DNA of 63,384 nucleotides, the filler included, from Reclinomonas americana ATCC 50394 (Eukaryota), in NCBI GenBank assembly GCA_048213135.1. It is 3 parts of 3 records of this genome, joined end to end, with 100 filler letters (N's around TTAATTAATTAA, not from the genome) between each part and the next. Parts side by side here need not be neighbours in the genome. Positions count along the whole stretch, not along the records: positions 1 to 27,835 come from PS015177.1; positions 27,936 to 56,468 come from PS015178.1; positions 56,569 to 63,384 come from PS015179.1. The stretch is one strand, 5' to 3'. The notes under the pieces are model-generated. The model searched no databases. It was not told the DNA's origin and saw only the letters and a list, made by a program, of their open reading frames with translations. Position numbers and translations under genes: made by a program. Numbering within the stretch: position 1 is the stretch's first letter; each line of letters starts with the position of its first letter. This document shows positions 1 to 63,384 of this stretch, piece after piece.

Positions 1-270
1 TTCCCTTCACATGGATGTGTGATGGGCACACCGCAGTCGCGGAGCAGTGAGTCGAGCCAGGCCAGGTCGTCCACACAGGCACACAGAGAAAAAGAGAAGT
101 TTGTTGTCCTTTTCGAACACACATATTGCATTTCTGTTGTTCCCTTCACATGGATGTGCAGTTGACGGGCACACTGCAGTCGAGCCAGGCCAGGTCGTCC
201 ATGGCAAAGAGAGAGAGAAGTATGTTGCCCTTTTCGAACACACTTAGATGCATTCATTCCCTTCACACTC
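1..270. repeat. Degenerate ~135-bp tandem repeat (2-3 copies)
   Basis: ttcccttcacatggatgtg...gtcgagccaggccaggtcgtcca...ccttttcgaacac occurs at ~1-120 and ~139-240; ttcccttcaca recurs near 257. Confidence 0.7.
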
Positions 271-521
271 CCCTCCCCACACACTTGACTCGTTCTCGTC
301 GTTATGCTCCTCGTTTCCTTCCATAGAGCGGGAGGGGAAAACACAAACACGCGCACACAAGCATCGAGCAGCAGGAGGTGGTGGAGGAGCAGCTTCGGGA
401 TGCTACACGCAAAACACACACAACCATAAGAAACTATTGGTGCGCGCGCGGACACTCGCGCACACCACTCGACACATAGAGAGACGGAGAGAGAGAGGGG
501 GAGAGGAGTGATAGAAAGGGA

Positions 522-1448
522 TTAGATCTCGTCAAAGTCGAAGGCCTCGTCGGAGCTTTCGCCGCCCGAGTCGGAGGCGAAGGCGTCCATGAGGTCCACC
601 GCTTCGTTGATCTTGGCTGTCTCCGGCAGCTCTCCCCTGCTCTTGAGTGCGCGTGCCTCGTCGGGGGCGTACTTGTGGATGACGTCGGCCTTGTCGTCCT
701 GTGAGGGGGAAGGGAAGGGGTGGTGAGGGGAGGGTGAGGGGNNNNNNNNNNNNNNNNNNNNNNNNNNNNNNNNNNNNNNNNNNNNNNNNNNNNNNNNNNN
801 NNNNNNNNNNNNNNNNNNNNNNNNNNNNNNNNNNNNNNNNNNAAGGAGGGGGAAGGAGGGGAGGGGAAGGGGGAGGGGAGGAAGGGGGAAGGGGGGAAGA
901 GGAGGGGAAGGCAGGAGGAGAACAAGGGCAAGAGGAGAACAAGGGCAATTGGAGAACAAGGGCAAGAGGAGAACAAGGGAAGGAGGAGAACAAGGGCAAG
1001 AGGAGAAGAAGGGCAGGAGGAGGACGAGGGCAGGAGGAGGACGAGGGCAGGAGGAGGACGAGGGCAGGAGGCGGACAAGGGCAGGAGGAGAACGAGGGCA
1101 GGAGGAGAACGAGGGCAGGAGGAGAAGAACAGGGTTAGTGCACAAGAATGACGGCGACAGAGCGACGGCGAGGGAGGAGGGAGAGAACGGACAGAAAAGA
1201 GAAACAGAGTGTGACCTCATTCTGTCTTGCGTCACTGATCACACGACAAGCTGATTTCAACCCCCTCGCAGCTTCCTAAAGGACTGTAGATTAGGAGTGT
1301 GTATGTGCGCATCTGCGAGACGGACGAGAAAAGAAAGAGAAAGAAAGTGAGAGCACAAAGTGGCGTCATTGATCACAGAACGACAAGATATAATCAACCC
1401 CCGCTCTCCAGCTCCAAAAGAACGGTGAGTACGCGTGTGTCTTGCGAC

Positions 1449-1487
<39 letters not shown>

Positions 1488-2584
1488 GAGAGAAAAGAGA
1501 AGAGAGTACGCGTCATTGATCACAGAACGACAAGATAAAATCAACCCCCGCTCTTCAGCTCCCCAAAGAATGGTGAATACACAGTGTACGTGTGCGTCTT
1601 GCGACAGAGAGAGAAAGAGAGAACAGAGAGACAAGGAAGACGAGTACATTTGCATCATTGACCAAAGAACGACAAGATGATTTCAACCCCCAACTCCAAC
1701 TATCCCCCCTCTCTCCAGTGCACCCACATCGCGTGCACAAGCAACACAAAGAGAGACAAGAGTGCGAGAAGAGTGCCCTNNNNNNNNNNNNNNNNNNNNN
1801 NNNNNNNNNNNNNNNNNNNNNNNNNNNNNNNNNNNNNNNNNNNNNNNNNNNNNNNNNNNNNNNNNNNNNNNNNNNNNNNNNNNNNNNNNNNNNNNNNNNN
1901 NNNNNNNNNNNNNNNNNNNNNNNNNNNNNNNNNNNNNNNNNNNNNNNNNNNNNNNNNNNNNNNNNNNNNNNNNNNNNNNNNNNNNNNNNNNNNNNNNNNN
2001 NNNNNNNNNNNNNNNNNNNNNNNNNNNNNNNNNNNNNNNNNNNNNNNNNNNNNNCCTCCTCCCCTCACAATAAAAAGAATCAACAAAACACAACAGAAAT
2101 CCACTCTCATACACACTCATATTCGCCCTTTGTGTGTGTAAAGGGGACACTCACCTGGAAGTCACGCAATCCCAGCAGCACAATGTCTCCCACTTGAATC
2201 CACACCTTCTTTCGCAACTTGCCACGAATGTGACACAATCGCTTCTTCCCGTCAAAGCACTGCGCCTCAAGTCGCCCGTTGCCAAGCATACGCAACACTT
2301 GCGCGTACTCTAAGAGAGACACACAAACACACAAAGAGAGAAAATGAGTGAGACATTTCACACTTGCACACACTGACTTTTGTTTCTTGTCTGTTGTTCC
2401 TCACTTTGCTGTTATGCGCATGTTTCTCTGTGCGTGCCTCTCTCTCAGTGTGTGTGTGTGTGTGAGGAGGTGTCCCTGAAATAGACTGACCTTGGCCTTC
2501 CTCGCGAATGATCAAGTCGCGCTTGACTTCTGAGTGCGAGGTGCGGCTCTTGCTGTTCTTGCCAGTCTTCTTCTTCTTCGGCAT
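522..2584 (-). CDS. eIF1A: Eukaryotic translation initiation factor 1A; 3 exons (2584-2491, 2309-2155, 698-522)
   Basis: The spliced protein contains [42 protein letters not shown]...[22 protein letters not shown] and an acidic tail ending DFDEI. GT-AG introns are in compatible phases. Confidence 0.96.
1225..1700. repeat. Intronic ~140-bp degenerate tandem repeat (4 copies) in eIF1A intron 2
   Basis: Core cat(t)gatcacagaacgacaagat..a(t)caacccc at ~1234, 1367, 1514 and 1655. A purine-rich minisatellite lies next to it at ~900-1130. Confidence 0.8.
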
Positions 2585-2672
2585 TCTTGTCTGCTCTCTT
2601 TGCTGTTGCTTGATAAAATCGGTGTGCGGACAAGTTTGTCCTATGTACATTTGTTTGCCACTTCGTGCCTTT

Positions 2673-4132
2673 CTAACGACTTGATCCGGCACGGACGGGC
2701 GCTTGCTGTTGTTGCTGTTGCTGTTGCTGTTGTTGCTGTTGTTGTGCTTGTTGCATGACGTAGTCCATCAGCGCTCGTTGCTGCTCTTGTTCACTTCGCT
2801 GGGCGAGCTCTTGTGCCTGTGAGATGGGTGGAGGGTGAGTGAGCGGATCGATGGGGAGATGAGGGTTGGGGGATAGTACGCGAATGAGGCAACTCTGGGA
2901 GGAAAGGAAGAGAGGGGAAGAGAACCGAGACCGGACAGGTTCGACAAGCATTGGAAACCACGCAAACGACGAACGAGCGAGGAAAGGAGGAAGGAAGAAG
3001 CGAGAGAACAAGAGAGCAAGAGAGCATGCACCCATTTGCAGACACAGTTGTGCAATCGTTTGCACCTGCCACAGAAGCCAAACAATCCGGCGGCTCAAGC
3101 TCAAAATGCACACCACAACAACGCCAACGACGAACTGGTGGGCGAATGGGAGAGGAAACGAGAGAACAGGCCAACAAGAGAGCGTGCATCTATGTACAGA
3201 CGAGCACAGTTGCACAATCGTCTGCATGTGCCACACAAAGAAACCAGACAAGCCGGATCATGCTCAAAATGCACAGAAAAACACGCCAACGACGAACGGG
3301 GTGGAAGAAGGGGAGAAAGGCGAGAGAAGAAGTTTGCTAGAGAATGTGCGGTTATTTACAGACACGCCTGGCCGCCAGCCGTGCGATCGTCCGCACTTGC
3401 CAGTCAAAAAAAACCGGTCACAAGCTCAAAATGCAACAGACAATACACCAGTCTCTCTCTCTGTCTCTCTCTCTCTCTGTCTCCCTCTCTCTCACGTGGA
3501 TGGTATGAGTGCACTCCCCGTGCACGGTCGCGCGAGCATCATCAACACAGCCACGCGAGCAATCGTCACGAAGAGGTCAAGAACGGATCGAGTCGTGTTA
3601 AAAATGCACCGTGACTTGTCACACGCCACGCACCAGGCACCACAATCAGCGCTCTCTCTGCGTGGAGATAGATCACAAGAGTGCGCTCGCCCTGCACGGC
3701 AGTACGCGCAGAACCGAAGAGCAACGAGGGCAACGAAGAACAATCATCGAGTCATGCTCAAAATGCACCAGACTGTCCGAGACAACACACCAGAACACAC
3801 CAGAAGCCACAAACGGTGCTGCTCCCTCGCTTCTGCCCTGTCTCCTCTCTTGCACGCACATTCTCTCTTCTCTCTCTCTCTCTCTCTGGGAGGATCGTGT
3901 GAGCGAACGCAGTCAAGACCGATCAGAGTCAACATCTGATCGAGTCATGCTCAAAGTGCACTCTGACACGCCACACACGCCACACAGCGCACGCTCGATC
4001 TCTGTGCGTGAGAAGTGATGCAGCAAGAAGAGTGCACACACAGACAAATAGAACAGCAAAAGACTGATGCAATCGCAGCAGACAGACGATGACGCAGTGA
4101 GAGTGTGTGTGCATGAGAGAGAGAGGGGGGGA

Positions 4133-4166
<34 letters not shown>

Positions 4167-4287
4167 GTCTTGCGGTTGAAGTGCATCGTGACGGAGTACT
4201 CCGACAATCACTGCTCCACTTCACCGCGAACAAGAACACAGTCACACTGTCACACAAAGAAGCACTCACTCACGCTCTCTCTCTCTC

Positions 4288-4331
<44 letters not shown>

Positions 4332-4630
4332 CACAAGATGCTCAGATGCACACAACGCGGTGCTCAAACATGACAAATCATCACCACCTCTGTCACAAAC
4401 TGAACAACATTTCACTCTCTCTCTCTCCCCTTCTCTTCTTCCTCTCACACACACAAGCTCACCTGTGCCACTGGCAACGCCACACCCAGCTTGGCATGCA
4501 CTGAGCCAGGCACCACCACAAACTCCGCCTCACCCCGCCTCCCGCGCACCAACCGCTCCTCCTTCCGCCGCCTCCACTCCTCCAACTTCAAGTGCTGCTG
4601 TTGTTGCTGTTGCTGTTGTTGCTGTGACAT
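2673..4630 (-). CDS. Small poly-Q protein of unknown function; exons 4630-4462, probable 12-nt exon 4399-4388, 2817-2673
   Basis: MSQQQ...HLKLEEWRRRKEERLVRG...VAQ|FVTE|AQELAQRSEQEQQRALMDYVMQQ...SSR*; phase-0 GT-AG junctions. Confidence 0.55.
3020..4000. repeat. Intronic ~160-190-bp degenerate tandem repeat
   Basis: Core (cat/caa)gctcaaaatgcac recurs at ~3099, 3262, 3424, 3597 (variant), 3756 and 3949 with partly shared flanks. Confidence 0.75.
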
Positions 4631-4665
4631 GTGTGCGCGCTCACAAGGAGAAGAGGAATGAAGAA

Positions 4666-5160
4666 TGTGGGACAACGGACAGTCGCTCGCCGTTTCGAAC
4701 TGTCCGTTTCGCTCTTTTCTCGATCCGTAAGTGGCATTCGTGCGTGATAAGAACGATGCCTCGTAGGCGATCCTCTCCTCTTCTGCATTCTGCATTCAGC
4801 CTTCGTTTTTGTGCTTGGTGGACAACGGACAGACGCTCGCCGTTTCAGGACTGTCCATTTCGCTTTTACTCGCTACCACAATTGCATTCCTGATACTGAG
4901 AACGCAGCATACTAGGCAATCCTCTCCTCTTCTGCATTCTGCGTGCATCCGTCGTTTTTGTACTTGGTGGACAACGGACAGTCGCTCGCCGTTTCAGAAC
5001 TGTCCGTTTCGCTCTTTTCTCGATCCGTAAGAGGCATTCGTGCATGATTAGAACGATGCCTCGTAGGTGATCCTCTCCACTACCCCATTCCGCGTTCATT
5101 CATGGTTTTTTCATCCTCGGCGAACACGGACAGAGAATTCGAATTCGAAGAACTGTCAAT
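4666..5160. repeat. ~151-bp tandem repeat (3 good copies, 1 decayed), each with internal inverted repeats
   Basis: ggacaacggacagtcgctcgccgtttc..actgtccgtttcgc at ~4670, 4819 and 4969, with a decayed copy near 5126. Confidence 0.85.
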
Positions 5161-5371
5161 ATCCCTTTTTTTCTCACCATTAACGTTCCTGCATACCGTG
5201 CGTTGAAGCCGCCTGCATTTGCTTCTCTCATCCTCCACAAACTGTGACTCCATTCACTTCGATATTTGGAGGACAGTGGCGCTCGCTCTGTCCCACACTG
5301 TCCATGTCGTTGCTCTCTTCATTGNNNNNNNNNNNNNNNNNNNNTACGACGTACGTACGTCGTACGTGTCG

Positions 5372-5375
<4 letters not shown>

Positions 5376-5463
<88 letters not shown>

Positions 5464-5570
5464 TCTCTCTCTCTCCCTCCCTCCCACTCACTCACTCACT
5501 CTCTCTCTCTCCCTCCCTCCCACTCACTCACTCACTCACTCACTCACTCACTCACTCACTCACTCACTCA
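5376..5570. repeat. (CA)n and (CACT)n microsatellites
   Basis: Directly visible simple repeats. Confidence 0.95.
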
Positions 5571-5581
5571 CTGGCACACAG

Positions 5582-8500
5582 TCTCGTTCTGTGAGCAACA
5601 AGCATGCGGTGCTGGAGTTTGCGAGTCGCCCGGGAGCGGCGGGCGGAGGTTATGTGGCCACACTGACCGACTGCAACTCACGCAACGCCACCTTTGTGAA
5701 CGAGCGACGCATCTCTGGCACCTCGGCGGTCGTGCAGCATGGCGATCTGCTGCGATTTGGCTTTGATAATGGTGCGATTTGGTGGAAGAGAGAGAAAGAG
5801 AGAGAGAGAGAGAGGAGGAGAGGAACAACAACAGCAAGACAACGAGGAGGAGAAGAAGGAGAGGAACAGCCAACGAGGAGGAGAAGAAGAAGGAGGAGAA
5901 GAAGAAGAAGAGCAGCGGCAGCAACAACAAGACAACGAGAAGAGGAGAAGGAGATGGAAGAGGAGAGAGGAGGAGGAGGATAAGGATATGAAGAAGAACA
6001 AGAACAAGAAGTAGAAGAAGAAGAAGAAGAAGAGCAACAGCAAGACAACGAGGAAGAGGAGAAGGAGAACAAAAAGAGCGAATCAACACTGACAGGCACC
6101 TTCTCCACACCCTCCCTCTCTCTCCCCACCCTCATTTCCCTCTCCTCTATCTCCACCCTCCTTGCCCTCTCCCCACCCTTCTTTCCCTCTCCTCACCCCC
6201 TTTCCTCATTCCCTGCCGCATCGCAGCATCATATCGATTTGAGATGTTGCCGGGTCAACGCAGTGGCACCATCGTGGCGACTGCCGCAGCGGCCGCTCGA
6301 GGCCGCCCATCATCGGCATCCGCCTCGCGACCGGCCGTGTCGGCAGTCAACGCAGCGCTGGCGCGTGGTCGTTCGTCGCCGGTGCGTGGCGCCGGTGGAA
6401 AGAAGGCAATTGCGGCACTGGCGCGGCCGCTGATGGCGGGCGAGCCGGAGCGTGTGCACGTGGGCAAGTCGGGATCGGCTGCGGCGCGGCAGGCTGGCGA
6501 GGAGGGTGGAGTGGTGGCCGATGCGTCGTCGTCGGCGTCGGCGTCGTCGGTGCGCGATCTGCCACGCAATGTGCCGCGTGCGTCGCCGTCTCCACTCCGT
6601 CGCATGCAGGATCGCATGCAACAGCAGCAGCAACAGCAACAGCAGGAATCACAGGCCATGGCCATGGGGTCGTACGATTCATCGCCCGACGAATCCAAGC
6701 CGCCACCGATTGCGCCATTTCGACATGCAAGTTGCGCCTGTCGCAGCCGCAGTCATGCGGCGTCTCTCTCCATGCACTCATCCTTTCGCGCGACTGCAGG
6801 TCGGAGCCGCGAACCACCCGCGCACTCCATCTCCTTCCCCACAGCAGCCGGTACGTCGTACTATGCCGGCGATATGCAGGTGGTGGAGGGGCCGACGACC
6901 GTGATGAATATGCCGCCGCCTGGCGATGCGACCAGCACCGCTCCTTCCGCTCCCACCACTCCCGTCTTGGCACCAGCAACAGCACCACCTCCCGCCTCTG
7001 TCCCATTGCTCACTGATTCGGCCTACGTGGCCGGATTGCACGAGCAGAGGGCGCGGGCCGAGGCGGAGGCACGCATGCTGCGCGAGCGGGAGCTGGAGGA
7101 TTTGAGACGGCGGGCATCGCTGGCGGAGACCAAGGACACACAGATGAATATGCAGCAGCGCAAGGTGGATGAGCTGCAGGCGCGTCTCGATCGGTTGGAG
7201 AGCTCGGGGAATCTGCAGGAGGCGCTAATGGCGCCGCCGTCACCTCCACTGAGATCCATGACACCGCCACGCATGATGTCGCCGGTGTCCAAGGCAGCCA
7301 CTCCGGGTTCGGTGCCGGTGCTGATGGATCAATCCAGCATGCGCCGACTGCAGGAGGTGTGCGAGCAGGCGCACGATTTGCGTGCGCACCTGGAGCGTGT
7401 GGCGTCGCAGACGTCGGAGATTCAGCGACGCGAGCCCAGTGTGCAGAGTCGATGGTGTGTCTATGTCACTGTCCACTCGCTTGCCTGTCAAGTGTGCCAA
7501 CACTTCTCGTCCGTGCAGGTCTGATGGCAGTGGATTTGGCGGCGTTGGCGGCGGTGGTGGTGACATGGGCGAGGACGAGAATCCACTATCCATGTTGGTG
7601 GACCTGCAATCGGCGCTAACGGCGGCTCGTGATGCACTGGCCATGCAGGAGCAGGTGTGCGCGACCAGAGAGATGCACACAAAGACGTACCTGATCTCTG
7701 ACGACAAGATTTGTTGGTGCAGATGAACAAGGAGCGCGAGGCGGCGGAGGAATGGAAAAAGGCCAGTATGCGCGAGTCTGGCATTCAAGTGGACACCATG
7801 CAAGCCGATCGCAAGGCTCTGGTCGACAAGAGTCTGGCACTGCGCTCGTTCATTTCGTTGCGCACTCTCACTTTGTCTCACTATGCGTGCATGCCGCGGT
7901 CACTGACACGACTGTGCACTGCAGTGATTTGCAACGCGACAATCAGAGATTACGCGTGGATGTGTACACATTGAACAGGCAGGTGGAGGGCTTGCGACGA
8001 GACCAGTCGGCACAGCGGACCGTGGCACTGAAGAAGGCGCTGCGGAAATGTCGCAAGGAGTTGTCGATGACGGAGGCTGAGGTGAGGGTGAACGAGAGAG
8101 TGATGGAGTGGAGAGACTCGGAACTGAATGAGTTCATGCTGGCAGTTGGAAACCATTTACGGTACGATGCGGGAGGAACACGGGGAACTGAGTGTGGCGC
8201 AAGCTAAGGAGATTGCTCGCTTGCGTAAGTTGATTGAAGAGTTGGTGAGTACGCTCTTCGCCCTCCAATATTTTGGTGACCTGCGCTGCTCACACTGGCG
8301 ATGGGTGCAGGAAACACGACGCACGCGCTCCGCACGACAATGGTCACGTCTGCGTGAGGACAATGCGCGGCTCACCAGTCGAATTCAGGAAATGGAGACG
8401 GGCGTGCGGGCCCATGTACAAACGGCGGAGGCGCATGTGGCTCGTGCCGACCGCACCATTGCTCATTTGCACGCTCAGCTTGCTGATGTTGCGTCGAATG

Positions 8501-10329
8501 TGCAGTGTGTGTGGATGAATGAGTTGCTAAAGTGGAAGTGTTTCTCTGCGTGCAGATCAGCGGCTCTGGGGACGATGCGCGCATGGCAGCCGCAGAGGTT
8601 CTGGCGGAGGAACTGGACTCGCTGGTGAGTTCCTCTTCCTCTCTATTTCTTTCTTTATCTCTTGCTTTCTTTCTTCTTCCCATGTATCATTACTTTTTGC
8701 TCGCTCTCCGCGTGTCGCGTCTCTTTATCAACATGTCGCCTCCCGTGAGCCTCTCTCACTTTGCTACCGCATCAGCGCGAACAACTGAGCGACGCACACA
8801 ACATGAGATTACGGGCCGAGACCGAAGTGCAGCTGTCGGAGAGTCGCGTCCGCGAGTTGCATCACGAGCTGGAGAGTGTGCGAGGTTCGTGGCTCCCCTA
8901 TTTTCACCATTGCTCTTTGCCTTCCTCACCTCCCTTCTCGCCCGGCAGCCTCCATGCGTGCCGATCGTGTGCCCCAGCTGGAGAATCTCGTCGAGGAGCT
9001 GCGCAGCGAGGGCTCGCCCGAGCGCATCCTGGCTCTCACCGAGCAACTGAAGGCCGCCCACGCCGAAGTGGCCGATCTGCAGGGCAAGAGTGCATTCCTC
9101 ACGGGCGAGTTGAGGAGAGCGCTGGCTCGCGAGAGTGGCAACATGGAGACGGACGAGCCGTTTGAGCTGCTGTGCCGCGTGGTGTCGGAGCAGGAGCAGC
9201 AGATCCGCCGACTCAACAACACGATCAAGACACTGCAGAACCGGCGGCAGGACTGGGCGCAAGAGCTCTCCATTGGTCGCACACCGGATGGCGAATTCTT
9301 TTCGTCTTCGGGCGCGAACGCGGCCCTTACGCCACTGACGGGCGCCGACGGCTCCGGCAGTGGCAGTGGCAGTGGCAGCGGGAGTTTGCGACCACGCTCG
9401 GCCTCGGCGCCGCGCTCGCGTTCCACGTCGCCCACGTCGTCGTCGGTGCTCGGTCCGCCCTCTGGAGCCATGATGCGGCATCAGGTACTGCGAGGGCGCG
9501 TGCACCATTATTTTCATTCTTTTTGTTTGTGCTCACCACCGTTGCACCACAGCGAGAACGATCGTCGTCGCGTGCGCAAACCGTGTCACAGCTGCTCGCC
9601 TCGTCGCAGTACAAGCCACGCCCCGGTTCACCCCCCGGCCTGCCGCCGTTTGCTCGCAGCGGCATTCCGACCCGCATGCGCGGTCGCGGAAACGGCAAGA
9701 GTCCGCTGGACGACATTTTGGAGTCGTACGGCACCACGTCGGTCGAGCCGGAGGCCGGTGCGGTGAACGGCGGTCGTGCGGGAGGTGGCGGCAGGAGTAG
9801 TGGCAAGCCAGCGTGGGCAGCCGGCAGTGGTGGCGCCGACGAGGACGCACGGGGAGTCGGCGAGGACCGTGTGGTCGACTCGGACGATGAGTTTGACGAT
9901 GTCGACGGCGACGACGCCATGTCGGAGACCGACCGGCAACACCTGCTGCACTCGCTCGGCGTACTGCCTTCGCAGTCGGGCAAGCCAGCCAGCAGCACGC
10001 TGCCACGGTGGCGATCGAATGCAAAGAGCGACAGCCTCGGAGGCACGACAGCAGCAGCAGGAGGAGGTGGAGGCAAGGGCGGACAGCGTGAGCTCGACGG
10101 ATTCAGCGTCGACTACGAGGACGACGACGACGAGGGCGGTGGCGAAATGGCGCGACCGTCGCTGGGCACAATCACCGGTGCAGTGTCGGTGCCGTCGCTC
10201 AGACCACCACCATCGCTCGGCGCCACGTTGACTGGCGGACCCTCAGCACCACCACCCGCTGTGTCAGGCACCCGTGTGAACACTGCTCGTCCGGCCTCGC
10301 AGAGAACGGCGTGGGTCGACGATCTGTGA
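5582..10329 (+). CDS. FHA-domain, long coiled-coil, low-complexity protein (FHAD1-like architecture); first exon not located
   Basis: FHA motifs SRSVSNKHAVLEF...LTDCNSRNATFVNERRI...GDLLRFG (5582-5771), followed by in-phase GT-AG exons with heptad-rich sequence; ends WVDDL* at 10329. Confidence 0.8.
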
Positions 10330-10410
10330 GCAACGAGTGAAAACGGCGATTGTACTCTACGTCCTCTGTCATACACACGCACACGCTGACACACGACACT
10401 CAAGGCAGCA

Positions 10411-11082
10411 ATGGACGACTCTCTCCTCCTCAACCCCACTCCACAGGTGGTGGATCGCAGCACACGCGAGCTGCCCTCCGACACACGACATCCCAATCAC
10501 CATCCCAACGCAGCCATTGATCCGTGGGAAGTCTATGGTAACGCGCACGCATGAGAACGAGAGGAAAGAAAGAGAGACACTGACGACGAGTGGCATGCAG
10601 ACGTGATTCGTCGCATTCGCGATCCCGAGCACTTGCACTACTCGTTGGAGGATCTGTCTGTGTTGGACGAGAAGGCAAGAGACGCACGCACTCTCTCCTC
10701 TGCTTCACATGCCACTCACTCACTCGCATACAGTGGGTGGGCACGGGATCCGATTTCTCTCCGCACGACGTGTGCATCTCGTTCAAGCCGACCACGCGAC
10801 GCTGCTCACTCGCCACCACCATTGGACTGTGCATTCGTGTCAAGCTGGAGAGGTACTTGGGTCGCGCGTTCAAGATCGACTTGCGCCTCGTGCCGGACTC
10901 GCACGATGCAGCTGCCGATGGTTTGTTAATTGCAGCTTCTTTCCCCCATGGCCAATTGCAAGCTGCGTTGACTGAGGGCAAACATGGCAGTGGAACGGCA
11001 GATCAATGACAAGGAACGTGTGGCGGCGGCCATGGAGATGGACGGGCTGGCGGAGCTGGTGGAGCAGTGCATCGGTGACTGA
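10411..11082 (+). CDS. CIA2: Cytosolic Fe-S assembly factor of the CIA2/FAM96/MIP18 family; 4 exons
   Basis: Spliced sequence has EVYDVIRRIRDPEH..SLEDLSV, FKPTTRRCSLATTIGLCIRVKL and RQINDKERVAAAME, all family hallmarks. The intron at 10675-10733 is GC-AG. Confidence 0.9.
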
Positions 11083-11367
11083 GACATTTGGTTGCAACTT
11101 CGAGACTTTTCCGCGATTCGCAGCTGTGCACGTGGCGGAGCAGTCGCCCAGCTGCTTGCATTGCGCAGTTGCCATCTGTGCGAATGCGAGGGGAAACCTC
11201 AGTGGAGCTGCATTTGGATCCAGCGAAGGTGGGAGCCACATTTAGATCCTGTCGGTGAGGACATTTAGCGCGCGCGACAGGCGCTCGTTTCGTTCACAAC
11301 TCGTTCTGAGAGAGCACACACACACACCCTTCCCTCCTCCGCCCTCCTTCCCCACCCCAGCAGCACA

Positions 11368-11667
11368 ATGGAGTCAGCCTCTGTCGACCTCTTTGATGTG
11401 CGCAAGGAGCGCGATGCTCCGCGCAAGGACAGGTACCGCAACGGCGGAAAACACGCCTGCCATCGCTCCGTCTCCTACAAGAGCCCGCACTCGCGATGGG
11501 GCCGGCGGAGTTCGGATGGCCGTCGCAGCAACCGCGCCCTCCACGATCGGATGCTCCACGATGAGCGGCGCACTCACCTGCGCGACCTGGTGCGCGATGT
11601 GGGCAGCGTCGACGCCGCCTACAACGTGCCTATGGTGGCCCGCATCATGTCGCCGGACCGCTACTAA
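11368..11667 (+). CDS. Hypothetical 99-aa basic protein, single coding exon
   Basis: Uninterrupted ORF with GC-rich third positions and a caATGg start context, in an otherwise empty gap between genes. No family recognised. Confidence 0.5.
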   Translation: MESASVDLFDVRKERDAPRKDRYRNGGKHACHRSVSYKSPHSRWGRRSSDGRRSNRALHDRMLHDERRTHLRDLVRDVGSVDAAYNVPMVARIMSPDRY

Positions 11668-12219
11668 ACAGTGCAGGTCGTTGACGATCTGCATGCAAAG
11701 CCTTCCGGATCTACGTCGGTGAGATAGTGCGTCAATCGACACTTTCTTGATGATTCATGCATGTACAACGCGCCTCGTAGCGTCGCGAATCGATGAATAA
11801 ATGATAGCGCGCAATGTGGCAACGCACAACATGCAGGTGGCCTTGCAATTACCAGCCAGCACAAGGTCGCACGTGATCGGACACTTCGATATCTTTCTGC
11901 CTCAGCTTCTCCGCTCAAGCTACCAGCTTCCTACTTCTCACATTCTCCTCTCTCACATAATCACTCTCATTTACCTCGGAACAACTTGCACTCTTTTCTC
12001 GTTGGAACAAACGGCATGATGCGCGACGTCGCACGTGCCCGATTGATCAACGGACATCAATATGACAAACCTCCGATTTCTCTCGTGTTGAAACGCACAG
12101 AGACACACATACTCGCACAGCCTTGATTGGTGTTTACAGAGGGAAAAAGAAGAAAAGCGTGCGCGTGACTGCACGAGAAGCAAGGAGAAAAGAGAAAGAA
12201 AAGAAAAACTTGACAAATC

Positions 12220-15200
12220 ATGTCGGGCGATAGTGTGCACGTCGCTGTGCGTGTGCGCCCTTTCAATGAGCGTGAGATCAACATGGGAGTTGCGTCTCTT
12301 ACACACACACACTCACACACATACACACACACGCGGACACGAAAGAGAAAAGAGTGAGTGAGTGGCGCGTGTCTGCTCACTAGGTTGACATCGCACACAC
12401 ACACACTCTCTCCTCCTTTCTCTCTCTCTCTCACANNNNNNNNNNNNNNNNNNNNAGGAGGAGGAGGAGGAGAAGGAGGAGGAAGGAGAGAGGCTGTGAG
12501 GAGATAGAGAAGGAGAGGAAGACAAGGAGAAGAAGAAGAAGAGGAGGAAGAGGAGGAGGAGGAAGAGGAAGGAGAGAGAGGCTGCGAGGGCAGGAGAGCG
12601 AGGCAAAGGAGAGCTCTGTGAGGGCAGAAGAGATGGGGTGTTGAAGACAGGAAGGAGAAGAGCTGAGAGAGGTAGAGCGTTACCTGGGTTGTCGGGGTTG
12701 AAAATGCGCGTGGTGACACCATCGGAGGGCATCTCGATGCACAAGTGAGCCTGCGGAAGCGATAAGAGAGAAAACATGAGTGAGTGTGATTGTTGGACAA
12801 CACAATGAGTTGTCGGTTGATGATTGTGAATGACTTTGACTTGGAAAGTGAGTGTGCGTGTGTGTGACTGAGTGTGTGTGTGNNNNNNNNNNNNNNNNNN
12901 NNNNNNNNNNNNNNNNNNNNNNNNNNNNNNNNNNNNNNNNNNNNNNNNNNNNNNNNNNNNNNNNNNNNNNNNNNNNNNNNNNNNNNNNNNNNNNNNNNNN
13001 NNNNNNNNNNNNNNNNNNNNNNNNNNNNNNNNNNNNNNNNNNNNNNNNNNNNNNNNNNNNNNNNNNNNNNNNNNNNNNNNNNNNNNNNNNNNNNNNNNNN
13101 NNNNNNNNNNNNNNNNNNNNNNNNNNNNNNNNNNNNNNNNNNNNNNNNNNNNNNNNNNNNNNNNNNNNNNNNNNNNNNNNNNNNNNNNNNNNNNNNNNNN
13201 NNNNNNNNNNNNNNNNNNNNNNNNNNNNNNNNNNNNNNNNNNNNNNNNNNNNNNNNNNNNNNNNNNNNNNNNNNNNNNNNNNNNNNNNNNNNNNNNNNNN
13301 NNNNNNNNNNNNNNNNNNNNNNNNNNNNNNNNNNNNNNNNNNNNNNNNNNNNNNNNNNNNNNNNNNNNNNNNNNNNNNNNNNNNNNNNNNNNNNNNNNNN
13401 NNNNNNNNNNNNNNNNNNNNNNNNNNNNNNNNNNNNNNNNNNNNNNNNNNNNNNNNNNNNNNNNNNNNNNNNNNNNNNNNNNNNNNNNNNNNNNNNNNNN
13501 NNNNNNNNNNNNNNNNNNNNNNNNNNNNNNNNNNNNNNNNNNNNNNNNNNNNNNNNNNNNNNNNNNNNNNNNNNNNNNNNNNNNNNNNNNNNNNNNNNNN
13601 NNNNNNNNNNNNNNNNNNNNNNNNNNNNNNNNNNNNNNNNNNNNNNNNNNNNNNNNNNNNNNNNNNNNNNNNNNNNNNNNNNNNNNNNNNNNNNNNNNNN
13701 NNNNNNNNNNNNNNNNNNNNNNNNNNNNNNNNNNNNNNNNNNNNNNNNNNNNNNNNNNNNNNNNNNNNNNNNNNNNNNNNNNNNNNNNNNNNNNNNNNNN
13801 NNNNNNNNNNNNNNNNNNNNNNNNNNNNNNNNNNNNNNNNNNNNNNNNNNNNNNNNNNNNNNNNNNNNNNNNNNNCTCCTTCTCTTCCTCCTCCTCCTCA
13901 TCTTCCTCTTCTTCTTCTCCTTGTCCTCCTCCTCTTCCTTCTCCTCCTTCTCCTCCTCCTCCTCCATCTCCTCTCTCCCTCCTCACCCTGCCTTCCTATC
14001 CCGTTCTCACTCCCTCGTGCCTCCAGAGGAACCACCTCGCAGCTTTGTGTTTGACCACTCGTACTGGAGCCACGATCCGGCGAGCGGGGCGTTTGCCAAC
14101 CAAGACAAGGTCTTCAACGATCTCGGAACGCTGGTGCTCGATAATGCCGTCGCCGGCTTCAACAGCTCGTTGTTTGCCTATGGGCAGGTGCGTGTAAGTG
14201 GGGAAAGAGAGACTGTTGCCTTGTCGTGATGTGCTCACTGGTTGTTGTTGTTGTTGTTGTAGACTGGCTCTGGCAAGTCGTACAGTATGGTCGGCTACGG
14301 TCCCGATCGTGGTATCATTCCGAGGGTTCGTCTTTGTGTATGTAAGCGATGTGTGACTTGCCTGTCGCTGATGATTTGGTGCGTGATCAGGCGTGCGAGG
14401 ATCTCTTCCGACGCATCAACGCCAACGGGAACCCCAACCTCGATTTCCGAGTCGGTTTGTGCATGTGTGCTGCACTTTGTTTTCCACCTCTCCTCTCACC
14501 CATCCATCCCCCACCAGAATGCTCCATGATGGAAATCTACAATGAGCAATGTCGCGATCTGCTCGACCCCTCAGCAAAGAAGGTATTGCAGACACAACCA
14601 TTGTCTTCACGCCAGCAAATCACTCACTTGTCTGCACGCAGGGCGCCCTCCGTGTGCGTGAGCACCCCAAGACCGGCCCCTACGTTGCGTCCGTCTTTTT
14701 TCCTTCTTCCTCCAGCTGTTCACTCACGTTCCCCTTTTTCCTCGTCTAGGTGGAGGACCTGTCATTGCTGCTCGTCGAAGACTACCAGCAAATCGAGCGT
14801 GCCATGGAGGAGGGCTCCAAGGCCCGTACCATTGGCTCCACCAACATGAACAAGACCTCGTCGCGTGCGCACACCCTCTTCCAGATCATCTTCACGGTGA
14901 CGGAGACGGATCCGGTGGTGAAGAAGTCACACAACACAGTCTCCAAGATCAACCTGGTCGATCTGGCCGGTAGTGAGCGTGCCAACGCCACCGGCGCCAC
15001 GGGCGATCGTTTGAAGGTTCCTTCGCCAAGCATTCCGTCTGTACAAGCAATCGTGGCACTCATCATTCTCTTCTCTCTCTCTCTCTTCCCTCTCCTCCCT
15101 CTCCTCCCTCTCCTCCCTCTCCTCCCTCTCCTCCCTCNNNNNNNNNNNNNNNNNNNNNNNNNNNNNNNNNNNNNNNNNNNNNNNNNNNNNNNNNNNNNNN

Positions 15201-18200
15201 NNNNNNNNNNNNNNNNNNNNNNNNNNNNNNNNNNNNNNNNNNNNNNNNNNNNNNNNNNNNNNNNNNNNNNNNNNNNNNNNNNNNNNNNNNNNNNNNNNNN
15301 NNNNNNNNNNNNNNNNNNNNNNNNNNNNNNNNNNNNNNNNNNNNNNNNNNNNNNNNNNNNNNNNNNNNNNNNNNNNNNNNNNNNNNNNNNNNNNNNNNNN
15401 NNNNNNNNNNNNNNNNNNNNNNNNNNNNNNNNNNNNNNNNNNNNNNNNNNNNNNNNNNNNNNNNNNNNNNNNNNNNNNNNNNNNNNNNNNNNNNNNNNNN
15501 NNNNNNNNNNNNNNNNNNNNNNNNNNNNNNNNNNNNNNNNNNNNNNNNNNNNNNNNNNNNNNNNNNNNNNNNNNNNNNNNNNNNNNNNNNNNNNNNNNNN
15601 NNNNNNNNNNNNNNNNNNNNNNNNNNNNNNNNNNNNNNNNNNNNNNNNNNCCTCTTCCTCTTCCCTCTTCCTCTTCCCTCTTCCCTCTTCCCTCTTCCCT
15701 CTTCCCTCTTCCCTCTTCCCTCTCCCCTCTCCCTCTCCCTCTCCCTTTCTCCTCACAGGAAGGATGCGCCATTAACCAGTCGCTCACCAGTCTCGGTAAG
15801 GTCATTCACGCTCTGGCCGAGAAGGCCAACGGCAAGGGCAAGGTTCGCACGCCTTTTTCCCTTCCTCCTTTCCTCCTTTCCACCTCCTTCTCACCCCCCC
15901 CCCTCTTCCTCACACAGGTGGTAGTGCCGTACCGTGAGTCGGTGCTGACGTGGCTGCTGAAGGAGTCGCTCGGCGGTAACGCGCGTACCATTATGATTGC
16001 TGCGCTGTCGCCCGCCTCGGTCAACTACGACGAGACGCTGTCGACGCTGCGCTACGCCAACTCGGCCAAGCAGATTCGCAACTGCGCCGTCAAGAACGAG
16101 GACCCGCAAGCCAAGCTCATTCGCGAGCTGCGCGAGGAAATTGACCGCCTCAAGGCTCAGCTCGGCAGTTCGTAACACCTCTTCTTCTCTTTTATTTTTC
16201 GACCCTCCAGCTCAATGCACCCGTCTTTAGCAGGTGGCGCAAGCGGCGGTGCGAGTTCGTCGAGCGGCAGCGGTGGAGCTCCTGACGAGGTCAATGCTCT
16301 GCGCGACCAGCTGTTGCAGTCGGAGAAGATTATTGAGCAGCTGCGCATGACCACGGACGAGCGCCGTGCTCTGACTCACGCCATCAACAACAACCGTGAG
16401 CAGCAGTTTGCCGAGGTGCGTCTGAACGGAGTTGATGGCATGCGAGAGATAATAGCATGTCTCACAGCGTGATTTGTTTTTCTCGATCACAGGCTGGTCT
16501 GCTGTCGCTGGGCGGCGACCCGAAGACCACGCCGCACCTCGTCAACCTGAACGAGGACCCGCTGATGTCGGAGAGTCTGATTTACTTTATCAAGGAATCC
16601 GGTGCCACGGTGATTGGCAAGAAGACTGAGGTAAGTCGCTCAATACTTTTGTTCTTCACAGTTTTGAGATGATGCTAATCAAGTTGCCTTCTTCTCGCAG
16701 GCTTCGATGGTCGACATTGAGCTCAGCGGCGTGTCCATTAGCGCGCAGCACTGTCAGATTGTGTCCGAGGAGGGCGAGTGCTACATTGAGGCGCTGACCT
16801 CCGAGGAAAAGTACAAGACATTTGTCAACGGCAAGCGTGTGGAGCAGCGCACTCCCATTACGCAGGTACGTCGTCGTGCTCGCTCTGTGCGTGTCTCTGA
16901 AGTGCATGTGCACTCACGGTGGTGGGAGTGAACAGGGCACGCGTATCATTATCGGTACCAACCACGTGTTCCGCTTCAACCATCCGGTGCACGCGGCGCG
17001 TTTGAAGGCCGAGCGCGAGGCACGCGGTGGCGAGGAGGCTGCCAAGGAGCCGGAGACGTTTGACTGGGACTACGCGCAAAAGGTCTGTTCTGCAGCTCTT
17101 GCTCGCCATGTGAAGGTTATGTGTGTGGCTCACTGGGCGGTCTGGTGACCTCCGTGTACAGGAATTGCTGAAGGAGCAAGGTTTCGTCGATCCCGAGGAG
17201 CTGCAGCGCCAGATCATGGAGGAGAAGGAGAAGGCGCGTCATGCTCTCGAGGAGGAGATGAAACGCAAGCTGCAGCAGCAGGAGGCCGAGATGAAGATCA
17301 AGGAGGATGAGATGCGCAAGGCGTTTGAGGCCGAGATGGCGAACAAGGCCAACTCGCAAGAGGAGCTGGTTCGATGACGCGAGAAACGCTCCGTGTATTT
17401 TCCCGTCGTTGTTGCTAACACCGCCCAATACAACACACAGAACAAGCTCGAGGAGCAATTCAAGCGCCAGCAAAAGGAGCTGGAGGAGAAGAACCGCAAG
17501 CTGGAAGAGGACTTGAAGAACCAGCAAGTTACACAGATGCGCATTGAGGAGCAGAAGGCGCAGGAGAAGATGGAGCGCACGCGCGCCGAGGAGAAGCTGC
17601 TCAAGGTTTGCGTCGAGAGAGCGTCCCCTCGCTCTTCTCCGATTCGGAGTTCTTACGTGACTCGCCACAGCTCATCCCGTTGGTGCAAACGGCCAATGCG
17701 TGGGCCGAGGAACTGCGCCGACCGGTGCGCTTCGAGACGCGCATGAAGGCCAATGCCGAGAGCATTGCTGGCGGCTCGCTGGCTGGCGGCTTCACGTTTG
17801 GCCGACGAGTGCGTCCTGAATGAGTTGTTTTTGTGTTGCCTCGTCTTCATTCGCTAACTGGTGCGTGTGTGTCTGCAGGCGGAAGTGTGCGTCGACGTGC
17901 ACAAGCTGTGGTGCGACAACGTGGCCACCTGGGCATACGACAAGTTCGAGAACCGCTACTACCTCATGCAGCAGACCTACGAAGCCGTGACCGAGGCCAT
18001 TCGCAACGGCACGCCATACAACCTGCCGCTGGCCGAGGACCCGTTCTACGACCCGCCTGAGCATCAGGTCATTGGCACGGCCATGGTGTACCTGCGCTTT
18101 GTGGCGCACAATATGGACATTTCGGAGACGTACCCACTCATTCAGGGCACGAAGGACAAGGGCACGCTGTCTGTGGAAATGTTGCGTCTCCACTCTCCTC

Positions 18201-19563
18201 CTCCCTTGTCTTCCCTCTGTGCTATCCAGCGACTGACGATGATGACCGCAGTACGCCGGTAACACCCGACGGTGATACCGACGGAGTGGAGATGGTGGAG
18301 GAACCCAAGGAGCTTATTGGCCAGCGCATTGACTTTGACTTGAAGGTGCACTCGGCAGCCGGCCTGGATCCGCAGTTGGCCAACGATGTGTACGTGTCGT
18401 ACAAGTTCTACCTGGACGACAGGGAGCATGCGACCAAGGTTCGTGTGTGTGTGTGTGTGTGCGTGTGCATCAGAGTTTATCGCGGCGGTGCTCACTGCGT
18501 TGGTGAGCAGCAAGTGCAAGGCACCAACCCGACATTCGACCACTCGGAGCACTTCACGTTCGATCCGGTCACCGAGGGTCTCATCGAGTACCTGTTTGAG
18601 AGTGCGGTGGTGTTCCAGCTGTGGGGTCACGTGCAAGAGTCGTCCACGCCGTCCGAGATTCGCGTCAATATGGATGGCGCGACTGTCGGCAGCGACATTG
18701 CGATTGTGCAGGCACCAAGTGCGTCGCCCGCGTGATGCATGTGGTCCACTCATGGGTCTGACACTGGAATGTTTTGTTGTGCAGGCTCCGCACAAAACTC
18801 GTCTCGCAACGGACCCCGCCACCAGGCCGTGTCATCGGTCGGCGGTGTGGGGGCCCTGGCAGCTGCGGAGGAGAAGCGCAAGCTGGATATGGAGCGCGAG
18901 CAGCTGAAGAAGGAGAAGGGTGCGTGTGGTGTGATGTCGTCGACTTGGGGAACTCACTGTCCTCACCCCTCTCTGTGATATGTAGAGCGTCTTGAGGCCG
19001 ATCGCCGCGAAGTCGAAGAAGCCAAGAAACGAGCCAGTGAGTCGGGTGCGCGCGGCCCAAAGCTGCATCGCTCTGTTGTGTTGCACACTGCTGACCCATT
19101 CTTCGTCTCCTTGCTCAGCTGCCGCCGCCGAGGCCAGTGCCAAGCAGGTGCACTTTGTGCCGCAGCCGGCGCCAGCAGAAGTGCCCGAGGATGTGGTGCG
19201 TTTACTGGACACTCTATCTCTTTCCGTCACTCTCTGCCTCGATCTTCTCTCAACCCTCCCCTCNNNNNNNNNNNNNNNNNNNNTTTCGTTCTCAGTGTTA
19301 CATGACAGAGCAGGCCTTGGACTTGCCGACGCCGCCAAAGTCGAGGCTGCTGGACGGTGAACCGGGCACGGCGACGGCTGCGGGAGCGGTGGCGGCCGCT
19401 GCGGGCGAGGCCGGGGTGCCGATCTTGCTCGTGCCTTGGGCGGCGAGCTGAGCGCGCAGCGCGGCGAGCTCGGCTTCCAGTCGTGCGCGTGCCTCCATGG
19501 CTTCGCGTGCCTCGCGTTCCTTGGTGGCTGCACGCTCCTCGGCGTCGCGCAGACGACGTGCCT
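12220..19563 (+). CDS. Kinesin-3 (KIF28/KLP6-like): motor, FHA, coiled coil, C2-like region, C-terminal CaaX. Exon 2 (12750-12684) and the last exon (19561-19298) lie on the minus strand in this assembly
   Basis: [102 protein letters not shown]; tail KSKACSVM*. Confidence 0.93.
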
Positions 19564-20462
19564 NNNNNNNNNNNNNNNNNNNNNNNNNNNNNNNNNNNNN
19601 NNNNNNNNNNNNNNNNNNNNNNNNNNNNNNNNNNNNNNNNNNNNNNNNNNNNNNNNNNNNNNNNNNNNNNNNNNNNNNNNNNNNNNNNNNNNNNNNNNNN
19701 NNNNNNNNNNNNNNNNNNNNNNNNNNNNNNNNNNNNNNNNNNNNNNNNNNNNNNNNNNNNNNNNNNNNNNNNNNNNNNNNNNNNNNNNNNNNNNNNNNNN
19801 NNNNNNNNNNNNNNNNNNNNNNNNNNNNNNNNNNNNNNNNNNNNNNNNNNNNNNNNNNNNNNNNNNNNNNNNNNNNNNNNNNNNNNNNNNNNNNNNNNNN
19901 NNNNNNNNNNNNNNNNNNNNNNNNNNNNNNNNNNNNNNNNNNNNNNNNNNNNNNNNNNNNNNNNNNNNNNNNNNNNNNNNNNNNNNNNNNNNNNNNNNNN
20001 NNNNNNNNNNNNNNNNNNNNNNNNNNNNNNNNNNNNNNNNNNNNNNNNNNNNNNNNNNNNNNNNNNNNNNNNNNNNNNNNNNNNNNNNNNNNNNNNNNNN
20101 NNNNNNNNNNNNNNNNNNNNNNNNNNNNNNNNNNNNNNNNNNNNNNNNNNNNNNNNNNNNNNNNNNNNNNNNNNNNNNNNNNNNNNNNNNNNNNNNNNNN
20201 NNNNNNNNNNNNNNNNNNNNNNNNNNNNNNNNNNNNNNNNNNNNNNNNNNNNNNNNNNNNNNNNNNNNNNNNNNNNNNNNNNNNNNNNNNNNNNNNNNNN
20301 NNNNNNNNNNNNNNNNNNNNNNNNNNNNNNNNNNNNNNNNNNNNNNNNNNNNNNNNNNNNNNNNNNNNNNNNNNNNNNNNNNGAGGAGGAAGGAGAGGAG
20401 AGAACGAAAAATACTGTTGTGAATATTCCGATCATTGATTGCTTGTATTCATTCATCGTTTC

Positions 20463-21491
20463 ATGCGCGCTGTTGTTGTTGCTGTTGCTGTGAGTGCTGT
20501 CGCTCTTTTGCTCTCTGTGCTCATGGCATCGGCTGCACTGAAGTTGGAGATTGATCCGTCGCAAATCAAGATTGTGTTGCGTGGAGTCCAGAGGTCACTC
20601 TCTCTGTCTTTGCGCTCATTGTTATTATTGTCACACAGTGGATGTTACGCGGAGAAGAGAGCGTGTGTGTGTGTGAGTGAGTGTGTGGAGAGTGCTCACA
20701 TTGATCAACATGCAGATCATCATCACATCTACTATCTTCCGCTCAATGATGGTCCGTTCTTTCCTGCTCTCTCTTGTCTCTCTCACTCTGTCAATGACCT
20801 TGCTTGTGAAATACAGCATCTCGTGCAACGGCGTATGCCTTGCGTGAGAAGGCCATTGCGCTGTTCCCGTATGCGCACTGGGATGAGGTTTCTGCAGTCG
20901 TGTTGTTGACTGAGTGGGAGGGGGTCAGTGACTGACTGTGTGTTCGCGCAGTCGCCCTTCCATGATGGACCTGTCGGACCGCACACGCTGCCCATGGTAC
21001 ACCGTCCCCACTTGCACTGTCTCTCCTGTGTGCCTCCTGCTTGCTCACCACTGCTTCTCCACACATACAGTTCAACATTGACATTCGGTGACGACTTGTC
21101 TTTCTTCCTTCCCTCCTTCTGTCCGTTCCCTCATCGACGATACGCTGTGTTTGGTGTGCAGCGACGATGTTCCGCGCGATGTGTGGCAGATTGTGTACGA
21201 CTGGTGTGCGCTGAACCGCGGCGACTTCTCCGTGCTCATTCACCCACTGACGGACCCGTTCAACCACACGATTGAGATCCTGCAGGTTTTGTTGTGCTTT
21301 CCTCTCCCCTCTGTTGCCCTCACGCTTGCCTGTCTCATCTCACTCCCTGTTGTTGTCGTTTACAGCACACGCAATGGGTGCGTCCTGCCTGCACAGCTCG
21401 TTCTGCTCTTTCTCTCTCTATCTCACGTGTTTTTTGTGCACAGGCGTCGTGGATGGGCGACAAGGTGCCGCTGGACATTGCCAATCTGTGA
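20463..21491 (+). CDS. DOPA 4,5-dioxygenase-family protein with N-terminal signal peptide
   Basis: HxHIYY, GPVGPHTLPMF, WCALNRGDFSVLIHP, HTQWASWMGDKVPLD motifs; hydrophobic N-terminus MRAVVVAVAVSAVALLLSVLMASAA. Splicing around 20594-20715 is ambiguous. Confidence 0.8.
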
Positions 21492-21629
21492 AGCGCGTCA
21501 ACGATTACACGGCATTCGTTTATTCTTAACGCACAGTCACGGCGCCGGCTGGGTTCCCGTTTTCAACAAAACACAAACATTAAATTACACATATCCACCA
21601 CTCTCAGCGCAGAGAGCGGGGGGTTTTTT

Positions 21630-24600
21630 CTAAGCGCGTGCCACCTCCAGTGCCTGCAACAGTTTCTCCACCAGGGTTCGCTTGTCCGAGTAACCGGGAA
21701 TGGTGAGCAGGCGGAAGGCAGGCATGGCTGTGGGCAGCCGGTCACAGCCATTGTCGGTAAACACCACCTTCATGTGCCTGGACAACGAGGGGAGAGAGAG
21801 GGAGAGGTGAGCACGGCGACGCTAAACCCAGCAAGCGCGATGACAACAGGAACACTGACCGCTCCATGTAACCCCACGGCTCCGGCAACCTCGGCATACC
21901 CGACACGAAACGCAAAAGCAGACTCAAAATCGTCGAGTCGCACTCGAACAGGAACTGCATCGTGCGTGAGCCAGCTGCCACAGCAATTCTCCATGACGAA
22001 CACACACACACGCACGCACTCACCTCGTCAAACCACGACATGATCTCTGGGTGCGGATTGCCCAGCGGCACCTTGCGCATGTTGTCCAGCAGCGCCGCCG
22101 CGTGCACGTGCCGCGAGCCCTCCAGCGCCACTGCAATGTCGCATCCCTGCAAGGACGACAGGGCGCGATCGACCGGCGCAATGCAGCCGAGTGCCTCACG
22201 CAGCTTCTCGTAGGCACGCCAGCGACTCGTGCCACCCACCAAATACTCGTAAATCATGACAATGACTGCGAGCTCGGCACCGACGCCTGTGGACACAAAA
22301 AGGTGAGTGGGTGAGAAGGTGTGACAGGCTGCAACGCCAACGCAACGAGTAGTCATGTCAAATCTCTCGCCGCACACCACGGGCGACGGTGGCAGGAATT
22401 CCTCCGGGTGCTCGTGGCGCAGGCCCCATCGCAGGTTGCGGGCCATGGACGGATCTGTCGGATGCAGTTGCATTGTGAGCAAGAGGGGAAGCGTGGAAGA
22501 GGAGGTGCGCACTACAACCCACCAAACGAGTCGAGGTCGCGCAGCCACATGGCCAGCTGCTGCTCGCGCCACGACGCTGGCTTGGCCTGCAATGGCGACG
22601 AGGGAGGATGAGCACAGAACCGCAGCACGTGCGAGCACAGCTACTCACAATCAAATCGGCAACCGAGGTCAAATCATCGTTGCCGAGCCGCTGGCGTCTG
22701 CCATACACGGCCTCGTAGACCACCGGATGCAGCGACACCGAGGCCGAGCCAAAGTGCAGCACCGAGTAAATGATCATGTGGCCGATGCCTGCAAACACAC
22801 ACACGCACCTCAGTAAGTGATCTTGGAAGAGAGCGAACACAATGAATGCGCGCTCACTCACCCTTCCACACTCGCACAAACTCGCGGTCACCGAGATTCG
22901 TGTCCGCCTGCCGCGCAATGACACATAACGAGCCGTCTTCGACGTCGCTGTAGACCACCAATTTGCTCTCGCGCAGCTGATCAAAGAACGCCGTGACCAG
23001 ATTGACGGGCTTGGCAAACGTCTCGCCAGTAAAGTCCACCCGCCAGTCCTTCAACAGATCCTCGGGCTTCAAGTCGGCCGCCTGCTCCGCCATGTCGAAG
23101 AGAAGAGAGCGGCGCGACACGGTTACCAAGTGCAATTCCTGTGCGCCGGAAACACAGAGACATGAGCACGCAGTCGCAGACGCCACGAAAAATGTGGGGC
23201 AGACAGACCTTGGAGGCCATGGCTCTCGAGGATTCGGAGAGAACACGACGCAGCTCGGCCAGACGCGATGCCGCCGTCATCAGCGACGGGTGCCGCCGAT
23301 TGAGGTGCGGCGAGAAGTCAAACACAGGGTGCTTCAGTGCCTCGTGCACCGTCAGGCGCTCCACCGGATCCTGCACGCGAGCGTTATTGACACAGCCGGC
23401 GAACTGTAAAAGGAATACGCTGTACGCAACAGCCCACAGCAAGTGCTGAATGAGGTGAGTCAGGTGGCGATTCTCCAGCTGCGGCAGCAGCGGTTTGCCA
23501 TTGTGGTCGTGGTCGTACTTGGTCGGATCGAAAGAGCTGCCGTAGAACGCTTGACCCAGACACACGCCAATGGCGTACATGTCGGCGGACTGCGACCGCA
23601 AGGTGAGACAACAGCTGCTCGTTCACATTAAAAATGATGACACACTCACCGGTGCACATGCGTAGCCGGCTCGCACTTCGGGACTGCAGTAACGTGGCAT
23701 GGCGACGTAGGTGCGCAGCTTGTCGTTGCCCGACGAGTCCAGTGCCTCGAGCGCCGACTCCAGATTACATATTACAGGTCGCTCCTGTGTCATATAGCCA
23801 TGCACGAATCAGCCATCGCGCACCGACACCTCACTTCACAAAATAAGCGACGCAACATAGGTGTCGAACACAATGCTGGTGAGCTTGATGGCACGATGCA
23901 CAATGTCGAGGTTGTGCAGCGACGACAGCGCCGACAAAATGTCCCAGAAAGCTGCCACAACGGCGGAAGTAGGTCAGCACGTGCGTGCGTCAGTGAGCGA
24001 TATCAACGACGCACCTCGCAGCGCCTGCTGCTGGCCCTTTGGATTGCGCAGGTCGAGCTTCAGCAGGTAGTCCTCCATGGTGCCATTCGGGTACCATGGC
24101 TGCTGCAAGAAGAGCGCCGGTCCGTCCATGAAATAGCCACGCACGGCGGCCAAGCCACGGTGACGAGCGCGGTGCAGCATGGCCAGTTCTGCGAGTTGAA
24201 GCCACATAAGCATCGCTCTCTGTAGAGTATTATGGCCGTGCCACACAAACCCGAGTCCAGCTTCTTCTTGCGCGTCGCCGGATAGGCCTTTAGGCAAAAG
24301 TCTTCGTCGCCGAACGTCACGTGGAAGACGGTGCCGGCGGAAATCACCTCGACCAACTTGTAGTCGGCGAATCGGCGATCCAGCTCGAGTGCACCCGGTT
24401 GCGGTTGCACAGTCATCCCGCTGCCTACAGCAGGTGACGCGAGTGGGGTGGGCGGCATCAGATCGGTTCCCACATCGCTGCGCATGCGGTGGCGCAATGC
24501 CGTGTTGCGGTACACGGTGCGGATGACGAAATCGTCGTCGGAGAAGAGGTCGCCGAGTTGCATCATGTTGATGTACACGCACTTGTCGCAGAACAATTCG

Positions 24601-26857
24601 AGAGCGCCAAGTTTGGCGGCCTCCACCGCCCGCTGAAACGCATCAGGAGACAGTTAGCTGGTACTACTATGCTTGTGTGTGTACGAGATGCACACACACC
24701 ATGAGCGAGCCGTGGCGCTTGCCGCGCACAACATTCAACAAGTCCATGGTGTCCGCAAGCTGGCGGTTGAGCTCCGCTTCCCGGACACTAATGTCGGGTG
24801 ACCTGTTTGACCGGGGCGGGGCGAGGAATGAGGAATAACACGATAGGCACTGGGGCGCATCACGTGAACGAGCTGACCTCCAGTGTCGTCGGTCAAACTC
24901 CAGCTTGCGCTTCTGACCCTCAATGGCAATGATGCGATCCTCCAGATACGGTTCCTGCTCGTCGAGGTTGCTCATGGCCAGACGCACGGCACGCAGTGTG
25001 TCCACCGTGTGCGTCACGCTGTTCATCACCTCTGTGTGTGCGACGACGCAAACAGTGAGCACGAGTGCTGTGCTGGAAAAACAGCAACAACCGCACCTTT
25101 GCGAATGAGCTTGATCTGCTGATGCATGTAGGTGACCATGGTGAGGGGCTCGGTGGAGCTGGCGCGATTGCGCGTCAGCTGCGTCAGTGCCTGCCACGTG
25201 AGCATGCACAGCTCGCCACCAATCACTCGTTCCTCATCCTCGCGCACAGTAACCTCCTTTAGAGCGGAGGCGCCGAGGTCGCGCAGCCGCGCAAATGTCA
25301 GGTCGTGCAAACCGCTGACACACTCGGGTGGATTCGGGTTGGGTGCCAGGCGATCCTCAATGGCACCACGCGCCTCGAGGACGTCGGCCCACGGGACGAG
25401 GCGCTCCTCGATAATCTGCATCAGCTTGGTCGAGTCTGCCAGCAGTACATCGGCCGCATCGCCAATCTTGCGGAACAGGTGATCGCGCTCGTGTTTCGCT
25501 GCCGCCGATACCATTCGTCAGTTCGTGGCAAAATTCCCCCTGCCCGCCCTCCCTCCCTCCCTCCTCCACGACCCCAACTCACCCTTGGCATCCAACAAGC
25601 CGGCTCGGATAAACTCTTGCGTCAGCAATTCGCGATGACGTCGCAATTCGGTAGTCATGTCCTCGAATCGCGCCTTGAACAGCGAGTACAGGAGCCGGTT
25701 CTCCTCGTCAACTAATCGCGACAGAGTAATGAGAAGATAGTGAGAGAGAGAAAGCGTGAGGGTGGGAACTGTGACGCACAGGAAATGTTGCGTGTGGTGA
25801 CCGTCAGTCGCACATATTCGACCAGCCACTCAAGCACCGGCATGATGAGATTGTCAAGGTTCCACTGGTCGTCGGTCGGGAGTGCCTCGCCGGGCGTCGG
25901 CAGCACATCTGTACAGCAGGAGGGGCGGTGAGGAGGAAACGATGAGTAGAGTCGAAGGAGGGGGGAACAGACCTTGCATGGTCATGGACTGCAGGCGCTC
26001 GAGTTCACCATCCGCCGGCAGCGCGGGCGGCGGCACCGGAGTCATGAGGGTGTCGGTCTTTGGCGTCTCGCGAATGGCGGTCGCACTCTTTCCACCTGCA
26101 GCGGCAGCAGCAGCGGCGTACACACAATACAGAGTCAAGGGGAACAGGAACTCGCATCACGGGGGGAAAAATCAATCAACGCGGCGAAACACAAGGATAT
26201 CAGTCGGCTGTCGACTCGTGCGTACAGCGTGGTGTTCGACTGCAAGCCGAGCTCCGTGTGCACGTCGACGTTGCGGGCGATCACATCGGAGCCATCTCGT
26301 GAGAGCGTCAGCACAATGTCTTCGGTGGCGACGCCGCTCATCTCCAATCCGACCCGGTAGTACAGCGTGTTGCTGTCGTTGGTGTGGAAGGTGACGACCT
26401 TGCACGAGCCGGCCGGCAGCGTACCATCGTCAATCTCCACTCGCACACGGAACATGCTAGCACGCACGAAAAGAAATGTCAGCGCCAGAGCGTGCGGGTG
26501 CGTGGCATATTGCGCGCAACTTCATGCCCGGCGCGGGAGACGGCGCCGGCGTGGCCAGTGGCGATCCGAGCGACGACCACGAGATGCGTGACGGCGAGCG
26601 CGAGTGCGTCGACGACGTAGGCGACTCGGCGTACGTCGACACGCTCGTGTTGGAGTCGCGGACACTCGGCCGACGACGGCGCGGTGGAGCTGGGAGATAG
26701 AAAACACATGAGGCATGACAGGCAAGAGTGAGAGACCGTGTGTGTGTGTGTGTGGCGACGAAACGAGTGCGCATGTTGGCCGCATCGCCGCCAGCCGCCG
26801 GGTCGATGATTTGCACCGACGGCGAGTGCGACGACACTGGCGGCGGCGGAGGCGGCG

Positions 26858-26895
<38 letters not shown>

Positions 26896-27506
26896 GCGGC
26901 CGCTGCTTCCGCCGCCAGCTGTGCCACCATTCTCGGCGGCGGTGCTACTCTCGGTGGCGACGAAGCCGCCGCTGCCGCCGCCGCCGCACGTGGCCCGTTG
27001 TGGCCACTCATCTGAATCGCGCTATCACTCTGATGGTGCGGCAGGCCAAGAATCGGCCACAGATCCGGGTGCGACAGGCGCCGTGGCATGATCGGCTCCT
27101 CGTCCTCACGAACCGGCGCTGGCGGCGCAGGCGGCAGCTCCGACCGCCGCTGCGAGTTGCGCCGCTGCCTCTGTGCAAGTTGAAGGAGAAATTGAGATGC
27201 GTCAATGCACACACGCACACACACAATGCGAAATGTCAACCGTGTGTGTGTGTGTGATAACGCAACAGCACGGATCTGCGCCCACGGTGTTGCACTGGAG
27301 GGTTCATGCGACAGCTCAAAGAGGCCATCGACCGGCACACTGTCAATGGAAGTGGGTTTTGTGTGACGCGGCGGGAGTTTTGGAGGCGGAGGCGTCTTGC
27401 CCACGGCCGCCACTGCTGCGCCACTGCCCAGCGCAGCCACAGCCGCCGCTGTCAGCGTCGAGGGAGGCGCACTGTGGCGGTGATGGTGCGGAGCCGCCGA
27501 CGCCAT
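21630..27506 (-). CDS. Multi-exon protein: Pro/Gln-rich N-terminus, ubiquitin-like domain, coiled coil, pseudokinase, HECT-like domain without catalytic Cys
   Basis: Kinase fold: FCLKAY, LDSELAML, IVHRAIKLTSIVF, ICNLE, YCSPE, ADMYAIG, RLTVHEALKHPVF. HECT fold: VTVSRRSLL...DLLKDWRVDFTGE, WFDEFL...LLRFVSGMPRLP, RLPTAMPAFRLLTIPGYSDKRTLVEKLLQAL. Confidence 0.8.
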
Positions 27507-27879
27507 TGCTTCTCTCTCTTCGTCGCAGTGTGTGTGTGGTTTGGCGATGATTGCGTGTGATGAAGGTGAAATTTGCACTTTTTTTCCGCTTTCCGACTCT
27601 CTTGCGCGGTGCGTTTACACAACAAGGCGCGTCGTGTTGTGAAGATCGTCATCAAAGTGACAAACCTTCCGTGTGCCGCGGTGGGCGCCTGATAAAGCAA
27701 ATTTGCTTTTGCTTTTTGTGTATCGTTCGCTGGCATTTGGAGACATTACAAAGGTGCGGGGGAATTCACTTAGCCATTGTGAGGCTTACAAGAGAGAGGG
27801 GGGATGATTTGCGTCGAGAGAGAGAGAGAGAAGGCNNNNNNNNNNNNNNNNNNNNNNNNNNNNNNNNNNNNNNNNNNNN

Positions 27880-27891
27880 TTAATTAATTAA
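27880..27891. other. Artificial six-frame-stop linker TTAATTAATTAA inside a 100-nt gap
   Basis: 12-mer flanked by 44 N on each side; identical structure at 56513-56524. Confidence 0.95.
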
Positions 27892-27960
27892 NNNNNNNNN
27901 NNNNNNNNNNNNNNNNNNNNNNNNNNNNNNNNNNNAACAAGCACGCACACACATGCACAG

Positions 27961-28461
27961 CAACCCGGCCGATCGCGATCACTGCATCCAGTACATGACG
28001 GCTGTGGGTCTCATTTTCGGTGAGCTGACCTCGGATCACTACGAGGAGGAGCTCGCCGCCGATCCACGCATCGACGCTCTGCGCGAGAAGATGGTGGTGG
28101 AGGAGGACGTTGCGTTTTTCTGCGCCTTGATGTGCGCGCATGCGTGCAGATGGAAATGCTGACACTCGTGCAGACCCGCTACTCGGTGGACTACCTGGAC
28201 GCGGACAAGCGCAGCATTGCGAACGCTGTGCAGGTGACCTTTGCCGACGGCAGCACCACCAACAAGGTGGAGGTGGAGTACCCGATTGGTCACAAGCGCC
28301 GTCGCTCCGAAGGCTTTGCGGCGGTGGAGTCCAAGCTGGCGCGCAACTTGGGTCTGGCGTTCGACGCGGAGCGCACGCAGGAGATGATGCGCCTGTTCCT
28401 GGACGGCGAAGAGTTCGAGCAGCTGAGCGTGGTCAAGTTCATGGACATGCTCAAGAAGTGA
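27961..28461 (+). CDS. prpD: 2-methylcitrate dehydratase (MmgE/PrpD family), last two exons only
   Basis: [49 protein letters not shown]; the 5' part is lost in the gap. Confidence 0.93.
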
Positions 28462-28600
28462 GCGGGTGTGAAGGAGAGTCGGAGGAGACTGACGTGGGAG
28501 AGTAGACAGCGAACCCGCGTGCGCGCGCAATTTATGATGAAACCCAATCGAAAGCAGAACAAGTGGGCAGCCGTGACACATTAAGAACCTCAGTTTTCAA

Positions 28601-31600
28601 CTACCGCCGCTTGCCGCGGCCACCGCCACCTCGTTTGTTGCCACCGCGACCACCTCGTCCTGGCTGGTCGCCACCGTCAAACACGGCACTCACGCTGCTG
28701 CTGCCACCGGTTTCCTGCACGCGACATGTCACGGACTGGTAACATGCCACAAACACATGCATGAAAAAGACACACCTGAGACATGTCACTCCAGCCACCA
28801 CCTCGTACACCTCGTCGACGATTGTCGGCTGTGAAAAGTTGCTCAGCACAACAGATTCCTTCACAAAGACCCCCAAACGCGAGTGAGACTCACATCGTCC
28901 ACCACCACCGCCGCCNNNNNNNNNNNNNNNNNNNNNNNNNNNNNNNNNNNNNNNNNNNNNNNNNNNNNNNNNNNNNNNNNNNNNNNNNNNNNNNNNNNNN
29001 NNNNNNNNNNNNNNNNNNNNNNNNNNNNNNNNNNNNNNNNNNNNNNNNNNNNNNNNNNNNNNNNNNNNNNNNNNNNNNNNNNNNNNNNNNNNNNNNNNNN
29101 NNNNNNNNNNNNNNNNNNNNNNNNNNNNNNNNNNNNNNNNNNNNNNNNNNNNNNNNNNNNNNNNNNNNNNNNNNNNNNNNNNNNNNNNNNNNNNNNNNNN
29201 NNNNNNNNNNNNNNNNNNNNNNNNNNNNNNNNNNNNNNNNNNNNNNNNNNNNNNNNNNNNNNNNNNNNNNNNNNNNNNNNNNNNNNNNNNNNNNNNNNNN
29301 NNNNNNNNNNNNNNNNNNNNNNNNNNNNNNNNNNNNNNNNNNNNNNNNNNNNNNNNNNNNNNNNNNNNNNNNNNNNNNNNNNNNNNNNNNNNNNNNNNNN
29401 NNNNNNNNNNNNNNNNNNNNNNNNNNNNNNNNNNNNNNNNNNNNNNNNNNNNNNNNNNNNNNNNNNNNNNNNNNNNNNNNNNNNNNNNNNNNNNNNNNNN
29501 NNNNNNNNNNNNNNNNNNNNNNNNNNNNNNNNNNNNNNNNNNNNNNNNNNNNNNNNNNNNNNNNNNNNNNNNNNNNNNNNNNNNNNNNNNNNNNNNNNNN
29601 NNNNNNNNNNNNNNNNNNNNNNNNNNNNNNNNNNNNNNNNNNNNNNNNNNNNNNNNNNNNNNNNNNNNNNNNNNNNNNNNNNNNNNNNNNNNNNNNNNNN
29701 NNNNNNNNNNNNNNNNNNNNNNNNNNNNNNNNNNNNNNNNNNNNNNNNNNNNNNNNNNNNNNNNNNNNNNNNNNNNNNNNNNNNNNNNNNNNNNNNNNNN
29801 NNNNNNNNNNNNNNNNNNNNNNNNNNNNNNNNNNNNNNNNNNNNNNNNNNNNNNNNNNNNNNNNNNNNNNNCTCAACAGCGAGAACAATTCGTACAGATC
29901 AATGTGCACGTCTAGCGGCTGCCGATCACGCTTCTCCTCGGTCTGTGTCTTGACTTCGCGGGCCTTTGGCGATTCGAAGAGCGACTGCATGAGCACGCCA
30001 ACACGCGTGAGCAGCATCTGACGTCGCATCGAGTAGTCCTTGCTGTAGGCCTCGTTGATGCTGTTCAACATGCTCTGCTCACCAACATCGATTGTTAGAA
30101 AGGGAGAGAAAAGGAGAGGAGGATGTAAAGGTCTCACCAGCTGCCTCGCATCGAATGCACTCTGCTCCAGCATTGGTCGGCGCCACACTCTGCTTCCCGC
30201 AGCCGGTGCAGCAGCTGACACGGTCGTGTTTGCTGGTCCGACACGTGATGCCTGTGATGATGGGAGCAGGTGAGAACAGAGGGGGAAGAGAGAAGAGAGA
30301 GAGAGAAGAAAGGAACAACTGTGGAGCAGCAGGCTGCTTCTTTTCTGCTCCCCTCAATCATGGCAGAGGAACAGAGAGACAGCACACAAGCGCAGAAGAG
30401 GATATGTGCTCACTCAGCAGACAACTTTCTCTTCAGCTNNNNNNNNNNNNNNNNNNNNNNNNNNNNNNNNNNNNNNNNNNNNNNNNNNNNNNNNNNNNNN
30501 NNNNNNNNNNNNNNNNNNNNNNNNNNNNNNNNNNNNNNNNNNNNNNNNNNNNNNNNNNNNNNNNNNNNNNNNNNNNNNNNNNNNNNNNNNNNNNNNNNNN
30601 NNNNNNNNNNNNNNNNNNNNNNNNNNNNNNNNNNNNNNNNNNNNNNNNNNNNNNNNNNNNNNNNNNNNNNNNNNNNNNNNNNNNNNNNNNNNNNNNNNNN
30701 NNNNNNNNNNNNNNNNNNNNNNNNNNNNNNNNNNNNNNNNNNNNNNNNNNNNNNNNNNNNNNNNNNNNNNNNNNNNNNNNNNNNNNNNNNNNNNNNNNNN
30801 NNNNNNNNNNNNNNNNNNNNNNNNNNNNNNNNNNNNNNNNNNNNNNNNNNNNNNNNNNNNNNNNNNNNNNNNNNNNNNNNNNNNNNNNNNNNNNNNNNNN
30901 NNNNNNNNNNNNNNNNNNNNNNNNNNNNNNNNNNNNNNNNNNNNNNNNNNNNNNNNNNNNNNNNNNNNNNNNNNNNNNNNNNNNNNNNNNNNNNNNNNNN
31001 NNNNNNNNNNNNNNNNNNNNNNNNNNNNNNNNNNNNNNNNNNNNNNNNNNNNNNNNNNNNNNNNNNNNNNNNNNNNNNNNNNNNNNNNNNNNNNNNNNNN
31101 NNNNNNNNNNNNNNNNNNNNNNNNNNNNNNNNNNNNNNNNNNNNNNNNNNNNNNNNNNNNNNNNNNNNNNNNNNNNNNNNNNNNNNNNNNNNNNNNNNNN
31201 NNNNNNNNNNNNNNNNNNNNNNNNNNNNNNNNNNNNNNNNNNNNNNNNNNNNNNNNNNNNNNNNNNNNNNNNNNNNNNNNNNNNNNNNNNNNNNNNNNNN
31301 NNNNNNNNNNNNNNNNNNNNNNNNNNNNNNNNNNNNNNNNNNNNNNNNNNNNNNNNNNNNNNNNNNNNNNNNNNNNNNNNNNNCTCCTCACTCAGAAAAA
31401 AAGAAGAATACACAAGCCATGCTGTGTGAGACAACCTGCAAGCAACGAGGATCACCTTTTGCAGAGCACCAACAACGATAGCCGACGGCGACGCAGCCGC
31501 CGCGCCCTCCAAGCCGAACGACATGCGCAATCGCTGAATGCACAACGACATCTCCTTCTCCGCCTCATCGCCACTCCCCACAGACGACGACGATGACGAC

Positions 31601-32271
31601 TGGCCACCACTCGCAGCGGGCGCTGCCGCAGTCTTCGCAGTCACAGCAGGAGCAGCAGCAGTGGTGGTCGTCTTTGTCGCCACATCCGATCCCGTCGCCG
31701 CCTGCATCATCTGCAGCACCTGCATCTCTGTCGCCAGCCAGTCCAGCAACAACAGGCGCATTTCACTCTCCGGCAGCTCCTCGCTCTCAAACAGCTCCGA
31801 GTACGGGAAGTCTGCATGCAAGCAGTCAGTACGTGGAGTCTGACAACAGCAATGAGAGGGGGGACACTCACTCACCTTCCCGCGATGCAGCATAATCAAA
31901 TGCACTGAGCGATGCAACCGATCGATCAGAGTTGCCGCGCTCCAGCATGGCAACAATGGTAGATGTCTGTCAAAAAGAGAGACAGTGAGAGAGCAGAAAG
32001 TGAGAGAGGCCGAATATACACCCTTGTTATGCTTTTTTGTCACACACCATTCGCTCGTACTCGCGTGCGTCGCCGTCGGTGGCATCGACAATGCTCTGCA
32101 GTTGCTCGACTTTGGTGGATTCGGCGCACAGCCTGTTGTGTAGTGTGTGAGTGAGAAAGTGAGTGAGAAATGGCGCGCCATGTGATTCGAGTGTTGTGCG
32201 AGTGGTGATGGCACAAGTGCGTACCGCAGGTCCACCAGTGCCTCTAGAACGTCCTCAACGAGCGTTTCCAT
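28601..32271 (-). CDS. FAM98: FAM98-family protein, interrupted by gaps
   Basis: RLLLLDWLATEMQ; LNSINEAYSKDYSMRRQMLLTRVGVLMQS; RG-rich tail GRGGRGGNKRGGGGRGKRR*. Confidence 0.75.
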
Positions 32272-32777
32272 GGCGACAACTCGTACACACTACACTCAGA
32301 TATCGTGTGTCCTGTGATATAGAATGCATATTGTGGGCGATGGCAATCGAATCTGCTGACGTGGGCATGGCGGGGCACAAGTGTGCGAGATGTGAGTGCT
32401 GTGCTTGCCTGCATGTCGCGGCGAGGAGCACTCGCACTGTCGACGTCGAAACGTCGAAATGTCGGAAGAACTCTTCTCGCTCGCCTGTTGCCCGCGCTCT
32501 TGCACGCCACCGCGCACTTGTGTGGAGAGCAGTCACACCAACAATGGCGACGCTGAGGAGGCTCACTACACGCATGCGTCGGATGGGTGGACCGCGAAGT
32601 TCCGCCAACGCGCCAAAGAAATGCAACGCGCGTGCTGATAGCAACGCGCCGCTCAGTAGCAACACGGAGCAGCACTCTCCAGATACACAGCTGCTCCTCT
32701 GCACTGGGCATCACACAACGCATTGACGTTGCAGGACAGTTTTGCACGTCAATCCATCCCCAAACGCACAAGCAACA

Positions 32778-35700
32778 ATGGCATCGGCCTCCGCAGCACC
32801 AGCAGATGCCAACAAGAACTTCACCATTACGGGTGTGTTCTCTCTCCTCCCATTCTCTCCCTTGCTGCTGTTTGTGAGCGGCAATTTCCACCCACGCAGC
32901 ACACACGCACACTCGCACGCTGTTTCCTCCCCGCTGCACTCTTCCTCCACTCTTCCTTCATGTCTGTGCACATGTGTCATGTCGCCGACTGTCATGCAGC
33001 AGTTTCCGCGCTCACGAGAGCTGACATGTCGCGTTCTTTATGTGCGTGCGTGTGAAACAGAACTGGCGCCTGGCATTCGCCTGAAGCGCATCAAGAACGA
33101 GAAGGTGTGTACTCACACATTCACACATGCGCGTGTGTGTCACTGACGAGTGTGTGTGTGTGTGTGTTGTCGCAGCCGGAGGTCACCTTCAGCTTCGAGG
33201 TATGCGGAGGGCCTTCCCCGCACACACATGCACGATTCCTCCGCTCACTCATGTGTGTGTTATGCAGCTTGATAACGCTGTGATGCGTCTGCTGGAGGTT
33301 CATATCTCTCTCTCTCTCCGCTCCTGTCTCTTCTTGTGTGTGTGTGTGTGTGACGTGTAACTGATGCATGCACAGTTCGAGTATGACTTCACCGGATCCA
33401 ACAACGTCAAGGTGGACGGCGCCAGCGCACCGAATGGAATGGTCGTCACTGCGCGCATGAAGCCGTTTGAGCGCCGCACTATCTGGTGAGTTACCAGGCG
33501 GAGGGGCAAGGGAGGAAAACGGCGTGTGACTCACTCCTGCGCTCTCTGCGTGTGCAGCACTGTGCGCGCCAAGGATCCGCGTGCAGGCTGGGGACTGCGC
33601 TCGAAGGTGTTTCTGCTCGTGTCATGATGTGCTGGGAGTGAGTGGATGGTGACTCACTCGTCATGTCTCTGTTTCACTCGCGTGCAGTGGAAGTACACGC
33701 TGGCTGGTTCGTCACTGCTGTGCTCTCTTGCTTGGTGCTGAATCCACGTTCTCACCTCTTTCTCTCTTCCTCTTTCCTCTCTTTGTGCAGACCCGCCGCG
33801 CGCTGAGGTATGTCCAATATTCCTTCACTCTGCTGCGCCATGACGCTGTTAACTGACCAACTCCTTGCCATGTCACAGATGGACGATTTTTACGATGCGG
33901 TTTGTCGTGTCGGTCAATGGCTGGATGCCATCTCCCCCTTGTTCACCCGCGATTGTGCAGGAAACCCGTCGCTTGGTGGCCGCCGCCGAGACGGTAAACC
34001 GCCTTGTCGTGCATTCACCCGTGAGCGTCCGATGTCTGAATATATGCTTGATTCGCTTCCAGGCGCTCGCCGCTCTCGACATGTGCCCCTCGGATGTGGC
34101 ACCCATCGAGGACATCAAGGCCATTTGTGCACGCAACAACACGGTGAGTCACGACTCCTTGTCCTCTGTTGTTTGTGTGCCTGACGCCTGTGTGACCGCA
34201 GCACTTCATGGATCTCGATTTCACGCCCGGCGATCGCATTCTGTACGCCGATCCCGACAAGTACGCACAAATCAACCTGAGTCAATGCTTCTTCTCTGGT
34301 GTACTCAACTCATTCGTGTACAGGCAAGATTCGGAGCGCGTCGTGCAGTGGCGTCGGTGTGTTGCTGGTTGTCTTCAATCCGCCCTAATGTGTATCTCTC
34401 ATGCGGTTTGCTTCTGTTTGTGTGCGTCTGCAGCCCGGAGGAGTTCTGCGAGGTGTGTTATGTCTCTTTTGAGGTCGTGAGGCACAGATCACAGCGGCTG
34501 ACTATGTGAGTGCGGCATTGAAGGTGGATGCGTCCAAGGGTCTGACCGCGCCGGAGATTTTCGTCGGAGCCATTGAGCCGGCCGATATTCGACAGGGTGC
34601 TCTGGGCGACTGGTGAGAATCCGTTGTGTCTCTCTGGAGCAGGTATTGGTGTATTGTGGACTGACCATGAGTGTGCAGCTGGTTCATGTGCTCGCTGTCG
34701 TCTCTGGTACGAATAACGTTTCTCTCTTCCGTTTCCGTCTTGTGACAATCTCCGCTGACACTGTTCTCTGCACAGGCCGAGCGTCCGCAGCTCGTGCAGC
34801 GCCTGTTCCTCACCACCTCCCACGACGGCTCGGGCATTTACCGGTGCGTGAAGATGTGCAGACTTGCCTGTTTTGCCTTCCGTAACTCACTCCGCTTATC
34901 ATGGTGACAGTATCCGCATCTGCAAGAATGGCGAGTGGCGCCGCGTCACTGTCGACGGTACGTTTTCTCGTCTCTTTGCTCCATTGCAGTGCATTCCCAC
35001 TCACTGCAACCTCGCCGCAGACTACTTCCCCTGCTTCCCCGGTTCGCCAACTGGGTGTGGAGAGATGCGATGTCGTTCACACCGTTCGCTCATGTTGTGC
35101 TCTCGCAGGCTCTGGTCCGCTGTTCTCGCGCGGCAACGGCAACGAGTTGTGGGTGCTGATCCTGGAAAAGGTACACACAATGTCGTGTGCAGACCGTGTC
35201 TTGTGTCGCGCACACTGCTGACTGCCTGGTGGTTGCAGGCGTACGCCAAGCTGCACGGCAACTACGACACCCTGCGTGGTGGCTGGGCTCACGAGGGTGC
35301 GCTCCTTCTCCTGCGTATGTCTCTGCCCTGCTCAGCGCGTCACTGACTGGAGCATTGCAGGCATGTTGGATCTGACTGGCTGCCCCGGCCGCAAGTACAC
35401 CTTTGCGGACGAGCCGACCAAGACCATGGTCGCCAATGGCCAGTTGTTCGATCTGCTCGAGCAGAACGACGAGGCCGGTTTCCTGATGTCTGCTTCGACT
35501 CCAGGTCCTGCATTCGATCTTGTTACTCTCCCTACTATCTGTGTTTTGTCTCACGCATACATGCAACCACAGGTGAGGATCGATGGACTGAGGTCGGTGG
35601 TCCGTCTGGCGAGGACAAGATCGGTCTGGTGCCTGGCCACGCCTACACGTTGCTCGCGGTGAAGAAGTACAACGGCGGCAAGTATCGCGATCTGCGCCTG

Positions 35701-37415
35701 GTGCAGCTGCGCAACCCGTGGGGCAAGTTCGAGTGGAAGGGCGACTGGAGTGACACGAGTCCGCTGTGGACCGACGAGATCAAGCGAGCGCTCGATGTGA
35801 GGGTCGACGCCGACGATGGCACTTTCTGGATGAGCTGGTCGGATTTCACGAAGCACTTTGTGTCGCTCAACGTGTGCTGGTGAGCGTGGTTGTGAGTGCG
35901 TGGAGGATTCTGTGCTCGGGCGCCACTGAACGCAAAACTGCGCACAGCGTCGCTGGCTGGTACGAGAAGCGCCACAAGGCCCGCTTTGTGCGCGGCAGCA
36001 AGACCGTGTACTCGGACGCCGCCTTCGACCTGACGGTGACGGAGCCGACGCACGTGTTCCTGACGGTGCATCAGGAGGACCAGCGCGTCCACGGTGCCAT
36101 CAAGTGCCGTCCGTACCTCGACATGGGTGTGGTGGTGCTGAAGGCTGTGGCCGGTGGCTACGAGATTGTCGACGAGAAGCTGCCCGACCTGGACCGCCAG
36201 ACGGAGCTCGAAGTTGACCTGCCGCCGGGCCAGTACATTGTGTACCCGAGGTGCGGTGGCGTTGTGTTTGCACTGTGTTGTTGTTGTTGTATGGCAGCTA
36301 AAAATTCTCCTGCTTTTTTGATGTTTCGCAGAACCACGGGCTGCCGCATGTTTCGTCACGTCCTGATGCACGACGACTGTTGTGTGTAGTGTGCTCACTC
36401 TTTCGTGTGTACAGGGAGCTGGCTGCCGATGAGGCGCGGGCTCGTGAGCGCATCACCATTGCTCTCAACGAGGACAATGACTTCTCGCACGAAGTCACCT
36501 TTACCATTTATGTGCGTCCATGGCATCAATGACTCTCAGTCAGTGACTCTGCTGATTCATGTGTTTCTGGTCGCGATGTAGGACATTTTCCGCAAGTACG
36601 ACATTACCATGGACGAGCTGCTTTCGTTCGAGGAGTTTGCCGTGTTCATTCGCGAGTCGTCACCCGACAACCACGAGCTGACGAAGGCCGAGTGGGACAC
36701 TTATACACGCGACTTCAACTCGACGCCGCAGGGTCTGTCGGCACGCGGTCTGCTCATGTACTTCAAGGACTTGTTGCGCAAGAAGGGCGAGGTAGCGTCA
36801 CCGTCGACCGAGTCCTCACCTGTGAATGTGTGACGAGGTTTTTCTCATACGGTGGTGGTGGTGGTGGTGGTACAGGCTGCGGTGTGGCGCGTGCTCAACA
36901 AGCTGGGCTACGACAGCTCACTGTTCTCAGCAGCCTCGCGCTGCTACGTGCTGGCCCTGCACGCGGACAAGAAGATTCGTCTGAAGCGCTCGGATCCGGT
37001 GCCCGCCGCTCAGCAGGAGGAGTTCGACCGCGAGGTGTCGGCTCTCAGCGTGCTGCGCAACGGCCACGCTTCGGACCCCGATGCCGAGGTGGTTGTGTAC
37101 TCGTCCTACTCGACGTTGCGTCGTCACCAACAGTCTATTCGTAGTGATGTTAAAAAGAGTCCGCTCATTTTTCCTCTTCCTCGCCGCAGTGACGCACACT
37201 GCTACAGCTACGTGCTGGAGAACCGCGGTCTGGACTTTGACATTGAGGCGACGCTCGACAGCTCCTCCGTGCAGTCGATGCACGCCCTCGGTGGTTCGTT
37301 CGTGTCCACCCTCGTGGTGCCGCAGGGACAGGCTGTGTTCTTCCACCACATTCAGGCCACCCGCACCGCCCGCGCCTACTCGAGCTCGTGGTCAATGAGC
37401 TGGACAAGCACGTAA
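32778..37415 (+). CDS. Calpain (CysPc protease, domain III, EF-hand, terminal beta-rich modules); 29 exons by hand splicing
   Basis: Complete triad IRQGALGDCWF / GHAY / LRNPWG; ELWVLILEKAYAKLHGNY; DDGTFWMSWSDF; EF-hand-like KYDITMDELLSFEEF. Confidence 0.93.
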
Positions 37416-38596
37416 GCGGTTTTTTTCTTCGCCACGACGCCGACGTGCTTGCACCCCTTTTGTACACAAATCAACAACACGATTTTTCTTCAACTCCTCC
37501 CTCCCTTGTCTTTCCTTTGTCTCTCTCTCCTCTCTCTCTNNNNNNNNNNNNNNNNNNNNNNNNNNNNNNNNNNNNNNNNNNNNNNNNNNNNNNNNNNNNN
37601 NNNNNNNNNNNNNNNNNNNNNNNNNNNNNNNNNNNNNNNNNNNNNNNNNNNNNNNNNNNNNNNNNNNNNNNNNNNNNNNNNNNNNNNNNNNNNNNNNNNN
37701 NNNNNNNNNNNNNNNNNNNNNNNNNNNNNNNNNNNNNNNNNNNNNNNNNNNNNNNNNNNNNNNNNNNNNNNNNNNNNNNNNNNNNNNNNNNNNNNNNNNN
37801 NNNNNNNNNNNNNNNNNNNNNNNNNNNNNNNNNNNNNNNNNNNNNNNNNNNNNNNNNNNNNNNNNNNNNNNNNNNNNNNNNNNNNNNNNNNNNNNNNNNN
37901 NNNNNNNNNNNNNNNNNNNNNNNNNNNNNNNNNNNNNNNNNNNNNNNNNNNNNNNNNNNNNNNNNNNNNNNNNNNNNNNNNNNNNNNNNNNNNNNNNNNN
38001 NNNNNNNNNNNNNNNNNNNNNNNNNNNNNNNNNNNNNNNNNNNNNNNNNNNNNNNNNNNNNNNNNNNNNNNNNNNNNNNNNNNNNNNNNNNNNNNNNNNN
38101 NNNNNNNNNNNNNNNNNNNNNNNNNNNNNNNNNNNNNNNNNNNNNNNNNNNNNNNNNNNNNNNNNNNNNNNNNNNNNNNNNNNNNNNNNNNNNNNNNNNN
38201 NNNNNNNNNNNNNNNNNNNNNNNNNNNNNNNNNNNNNNNNNNNNNNNNNNNNNNNNNNNNNNNNNNNNNNNNNNNNNNNNNNNNNNNNNNNNNNNNNNNN
38301 NNNNNNNNNNNNNNNNNNNNNNNNNNNNNNNNNNNNNNNNNNNNNNNNNNNNNNNNNNNNNNNNNNNNNNNNNNNNNNNNNNNNNNNNNNNNNNNNNNNN
38401 NNNNNNNNNNNNNNNNNNNNNNNNNNNNNNNNNNNNNNNNNNNNNNNNNNNNNNNNNNNNNNNNNNNNNNNNNNNNNNNNNNNNNNNNNNNNNNNNNNNN
38501 NNNCTCCCGCTCTCTCAACGAGGCAGTACATCACGCTATCCCGTGTCGTTATTGCACGCATACATTGACGGCGATGAGCGGCGTGTGTCACACTGA

Positions 38597-40522
38597 TCAT
38601 TTCTCGTCATCGTCGTCGTCGTCGCTCAGCGTCACGTCGGGCACATCATCAGTGTCGACGGATACTTTGGCTGGTGTCGAAGTGGCAACGGCTGCGGGTT
38701 TCGCCTCTCCGGTCTTGGTGGCTGCGCGAATCATGTCATGCGCGGCTTTGGAGCACCACTCGCTGCGAATGTGCAGCGCTTCATCGAGGTTCTGTGAGGG
38801 GGCACGCACATTGAGAGGGCGAAATTAAACAAGTCGAGTGATCTCACTTCGCACCTCACGCATGGCCGCCACACGAGATTTGTGCGACGGGTGCGTCGAG
38901 GTGTATGACATGTGATCGCCGGTGGCCGCATCCATGCGCTTCCACACGCTGCATGGCGGTAAGATGCGCTGTCACTCTGCTTGCACGCGACGATGACGGA
39001 ACCACAAACCCGGGAGCGTAATTTGGATCAAAACACGCGCGTGACATTAACACAATGCCTGCGCAAGGGGTGTGAGTGCGTCATCTCAAGGAAGGGAGCA
39101 CAAAGGAGCGCACAAACACACCAATTTGGTCAGCCTCCTCTTCGTGGAGCCGCGAGTACGGCAACTCCAGTGCATCTGTGAAAAGAATTTAACACGTGTG
39201 AGGCACAGTGGCACGAGTGTGGGCGAGGCCAACTGCCGCAACATCGCATGACCTGCAGCGACGAGTAAGCAACAACAACCACTTCGCGCGTGCTCACAGA
39301 CTCTCCGCATGCGCAACTCGCTTCGCAATAAACGAGGTCATGTCGAATCCAATGAGACTGAGGAACGCACTCACCAACACCAGCGAGGTGTGGAAGAAGC
39401 CTTTTTCTGCCGTGTGTCGAGCTAATGCGTGACCGATTTCGTGTGCCAGAACACTGGGGCGCGCGTGGTGAGGATGGGGTTGGCGACACTCAAATAACAG
39501 AGTACAGACGCAACAGTGCAATCTCATCGTCTGCTTCCATGATCTGCAAGATGCGAGGGAGTGAGATAGTGAGTGAGTGGGGGAGTTGATCTGCCCCGCG
39601 CAACACAACACAACATCCATGAGTCCTCGGAAAACCACAATCTTGCCGCCTTTGTGCCAACGCGGTGAGCAAATCACCCAGTGAGAAGAGGAACAAGAGA
39701 GAGGACTCACCCGGTGCACACATGGCATTGACTGTCTTGTCATCCAACACTGTGCGCCACGACAGTATGTGAGCGCGCACGAGAGACGCAAACGACAGGC
39801 AACAAAAAAACTACTCAACCCGCAAACTTCCAGTCAAACTTGGCACCACTGACCGCCACCAGCCGATCGGCCACCGCCCTGACACGCTTCACATCCTGCG
39901 CGCACACAAGACACGAGTCACGAGGATGAGCTCGCACGCACCAACAAGACGCAGCCAGCCACAAACCGGATGATTATCAGGCATCCGCTTGTACTTCTTC
40001 ACCAACTCAGCAAACACCGCCTCGCCCGTCTTGTTCTCCTGCTCCCGACTCATCGTCACAAAGTGCATCCGACCTGCCACAGACATCGTCACTCATGCAG
40101 CGATGGAACCCATTTGCAATCAGGCATTGCAAGTCTCACCAGTGATCGGCACCTCCTCTCGCACAATCGACCCCGACAGGTAAAAGCCCACAAACGGCAG
40201 TGGAATGCACAGCAACCACCACGCCGATCGCCGAGCGCCCTTGGGCACAGGTCGACGTGCTGTGTCTCACAATCACATGAGACACACTGATGGAAGAACA
40301 AGACTGATTGCGCATATGTGCAACTGTTATCCATGCCAACACTGACATTCTGTGGTGTCGACGATGACATGTACCGACGAGACCATGTCACCGCACCCTG
40401 CACATCTCATGTGTCAACGCAACACAATGAGTGTGACAAAGAGAGAGCGAGAGAGTGACACGCACCTGCTGCACTCGCTGCACTGCGCGTTGGCACACAT
40501 GCAGCACAGACGACAGCAACAT
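38597..40522 (-). CDS. OMA1: Peptidase M48, OMA1-like metalloprotease
   Basis: EEVPITGR, VNAMCAPGGKIVVFRGL, VLAHEIGHALARH (HExxH), YSRLHEEEADQIG, ACFDP, STHPS; basic presequence-like N-terminus. Confidence 0.88.
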
Positions 40523-40609
40523 GTCTCTCTTGTGCACAAACGACGGAAGGGGCGCGTCCTGTCCAACTTCGCCGGATTTCATTCATTACTTTGTGAGCGC
40601 GCAAACAAC

Positions 40610-41591
40610 ATGGCTTCGTTCCAAGAGATCGTCGACGGAGTGTTCCTCGGACCCGCCTTTGTGCACGAGCTAAAGGTCCACGCGTGCGCGCCTCTGTGCT
40701 TGTCTGTCTATTTCGCTCACTGTCTCTTGCACACACAGGCGGATGAGCTCGAGTCACGCGGGATCACCGACGTGTTTCCGATCACGATGCGCGTGGCCGA
40801 GTTCCATCCATCGCGATTCACCTATCACAGTGTGACACTGGAGGATGAGGCCGAGGCGCCCATTGAACAAGTTGCGGTCGAGCATGGAAGAGCAAGTGGA
40901 CAGCAGCAACGAAAACAACTCATTATGCAATGTGTATACTTAGCATTTGCATGCGGTGGCCGATGGCATTCATGCGGCGTTGCAGCAGACGGAACCGCGC
41001 CCGGGACGAGTGTATGTGCACTGTGAGGCCGGCATCTCGCGCTCGTCGAGCATGGTGTTGGCGTATTTGGTCAAATATCGCGTTGCGTGCCTCCTCTGCA
41101 CGTGTCTGTCTGTCTCTCTCGTGTGCTGCTGACTGTGTGAGCGTAGGACATGACATTGCGTGATGCTGTTGCGTTTGGAGGAGTCGTCGTCTGCTGCTGC
41201 GATGTTGTTGGCGCTCATGCTGTGTTGTGTTCAGTTTGCGCATGCGCGTGAGAGAAGACCCGTCATTGAGCCGAATGTGGGCTTCTGGGCCAAGCTGGCC
41301 GAGTTTGAGCAGGAGGTGCGGGGCAGCAAGTCGTACACCCGCGAGGACTACACCATCGGTGAGCAGACGAGTCGTCTATTTGCGTGCGTCTACACAATCA
41401 GTGTGCTTATTTCTCACATGCGCAGACATGATGCGCCCGATGTGCCCGCGCATTCCACCGGTGAGTCGAAGCGTGGATGGTGCTGTGTGGCCTTTGCCTC
41501 TCATTAACTCTGTGTGCAGGAGGAACTGCGCAAGCTGTTGGAGCAAAACAACTGGGACATCCACGCGGCGTTCAGTGCAATTTTTAGATGA
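40610..41591 (+). CDS. Dual-specificity protein phosphatase with short C-terminal UBA/CUE-like module
   Basis: EIVDGVFLG, VYVHCEAGISRSSSMVLAYL (CX5R), RRPVIEPNVGFWAKL. Confidence 0.9.
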
Positions 41592-41616
41592 TCATCTCGC
41601 TCGACGGTCGGCTGCC

Positions 41617-43476
41617 TCAGCACGACGTCTGCATCTTTGCCGACCTGTGACGGGAGGAGAGGGGTTAGTGCGAACATCAGATGCGTGTGAAAAAAGCAGC
41701 AAAACAACAACAATGTACCAGAATCCAATGTCGCCAGCGACCTTGTTGCGGTTGCTCAGGATTCTGTGCACTGGATAGTGAGAAGCAGTGGAGTGGAGCT
41801 TATGACAAGGAGACGGTGCGCAACGTGGACAGCTGTGTGAGAATGCCATCGCGTTGCTTGATGGTCTCGGTGACCTTGGCCTGCAGACTCGACAGCTCGG
41901 TGTTCAGAGCCGTGCGCTGCACAGTCGACATTCGTGAGACAGAGTGTGTGAGAGAGAAAACAGAGTGGGCGCCGACAGCACGCACCGTCCAGGTGGTGTA
42001 GTCTTCATTGGCGGTCGCAAACGTGAGGAACACCTGTTCATCACTGGCTTCCACATCCTGTGCGTGCGGCAGAGGCAGGTGAGAACAACAAGTGGAAGAC
42101 AGAGGCGCTGACACCGAATACAGACCAGAATCGTCTGCAGCGAGTCGTTCTCCACCGGCTGCACAACTGCCTCGGTCTCCACAAACTCGGCCTGCACCGG
42201 GGTCGCGTCCGAAGGCAGTTCAACCAGCGCCACGGTGGTAAGCGCCCGCTGGATCATCACAATCTGCAAGAGGGGTGAGATCATTTGTCTCTCGCTTGCA
42301 CAACAGCTGCGACAGGGAACTCTCACATTGTTCTGCAGCTGCGCGATGGTTGCATCTGCAGTTTCGAGCTGCAAGCGGGCATTCATTTCTTGCTCCATGA
42401 AGCGCACCTCCTCGCCCTTCCAGAACGCCAGACTGCCTCGAGCTTCGCAGCACGTCTGCAACGAGGAGAAATGTCCATGAGGACGCCAAAAGACATCGTG
42501 TGCGACAGACGGACAACGCACCTGGATCGTCTTGCCCTCAATAATCAGGCCCGCCTTCTTGGACTGCGCAGTACGAGGTAAAGTTAGTGAAGCAACGGAA
42601 CAAGCGCATGCAAAGGCACGCAACGGCGATCTCGTTGGACATGTCTTGTGCCCACGGCGGCAGGGTGGACGAGTCGGTGACACCAACCATGGCCAGTGTG
42701 GCGTAATCAGCAGCATCCTCCTCTTCCGCCTCTTCCGTCGTCTCCCCCTCGGTCTCCCCCACGGTCACATCCACGACCTCCTCCTCCTCCTCCTCCTCAA
42801 TCTCCTCTTCCTCGGTCTCCCCTTCCTCAATGTCACCTTCCTCAATCTCCTCCTCCTCCTCGGTCTCCACTTCTTCAGTATCACCCTCCTCAATCTCCTC
42901 CTCCTCTTCGACGAACTCCTCCTCCTCCTCGGCCTCCTCCTCCTCCTCCTCTGGCTCCTCGCTGTCGGCCTCCACTTCCACCTCGTCGGCATCGGCGTCG
43001 GCGACATCGTCGAGCGAGTCGAATTCCGACTCCATGCTCACAAACTCGTTCTCCATGAGGCTGAACACCGCGTCCTCGCTCTCGACATCGACCTCCTCAT
43101 CTTCTTCGTCCTCCTCAGACACCCAACCCTCGTCGTGTTGCTCTTCCTCCTCGTCTTGCTCCTCGTCTTCCAAGGCACCCTCGGTGACGACAGCTTCCGC
43201 CGACACAGACTCGGCATTTTGCTCCTCTGCAACCACTGCCGGTGCTACTGACTGCTGCGCATCGTCGCCAGTGTACTCGCTGTCGCTCGCTGAGAAGACT
43301 AGCGGGATGAGCGCAAGGTGCGTGCGAGCGCGGGAAAAAACGGATGACAAGCAAGAGAACGAACCAGTGTACGATGGCGCCGGGAAAGTCGCCGAGTCCA
43401 CCCGCCTGGAGAACTCCACCACAACGAGCAGCGCCGCCACCAACACCACACTGAGAAGGATCGAGCTCCACTTCAT
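41617..43476 (-). CDS. Predicted secreted protein with very acidic tract and C-terminal coiled coil; family unknown
   Basis: Signal-like MKWSSILLSVVLVAALLVVV; long E/D-rich exon ~43290-42625; in-phase downstream exons ending AGDIGFWSAKMQTSC*. Confidence 0.7.
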
Positions 43477-43559
43477 CTCGCGCGAAAACACAAAAAAAAA
43501 AACAGCCAAAGATCTGGCGCGAAAAAACACACTGTAAATCACCGCGTACACAATCTTGT

Positions 43560-45865
43560 TCACTGAGGGGGCGCTATCATGGTCACTGTGGTTCCCTGAC
43601 CCGTCAGTGACGCGGCAAACCGCACACCTCGCCTGATCTCTGGCGTGCGAACCGAGCACAGGTGCACATCGTTCACGCTGAAATGCAGCTCGCCGTCGTC
43701 CAGATCGGCAATCACCTGCGGAAAGAATCAGCTAGTGGCTGCATGCATGCATCCGCTGTGCCACTCACCGACACCAAGTCGCCCTCATTAATCGGCGCCG
43801 ATCCAGTGAATAGTGCCTGCCTTTGATCGTACACGCTGCCGTCGGCGTCAAAAATGCCCCACCTGGTGCGACAGCCACACGTGAGATGTGCCACGCAGGA
43901 ACACAAACAAGCAAGAGGAAACAACAAGCGCACCCGCATCCCTCAATGATACTCTTGTCGAATGTGGCAAATGTCTCGGGAACACAGCCGACGCACACGC
44001 CCCACGGACCATTTCGCTTCTCCAGCACAACATGCAGAGCATGCACGCCGGTTTTCATGAGCTGTGTGACGCACGCGGTCAGCGTCAAGGAAGCGTACAC
44101 CATCACACGCACACACACACATCAAGCACACCTCCGGACACGCCGCTGTCGCTCGCACAGTGCCGCCAGTCAACACAATCTTCTTCCCGTGTCGCCCAGC
44201 AGTAATGTGCGCGCTCTTGCGGGTGAGACTCCACGTCTCGTGCACTTTCGGGGCCGGTTTCACAATGATTTGCTCCTCCTGCGACCTGTATATGAGGACG
44301 GCAAACATACACACGCTAACATGCGCGACTGACCTCGGCTTGTTCACTGGACTCGACCGCGGAGGAACCCGTCATAACGGCGGCACCTTGCGCCGATCTC
44401 GCACCTTCGCCAATCACATGCTCTTGCCTCTCACCACTCGAATACTGCTCCACCGCACCATCACCACTGACATCTGTGGCCAGTGTCTTTTCTCGGCCAA
44501 CGTGCATGAACTGCATGTAGGCAGTGGTCGCTACGTTTTGCAGTTTCCGTCGTGAGTGGCAACAAGCACACAGCATCATCAGACTCACACAAACACGCAC
44601 AAGTCTCCGCTCCACGAGGTCGCAGCAGTGGATGTGAGGAGTCGTAGTTTTCGGGAACCTGTCGCGGCAAGTAAGCATGTGAAACAGACATCACAAATGC
44701 ACTCACATCACACTACTCTCACCAGCGCATATCGACCACGCTCATACGCGAGCTCCAGTGGCAAGATGCCGGTCGATTCGACCTGCCATTCGTCCACACA
44801 CACGCAAACAAGTCAACTACGCGCCCTCCTCACCCCATCACCACATGCAAACAGACGCAACATGTGAAACGAAGAACGCCGGGCTGAGTCGCATGATTCG
44901 CACACACGGGGTGAGGTCGCGGAGAACCTCGCTGAGTGCGGCCTTGTCCTCGCGCGTCCAGTCTGGCGTCGACGGCGCCGACAGTTGACACCGTGCACTA
45001 CAAACGCACTGGGTGGTGAGACGAGTCGCAACGCGTGGCGACAAACGCAGTGTGCGCACAACGCTACCGTCCCCACTCCAGCAACGCCAGCCACAAGTCC
45101 TCCTCCTCAATGCACAACAGGTCACTCTGCAACAGCTGCTTGAACGTCTCTTGCGACAACGTGCGCATACTCGCCGTGCGGAAGACAGCCGGTGCATGGG
45201 CAGCGATGAAATGAAAGCAGCCCTGGAAGAGGGGGTCCACGCTGTTCGCCTTGGCAGCTTCCTGCACAGCTCACCGATGAGCACTTGTTGACCGCACACT
45301 GCCCCGTCTGACACGCACCAAATACAAGCACGCCGTCTGCACATCAAGCGTCGACCAGATGTAATCCTCGGCAATGCGCTGCAGATCGTCGACTCCCCAC
45401 TCCTCCGCCACTCGCATCACCTCAAACGCTCGTTCGGGCGCCAGTGTCACACCGCCCGTGTACACAAACTCCAGCACCGCCAACAGACCAGCCTCCGAGT
45501 CTTGCAAACGCTCAATGCGCAGTGGGTGGCGCGACGACGCCGATGCCGCACTCTCTGCAATCCCGCTCATCAATGCACGCCATGACAATGCACACACACA
45601 CACAGGTGAGAGACACACACGCACCGTCCAGTGTCAATCGCAACCCCGGGCATCGCTCCCACAGCACACTGGCATGCGCGTAGAGAGTGGCCATGGACGA
45701 CGAGGAAGAAGAGGAGGCAGAGTCTGCGACTGCAGTGGTGGACGATGCAGGCGCCACAGAGGGCACAATGAAGTGCACATTGGCGAATCGGTGTGGGTTG
45801 TTGCAGAGTGCCTCCACGCCCTGCAGCAGGCGTTGCACAGTGAGAGGAATGGCGCTCGGGTCCAT
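43560..45865 (-). CDS. BTB/POZ-BACK protein with C-terminal SPRY-like domain
   Basis: FANVHFIV...YAHASVLWERCP; VLEFVYTG; LLQSDLLCIEEEDLWLALLEW; GDLVSVIADLDDGELHFSVND. Confidence 0.85.
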
Positions 45866-45998
45866 GATTGACGATCGATGGCAGGAATGCAGGACGAGGA
45901 CCAACCACTGGTGGACTTTTTCGTCGACAAACTGACGAGTGCGCGAGGTTCCCGCGCATTCTCCCTTTGCGTGTGTGACCAAGAGAGCGTGCCGTGGT

Positions 45999-48767
45999 AT
46001 GAGTCGACGCCGCCGACATCGTTGCGTGCGACGCTCGAACGCAGATGAACGTCGCCGCGTGCGCTCATGCTCTCGTGTGTGCACAGGCAATGGAAGCGAC
46101 GCAGACGACGATGAGGCGGGCGAGGAGGAGGAGGAGGATTCAGTAGATGAGGAGTACATGACCGCGAGTGACTTGTCGTCTAGCGACGACGACGACGATG
46201 GTGGCGGCGACGATGAGCTGCGGATCCCGATCGAGAGAGACAGCGATGTCGAGGAAGACGATGACGAACAGGAAGAAGCCGGTGTGAGTGCCATGGATGA
46301 TGATGCAGATGCGGCGGGCAACTCCGCCGATGAGGTGTGGACCTGGCAGCACTCGGAGGCGTACGGATACGAGCTGGGTGGAATGGTGTTCGGACCGGTG
46401 CTGGGCGATGTGGGCGAGGAGACCGAGGACGTCGACGATGGCTTGTCGGTGGTGGCGGCGGATCATGGTCGGGATGATCCGCAAATGGCCCAACTGACGA
46501 CGGCGTTGGAGGAGGGTTTGCGTGCGGTCAGATCGCTCAAGTTGACGCCAGTGTCACTGGCGGCGTTGCTGGATCGCGTGCGTCTACGCAAGGGCGACAC
46601 GCCGACGGTGACGGCGGAGGAGGCGCAGGTGGTAGCCGCTGTTCGCGAGTGTGAAGTCGATAGGGAAGGCGGCCGATCAACGCTGCAGCGCCTTGCGCCA
46701 CCGCCGCTCACCTGCAGTCGCTTCTCGCTGGTGGAGATGTTCAGTCGTTTCCAGTTGTGTATGGGTATGGAGACCATGGTGGCACGTGCGGGCCTGCAGT
46801 GGGCCGAGTGCACACTGGCGGCGCTGTACCGTGGCACCGTGTTTCTGCGCAGAATGCTCAAACACCGCATCGTGGGCAAGTTCGTCGTGGTACTCGGTGT
46901 GTACACTTGTCGCCAACGCGCCATTCGTCGTGATAGCTCACAGTCGTGTGGTTCGTGTCGCACAGCACGGCCGTACGAGGCGTGGCTGCGGAACCCGTCG
47001 GTGAAGAACGTCAAGTCGCTGCTCGACGAGTTCCGACCGACGCTGGATGTGGTCGACACCATGCTTGCCGACTGGTTCGACGTGGACCGAGCCACCGGCG
47101 GCAACACGGCTGTGCTCGACTCCATCTTCTCCGACGCGGTGGTGCAGCACTTGTTGCGCCGCTCCGCTGTCGTCTTGTACCACGTTGCGTTTGTTTTTTT
47201 GCATCCATATCTTCTGCCAGTGATTCGAAACGAGAATGGTAACCAAATTGCTGCAGCCCAAGTGTGTATCGGCTGCACGTTCGCTGCTGACCATGGTCAC
47301 TGTGCGTGCACTCCAGCTGGCCCACGCCAGCGCCGCAGAGCGCTGCAAGAGTGCAGCGGCAGGTTTGTTGTTTCTCACACAAAGTGCACACTGCAGAAGG
47401 ATTCTCTCAGTGTTTGTTCTTTCGCTGTTTGCACAGTGGCGCGCATCAACGATGCGGATGTGGCCGCGGCACTGGCACGCATGGGCCACACGGTGTACAC
47501 GGGCAGCAGCAAGGTGGCGGCGACCACCGCCATCACGGCCACCAGCGCCCGCTTGCGGCGTCGCTTGCCGGAAATGGACCAGCGAGCTTTGGAGATCAGT
47601 TTTGTGCCGGCGACGGTGGTCAAGGATTTTTCGCTCTCCCAAGCCGCCGTCCGCATCGTGCGCGACATTGTGGAGGTTGGGAGAGATGCGCATTTTCCTA
47701 CTTTCCCTTCTATTTTTTGCGAGAACGTAATCGAACGAGTGTGTTCGCAACCAACAGGATCAGGCCGTGGTGCTGCTGGAGAATGCCAGTCGGTGGCGAG
47801 CCGCTCGCTTGTGTCACGCCTCGCTCGCCGATCCCCGAGCTCTCATGCCTGAGTTGCGCTCGCACAAGTGACTCGATTTGTCTGTTGGGATCTCTGAACG
47901 CCTCTCGTGCAGTGACTTGTGGCTGGCAATGGAAGCCCTCAACACGAGTCGAGTCCGTTGCGTGTGGTGTTGCACAATTGATCTCTTTGCTTGACCTGGA
48001 ATGCTCACGTGCTCTCTCGCTGTGTGCAGCTGGCTACCGCCTGGAGCTGGACGCGTTGCAGAATGCACACACTGCAGTGTCGCAGCTGCTGGATTCCAAC
48101 CCGACGAGCACCGATCTGTTGGCGCTGCTGCAAGTGCTCTCGGTGGTGCACTCGCACTCCATGATCTGGTTCCGCACGCATACCGAGCACGATCCACGTT
48201 GCGCCCGCCCCTCGCCTCCCCTCCTCTTCCACCGCGTGTTCTGTCTCTGAGGGTGATATTTCCAGTTCGTCGGCGACCTCGCATGCCGCTGCCCGCCGAT
48301 CCGACGCCATTCGACGATGCCGAGCACGAGGCGGCGCTGCAGGCCATCATGAAGCCTGGCTCGTCGTCGCGACATGCACTCAACGTGTCAGCCTTTCGCG
48401 AGTTTGCCGACCTGGCGCTGCACAGTTGCGTAATCGGTGGGCGATCAGCCGACACGTGCACAGAGAAATGACCAGACTCGTGCGCGCAGATATTGCTCAG
48501 CCGCGGTCGGCCACCATCACCAAGCAGGCCCTGAAGGAGTTGCACGAGTACGTCGAGTATTTCATGGTTGACCTGCTGAGGTAAAAAATGCTTGTGCCCC
48601 GTGCCGGCAAGAAAGAAAGCAATAGTCTCACCCTGCACCTGCGCAGCAACGAGCAACGCGGTGCCGTCGCGCTTGCGGTGCGCGCCTCGAATTTCACCGA
48701 CACCTCCACGCTGTCGGTGACGGAGGAAGACATGATGGCCGCAGTGGCATGTTCAGCCTTTAGCTGA
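45999..48767 (+). CDS. Multi-exon protein with acidic N-terminus and tandem divergent histone folds (H4-like, H3-like, H3-like)
   Basis: LLRRSAV...RSLL...DVAAALARMGHTVY (H4-like); AVRIVRDIVEDQAVVLLENA...LMPDDLWLA (H3-like); AFREF...IAQ...ALKELHEYVEYFMVDLL...VTEEDMMAA (H3-like). All junctions are GT-AG and in phase. Confidence 0.72.
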
Positions 48768-48928
48768 TCTGATCGACGCACCTCTATTTTTCCTTGTACA
48801 ATTTTTCAATGATCAATCAAGTACACACACAACCGGGTGTGCCGCATCGTATAGCCGACACGGCGCGCCCACACATAACAAGCCACACCACACAGCACGA
48901 CATCACGTCACCCGATGGAAGTGACGTC

Positions 48929-51008
48929 TCAGATCGCCGGACAGCGATACAAGTACGGCAAGTTCTGCACTTGATTCGGATCCCTTCGTGAGCGCACCAT
49001 GGTCTCCTTTTCCGCATGCGTGACAATGACGGGTTCTGTGGGGGGAGGCAAGAGAGGAGTGAATGAGACACGCGACAAGATCCGATTCAAGGTCATCAAA
49101 CACACACACACCCTTCTTGGCCAACTCCTCTCGTTCTCTCTCGAGGAAGTGTCCACCGCGCATCTTCAGCTGATGCAGCGCCGTTGGCTCCGATGCCGTC
49201 ACCTCCTACGGCGGGGGGAGAAAGAGAGAGGGAACGGTGAGCACGAGCAGACGAGAGAGTGGCAAGTCAAAACACACACACACCTTGACGGTCTCCTTCT
49301 TCGCTACTGCATCCACAATCGAGGCCACGGACGCCTTCGAATGCACTTGTCGCATGGTCTGTGGTACACGACGACGGTGAGCGACCTGGACACAAGCACG
49401 TCCGTGTCGATGCCAGACACGACGCAACAGTTGACGACTGCAGCACTTGCTGCGCCAGCTCCTGCTTCGCACGATCCAGGTCCGCCTCACCACCCTCTCC
49501 AGCACTGTCTGCCGGTGCAGCTGGCTTGCGTGCTCGCCGGCCTGTGTGAGGGAAGAGAGTGTAAGGGAGGTGGCAAGGAATAGGAGAAGAGAGTGGAATG
49601 GGGACGGGAAGGGAGAGAATAAAGGAGAGAGAGAGGAGGGAGGGATGGAGAAAATGATGAGTGGCAAGGTGGGAAGAAGAGTGAAAATAGAAGCATGATG
49701 TGACTGTAGAAACAGAAACATGAAGAGGGCTGGGAGGCAAGGAGAGGAGAGAGAGGATCACAGGCACGCAACGGACACGGCGAATCATGCGTGGTCCGCG
49801 TGTTCCGTCCTCCCTCAGTTCGCCCTCCACAATGTTGGCCTTGGTCTCCTCGTCCATCAGCTCCTCCTCGTCGCTGAGGGCCTCGTAGTACGACTCAAAG
49901 TCATCGAAATCCTCAAAGCTGTGCACGGAAGGAGAGTCAGCATCATCATCCTGCAACAGACACTTTCCAGTACAACCAACCCTTCCACTTGCTTCACGGC
50001 CTTCTCTGCTGCCTCCTTCTCCCCCGGCGCCAGCTCATCTACACGCTTGTGAATCGCATTGAGTGCCTCGCGCACCTCCAAATCGGCAATGACTGCGGTG
50101 GAGCACGTGAGGAAGGGGGTGCACGGACGGGAGAATGGGTGAGCGGAGAAGAGAGACGCAACACTTGTCGTAATCGAGGCCCTTGGCAAACTCCACCAAA
50201 TCCTCCAGCTCCTCATCGTCCATCTCCTCTGCTTCCTGAGGAGGGGAGCGTAATGTGAGCAAGGGCTGTGATGAAAAGGAGAGTGTGAGAGACACACAAA
50301 CCTTGGCAGTCATGGCCCACGCGGGCTTGTTATCCGACGACGATTTGGCGTTACGAATGGCGGCGACCGACGACGAGTACTCGGCCGGTTTGAGCACCGC
50401 TGCGACACCCACAATGAGCTCCCATGCTGCGGTGGTGGAAGACAAGGGCGAAGACAACGACAACAAACGCACCACTGGCCGGCAGCTTCTTCTGCAACAC
50501 CTCAATGACACCCGGATCGCCACGAGCAATTCCCTGCCGAATCGCCGCCTGCGTCTCCTTCAGTTGCGATGCCTGCTCCTCACTACGATGCGCCTCCTCC
50601 AGTGCCTGCATCCTCTCCAAGTCCTTGAGCGCCGCCAGTTCCTTCAGGTACTTGCGATGCCGCATGTGAATGCTCTTGGTCTTCTTGTGCGCTGTGCGTG
50701 CGTGGAATAGAATAAGCGACACACGACACAAGAGGGAGGAGGAGAAGAGGAGGAGCAGGAGGTGGAGGAGGAGTAAGAAGGGGGAACTGAAGAAGTACTA
50801 CACCAAGAAAACTGAGAAGAAGAAAAAACGAGAAGAGAAGCTGAGGAGGAGCAGAGGGGCAAGAGAGGGAGACGCAACACTTGAGCTCCTCACGCGCAAT
50901 GCCATTCTCCTGCGCCGATTCTTGCGGAGGAGGTAAGCCCACTTGCCCGTGAACGACACCTCCCGGAACAAACGGAATGCTGCGCAANNNNNNNNNNNNN
51001 NNNNNNNG

Positions 51009-51087
<79 letters not shown>

Positions 51088-51489
51088 TCTTCCTCTCTTC
51101 CTCTCTCCAGTGAGTCACGCAACGCTACTTGGCCAACGGCGAACTTGCGCGCGTGGTCCACTTGCGGTCGCGCACTCAACATCACACCGCGGAATTGCTC
51201 TAAGAGAGAGAACAAGAGAGAGAACAAGAGAGAAACAGAGAGAGATAAACGTCAGTCATGACACTCTCTCTCAAACACAGAGGAGAGACAGCACCATCTC
51301 GGCCTCCGCCTGCGCCGCTTCCGCCTCCGCCTCCGCTGTAGTGTGCGCCAGCAGGTCGCTCAGAGATGAGAAGTTCTTGCATTTCCTCTGCGCGTGCTCT
51401 TTCAACTGCAATCACAATTGATTGGTTGGTATGGGCTGTGGAATCGCCCAACAGTGGCGTGTGTCGAGGTCGACGATGAGCGCGCGCAA
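48929..51489 (-). CDS. Coiled-coil protein of unknown function; 5' end uncertain
   Basis: In-phase exons: HRKYLKEL, KPAWAMT, DLVEFAKGLDYDKFIADLEV, MRQVHSKASV, ending VQNLPYLYRCPAI*. Confidence 0.7.
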
Positions 51490-51867
51490 CTACAGCGCAC
51501 TGTGAGTGAGAGAGTAGAGTGTGTGTGTGAGAGAGAGGGAGAGAGACGCAAAGAAGGAAAAGTGTGAGAAGAGAGAGAGATGAAAGTGTTTGAGGAAGTG
51601 AGAGAGAGAGAGTGTGTGTGTGTGTCTGTGTCTGTGTCTGTGTGTGAGAGAGCGAGCGCGAGAGCGATTGCGAGTGAAGAGCGCGTTCAAGTGCGAAGAG
51701 TGCGATCGGTCACTGTTTGAGTCTTTCTCTCTCCTCTCTGTCATTGTCTTTCTCTCTCTGTGTGTCTCTCTCTCTCGTCTTCTTGCCTCTTCGCTTATGA
51801 GTGTGTATTCGATCGGCAGTTGTCTCTTGTCGCACTGATCGATGCTTATTTTGACTCGTCTGCTTAG

Positions 51868-54800
51868 GCACCTGACGAAGAAGCAGGTCAGTGCTGCTTC
51901 TGCTGCGGTCGCTCACGTGCCCAGTGGTGGAGGAGGAGCAGTTGCGCTTCTGACTGTGCGCGGTTGTCTCTTTGTTTCACTCTAACTTCTGTGCTCAGTC
52001 TGCGAGGACCGTGTCGGCCGCACCGATGCCTTCACCGTCGTTTGCGGTGGCGCCTGCACGCGATCCGGAGGAGATGGAGCGACGGCTGAAGCAGATTCGA
52101 CGGGAGAATCGCATGCGTATGAAGAAACAGGTGGAGCAGCAGCGGAAAGACGAGGAGGCGGCGGAGACGAAACGACAGGTGTGGCGCACAGGGGTGCTGA
52201 CTGGATCGTTGGTGATTGATGTTGAAAAGGACTGTCTCACAGCACATCCTCGAGGAACGGCGACGCAAGTTGTTGGCGCAGCGTGAGGAGGCCAGGAAAG
52301 CTGTGCAGGCGGGGAATGCGACGAGCAATCTGGTGTTGTTGCGCATGCATCGGTTTCCGCACGAGACTGACGACGGTGGCGACGTGGCGGTGCCGGTAAG
52401 AGGTCGCTCGGCGAGTGATGACGGTTATGGTGATGATGATGATGATGATGGAGCGGCGTCGTTTGATGGAGCTGGCGTGGGGCCGAGCAGTGGGTCGGGA
52501 CTGGCGGCGGCTCGGCAGAGATTAGAGATGCGCAAGTCGCGCGAGTTGTTGGACTCGTTAGATCTGTCGTCGTCGCTCACCAACTCCATGTCGGAGTTCC
52601 TGGTGGCTGAGCGGCTAGCCGGGCAAATGACGCGCACGGCCGACAAGGAAGCGCTGTCGCTCAGTCCGAAGAACACGACACCGTCACGAAATCGAAGTGG
52701 TACGTGGTGTGATGATGATTGCAGAGGGAAGTTGCTGATCATTTTTCGCCTGCTGCTGCAGTGTCGCCGGCGGCTGGCCGTGCACGACAGGGAACCTTGG
52801 TGCCAGCCGTGGCACCGGGTCTGAGACCACTGCTGGTGTTGGATCCCTCCAAGCGAGTGAGGTCTTTCTCATCTGCCTGTGCGCGCGTTGGTGTGCCTTA
52901 TTGCTCATTCACTGGCGACATTTTGCAGGGATCCGAGTCGGCGCGTGCATTTTTCTGATACCGAAGATGACGATGCCGATGACGACGATGATGATGAGGA
53001 CAGTGACGATGGAGGAGGTGCTCGGGGTGTGCCACCACCTGTGCGTGCAGTGACACCCACCACGGGGGCCGATAGAAGAGGACGTGGCCCTGTACGGGGA
53101 GTTGGTGTTGTTGCTGCTGCTGGTGCTCCTGCTGCTGCAAGTGGTGCAGAAGGGCCGCAAGGCAAACCACCTCAGGGACGAAGTCGATTCGTTGCGCACT
53201 CGTCCCATCCGTCACAGATAAAAGAAGAGTCATTGCGCTGATGTGTGCTGGTTGTTGTGCAGGCGACTCTGTCTGTGGAGGAACGGAGATTACTGGCCAG
53301 CTTGGCGCGTCTGGATGCCATGTTGGACACGAAGCGAAGGACGGGTCTCATTGGTAGGCTTTTCGCTGCTTGTGTCGATCAAATGGATGTGCATTCTCAC
53401 CGCCGCACCCGGACAGCGTGTGTCACCGAAGCAGAAGCGGCGGCGGCAGCAGCAGCGTCAGGGGAAGAGGGCGATGGTGATGCAGAAAGGCCAGCCGGTC
53501 CACGGAGGAGGCGACCTGTGGTTGTTGATGGCACCATTCGCCTCTTGCCTGTCACTGGTGGTACCGTGAGTGGTGCAAGTGCAGGTGGTCCGTCGGCGGC
53601 GACTGCCACGGCCACGCGGCCACTGGCGAAAAAGAAACGTGTGATTGCAGGACGAGGTAATGTCGCTACGCGCAATGCTGTGTGTGAGACGAGTGCCTGA
53701 CGGAATACGCGCGTGCAGCGGTGTATGGTGGTGCCCCGGGAGCAGTGGCTGTTCCTGACGCTGTGGACGACGAACCGAGCAAGTACTCGCCCAAGATGGT
53801 TCCTCGCGACTGGATGCCGCAAGAGAAACCACGAGCTGTGGCGCCACCACCGCCACCACCATCAATACCGCAGCCACAGGTGGTAGAACGGCACATGGAG
53901 CCACGCGAGATGGCTGTGACGCCTCCAACACGGACGCGACAGGCCAATCAGGTGTTTGGAGCGCTGGCTGTGGTGCGCCTCTATTGTGAATGTTGTGTCA
54001 GCGGCGTGCGTGTGTGAAGCTGATTGTCTGTGGCAGGACATGAAAATGGGAGTGGGTATGGGCACCTTGGGGGCGACACCAACAATGGTACAGCATCATC
54101 CAGTCGGTCTCCCGATGTCGAGTGTACACAATTCTCAACTTGTTTTGTGTGCACAGGAGCGAAGAGTTGGGGGCGGTACGAACGGACTGGCTATTGTGGT
54201 GTGTGTTGGCAATTGCATGCTTCACTTGCATCGACTTTGTCTCACTCTCGTTGTGCAGGATGAGAGGAGGGCGGCCGGTGCTGGAGTCGCCATGGTGTGT
54301 GTTGAACTGCCTGCTTGATTTGTGTGCGTGTATCAGTGCTCACTCCATCGCGCAGGATGGGAGAAACGGAGGCGGAATGGGAGCGACGGCTGTGATGGTG
54401 AGTGACAGCCGCTGGGACTCTCTCTCTTCTGCGCAACCATTCCCGCCCACACAGTGCCTCGCAGACTCGACCACCATTACAATCACGACCACCCATGACC
54501 GGTGCATTCACAGCTGGAGATGCGCAGGTTCGTATGATCTCTCTTTCCATCACTCGTGGTGTCACAACTGATCCCTCTGTCTGCAGCCGCAGGTGGTGTC
54601 GAGACCAGTACACGAAACATCAGTGCGTTTGGAGTGCGGCGATTGTTAATTAACACTTTCCCGTGAGCTCATCGCATGCCTCACGCAGGTACGATCGAGA
54701 GATCCGTCGCCCCGCACAAAGCTGCAGGCACCATCGCCATCTGCGACCGTGACCAGTACAGTTGCGTCCGATTGCATGCCAGTGTGTGAGTAACAGGCAG

Positions 54801-55359
54801 GGTCTCACCCGGTGCATGCTAGGTTCCGACGCTGCCACCAGTCGGGCGTCCCACGTCGCGTGATCCGTCGCCGATGCAGCAACTGAGAGTTGTGTGGGGT
54901 GACGACATGATGATGACGTGATTCCTTCGCTCACCCGATGCGTACAGCCTGTGGCGGAGCATTCACGTGCCGCCAATCCTCCCCGAGCACGGGAACCATC
55001 ACCCTCGAACCAGCAGCGAGCGGCAGCGGTGCGTACACGCCACATAGCTTCGTGAGAGCAGCAGGTGTGTGTGCTCATTGTAGAGGGTGCAGCCGTCCAT
55101 GATTCCACGGCCACTGCCTGTGCGCACCACCAGTTATGTGGTGAACCGACAGGCCGCGCCGCCGCGAATGCGCGTCCTCAGTGCCGAGAGTCAGCGACAC
55201 GAAGCGTCACTGACGGGCGGTGGTGGCGGAGCAGCACCGGCGGCGCCAGCCGCAGCACCGGCCCGATTGCGCGAGAGCTCCGACTCGCAAGTGTCGTCCG
55301 TGGAAGACGAATCCGATCGCATCGTGCAGACCTCGCACACCTACTTGTTATTCCAATGA
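51868..55359 (+). CDS. Large low-complexity/coiled-coil protein of unknown function; start and some exons uncertain
   Basis: Chain of GT-AG bounded exons (EEMERRLKQIRRENRMRMKKQ; LSVEERRLLASLARLDAML; Pro-rich region) ending HTYLLFQ*. Confidence 0.6.
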
Positions 55360-55519
55360 TACATATGTTACTTGTTACGAATGTGTGTTGTTCATCTTCA
55401 TTTCGCCCGGCGCGGGGGAAGGGCAGAGGGGCACTCACACCACCACCCCCCAACAAAAGCATATCGCGGCACTATACATACAATAACAGCAACTGAGAAG
55501 GAAAAATGGTGTGGAGCGC

Positions 55520-56906
55520 TCAGTCGTCCTGGCGCTTGTGAATCCACTTGGTGGTTTCCGACACAATGCCGGGATTGGAGAAACCGGTGGGAATGCTTTG
55601 CGTGCCGCCAAAGTGCCGCTGATTGCTGGTGATGAAGCGGGTGGAGTCCGATCGACTGCCGTCCTTGATGCTGCGAAGGGGGAGGCAAGGGTAAGGGAAG
55701 GGGAAGGGAGGAGAAGGGGGAGGGAAGGGGAAGGGGAATGGAGGAGAAGGGGAAGGGGAGGGGAAGGTAAAGGGTGAGCTGCGTGAGGAACGAAGAGCAG
55801 ATGGAGGGAGGAGAGGAAATCTCAGTCACACGGGAATGAGTGTGCAGCGGCAGAGCGACGAACCCCTATACAGAGAGGGGGTAAAGTACGAGGAGCGAGA
55901 AGCGAGAGAGGGAGCAGAATGTACGCGACAAGGAGGAGGTGAACTTTCTGTTGTGGAGGACAGCGTGCAGAGTGAGCAACAGAGAGACGGAAACTGAGCC
56001 GCAATTGAGAGACGATGCAACGGCAAGGACAGAAAACGAAGTACGACAAGGAGACGCTGCTGCGGAGGACAGCGTGCCAAGTGAGCAACAGAGAGACAAG
56101 GACGATGAAACAGAAGTACAATGACTGAGACGGCAGCACGGCAATGAGAGATGAAAGGCCTCGTGACGAGAGCGGTGCGGCTTCGACCTGAGTGAAAACA
56201 TAGCAGCAGAACAGTCCCTTTCCTCGTTCCCTCTCTCTCTCTCTCGTCACTCAACTTGAATTGCGTGACATTCCGTGGCTGACAGAAGCGCTCTCCGGCC
56301 TTGGCCTCGTTGGGGAACTTGACGGGCAAGCGCGAGCGGATGGCGTTGGGTGAGTACGGCACCAGGTGCTTCTCCGACGGATCGATTTGTGGCGAGGCGT
56401 AAGCTGGAGGCGAAAAGAGAGAGAGAGAGGAGACGTGAGAGGGACGCAGAGGGGAAAGAGGAAGGGAGNNNNNNNNNNNNNNNNNNNNNNNNNNNNNNNN
56501 NNNNNNNNNNNNTTAATTAATTAANNNNNNNNNNNNNNNNNNNNNNNNNNNNNNNNNNNNNNNNNNNNGAGAGAGAGAGAGACGCAAGCAATCAAAGGCA
56601 CTGACGCAATCGCACACACAGAGATGCAGTGAGAAAGGCACAATGAGCGCAACTCTTCTTGTTAGTGGTCTCCGACTCGAGCTTTGCAGTGGGCGTCACT
56701 GAAAGAGAGAGAGAGGCAGGCACGCGTGTTAATTAATCAATAGTACAACACTCCTTCTCAGTCTTCTCTCTCTTCTTCTCTCTCTCTCTCTTTCTATTAC
56801 GCTCACCATGCTTGGGCACTGGGTGTGAGACCGCAAACACCTCGCCATTGCGACGAATCACTCCGCGAGAGCTCGTCGTTGTCTTGGAGGTCTCTGCCTT
56901 GCTCAT
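55520..56906 (-). CDS. Small 4-exon protein of unknown function, possibly axonemal; spans the linker gap
   Basis: MSKAETSK...PKH|VTPTAKLESETTNKK|TYASPQ...PYSPNAIRSRLP...QF|NIKDG...NPGIVSETTKWIHKRQDD*; exon phases match across the gap at 56469-56568. Confidence 0.7.
56513..56524. other. Artificial six-frame-stop linker TTAATTAATTAA inside a 100-nt gap
   Basis: Same structure as 27880-27891. Confidence 0.95.
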
Positions 56907-57342
56907 TCTTTCCACTGCACACACACACACACACACACAGACAAGTGAGCACACACACACACACACACACACGCACTCACTCTCAATCACAACTCGTGCT
57001 GCACACCTTTCTCCGCGAGTTTATGAGTTGCGAAAAACGGCTGCTTCCGATTGGTTCACATGGAACGGTCAATTTCCTTCACTCTCAATGAGACGACTAC
57101 TTTGTAAAGGCAAGACGGAAGGAAGATGCGAAAATGGAGAAAAAAAGAGGAAGATACAGAGAGAGCACGAGAGAAGACAGGTGCTTCTCTCTCTTTTGTG
57201 GGTTGGTTGTTGGTGGTTTGATCACTGATCGACTTCGCGCGTCACTCGTGATTGGCCCTGGTCTCGTCGGAAGGTCAGCGTCTCGGCTGGCGCCTCCACG
57301 CGACGCGTTCGTGGTGAGGTGGGTCGACCCTGCAGCACACGA

Positions 57343-60300
57343 TCAGCGACTCTTCACGACATACAAGGCGCGTGAGAGCGCAACTGCAGCAGCGGCGGCG
57401 GCGTCTTGCGCTTCGGTGGTGACTGGCGGTGATCGGAACGGCGATGCACCGAGACGGAAGAGTGTGCTGGTGCCGCGCAGCACGAGTGCACGCACGCACT
57501 GCTTGATGTCTTCCTTGGTGAAGCGCGAGTGCGAGCTGTTGCCCAGCAGCTGGCGCATGCGTGCTGTTGAGTCGTCGAGGTCCCTCTCCACATCCTCGGC
57601 CGTCACCGACTGGCCGTGATTCCGTCGCAAATGGCGCACAAAGTGTCGCAGCTCATCGCGCTCCAAATACATGTTCTCTGCGAGATGGCAACAGCGTCAG
57701 CCGCCATCGTCAACCCCAGCATACGCGAGCGGGCACGAAACTGTTGATATCGTACACGTCGAAAATGTAATTCAGTCTCCTGTCGCCCGTGATCTCGTCG
57801 ACCGCGTGCTCCGTCATCGGATCCATCGCCACCAAGCCGAGCAGGAACTCGCCGAAGCGAATGCGATTGGTGGCCAGCACATCGAATGCAGAAAAGTACT
57901 GCACGGAGTCAGTGAGCAACGATGGAAAGATCATCTGTACCATCAACCACCACAGCTGCGCAGACCTGTCGGCAGTACTTGGACTGCAGTCCGAGAGGAA
58001 CCATGGTGGCCGTGAAACCCTGCAGGTCCATGGTTGGCTCCTGACCAGGCACCACTTGCACGCCGCGCATAAATAGTGCGCGAGCCTGATGACACAACGG
58101 ATGAGCTCCGCACAGGCAACACGACATATTCGCTCACAAGTGCACACACACACCTCGTCAATGCGCGCCACAGTCGTGCCCGCAGCTGCCAGGAACTGCA
58201 AATTCTCCTCCATCGACTCGGGCGGGAAGCCAACTGCGCTCACCGCGTCGAACAATTCTTGCTCTTGAGGCGTGCGCGATCCCATCGGGTGACTGCGTGC
58301 ACACAGTCGCGGTGAATTCCAGGCAATATCAAGAAGCTGTGACGCACAATGTACACACCTGCCCGGAGCGTCAACGCTCATTGGCACAACTGTGCTCCGG
58401 CCCTGCATCACAAAAACAACAACAAGTGAGTCTGGCGACGATCCCATTCCCCGAAACAACACCCAACGCAACGGCTCCCTTCATCGACGCCATGGCTACC
58501 GGCTCGTCTGGCTCCGCCATGCGGCCACGCGGTGGGGTTGGCGGTCGCTTGTTTGACGCCTCCGACCACAGTGCCTGAGCAACTTCGAACGGCTTGGCGC
58601 GAATGACTTTTTGTCGGACCTGTGGTCGCGAGAGGGTGCGTGAGATGAGGAATGGATGTGGAAGTGACGCAATCACTCCCTCACCTTAATATCACGTCCG
58701 TGCGATTCCAGTGACACCTCACAGATTGCGCCGTCATTGTCGTACTTGCCGCAGTAGTTTGTCGCCGAGAAAATTGTGATCAAGTGACCATCGGCAAAGA
58801 ACTCGTAGCCACCTTTCGGAAAGATCAGCAACTCACCAAACACTCACGAGAAACACCAATCGAGCACTGACCATCAACGCATTCGTGTGCACGCAGGATA
58901 ATGTCAAGGTCGTTGCTCTGGCAGAACGCCTTGACACGATCGGGGCTGCGCACACAACATGTCAGCAAACAGGAAGATGGCGAGAAACAGAGGTCGAGTA
59001 AACCAACCCGAATGCGACAATGTTTTCGCCTCGATTGTTGGGATGCACGCCGAGGACGCGATCGTGCTCTGTGCACATGCGAATGAGCGAAACCCCAGAG
59101 TGGATACATGTGGATGAAGGAACGCACGGGTCGGATCACTCCACAGCGCATCCATGACGATCCGATCGTGCTCGGTGGCGATTGTGTCGGGAACATGCAC
59201 CGGTTTTTGGATGGCCTGCAGCTGGGAGATGAGGTTGATGGACGAGCCAATGCCGCCATGAATGCACAGGATGCGATCCTCGAGTCTGACAGCGAGTGAG
59301 TCTCACAAGTGCGCTGACTATCGACTCTCTTCCAGGCACACAGACCTGCACGCCAGAGGGAGGAAATCAAAGGCATCGTTGATGGCTTCCCACGCACGAT
59401 GCCCGTCGTCCTCGCCAAGTCTTTCCAGGCACTCGTCGCGGAAACCAAACTCCTCGTTCAGGTAGCGATCCTCGTGGTTGCCGCGGACCAAGCAAATGCG
59501 CTCCTGGTAGCGCAGCTTGAGCGAGAAGAGCAGCGACACGACCTCCAGCGAGTAGCGCCCTCGGTCGACAAAGTCGCCGATAAACACATAGTTGACAAAG
59601 CGAATGTCGCCAGTGCGGTGATTGGGCGAGCCGTAGGTTTGGAAAAACTCCAGCAGATCCAAAAACTGACCGTGGATGTCGCCAAACACCTGCCCGGACA
59701 ATGGGAGAGCAAAGTGAGGAGAGAGCGTGAAGATGTCTGCTGAGTGAGTGTGAACAAGACCTTGGCCGGTGCGGGCATTTCGTACACAGTTGGCTCGGTG
59801 CGCAGCATCGCTTGCACCTCCTCGGCCAGGGTCACCAATTCGGTGGCGTTGATCACATCAAAGAACCGATCCTCCGGCTCCTTCCATCGCTCGAACAGCA
59901 GCTGATCAATGACGGCTTCGGCGATACTCATGCCTGTATAAAATGATACAGGTGAGGAAGCAGGCGACCTCGCACGGGGGGAAAGAAATGGAACGCACCA
60001 GTCGGGCCAGTCGGGTTGCCGGCACCGGTGGGCGTGCTGATCAGCGACGGGGCGATTTCCGACACGCGGTTGAACACGGCACCGTCGTGCAATCGCAGCC
60101 GCACTTGTCCGTCCTTGGCCATGACGACCTGCAAGCGAGGAGTGAGAAGAACAGATAAAGACAAACACTCTCTTTTCCCGAGAGAGAGAGAGAGAAGAGA
60201 TGCTCGTGTCGCGCGCCGCACCTTGGGGAACAACTGTACACGACGGCCGGTCTTGTCGACAGCTCCGCGCTCCAGCGAGCGACGCATGCTCGTCATGGCC

Positions 60301-62399
60301 TCCATAGGCGACGGCGGACCGTGCCGTGCGGCATCGGCGGGTGGCGCACTGGCAGACGCACTGCCGGGGCCGGTGGGCGACGTGACGAGATCGCGCATGG
60401 ACGACGGCAGACGGAAGAGCGACGAGGTGCCGGGGAACTTCAGGCTGCGCACGGCCTTCTTGAACTGCTCCACGTCGTAGGTGCCGTCGGGGCTGCTCGA
60501 CGAGGCCACGGCGGTGCGGGCCTCCGAGGCCACCACCTTCGGAGAGGTCTCCTCACCACGCGCACGACGAATGTGACGAATGAGGTTGACGAGTTCCTCA
60601 AACTCCAGCTTGCCGTCGCCCTGCGGTGGGGTGTAAGAGAGACGGGAGAAGAGAGGCAAAGAGGGATGTGCCGCAACATTGATGTCGTAGACTTTGAAAA
60701 TGTACTCGATGCGCGCATCGCTCATGTCCTCGTCGCTGTGCTCGGCAGTTGCGGGGTCGAGGGCGCACAGACCTGATTCGAGGGGATGAGAATGAGGGGT
60801 GGGAAGGGAGGGAAGGGAGGGAGGAGACAAGGATGGACGCACCGAGCAGGAACTCTCGAGCGTCGATGGCACTGCGCGGAGGTGAACAAGCGGGTGTTAG
60901 CGAAAGGGAGAAAGGGATGGGGGGCGATTGTCACACAAGGAGCGATGCGAGCGAGATGGAGCGATGCGCGTGTATCAAGTGTGTGTGGGCGTGAGAGAGA
61001 GAGAGAAAGAAGGAGGAGTGAGCGCTTGCTGCTGCGAGCGAGATGGAGCGATGTGCGCGTATCAGGTGTGTGTGGGCGTGAGAGAGAGAGAGAGAGAGAA
61101 AGAAGGAGGAGTGAGCGCTTGCTGCTGCGAGTCGATGAGAGACACAGCAATGTGCGTGTACCAAGTGTGTGTGTGGGCGTGAAAGAAAGAGAGAGAAAGA
61201 GAGAGGAAGAAGGAGGAGTGAGCGCTTGTTGTTGCGAGACGTTGAGAGACACAGCAATGTGCGTGTATCAACTGTGTGTGTGCGTGAGAGAAAGAGAGAG
61301 AGAGAGAAGAGAGAGAAAGAGAGAGAGAGAAGGAAGAGGAGGCGAGGAGGAGGAGCGAGCGTGCAATACAATGATCCTCTGGCGAACCGATAGGAGGCAC
61401 ATCGCTGTACGTGTGTTGGTGTGAGAGAGAAAGAGTGAGGAAGAGGGAGATGAAGAGAGTGAGCGCTTGTTGTGCAATCGATGAGAGAGACATACACGAG
61501 GCGGAATGGTGTTGGTGTGAGAGAGAAAGAGTGAGAAAGAGGGAGTGAGCGCTTTTTGTACAATCCATGAGAGACATAACGATGCGTGCATCAAGTGCGC
61601 GTGAGCGTGAGATGGAGAATAGAGAAGGAGTGAGCGCTTGTTGTACAAGTATGCTCTGGCAGCACGATGAGAGACATACTATCACGTGGGATGTGTAGAC
61701 TTGAATGTCAGTGGGTGTGTGACAGAGAAGAGAAGAAGAGTAAGCGAGAGAGAGAGAGACAAGGAAAGAAAAGGAGAGGGGTGAAGGAGAACAAGCCAGG
61801 ATACCAGCAGGCAGAATGTGTGAATGTGCGTGAAGAGACAAGCGAGAGCGACCAAGTTGCATTGAAGCAACTCAATCACTCTCTCCCACTTCCCTCTCAT
61901 TCTCACGCCTTCACAACTCACCCACTGTTGTCCTTGTCAAACGCCGCAAAGTACTACGCACACACAAACAAGCACAAAAGAAACAAACAAACAGGTCAGC
62001 CGCATGCGCACATAACAACAATTGAACTCAAATGACACAGAGAGAAGGCGACGACTCAACTCGACGACAATAGGTGCTGGGCACACCCCAACTCGTCATG
62101 AGACGCGTGAACTGTTCCAGAGTCATTTGTGGGGAGCCCCCGCAAAACTCTTGAAACACGCTGTGAACACACACACAAGCACAAGCACACAGACAGACAA
62201 AGAGTGAGTTCAGCAGACGACCATCACATCCGCGTGCGAGAGAGAGTGAGAGCAGGGAGACAAGAGCGTGCGTGTGTGTGTGGACATGGTGTGATCGAGA
62301 GATGGCGCGCACACCGTTGTGTGAACTCGAGTTGCTTGACATCGAGTGCGGTGGGGTCGGTGTCGGCCAGACTGGGGTCGCTGCCACTGCCCGATGCCA
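57343..62399 (-). CDS. PPP-family Ser/Thr phosphatase with EF-hand modules on both sides of the catalytic domain (EFPP/PPKL-related)
   Basis: [43 protein letters not shown]-hands FDKDNSGAIDAREF and [14 protein letters not shown]. Confidence 0.9.
60950..61680. repeat. Intronic ~90-120-bp degenerate tandem repeat in the phosphatase gene
   Basis: gagtgagcgctt at ~61017, 61109, 61216, 61457, 61543 and 61629, separated by GA/GT tracts. Confidence 0.8.
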
Positions 62400-63384
62400 T
62401 CTCGTTATCGTGCGTGTGTGTGTGCGTGACAAGTGAGTGGGGAAATTTCGCGTTCCCGCCGAATTCGCGCAAGTGTGCTCTGCACGCAGCGTGTGTGTGT
62501 GCGTGTGTGCGTGTGATTGGTGTGGCAAACGGTAGACAGTAGCACGGTGGTTTATAAGCGCAGCGATTTCGAATTGAGCAATTGCCAATGTTGCAAAGAT
62601 GCGATGGCGTTGCATGCTTGGAGGAAGGGCAGCCGGCCTCCGCTGCATCCACGGTCCGGATCCGCTTGTACTTGACCGGAACAGCGTTCTGCTCGTTGCA
62701 GCACAATGGCCTCGGGTTGCAATGAAGCTGGCGCTGTTCAATTTGGTTTCGCATTGCTGGTTTCGAGTGCACGGTGAATGTTTGGCCAGCATGCTGTGGG
62801 GCAAGCGCAACATTAACTGCGTAACTCGCCAGCTGCACTGCTCCCGGGCGGCCACCGCAAGCCGAAGTCAAGAACGCTGCATGAAAGTTGGAATTTCCAA
62901 ATCGAATTCGAAACCACCGCAAGCGCTGCGGCGATAAAGCAGGCTTGTGCTCGACCCCACGTCACACTTCTGTGTCTCCTGATGGTCCTGCACGTGGCTT
63001 GGTGCCAGCAGCAGCACGGACCCATGGCCAGCATTCAAAATCCAACTCGATCACTTTTCATTCCCCCCGCCTGCAGTCGATCCCCCGCGCGCACACCACT
63101 GCGCCCCTCAGAACGCCCACGGCCAGAGAGGCACCACTCGCCACGCTTTGCAAAACCCATTTTCCCGCGCAAAAATCTCTCGAATCAACCAAACGGACCA
63201 CTTTATCGTACCTCTCCAACGCACACGCACTCACACGTGTGCGCACATTTTTCTTCGCGCAACTCGCCAACCCTGCCAACCACGTTGCGTTGCTCTCCCT
63301 GTGTGGAAGGAAAAAAACAAACACAAAAGACAAAGCACTCGCCCACACACGTTTGTCTCACACTGTCGCGGCCAACAGCAACAC

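Follow-up and report, generated by a model that had tools for sequence, protein, structure and literature searches.

A shifted (+1) base-pairing register at atypical human 5' splice sites was reportedly described by Roca and Krainer in 2009. Over all registers, the curated non-canonical set in humans comprises 4270 sites, or 2.1% of 5' splice sites (Tan et al. 2016, PMC4856993), and exon-side and intron-side strength of 5' splice sites are described as compensating in a 'seesaw' (PMC11732430). Lineages with pyrimidines at donor position +4, some with a co-evolved U1, are also on record, and the same preprint gives U1 ACGUAC with GUGCGC donors for Mastigamoeba and U1 ACAAAC for Entamoeba (Roy & Bowser 2022, bioRxiv 10.1101/2022.06.08.495308); donors in Ostreococcus are GTGCGTG (Irimia & Roy 2008, PMC2483917).

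Here we analysed a 63,384-nt stretch of the genome of the intron-rich eukaryote Reclinomonas americana ATCC 50394 (the window), with junctions inferred from DNA alone. Ordinary donors (class A, of the G/GTGCGT type, the slash marking the exon-intron boundary) are GTGCGT-like with C at +4, as described for Mastigamoeba, Mamiellales and Thecamonas, and GTTGCG/GTTGAG donors (class B) form a second class besides them, whereas Roy & Bowser 2022 and Irimia & Roy 2008 describe a single consensus for each genome. None of GUUG, 'shifted' and 'register' occurs anywhere in the 2022 preprint (bioRxiv 10.1101/2022.06.08.495308), and our literature search found no published GTTGCG donor class.

Class B resembles the human +1-register sites, as they are described, in that the intron GU is followed by the ordinary consensus one base displaced, with cleavage at the GU, and in that the first intron G stands for the last exon G, leaving a G at the exon end dispensable. 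Unlike the human 2.1%, which covers all registers, a single hexamer is here the commonest donor (14-18% of introns), and whereas the human sites pair well with standard U1 through AAGUAU, class B forms almost no duplex with it. As in the published account of the seesaw (PMC11732430), G at -1 and intron-side strength are anti-correlated, and donors lacking G at -1 depend on a strict motif within the intron; unlike in that account, the intron-side class is GUUGCG, with C at +5 against a near-universal G, and fits only one base along.

Abundance and placement of class B donors

Introns were called with a self-trained Viterbi gene parser whose sole donor requirement was GT (the GT-only parse; 250 introns, of which a strict exon filter accepted 109) and with a second, donor-aware parse (234 introns), while homology-fixed donors came from motif-blind spliced alignment to homologues plus Pfam profile continuity. 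Given decoy dinucleotides, the parser returned 63-98 accepted 'introns' versus 109 with GT, a near equality which means that it locates introns while leaving their exact donors loosely determined; the first GT-only parse misplaced 5 of 20 homology-fixed donors.

All of the roughly 30 donors listed in an earlier note on this DNA carry the motif on the strands given there (28 GTTGCG and two GTTGAG, at 56255 and 62060), with A, C or T as the last exon base in 30/30, and the G exception that it placed near 39819 is a GTTGAG at 39819 (minus strand) preceded by G. The GT-only parse picked 25 of the 30 exactly, 15 of which additionally pass the strict exon filter; those left unpicked are 8488, 46021, 53191, 44861 and 58472. 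The observation of an abundant donor class, which the note had called major, is confirmed: class B begins 37/250 introns in the GT-only parse, 43/234 in the donor-aware parse (about one intron in six across the two) and 21/109 in the filtered set. GTTGCG is the commonest donor hexamer of the GT-only parse (34/250 introns, 13.5 times its share among GT sites), and GTTGCG/GTTGAG, which account for 1.28% of GT sites, begin 37/250 parsed introns (binomial p 1.7e-27).

Copies of GTTGCG in the window, both strands counted, also exceed what composition predicts (76 versus 53.2 +/- 6.95 in dinucleotide shuffles, with 0/100 shuffles reaching 76). The preceding base is T in 26, C in 24, A in 20 and G in 6 of these copies, and 34/76 are used as donors in the GT-only parse. 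Among one-letter neighbours, GTTTCG (4/23), GTTGAG (3/21) and GTTGTG (4/57) serve as donors, while GTCGCG (0/58), GTGGCG (0/94), GTTGCC (0/36) and GTTGCT (0/64) are unused; GTTGCG followed by A is a donor in 0/10. Exonic GTTGCG copies number 7 on the sense strand versus 17 on the antisense strand. The conserved exon of eIF-1A contains T followed by GTTGCGTA, which is not used as a donor, so the motif alone is insufficient.

The sites called by the parses are listed below, with 'accepted' referring to the strict exon filter and 'new' marking sites absent from the earlier list; the minus-strand donor coordinate is the G of GT.

6731..6799, plus strand: class B intron caa/GTTGCGCC; new; GT-only parse, accepted
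7857..7924, plus strand: class B intron ttc/GTTGCGCA; new; GT-only parse, accepted
8488..8555, plus strand: class B intron gat/GTTGCGTC; donor-aware parse only, GT-only parse picked 8507
12289..12457, plus strand: class B donor gga/GTTGCGTC, ending the first kinesin exon; GT-only parse, not accepted; acceptor uncertain (N run 12436-12455); most homologue alignments end at 12276-12288
20576..20638, plus strand: class B intron tgt/GTTGCGTG; new; GT-only parse, not accepted
40871..40943, plus strand: class B intron caa/GTTGCGGT; GT-only parse, accepted
41082..41146, plus strand: class B intron cgc/GTTGCGTG; GT-only parse, not accepted
41168..41234, plus strand: class B intron gct/GTTGCGTT; GT-only parse, not accepted
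46021..46086, plus strand: class B intron atc/GTTGCGTG; first-round GT-only and donor-aware parses, final GT-only parse picked 46026
47184..47256, plus strand: class B intron cac/GTTGCGTT; GT-only parse, accepted
47853..47912, plus strand: class B intron tga/GTTGCGCT, low-scoring flanking exons; GT-only parse, not accepted
47957..48029, plus strand: class B intron tcc/GTTGCGTG; GT-only parse, not accepted
48198..48265, plus strand: class B intron cac/GTTGCGCC; GT-only parse, accepted
48425..48489, plus strand: class B intron aca/GTTGCGTA; GT-only parse, accepted
51941..52006, plus strand: class B intron gca/GTTGCGCT; GT-only parse, accepted
53191..53196, plus strand: candidate GTTGCG ttc/GTTGCGCA, listed earlier; picked by neither parse, within an intron whose called donor is 53183 or 53202
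54761..54822, plus strand: class B intron aca/GTTGCGTC; new; GT-only parse, not accepted
22287..22346, minus strand: class B intron ctc/GTTGCGTT; GT-only parse, accepted
23371..23430, minus strand: class B intron gct/GTTGCGTA; new; GT-only parse, accepted
23785..23856, minus strand: class B intron tat/GTTGCGTC; GT-only parse, accepted
26457..26520, minus strand: class B intron gaa/GTTGCGCG; GT-only parse, accepted
27171..27266, minus strand: class B intron gct/GTTGCGTT; GT-only parse, not accepted
39176..39242, minus strand: class B intron gat/GTTGCGGC; new; GT-only parse, not accepted
39253..39317, minus strand: class B intron cga/GTTGCGCA; new; GT-only parse, not accepted
39750..39819, minus strand: GTTGAG donor cgg/GTTGAGTA, the sole G exception; GT-only parse, not accepted
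41764..41824, minus strand: class B intron cac/GTTGCGCA; new; GT-only parse, accepted
42564..42624, minus strand: class B intron gcc/GTTGCGTG; GT-only parse, accepted
49359..49428, minus strand: class B intron act/GTTGCGTC; new; GT-only parse, accepted
49542..49772, minus strand: class B intron tcc/GTTGCGTG; new; donor-aware parse, GT-only parse took an in-frame GT 6 nt upstream
50093..50162, minus strand: class B intron agt/GTTGCGTC; GT-only parse, accepted
50692..50878, minus strand: class B donor agt/GTTGCGTC, acceptor of this 187-nt intron less certain; GT-only parse, accepted
51436..51490, minus strand: class B intron gta/GTTGCGCG; new; GT-only parse, not accepted
56125..56255, minus strand: class B intron caa/GTTGAGTG; GT-only parse, not accepted
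56404..56653, minus strand: class B donor aga/GTTGCGCT, intron spanning N runs, acceptor uncertain; GT-only parse, accepted
57330..57384, minus strand: class B intron gca/GTTGCGCT; new; GT-only parse, accepted
58403..58472, minus strand: class B intron gcc/GTTGCGTT; donor-aware parse only

Six class B donors (14684, 18181, 28109, 37115, 60677 and 62060) are fixed by homology or profile, with homologue support ranging from 3/3 down to 2/16 per donor, and profile support for two further donors (39514 and 44861) is weaker.

14684..14749, plus strand: class B intron tac/GTTGCGTC, kinesin-3 motor domain; 3/3 homologues (spliced alignment); GT-only parse
18181..18251, plus strand: class B intron aat/GTTGCGTC, kinesin-3 gene; 3/14 homologues, rivals 1 each; GT-only parse, accepted
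28109..28173, plus strand: class B intron gac/GTTGCGTT, PrpD-like gene; Pfam MmgE_PrpD_C continuity; GT-only parse, accepted
37115..37189, plus strand: class B intron gac/GTTGCGTC, calpain gene; new; 12/18 homologues; donor-aware parse, donor wrongly put at 37133 by the GT-only parse
60621..60677, minus strand: class B intron aat/GTTGCGGC, EF-hand PPP phosphatase gene; 5/16 homologues, rivals 1 each; GT-only parse, accepted
61954..62060, minus strand: class B intron cga/GTTGAGTC, EF-hand PPP phosphatase gene; 2/16 homologues; donor from GT-only parse, acceptor from donor-aware parse
39454..39514, minus strand: class B intron act/GTTGCGTC, behind a 29-nt exon in the M48 peptidase gene; Peptidase_M48 profile; GT-only parse
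44783..44861, minus strand: class B intron cat/GTTGCGTC, BTB/BACK gene; weak BACK profile match; donor-aware parse only

The exon that ends at 28108 matches MmgE_PrpD_C positions 50-99, and in the exon that begins at 28174 the match picks up again at position 102 on residue 3, so that position 99 is followed by 100 and excision of 28109-28173 is exactly continuous; the cut site at 28109, for which a check had been proposed, thus stands, with the profile running unbroken across the junction. At 39514, Peptidase_M48 matches an ORF over 45-99 and the next exon from 68, and the 10-position gap has the same length as the small exon, 10 residues, while at 44861 the weak BACK match (68-100, E 0.17) extends to residue 44/45 ahead of the donor.

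Last exon base and the displaced consensus

G is the last exon base of 1/37 class B versus 119/213 other donors in the GT-only parse (Fisher 8.7e-11), of 0/21 versus 63/88 in the filtered set (Fisher 4.6e-10) and of 0/6 versus 31/34 ordinary donors in the homology-fixed set (p 2.2e-5). Splitting donors by the -1 base, as the earlier note had proposed, thus ties class B to exons without a final G within the window, and loss of the usual G preference at class B exon ends is strongly supported; active avoidance of G is weakly supported, since G precedes any GTTG in only 15%. Class B introns are cut before this GT, and the class is abundant and lies on exons without a final G. Such a link between donor class and final exon base is no new rule but the exon/intron compensation already known as the seesaw and laid out in PMC11732430.

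The description of the motif as the ordinary signal with one extra T fits as well, GTTGCGT being G/GTGCGT moved by one base. Positions +4 to +7 of class B read G, C, G and T>C>G, as do +3 to +6 of homology-fixed ordinary donors, and the last of these is T29 C12 G3 A0 in class B (+7) and T20 C7 G5 A2 in ordinary donors (+6). Shifted and unshifted readings are not distinguishable from the exon letters, in which class B -2 (A16 C13 G10 T5) compares with ordinary -3 (A29 C30 G20 T8) at p 0.93 and with ordinary -2 at p 0.13, while class B -1 differs from ordinary -2 (p 0.011). Class B has neither -1 G nor +5 G, and the 'one or the other' rule given in PMC11732430 is broken unless the donor is read one base along. 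Shifted-type donors other than GTTGCG/GTTGAG make up 5/129 (background 1%, p 0.011). A plain shift of class A should make GTTGAGT, GTTTCGT and GTTGTGT commoner, and the counts argue against this; H/GTGCGT donors, though expected to pair at least equally well, number 7, fewer than class B. It is the pattern that supports reading class B as shifted.

Class B and the remaining introns have similar median lengths (65.5 versus 67.5 nt), the same CTSAY branch motif 19 nt from the 3' end and the same acceptor. Introner families are known in Micromonas (PMC3879977), and an origin of class B introns from one inserted element, bringing its GTTGCG start into any exon context, would account for their independence from the exon end. 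However, there was no class B-class B pair among 883 BLAST intron pairs and no common repeat (the 25 pairs inspected involved three of the longest class A introns, the remaining pairs being assumed to be low-complexity matches of that sort), and class B matches class A in length, branch site and composition. An introner origin is already largely refuted within the window, and we give it hardly any weight.

U1 pairing and rival explanations

With the canonical U1 5' end (ACUUACCUG) and any register allowed, the best duplex averages about -1.2 to -1.4 kcal/mol for class B versus -2.53 for random GT sites and -5.9 kcal/mol for ordinary donors, and the +1 register is best for just 18/43 class B donors, at energies near zero. 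Canonical U1 is thus weaker on class B than on random GT, and mammalian-style shifted pairing with standard U1 does not account for class B; of the shifted U1 register that had been proposed, the match of the letters to the ordinary consensus one base along survives, whereas pairing with canonical U1 does not. If U1 carries G at position 5, the duplex of lowest energy lies in the +1-shifted register and no other for 36/43 class B donors (mean -4.66 kcal/mol), and if it carries both G5 and C6 the same holds for 37/43 (-6.54 kcal/mol); across 16 variants of U1 positions 5 and 6, class B is never set apart from background (best z 0.52). A search of the 63,384 nt for snRNA genes found none. Homology-fixed ordinary donors carry C18 T8 A6 G2 at +4 (n=34), the opposite of the ACUUAC preference.

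The best explanation, to which we give an even chance, is that these are U2-type introns with a second, sharply defined donor, H/GTTGCG(T/C), whose pattern both classes may share and which is probably read by a G5 U1. The introns, ~1/6 of which use this donor, would be of the ordinary U2 type (GT-AG, ~65 nt long, CTSAY as branch site), and early 5' splice-site recognition would read one seven-letter pattern, G-N-T-G-C-G-T, in both classes. The first G of the pattern would be the last exon base in class A (G/GTGCGT) and would come from the intron in class B, where T replaces the ordinary +1 G (/GTTGCGT); because the sole usable GT would then lie one base upstream within the pattern, cleavage would be displaced by one base relative to recognition, and exons whose coding sequence cannot end in G could still present the pattern. 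The reading RNA would most likely be U1, with a 5' end probably carrying G, not pseudouridine, at position 5 (ACGUAC or ACGCAC instead of ACUUAC). We infer this G5 from the ordinary +4 C preference, the strict GCG of class B and the inability of standard U1 to pair with class B, although +4 C is no proof of an altered U1, as Thecamonas and Micromonas are described as preferring +4 C with standard U1 kept (bioRxiv 10.1101/2022.06.08.495308).

The strictness of class B at +3 to +6 is also what near-perfect pairing would give with a dedicated variant snRNA (a second U1 or other), whose 5' end ACGCAAC would be fully complementary to unshifted GUUGCGU, with class A left to the main U1. Between the complements of the class A and class B consensus heptamers there would be a single-letter difference, and Physarum is said to have standard and modified U1 variants (bioRxiv 10.1101/2022.06.08.495308). 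But an unshifted register would favour a last-exon G facing the next U1 letter, found in only 1/37, and class B and class A introns are alike in every other signal, so that we consider a dedicated snRNA unlikely. Class B could also be this lineage's intron-side-strong class, a counterpart of NN//GURAG read by protein or at the U6/U5 stage, its likeness to a shift being coincidental; it likewise accompanies non-G exon ends and pairs negligibly with standard U1. A conserved +5G normally pairs with the U6 ACAGA box, and class B, with C and not G at +5 in 41/44, thus has no such pairing in the normal register. Moreover, all 5/5 variable letters fit the shifted consensus, for which we estimate a chance of ~1 in 1000 per register tried, and we find such a counterpart quite improbable.

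The near-equal yield of decoy dinucleotides, the 5/20 misplaced donors and the 5/30 listed donors left unpicked would all be expected if the class were an artefact of gene models, many listed GTTGCG not being true donors and the real cuts lying at nearby in-frame GTs. Against this, homology or profile fixes six sites, GTTGCG is expected at ~1% under random misplacement and found at 14%, and misplaced calls often had an in-frame class B GT a few bases off (37115, 49772 and 44861); an artefact is therefore very improbable. If the shifted reading is true, a way of using splice sites that humans employ rarely would be unusually common in R. americana.

Class B donors in the window

The donor class GTTGCG/GTTGAG (class B), reported by the earlier note at 30 sites, was confirmed as a whole. 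All 30 sites carry the claimed motif on the strand given (GTTGCG 28, GTTGAG 2) and are preceded by A, C or T. Of these, 25 were picked exactly by a parse that used no donor motif, and six class B introns were fixed by homology or Pfam continuity. The window comprises 63,384 bases of eukaryotic nuclear DNA (~57% G+C outside 16 N runs), and its genes have many small exons and introns of ~55–110 nt. The genes detected by Pfam were as follows.

eIF-1A (conserved exon 2149–2307, minus strand)
FHA protein
kinesin-3
PrpD-like protein
DUF2465
calpain
M48 peptidase
BTB/BACK protein
PPP phosphatase (57700–62160, minus strand; EF-hand-type homology upstream)

Five of the N runs are 800–1000 bases long, and the runs interrupt several genes (kinesin-3 at 12883–13875 and 15138–15650). 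The commonest hexamers across the window belong to (GA)n and (TG)n microsatellites, and long exons at 42625–43287 (minus strand), 46089–46646 and 9553–10326 (both plus strand) code for low-complexity protein, either very acidic (E/D-rich) or Gly/Ala/Ser-rich, that had no Pfam match. Protein searches with kinesin-3, calpain and the PPP phosphatase returned no match above 68% identity and no self match, and the best named matches were scattered over Monosiga, dinoflagellates, ciliates, stramenopiles and animals. For the phosphatase these were EF-hand or Kelch PPP phosphatases of dinoflagellates, Chromera and Monosiga (at most 68% identity). Judging by these three sets of matches, a close relative appears to be absent from the protein collections.

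Introns were parsed with a Viterbi parser that combined a three-periodic coding model, acceptor and branch matrices and a length prior, with GT as the sole donor rule. It was self-trained in three rounds on both strands, and its intron model was trained minus the first 8 intron bases. This GT-only parse gave 250 introns, of which 109 passed a strict filter (both flanking exons scoring ≥4 and beating the opposite strand). The abundance claimed for the class held: GTTGCG led all donor hexamers, with 34 of 250 introns (13.5 times what its share of GT sites would give) and 21 of the 109 filtered introns, and 15 of the 30 reported donors passed the filter. The claimed use with exons not ending in G was likewise borne out, as the last exon base (−1) was G in 1 of 37 class B donors versus 119 of 213 others (P = 8.7e-11), and in 0 of 21 versus 63 of 88 after filtering. 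Decoy dinucleotides yielded almost as many parsed introns as GT. As a null for the presence of introns this control did not work, and it serves only to show that donor positions are loosely fixed. The first-round parse, in addition, recovered only 15 of 20 introns fixed by homology at that stage, so the parser detects introns but places their donors loosely. Random misplacement would land on GTTGCG ~1% of the time, and misplaced calls with an in-frame class B GT close by were found at 37115, 49772 and 44861. A donor-aware re-parse recovered 39 of 40 homology-fixed donors and 29 of the 30 reported sites (53191 was missed), with 14 further class B donors; its class B share of 43 in 234 introns is descriptive only, because this parse uses the motif.

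On both strands GTTGCG occurs 76 times, versus 53.2 ± 6.95 in dinucleotide shuffles (≥76 in 0 of 100 shuffles). G precedes 6 of these copies, and only 15% of all GTTG. In the GT-only parse 34 of the 76 copies were used as donors, and one-letter neighbours of the motif seldom were.

Donor use of one-letter neighbours of GTTGCG in the GT-only parse
GTTTCG: 4 of 23
GTTGAG: 3 of 21
GTTGTG: 4 of 57
GTAGCG: 1 of 15
GTCGCG: 0 of 58
GTGGCG: 0 of 94
GTTGCC: 0 of 36
GTTGCT: 0 of 64

GTTGCG followed by A at +7 was a donor in 0 of 10 copies, and a generalised GTT-NN-GT class outside GTTGCG/GTTGAG was weak, with only 5 of 129 donors. Where a strand could be assigned, sense copies of GTTGCG comprised 34 donors, 7 called exonic and 4 called intronic, with 17 antisense exonic copies. 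Two of the exonic sense copies (37115 and 58472) and three of the intronic ones are probably true donors. The sense exonic scarcity (7 versus 17 antisense) suggests selection against accidental donors. The motif is insufficient for donor function, as the conserved eIF-1A exon contains sense t/GTTGCGTA (2296) and a/GTTGCGAA (2218; a single slash marks the exon/intron cut), neither of which is spliced.

Homology-fixed junctions and intron type

Homologues from the kinesin, phosphatase and calpain searches were aligned with a protein-to-DNA spliced aligner that allowed GT/GC...AG introns only and had no donor matrix. Six class B introns, all GT...AG, were fixed by such alignment or by Pfam continuity, and their removal restores both frame and homology. 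In the kinesin motor domain three diverse homologues concurred on five introns, including tac/GTTGCG at 14684, and aat/GTTGCG at 18181 in the same gene was picked by 3 of 14 homologues, with every rival picked by one. In the calpain gene 19 introns were each picked by 7 or more of 18 homologues; gac/GTTGCGTC at 37115, a donor absent from the earlier note, was picked by 12 of 18. In the phosphatase gene 60677 was supported by 5 of 16 homologues and 62060 by 2 of 16. The cut at 28109 in the PrpD gene, one of the sites singled out earlier for confirmation, was fixed by a Pfam profile that is exactly continuous across 28109–28173.

In this homology-fixed set, which includes low-support rows (17083, 5 of 14; 60842, 4 of 16; 18181, 3 of 14; 60677, 5 of 16; 62060, 2 of 16), −1 was G in 31 of 34 ordinary donors (G/GTGCGT type) versus 0 of 6 GTTG[CA]G donors (Fisher 2.2e-5). 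A hand count limited to junctions with Pfam support, or on which half or more of the homologues agree, gave 27 of 30 versus 0 of 3.

Weaker arithmetic on Pfam profile coordinates backs 39514 (M48) and 44861 (BACK, E 0.17). The M48 peptidase has a 29-nt exon (39515–39543, minus strand; IMEADDEIA plus a split codon) immediately before its HEIGH zinc motif, with donor gat/GTTGTGTT (39614) on one side and act/GTTGCGTC (39514) on the other. The 10 residues of this exon equal exactly the 10 profile positions missing between the adjoining exons. The 179-residue M48 ORF had no match in a representative protein search, and a PDB search gave nothing useful.

In all other respects class B introns resemble their neighbours. 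Their median length is 65.5 nt versus 67.5 nt for other introns, and the same acceptor is used (C or T at acceptor −3 in 31 of 32 class B introns). The CT[ACG]A[CT] branch motif was found in 24 of the 32 class B introns and in 158 of the 190 other short introns, at a median distance of 19 nt from the 3' end in either set. Composition is shared as well, and phases are similar. BLAST paired no class B intron with another at E below 1e-3 and no two of these introns share sequence, which argues against introner-like mobile introns within the window. The U12-type consensus has donor RTATCCTT and branch TCCTTAAC; a U12 type is ruled out by the GTTGCG donor and by branches (CTCAC, CTCAT, CTGAC) like those of other introns. 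With length, branch, acceptor and composition shared and no common sequence, class B introns appear to be ordinary U2-type introns, neither a mobile family nor U12-type.

Donor pattern and the last exon base

Ordinary donors follow (A/C)AG/GT[G>A,T,C][C>T,A]GT and class B donors H/GTTGCG[T>C>G], where H is A, C or T. The 34 homology-fixed ordinary donors (14188–17670, plus; 33298–36792, plus; 58813–60842, minus strand) have C18 T8 A6 G2 at +4. This C preference, which is unusual and opposite to canonical U1 (ACUUAC) pairing, hints at a changed U1. It resembles that of Mastigamoeba, Thecamonas and Mamiellales, from which GTGCGT-type donors are known (PMC2483917; bioRxiv 10.1101/2022.06.08.495308).

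The one-base shift proposed in the earlier note stood in part. Read from the last exon G, the ordinary donor is G-G-T-G-C-G-T, and read from its first intron base, class B is G-T-T-G-C-G-T, alike in all seven letters save the second, and the downstream columns agree once shifted (class B +7 T29 C12 G3 A0 versus ordinary +6 T20 C7 G5 A2). The upstream columns are compatible with a shift without proving one: class B −2 gave p 0.93 against ordinary −3 and p 0.13 against ordinary −2, and class B −1 gave p 0.011 against ordinary −2. In the displaced consensus the first intron G of class B occupies the place of the −1 G. Class B itself lacks both −1 G and +5 G, with T at +3, G at +4 and C at +5 in 41 of 44 donors. 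The tie of class B to the last exon base is the known compensation between the exon and intron sides of 5' splice sites (the "seesaw"; PMC11732430), and class B, having neither of these G residues, breaks the rule unless read one base along. A bulged-nucleotide register (bulge at +2/+3 with the −1 G and −2 A pairs kept) does not fit the rarity of −1 G (1 of 37), and the NN//GURAG class (+3 R, +4 A, +5 G; strong U6 ACAGA-box) does not fit the class B bases at +3, +4 and +5.

The remaining donors after a non-G exon end are mostly perfect GTGCGT or GTGAGT, which indicates that exons ending in G allow many intron starts and that all others depend on GTTGCG or on an ordinary motif in its perfect form. 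GTTGCG followed an exonic G in 0 of 120 donors, where by our own estimate just two or three would be expected, and we see in the pattern a conditional need rather than avoidance of G. Two donors after G have the GCGT block displaced differently: by two bases in aag/GTTTGCGT (17606–17670, plus strand; 8 of 14 homologues), and by one base with A at +3 in gag/GTAGCGTC (36792–36875, plus strand; 14 of 18). These may be further spacing variants, or merely starts tolerated after −1 G.

Recognition of class B donors and its implications

Duplex energies were calculated with the U1 5' end printed in PMC4856993.

Mean best duplex with standard U1 (kcal/mol)
Homology-fixed ordinary donors: −5.94
Random GT sites: −2.53
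Class B donors: −1.41

The +1 register was best for 18 of 43 class B donors, with a mean of just −1.23 kcal/mol. Mammalian-style shifted pairing with standard U1 therefore fails to explain class B, its duplex being weaker than at random GT sites. Of the earlier interpretation, a major donor class tied to non-G exon ends was retained. With a hypothetical U1 carrying G at position 5 (G5), the shifted register alone would be the minimum-energy duplex for 36 of 43 class B donors (−4.66 kcal/mol), and with G5 plus C6 for 37 of 43 (−6.54 kcal/mol); positions 5 and 6 were fitted to the donors, and no variant parts class B from background. The preprint bioRxiv 10.1101/2022.06.08.495308 reports U1 ACGUAC together with GUGCGC donors in Mastigamoeba, and standard U1 despite +4 C in Thecamonas and Micromonas.

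An Rfam search of the window gave no matches at gathering scores and nine weak ones at E up to 1, none of them to an snRNA, and a motif look-up for 5' ends resembling that of U1 hit nothing but reverse complements of donors. A sub-threshold cluster at 4115–4358 on both strands (MIR533, Hsp83 3' UTR, MIR2118, MIR408), far below gathering scores, is probably a low-complexity or repeat artefact. Among candidate modes of recognition, we would put first a shifted register served by a U1 that is probably altered, then a dedicated variant snRNA, then a reading by U6, U5 or a protein. It is conceivable, though on balance doubtful, that this lineage uncouples the recognition register from the cut register as a genome-wide routine. 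In that reading a U1 altered at its 5' end to carry G at position 5 would read G-N-U-G-C-G-U, the catalytic spliceosome would then use whichever GU the site offers, roughly one in six introns would be cut one base upstream of the recognised frame, and the displaced cut would free exon ends from the need for G.

In humans, use of a shifted register is well established at rare sites; shifted and bulged registers concern a small minority of human splice sites and are known mostly from minigene work. Sites of the Roca and Krainer shifted (+1) type likewise show their species' consensus displaced by one base, with the first intron G standing in for the −1 G. All curated non-canonical registers together account for 2.1% of human 5' splice sites (PMC4856993). 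We found no published description of a GTTGCG/GUUGCG donor class in a search that covered subscription journals and supplements thinly, so that a prior description is possible. Class B is notable for its abundance and for the missing −1 G plus +5 G.

Gene finders trained on one donor matrix would misplace about one in six donors in this genome, and the GT-only parser itself misplaced 37115, 44861 and 49772. If U1 proved to be standard, class B would be harder to explain and more interesting, as its donors have neither −1 G nor +5 G. If the uncoupled reading is true, R. americana would be the first organism known to make shifted-register splicing a major class, and how U1 hands the 5' splice site over to U6/U5 could be studied in a natural system. 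Hundreds to thousands of natural test cases would be on offer in a genome whose commonest donor hexamer looks shifted, bearing on U1 recognition versus the final choice of cut, the limits of the exon/intron seesaw, and the co-evolution of U1 with donor motifs.

Follow-up and report, generated by a model that had tools for sequence, protein, structure and literature searches.

Does a single intron-bearing gene of Reclinomonas americana encode several histone folds in one chain, and what kind of protein would carry them? The question is raised by positions 45999..48767 (+) of the window, the 63,384-nucleotide stretch of DNA that was analysed. The first-pass annotation, made from the sequence alone, read this locus as one spliced gene for tandem H4-like and H3-like folds, followed by a second H3-like fold, behind an acidic tract.

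Gene structure and genomic setting

Eleven exons spliced by coordinates give a 2073-nt frame without an internal stop, comprising 690 codons and the stop. The single spliced gene is thereby borne out, and all the peptides quoted in the first-pass annotation are present in its product. The exons are as follows.

45999..46020, +, exon 1: basic head MSRRRRH, starting at the first in-frame ATG; donor GTTGCG at 46021
46087..46896, +, exon 2: polyacidic tract (46089-46469, aa 9-135) and helical middle region; GC3 0.73
46966..47183, +, exon 3: last part of the middle region; helix 1 of candidate fold a; GC3 0.90
47257..47362, +, exon 4: long central helix of candidate fold a
47437..47675, +, exon 5: helix 3 of candidate fold a, a 22-residue linker and the start of candidate fold b
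47758..47852, +, exon 6: remaining central helix and loop 2 of candidate fold b
47913..47956, +, exon 7: helix 3 of candidate fold b
48030..48197, +, exon 8: spacer in which no placement of a fold profile exceeds shuffles
48266..48424, +, exon 9: Pro/Arg-rich spacer and helix 1 of candidate fold c
48490..48580, +, exon 10: loop 1 and beginning of the central helix of candidate fold c
48647..48767, +, exon 11: remainder of candidate fold c; stop TGA at 48765-48767

The 10 introns are 60-82 nt long, and all of them end in a CAG acceptor. Six of the ten begin with the donor GTTGCG, a hexamer that is found 76 times elsewhere in the window on both strands. The splice sites chosen are the only ones needed to reach 690 codons. 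Introns 3-10 shift the frame or contain an in-frame stop (introns 6 and 10), and their removal is required for an open frame. For example, the frame shifts across both introns 3 and 4 (73 and 74 nt) and is open only in the spliced chain. Introns 1 and 2 are in frame. Intron 2 (46897-46965, 69 nt) has the atypical donor GTGTGT and is less certain than the other introns.

The coding sequence has a GC3 of 0.76 and a GC2 of 0.46, and the GC of its introns is 0.41-0.64. The neighbours include kinesin, calpain, FHA, and phosphatase exons, and the GC3 of the Pfam-supported exons among them is 0.60-0.88. The composition and introns are like those of the neighbours, which argues against a viral origin. 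In the explanation we prefer, it would be a native, presumably nuclear gene of an intron-rich, GC-rich eukaryote. No RNA sequencing run is listed as containing the stretch, and the single matching run yielded one unspliced 288-nt DNA contig (46950-47238). A tblastn search of the window with the gene model and with H3/H4 found neither a paralogue nor a histone gene, and self-BLAST of the 690-residue protein found no internal repeat.

Acidic tract and charge

MSRRRRHR occupies aa 1-8 of the product. The following 127 residues (aa 9-135) include 50 D/E and 2 K/R, giving a net charge of -48, so the acidic tract that had been described behind a short basic head is real and about 127 residues long. 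The whole protein contains 112 D/E versus 71 K/R. The net charges of the three candidate fold units are +5, -1, and -5; a true H4 fold carries +9 and a true H3 fold +1. These values support the loss of basic charge that had been noticed by eye, and judged by net charge, the units do not have the basic DNA-contacting surface of core histones. Because they are near neutral, a scaffold or histone-binding role is suggested rather than DNA wrapping.

Three candidate histone folds

The candidate folds occupy the following positions.

47130..47486, +, fold a (aa 333-402): H4/H2A-like histone-fold candidate, spanning introns 3 and 4
47553..47934, +, fold b (aa 425-504): H3-like histone-fold candidate, spanning introns 5 and 6
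48388..48749, +, fold c (aa 609-685): second H3-like histone-fold candidate, spanning introns 9 and 10

The segments recognized in the first-pass annotation lie at aa 332-372 and 388-406 (a), aa 450-475 and 493-502 (b), and aa 606-614, 621-650, and 674-683 (c). To these was added a fourth, MVARAGLQW, at aa 238-246 (46776-46802 of the window).

Profiles were built from the H3, H4, H2A, and H2B genes on giant-virus contigs. Whole folds were aligned with helix 1 to helix 3 forced, over 65 columns and with preset gap costs. The positive evidence for the folds comes from this alignment routine, which is our own, and from shuffled nulls. The gene was chosen by eye for its histone look from very many windows, so the per-protein probabilities overstate the case.

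The two top placements of the H3 profile are folds b and c, exactly the segments proposed by eye. Fold b scores 23.6 bits (reached by 4/3000 global and 0/2000 segment shuffles) and fold c 23.5 bits (5/3000 and 1/2000), and the next placement scores 9.8 bits. Fold a is the best placement of the H4 profile at 15.8 bits (125/3000 global, 20/2000 segment shuffles) and of the viral H2A profile at 14.7 bits (70/1000 global, 8/2000 segment shuffles). An H4-then-H3 tandem (a plus b) scores 39.4 bits, which is reached by one of 2000 shuffles. A second, independent H3 profile, built from 32 viral H2B-H2A-H3 triplets, places c first at 18.2 bits (7/1000 global, 0/2000 segment shuffles) and b second (130/1000 shuffles). 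The product thus shows above-chance, in-register similarity to histone-fold profiles.

On the H3 profile, no score above 18.2 bits is reached by any other open frame of the window (348 frames, 51,863 residues). The reversed sequence of the protein, used as a control, scores 14.0 bits, and the remainder of the protein, which is of similar composition, scores below the shuffle mean. Gap costs of 3/0.3 and 6/0.5 leave the same three placements on top with similar counts; under harsh gap costs (8/1), b and c drop to 80 and 81/1000 shuffles. The helix-3 ends of the three placements fall at 401-402, 504-506, and 684-688.

True core-histone classes score 11.8-25.7 bits on each other's profiles, the highest value being that of a true H2A part on the H3 profile. 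By this measure, the units are as histone-like as H4 is H3-like. Since the cross-class scores overlap, the three units look like histone folds without a firm class, and the labels "H4-like" and "H3-like" are to be taken loosely.

Local hmmsearch with an H3 profile from 52 viral-contig H3 genes gives 8.2 bits, reached by 1/2000 shuffles. Its matches are two stretches, on b and c, which fall on the same helix 2 profile columns. The H4 profile gives 3.2 bits (16/2000 shuffles) on helix 3 of a. When the H4 profile was widened to 13 loci, it stayed near-identical (effective number 0.70); the whole-fold scores use another profile. In a gapless-block test with H4 and H3 taken from viral locus L002, the best placement of the 41-residue H4 block within aa 141-690 is at aa 332 (15/300 shuffles). 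The optimum of the 19-residue H4 block is at aa 388 (1/300), and that of the H3 helix-2 block is at aa 629 (28/300). A crude propensity plot predicts helices of fitting lengths. AlphaFold2 in single-sequence mode on the contiguous read-through 46479-47183 gave a mean pLDDT of 46.9.

The whole-fold alignments give statistical support to the tandem of H4-like and H3-like folds with a second H3-like fold, clearly for b and c and weakly for a. The fourth segment fared differently, as no H2A, H2B, H3, or H4 fold placement was found at MVARAGLQW. The H2B fold profile has no placement above chance anywhere on the protein (262/1000 shuffles). Beside this segment, Smith-Waterman first raised an alphaN-alpha1-like stretch at aa 255-293; the H3 alphaN-alpha1 sub-profile score there is reached by 449/2000 shuffles. 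The first-pass observation is therefore confirmed in part: the exon chain and the peptides stand, candidate folds b and c are clearly supported and fold a weakly, and the fourth segment is unsupported.

Searches of standard databases

The Pfam and PDB searches were made with exon pieces, and each candidate fold is split over three exons, leaving about one third of a fold per piece. With 8 exon-level pieces, no histone-fold family of Pfam was matched at E<=1, and the only matches were unrelated (E 0.04-0.11). The core histone family PF00125 had no match on the exon pieces, whereas genuine members of it on the fetched contigs reach 40.8-158.7 bits (cut-off 26.4). PF02269 and PF04719 were absent among the Pfam matches at E<=1, and a diverged member could escape detection with pieces of about one third of a fold. 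PDB sequence searches with 7 pieces found no histone, TAF, TFIID, or SAGA chain at E<=10.

Among 1.84 billion representative proteins, 46500-47852, which takes in the 3' portion of exon 2 together with exons 3 and 5 in frame, had no match at E<=1e-3. Residues 150-398 of the read-through frame, compared with proteins of 339-1080 aa, likewise had none at E<=1e-3. Dynein-fragment-like rows for 46419-47183 in the protein atlas were dismissed as noise of low recognition (1173). The spliced protein gave P=0.06 in hhalign against each of the H3 and H4 alignments, and pairwise Smith-Waterman against H3 was not significant (54/500 shuffles). No relatives that could show conservation of the units turned up among the representatives, which counts against the folds.

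Alternative explanations

A real gene may encode a lineage-specific helical protein with no histone fold, in which Ala/Leu/Arg-rich helices align with histone profiles by chance. We regard this as unlikely. Such a reading is favored by the blank outcome of every standard search, the low absolute local hmmsearch scores (8.2 and 3.2 bits), the marginal fold a, and the selection of the gene by eye from a very large scan. In addition, one decoy frame of the window scores 23.2 bits on the H4 profile, and one uncharacterised viral-locus frame scores 23.3 bits on the H3 profile. However, chance would have to produce three placements by four profiles in the same register, side by side in the order of a fused pair. 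Each of the two H3 placements also beats at least 2995 of 3000 shuffles, and the rest of the protein, of like composition, does not score even the shuffle mean. The folds could also be artefacts of hand splicing across introns, in a gene model that is partly wrong or at a silent locus. Wrong junctions would break the profile alignments, and these run smoothly over six junctions. Eight of the ten introns must go, for a frame shift or a stop, to keep the frame open, and exon and intron composition differ as expected. A gene-model error is very unlikely in our view, even with no RNA run listed for the stretch, with possible retention of the in-frame introns 1 and 2, and with the atypical donor of intron 2.

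If the folds are real, they may belong to a known double-fold family or to a virus. The folds of SPT3 are classed as H4-like and then H3-like, which is also the order here. SPT3 is described as having two tandem histone folds, of which that at the N-terminal side is TAF13-like and that at the C-terminal side TAF11-like (PMC6672047; 10.1101/2021.07.09.451791). In the account of its distribution in PMC6672047, it is patchy outside opisthokonts, and a member could be very diverged. The leading candidate of this kind is a very diverged SPT3-type protein, followed by a fused TAF6/TAF9-like or CENP-type pair; the product would then be a transcription or kinetochore scaffold and not a new kind of protein. 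We consider this quite improbable. The pair has about 330 additional residues in front of it and a third candidate fold behind it. No such Pfam family was found at E<=1 and no TFIID or SAGA PDB chain at E<=10, although exon pieces of about one third of a fold make this a weak test, and a search of the 1.84 billion representatives using exons 3 and 5, which are fold pieces and equally weak as a test, found no SPT3 or TAF. A domesticated giant-virus histone repeat had been suggested as well, meaning that the host took up a fused viral gene of the H4-H3 type, which then gained introns and an acidic head. The fetched viral contigs carry an H4-H3 doublet (L152, 234 aa), a chain of four folds (L151), and H2B-H2A-H3 triplets whose C-terminal tails are polyacidic (L060, L062, L072-L111). 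The order of H4 before H3 is common to both, and PMC8357426 and PMC11222145 describe fused doublets of viruses. However, no relative was found in the searched viral contigs, and the best pairwise E against the 127 fetched viral histone sequences is about 1. On class profiles, viral folds reach 85-139 bits versus 16-24 here, and L152 is basic (46 K/R vs 24 D/E). A second scan for diverged viral H3 took the best 80 of 141 loci, and Marseillevirus-type doublets may lie outside it. The units of the gene are not class-assignable, and its setting, with 10 host-type introns and host-like GC3, is not viral. The suggestion of a viral origin is not upheld by these results, and we consider it very unlikely.

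A putative scaffold with three candidate folds

We prefer, with about even confidence, to read the product as a 690-residue protein with a basic head, an acidic tract, a helical middle region, and three very diverged histone-fold units, acting as a scaffold. It is probably a protein-binding scaffold and not a DNA-wrapping histone. From the N-terminus, the basic head would be followed by a disordered polyacidic stretch of about 127 residues, the helical middle region, and the three folds. Folds a and b, joined by the linker of about 22 residues, may pair within the chain as a histone-type pseudodimer, by analogy with other double-histone-fold proteins. Fold c at the C-terminus, being unpaired, would dimerise with the fold of another chain, which may be a second copy of the protein or a partner. 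The acidic tract may capture basic partners, and the protein would function as a protein-protein scaffold or a histone-binding factor. The odd number of folds leaves one unit without a partner, which counts against this reading.

Comparison with known histone-fold proteins

If the folds are real, there are highly diverged, fused histone-fold proteins in eukaryotic genomes that escape family models and billion-sequence searches. The gene would then provide a cellular case for how histone folds were fused, neutralised, and made into scaffolds, and the presence of H4-like and H3-like units with a polyacidic tract in one chain would parallel the fused histones of giant viruses. If they are not, the gene shows how far an eye-level histone likeness can reach in an Ala/Leu/Arg-rich helical protein.

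Several known proteins combine histone folds in one chain. In SPT3 (SUPT3H) of SAGA, as presented in PMC6672047, two diverged folds of one chain pair with each other and have a scaffold role rather than one in DNA wrapping. The predicted protein is similar in being a eukaryotic, putatively nuclear protein with two diverged tandem folds, its location and folds both being predictions. It differs in its long acidic and helical N-terminal half, its short inter-fold linker, and its third candidate fold, and its exon pieces matched none of the SPT3 families. Sos1 and ABTB2/Cca3 carry double histone folds that are H2B/H2A-like and joined to GEF or ankyrin-BTB parts, according to the review PMC13088155. 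There, as here, a very diverged fold pair with low core-histone identity would lie within a multi-part non-histone protein. In contrast, the candidate pair here is H4/H3-like and is accompanied by an acidic tract and a third fold.

Eukaryotic "high-identity" H3-H4 doublets and multiplets have two, three, or more predicted folds in both orders, as reported in PMC13520046. The doublets tabled there are at least 88% identical to a joined human H3-H4 query and keep the dimerisation and DNA-contact residues, and the accompanying tree admitted sequences from 75% identity to one doublet upwards. In the present gene, the similarity lies at the limit of what can be detected, and basic charge has been lost.

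The fused histones of giant viruses include H4-H3 and H2B-H2A doublets, triplets, and quadruplets, as outlined in PMC8357426, PMC11222145, and PMC9145170. The candidate protein resembles them in carrying several folds in a single chain, the H4-like unit preceding an H3-like one, and resembles the triplets (L060, L062, L072-L111) in having a polyacidic tract in the same protein. A further reading starts from this likeness and sees a fused H4-like/H3-like pair with a third fold and an acidic chaperone-like tract in a cellular, intron-bearing gene without detectable relatives. The gene would be a surviving cellular example of diverged fused histone chains so far known only from giant viruses, a view to which we assign a very small probability. 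It could then be a counterpart or source of the viral repeats, or an old capture from them, and the protein could be a histone mimic that co-assembles with host H3-H4. The viral folds are plainly class-assignable, basic, and encoded in uninterrupted single frames, whereas the units here are neutral and lie in a gene with 10 introns and native composition.

Gene Structure and Locus

The window is eukaryotic nuclear DNA with a GC content of about 0.58 and 16 N runs. Pfam searches of its open frames identify FHA, kinesin, MmgE/PrpD, calpain, M48 peptidase, and metallophosphatase exons. The following features are discussed.

45999-48767 (+): gene encoding the protein, 11 exons
45271-45867 (-): divergent adjoining gene
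39242-39604 (-): cluster of the hexamer GTTGCG (hexamer count)
40871-41745 (+): cluster of the hexamer GTTGCG (hexamer count)

In three-frame translation, the coding-like stretches of 45999-48767 switch frame. When 11 exons are joined, they give 2073 nt and 690 open codons with zero internal stops, so that the single spliced gene proposed in the first-pass annotation is borne out by the sequence. The introns, from 1 to 10, are 66, 69, 73, 74, 82, 60, 73, 68, 65, and 66 nt long. All ten end in the acceptor CAG. Six begin with GTTGCG, and the others with GTGTGT, GTTTGT, GTTGGG, and GTAAAA. GTTGCG, which appears to be an unusual donor consensus, looks like the usual donor of the organism, since it occurs 76 times in the window on both strands and clusters within further genes, the M48 peptidase gene among them. 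Eight introns must be removed for an open frame: six of these would cause a frameshift, and the remaining two, introns 6 and 10, are multiples of three in length but hold an in-frame stop. Introns 1 and 2 preserve the reading frame, which therefore does not force their removal. The coding sequence has a GC3 of 0.76 and a GC2 of 0.46, with intron GC of 0.41-0.64; the Pfam-supported exons of neighboring genes have a GC3 of 0.60-0.88.

The likely start codon of the divergent gene lies near 45867, about 131 bp from the ATG of the gene studied here. One of its exons matches BTB/POZ weakly, over columns 64-106 of the 110 in the profile (18.7 bits, below the cut-off of 20.5). According to a review, animal ABTB2 combines a double histone fold with a BTB domain in a single chain (PMC13088155). 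The head-to-head arrangement of a BTB-like gene and a putative histone-fold gene may be a coincidence.

Layout of the Protein

All peptides quoted in the first-pass annotation are found in the spliced product. No internal repeat was detected in it by BLAST, and no paralogue or histone gene was found elsewhere in the window.

Layout and net charge of the 690-residue protein
Residues 1-8: basic head
Residues 9-135: polyacidic tract, 50 D/E and 2 K/R, net -48
Residues 136-332: helical region with no assigned fold, +3
Residues 333-402: segment a (H4-like), +5
Residues 403-424: linker of 22 residues, +2
Residues 425-504: segment b (H3-like), -1
Residues 505-608: spacer, -2
Residues 609-685: segment c (H3-like), -5

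Histone Likeness of the Three Segments

Remote family, PDB, and structure searches saw the unaltered window sequence, hence exon pieces and never a whole fold, because each proposed fold spans three exons in different frames. Pfam searches, made with seven exon pieces and with the frame read through the introns, returned unrelated matches only (E 0.04-0.11). With seven pieces as queries, phmmer listed neither histone nor TAF chains among PDB sequences at E<=10. A word-indexed protein search found no relative. HMMER, run in full against 1.84 billion representative proteins with a frame that covers exons 3 and 5 as well as the 3' portion of exon 2, gave zero matches at E<=1e-3; exons 6-11 were covered by short-piece searches only. 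A protein-atlas look-up of the gene region gave noise, and single-sequence structure prediction of the contiguous region before fold a reached a mean pLDDT of 46.9.

The spliced protein was compared locally with real histone genes from giant-virus contigs. These comprised an adjoining H4 and H3 pair (L002), six H4-like loci, 52 of 57 H3-like loci (three short partial matches and two loci with in-frame stops were dropped), and 40 loci of fused H2B-H2A-H3 triplets, representing 32 distinct sequences. Local tests used residues 141-690. The two blocks of segment a that had been aligned to H4 by eye have their best gapless placements exactly as claimed, reached by 15/300 and 1/300 shuffled sequences. 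In hmmsearch with filters off, the H3 profile scores 8.2 bits (equaled by 1/2000 shuffles), with matches at 446-476 and 628-658 that share the same helix-2 columns; the H4 profile scores 3.2 bits at 387-406 (16/2000). By hhalign, P is 0.06 against each of the H3 and H4 profiles.

The positive evidence for folds comes from a custom profile aligner and shuffled nulls. The aligner requires every one of the 65 profile columns between the start of helix 1 and the end of helix 3 to be placed on the sequence, with gap costs fixed in advance at 4 and 0.4 bits.

Whole-fold placements and shuffles reaching them (residues 141-690, shuffled globally)
H3 profile, best: b, ending at residue 504, 23.6 bits; 4/3000
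H3 profile, second: c, ending at residue 685, 23.5 bits; 5/3000
H3 profile, third: 9.8 bits, under the shuffle mean of 12.7
H4 profile, best: a, ending at residue 402, 15.8 bits; 125/3000
Triplet H3 profile: c, 18.2 bits, then b, 12.2 bits; 7/1000 and 130/1000
Triplet H2A profile: a, 14.7 bits; 70/1000
Triplet H2B profile: no placement, 9.6 bits; 262/1000

A tandem score, in which an H3-like fold has to come 70-140 residues after an H4-like one, reaches 39.4 bits at 402/504, equaled by 1/2000 shuffles. When shuffling is confined to each segment of 95-100 residues, a is matched by 20/2000 on H4 and 8/2000 on H2A, b by 0/2000 on H3, and c by 1/2000 and 0/2000 on two H3 profiles. Taken alone, fold a is marginal. 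The top three placements are unchanged and the counts similar at gap costs of 3/0.3 and 6/0.5; at 8/1, b and c fall to 80/1000 and 81/1000 because their loops exceed those of H3 in length.

As controls, the reversed sequence scores 14.0 bits on H3 and 13.4 on H4. The remaining open frames of the window, 348 in number with 51,863 residues, score no higher than 18.2 bits on H3, and two of them score at least 15.8 on H4, one of these 23.2. Among 145 viral-locus frames of at least 200 aa, 35 reach 23.5 bits on the H3 profile, each scoring at least 53.9, and presumably bear H3; the next-best frame scores 23.3. By the same routine, true histones score 85-152 bits on their own class's profile and 11.8-25.7 on that of another class (for example, H4 on H3, 17.3; a viral H2A part on H3, 25.7). 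The scores of a, b, and c fall within this cross-class range, and their distance from H3 and H4 is therefore about that which separates the core classes from one another. This argues for three putative histone folds without firm class, and not histones proper.

A fourth segment (MVARAGLQW, residues 238-246), taken earlier as a weaker histone-like unit, found no support: no H2A, H2B, H3, or H4 fold placement falls there. Beside it, residues 255-293 (about 46827-47012), which span the exon 2/3 junction, resemble the alphaN helix of H3 together with the first part of helix 1. This stretch was raised by Smith-Waterman and phmmer, but the likeness is not significant, since 449/2000 shuffles equal it.

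Fused Histones on Viral Contigs

The fused viral histones fetched include an H4-H3 doublet, acidic-tailed triplets, and a four-fold chain. The doublet (L152) is compact, in a 234-aa frame; the chain (L151, 375-aa frame) has an H2B end followed by H2A, H3, and H4. Both orders of H3 and H4 thus occur on viral contigs. The triplet family (L060, L062, L072-L111; 32 distinct sequences of 288-459 aa) has a consensus with a polyacidic C-terminal tail of about 30 residues, and fused histone chains with an acidic tract of their own are therefore common in that family.

A 488-aa viral frame, L053:421-1884 (+), has a clear H3 at its C-terminal end, with 61% identity to that of L002; its N-terminal part has an HPDKNP motif as in J-domains, then Ser/Arg/Gly-rich basic repeats, and the frame possibly encodes a fusion of a J-domain with histone H3. 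In the 202-aa viral frame L008:1417-2022 (+), no more than the rear of an H4-like fold is kept (39% identity over residues 60-97), and behind it come long stretches of D/E and a Cys-rich end. At L004:1450-2250 (+), located on a second contig from one giant-virus bin, a canonical H4 runs on without a stop for at least 160 more residues, to the contig end.

Interpretation and Comparison with Known Proteins

The reading of the gene as a domesticated viral histone repeat, offered in the first-pass annotation, is poorly supported. The fused viral histones fetched are basic, fall clearly into histone classes, and are each read in a single frame. The protein has no significant match to any of 127 viral histone sequences, and no relative of it was found on viral contigs. 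Chance resemblance to histones is a further rival. The shuffle counts for b and c weigh against it; the gene was picked by eye for histone likeness from a very large scan, and the nominal probabilities are therefore optimistic. Another rival is a fold pair of the SPT3 type, or of a different TAF type, that has diverged very far. The remaining rival is a faulty gene model. No RNA run with the stretch was found, and the sole run located yielded one unspliced 288-nt DNA contig, so the exon chain is well supported by sequence and not by transcripts.

We give about even chances to the reading that the gene is native and that its product, which would contain three diverged histone folds, serves as a scaffold or binds histones. 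Folds a and b, with 22 residues between them, would pair within the chain, fold c would find its partner in a different chain, and the head, at net -48, would bind basic partners. The near-neutral folds and this head argue for the binding of basic partners over DNA wrapping, although pairing, partners, and role are all inferred. The earlier observation largely stands in its exon chain, peptides, and units b and c; of its interpretation, the fold-like units are kept with modest confidence, and the viral origin and fourth fold are not.

No cellular protein described as having a polyacidic head, then an H4-like/H3-like pair and a third fold, was met in a literature search not aimed at this exact architecture. 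The eukaryotic double-histone-fold families named in the review include Sos, ABTB2/Cca3, SPT-type, and high-identity ones (PMC13088155). SPT3 is described as a TAF13-like fold followed by a TAF11-like fold (PMC6672047). In a 2026 survey, the eukaryotic H3/H4 doublets and multiplets are proteins of high identity to H3 and H4: doublets in its tables share 88-98% identity with the query, and its tree was built from sequences with at least 75% identity to one doublet (PMC13520046).
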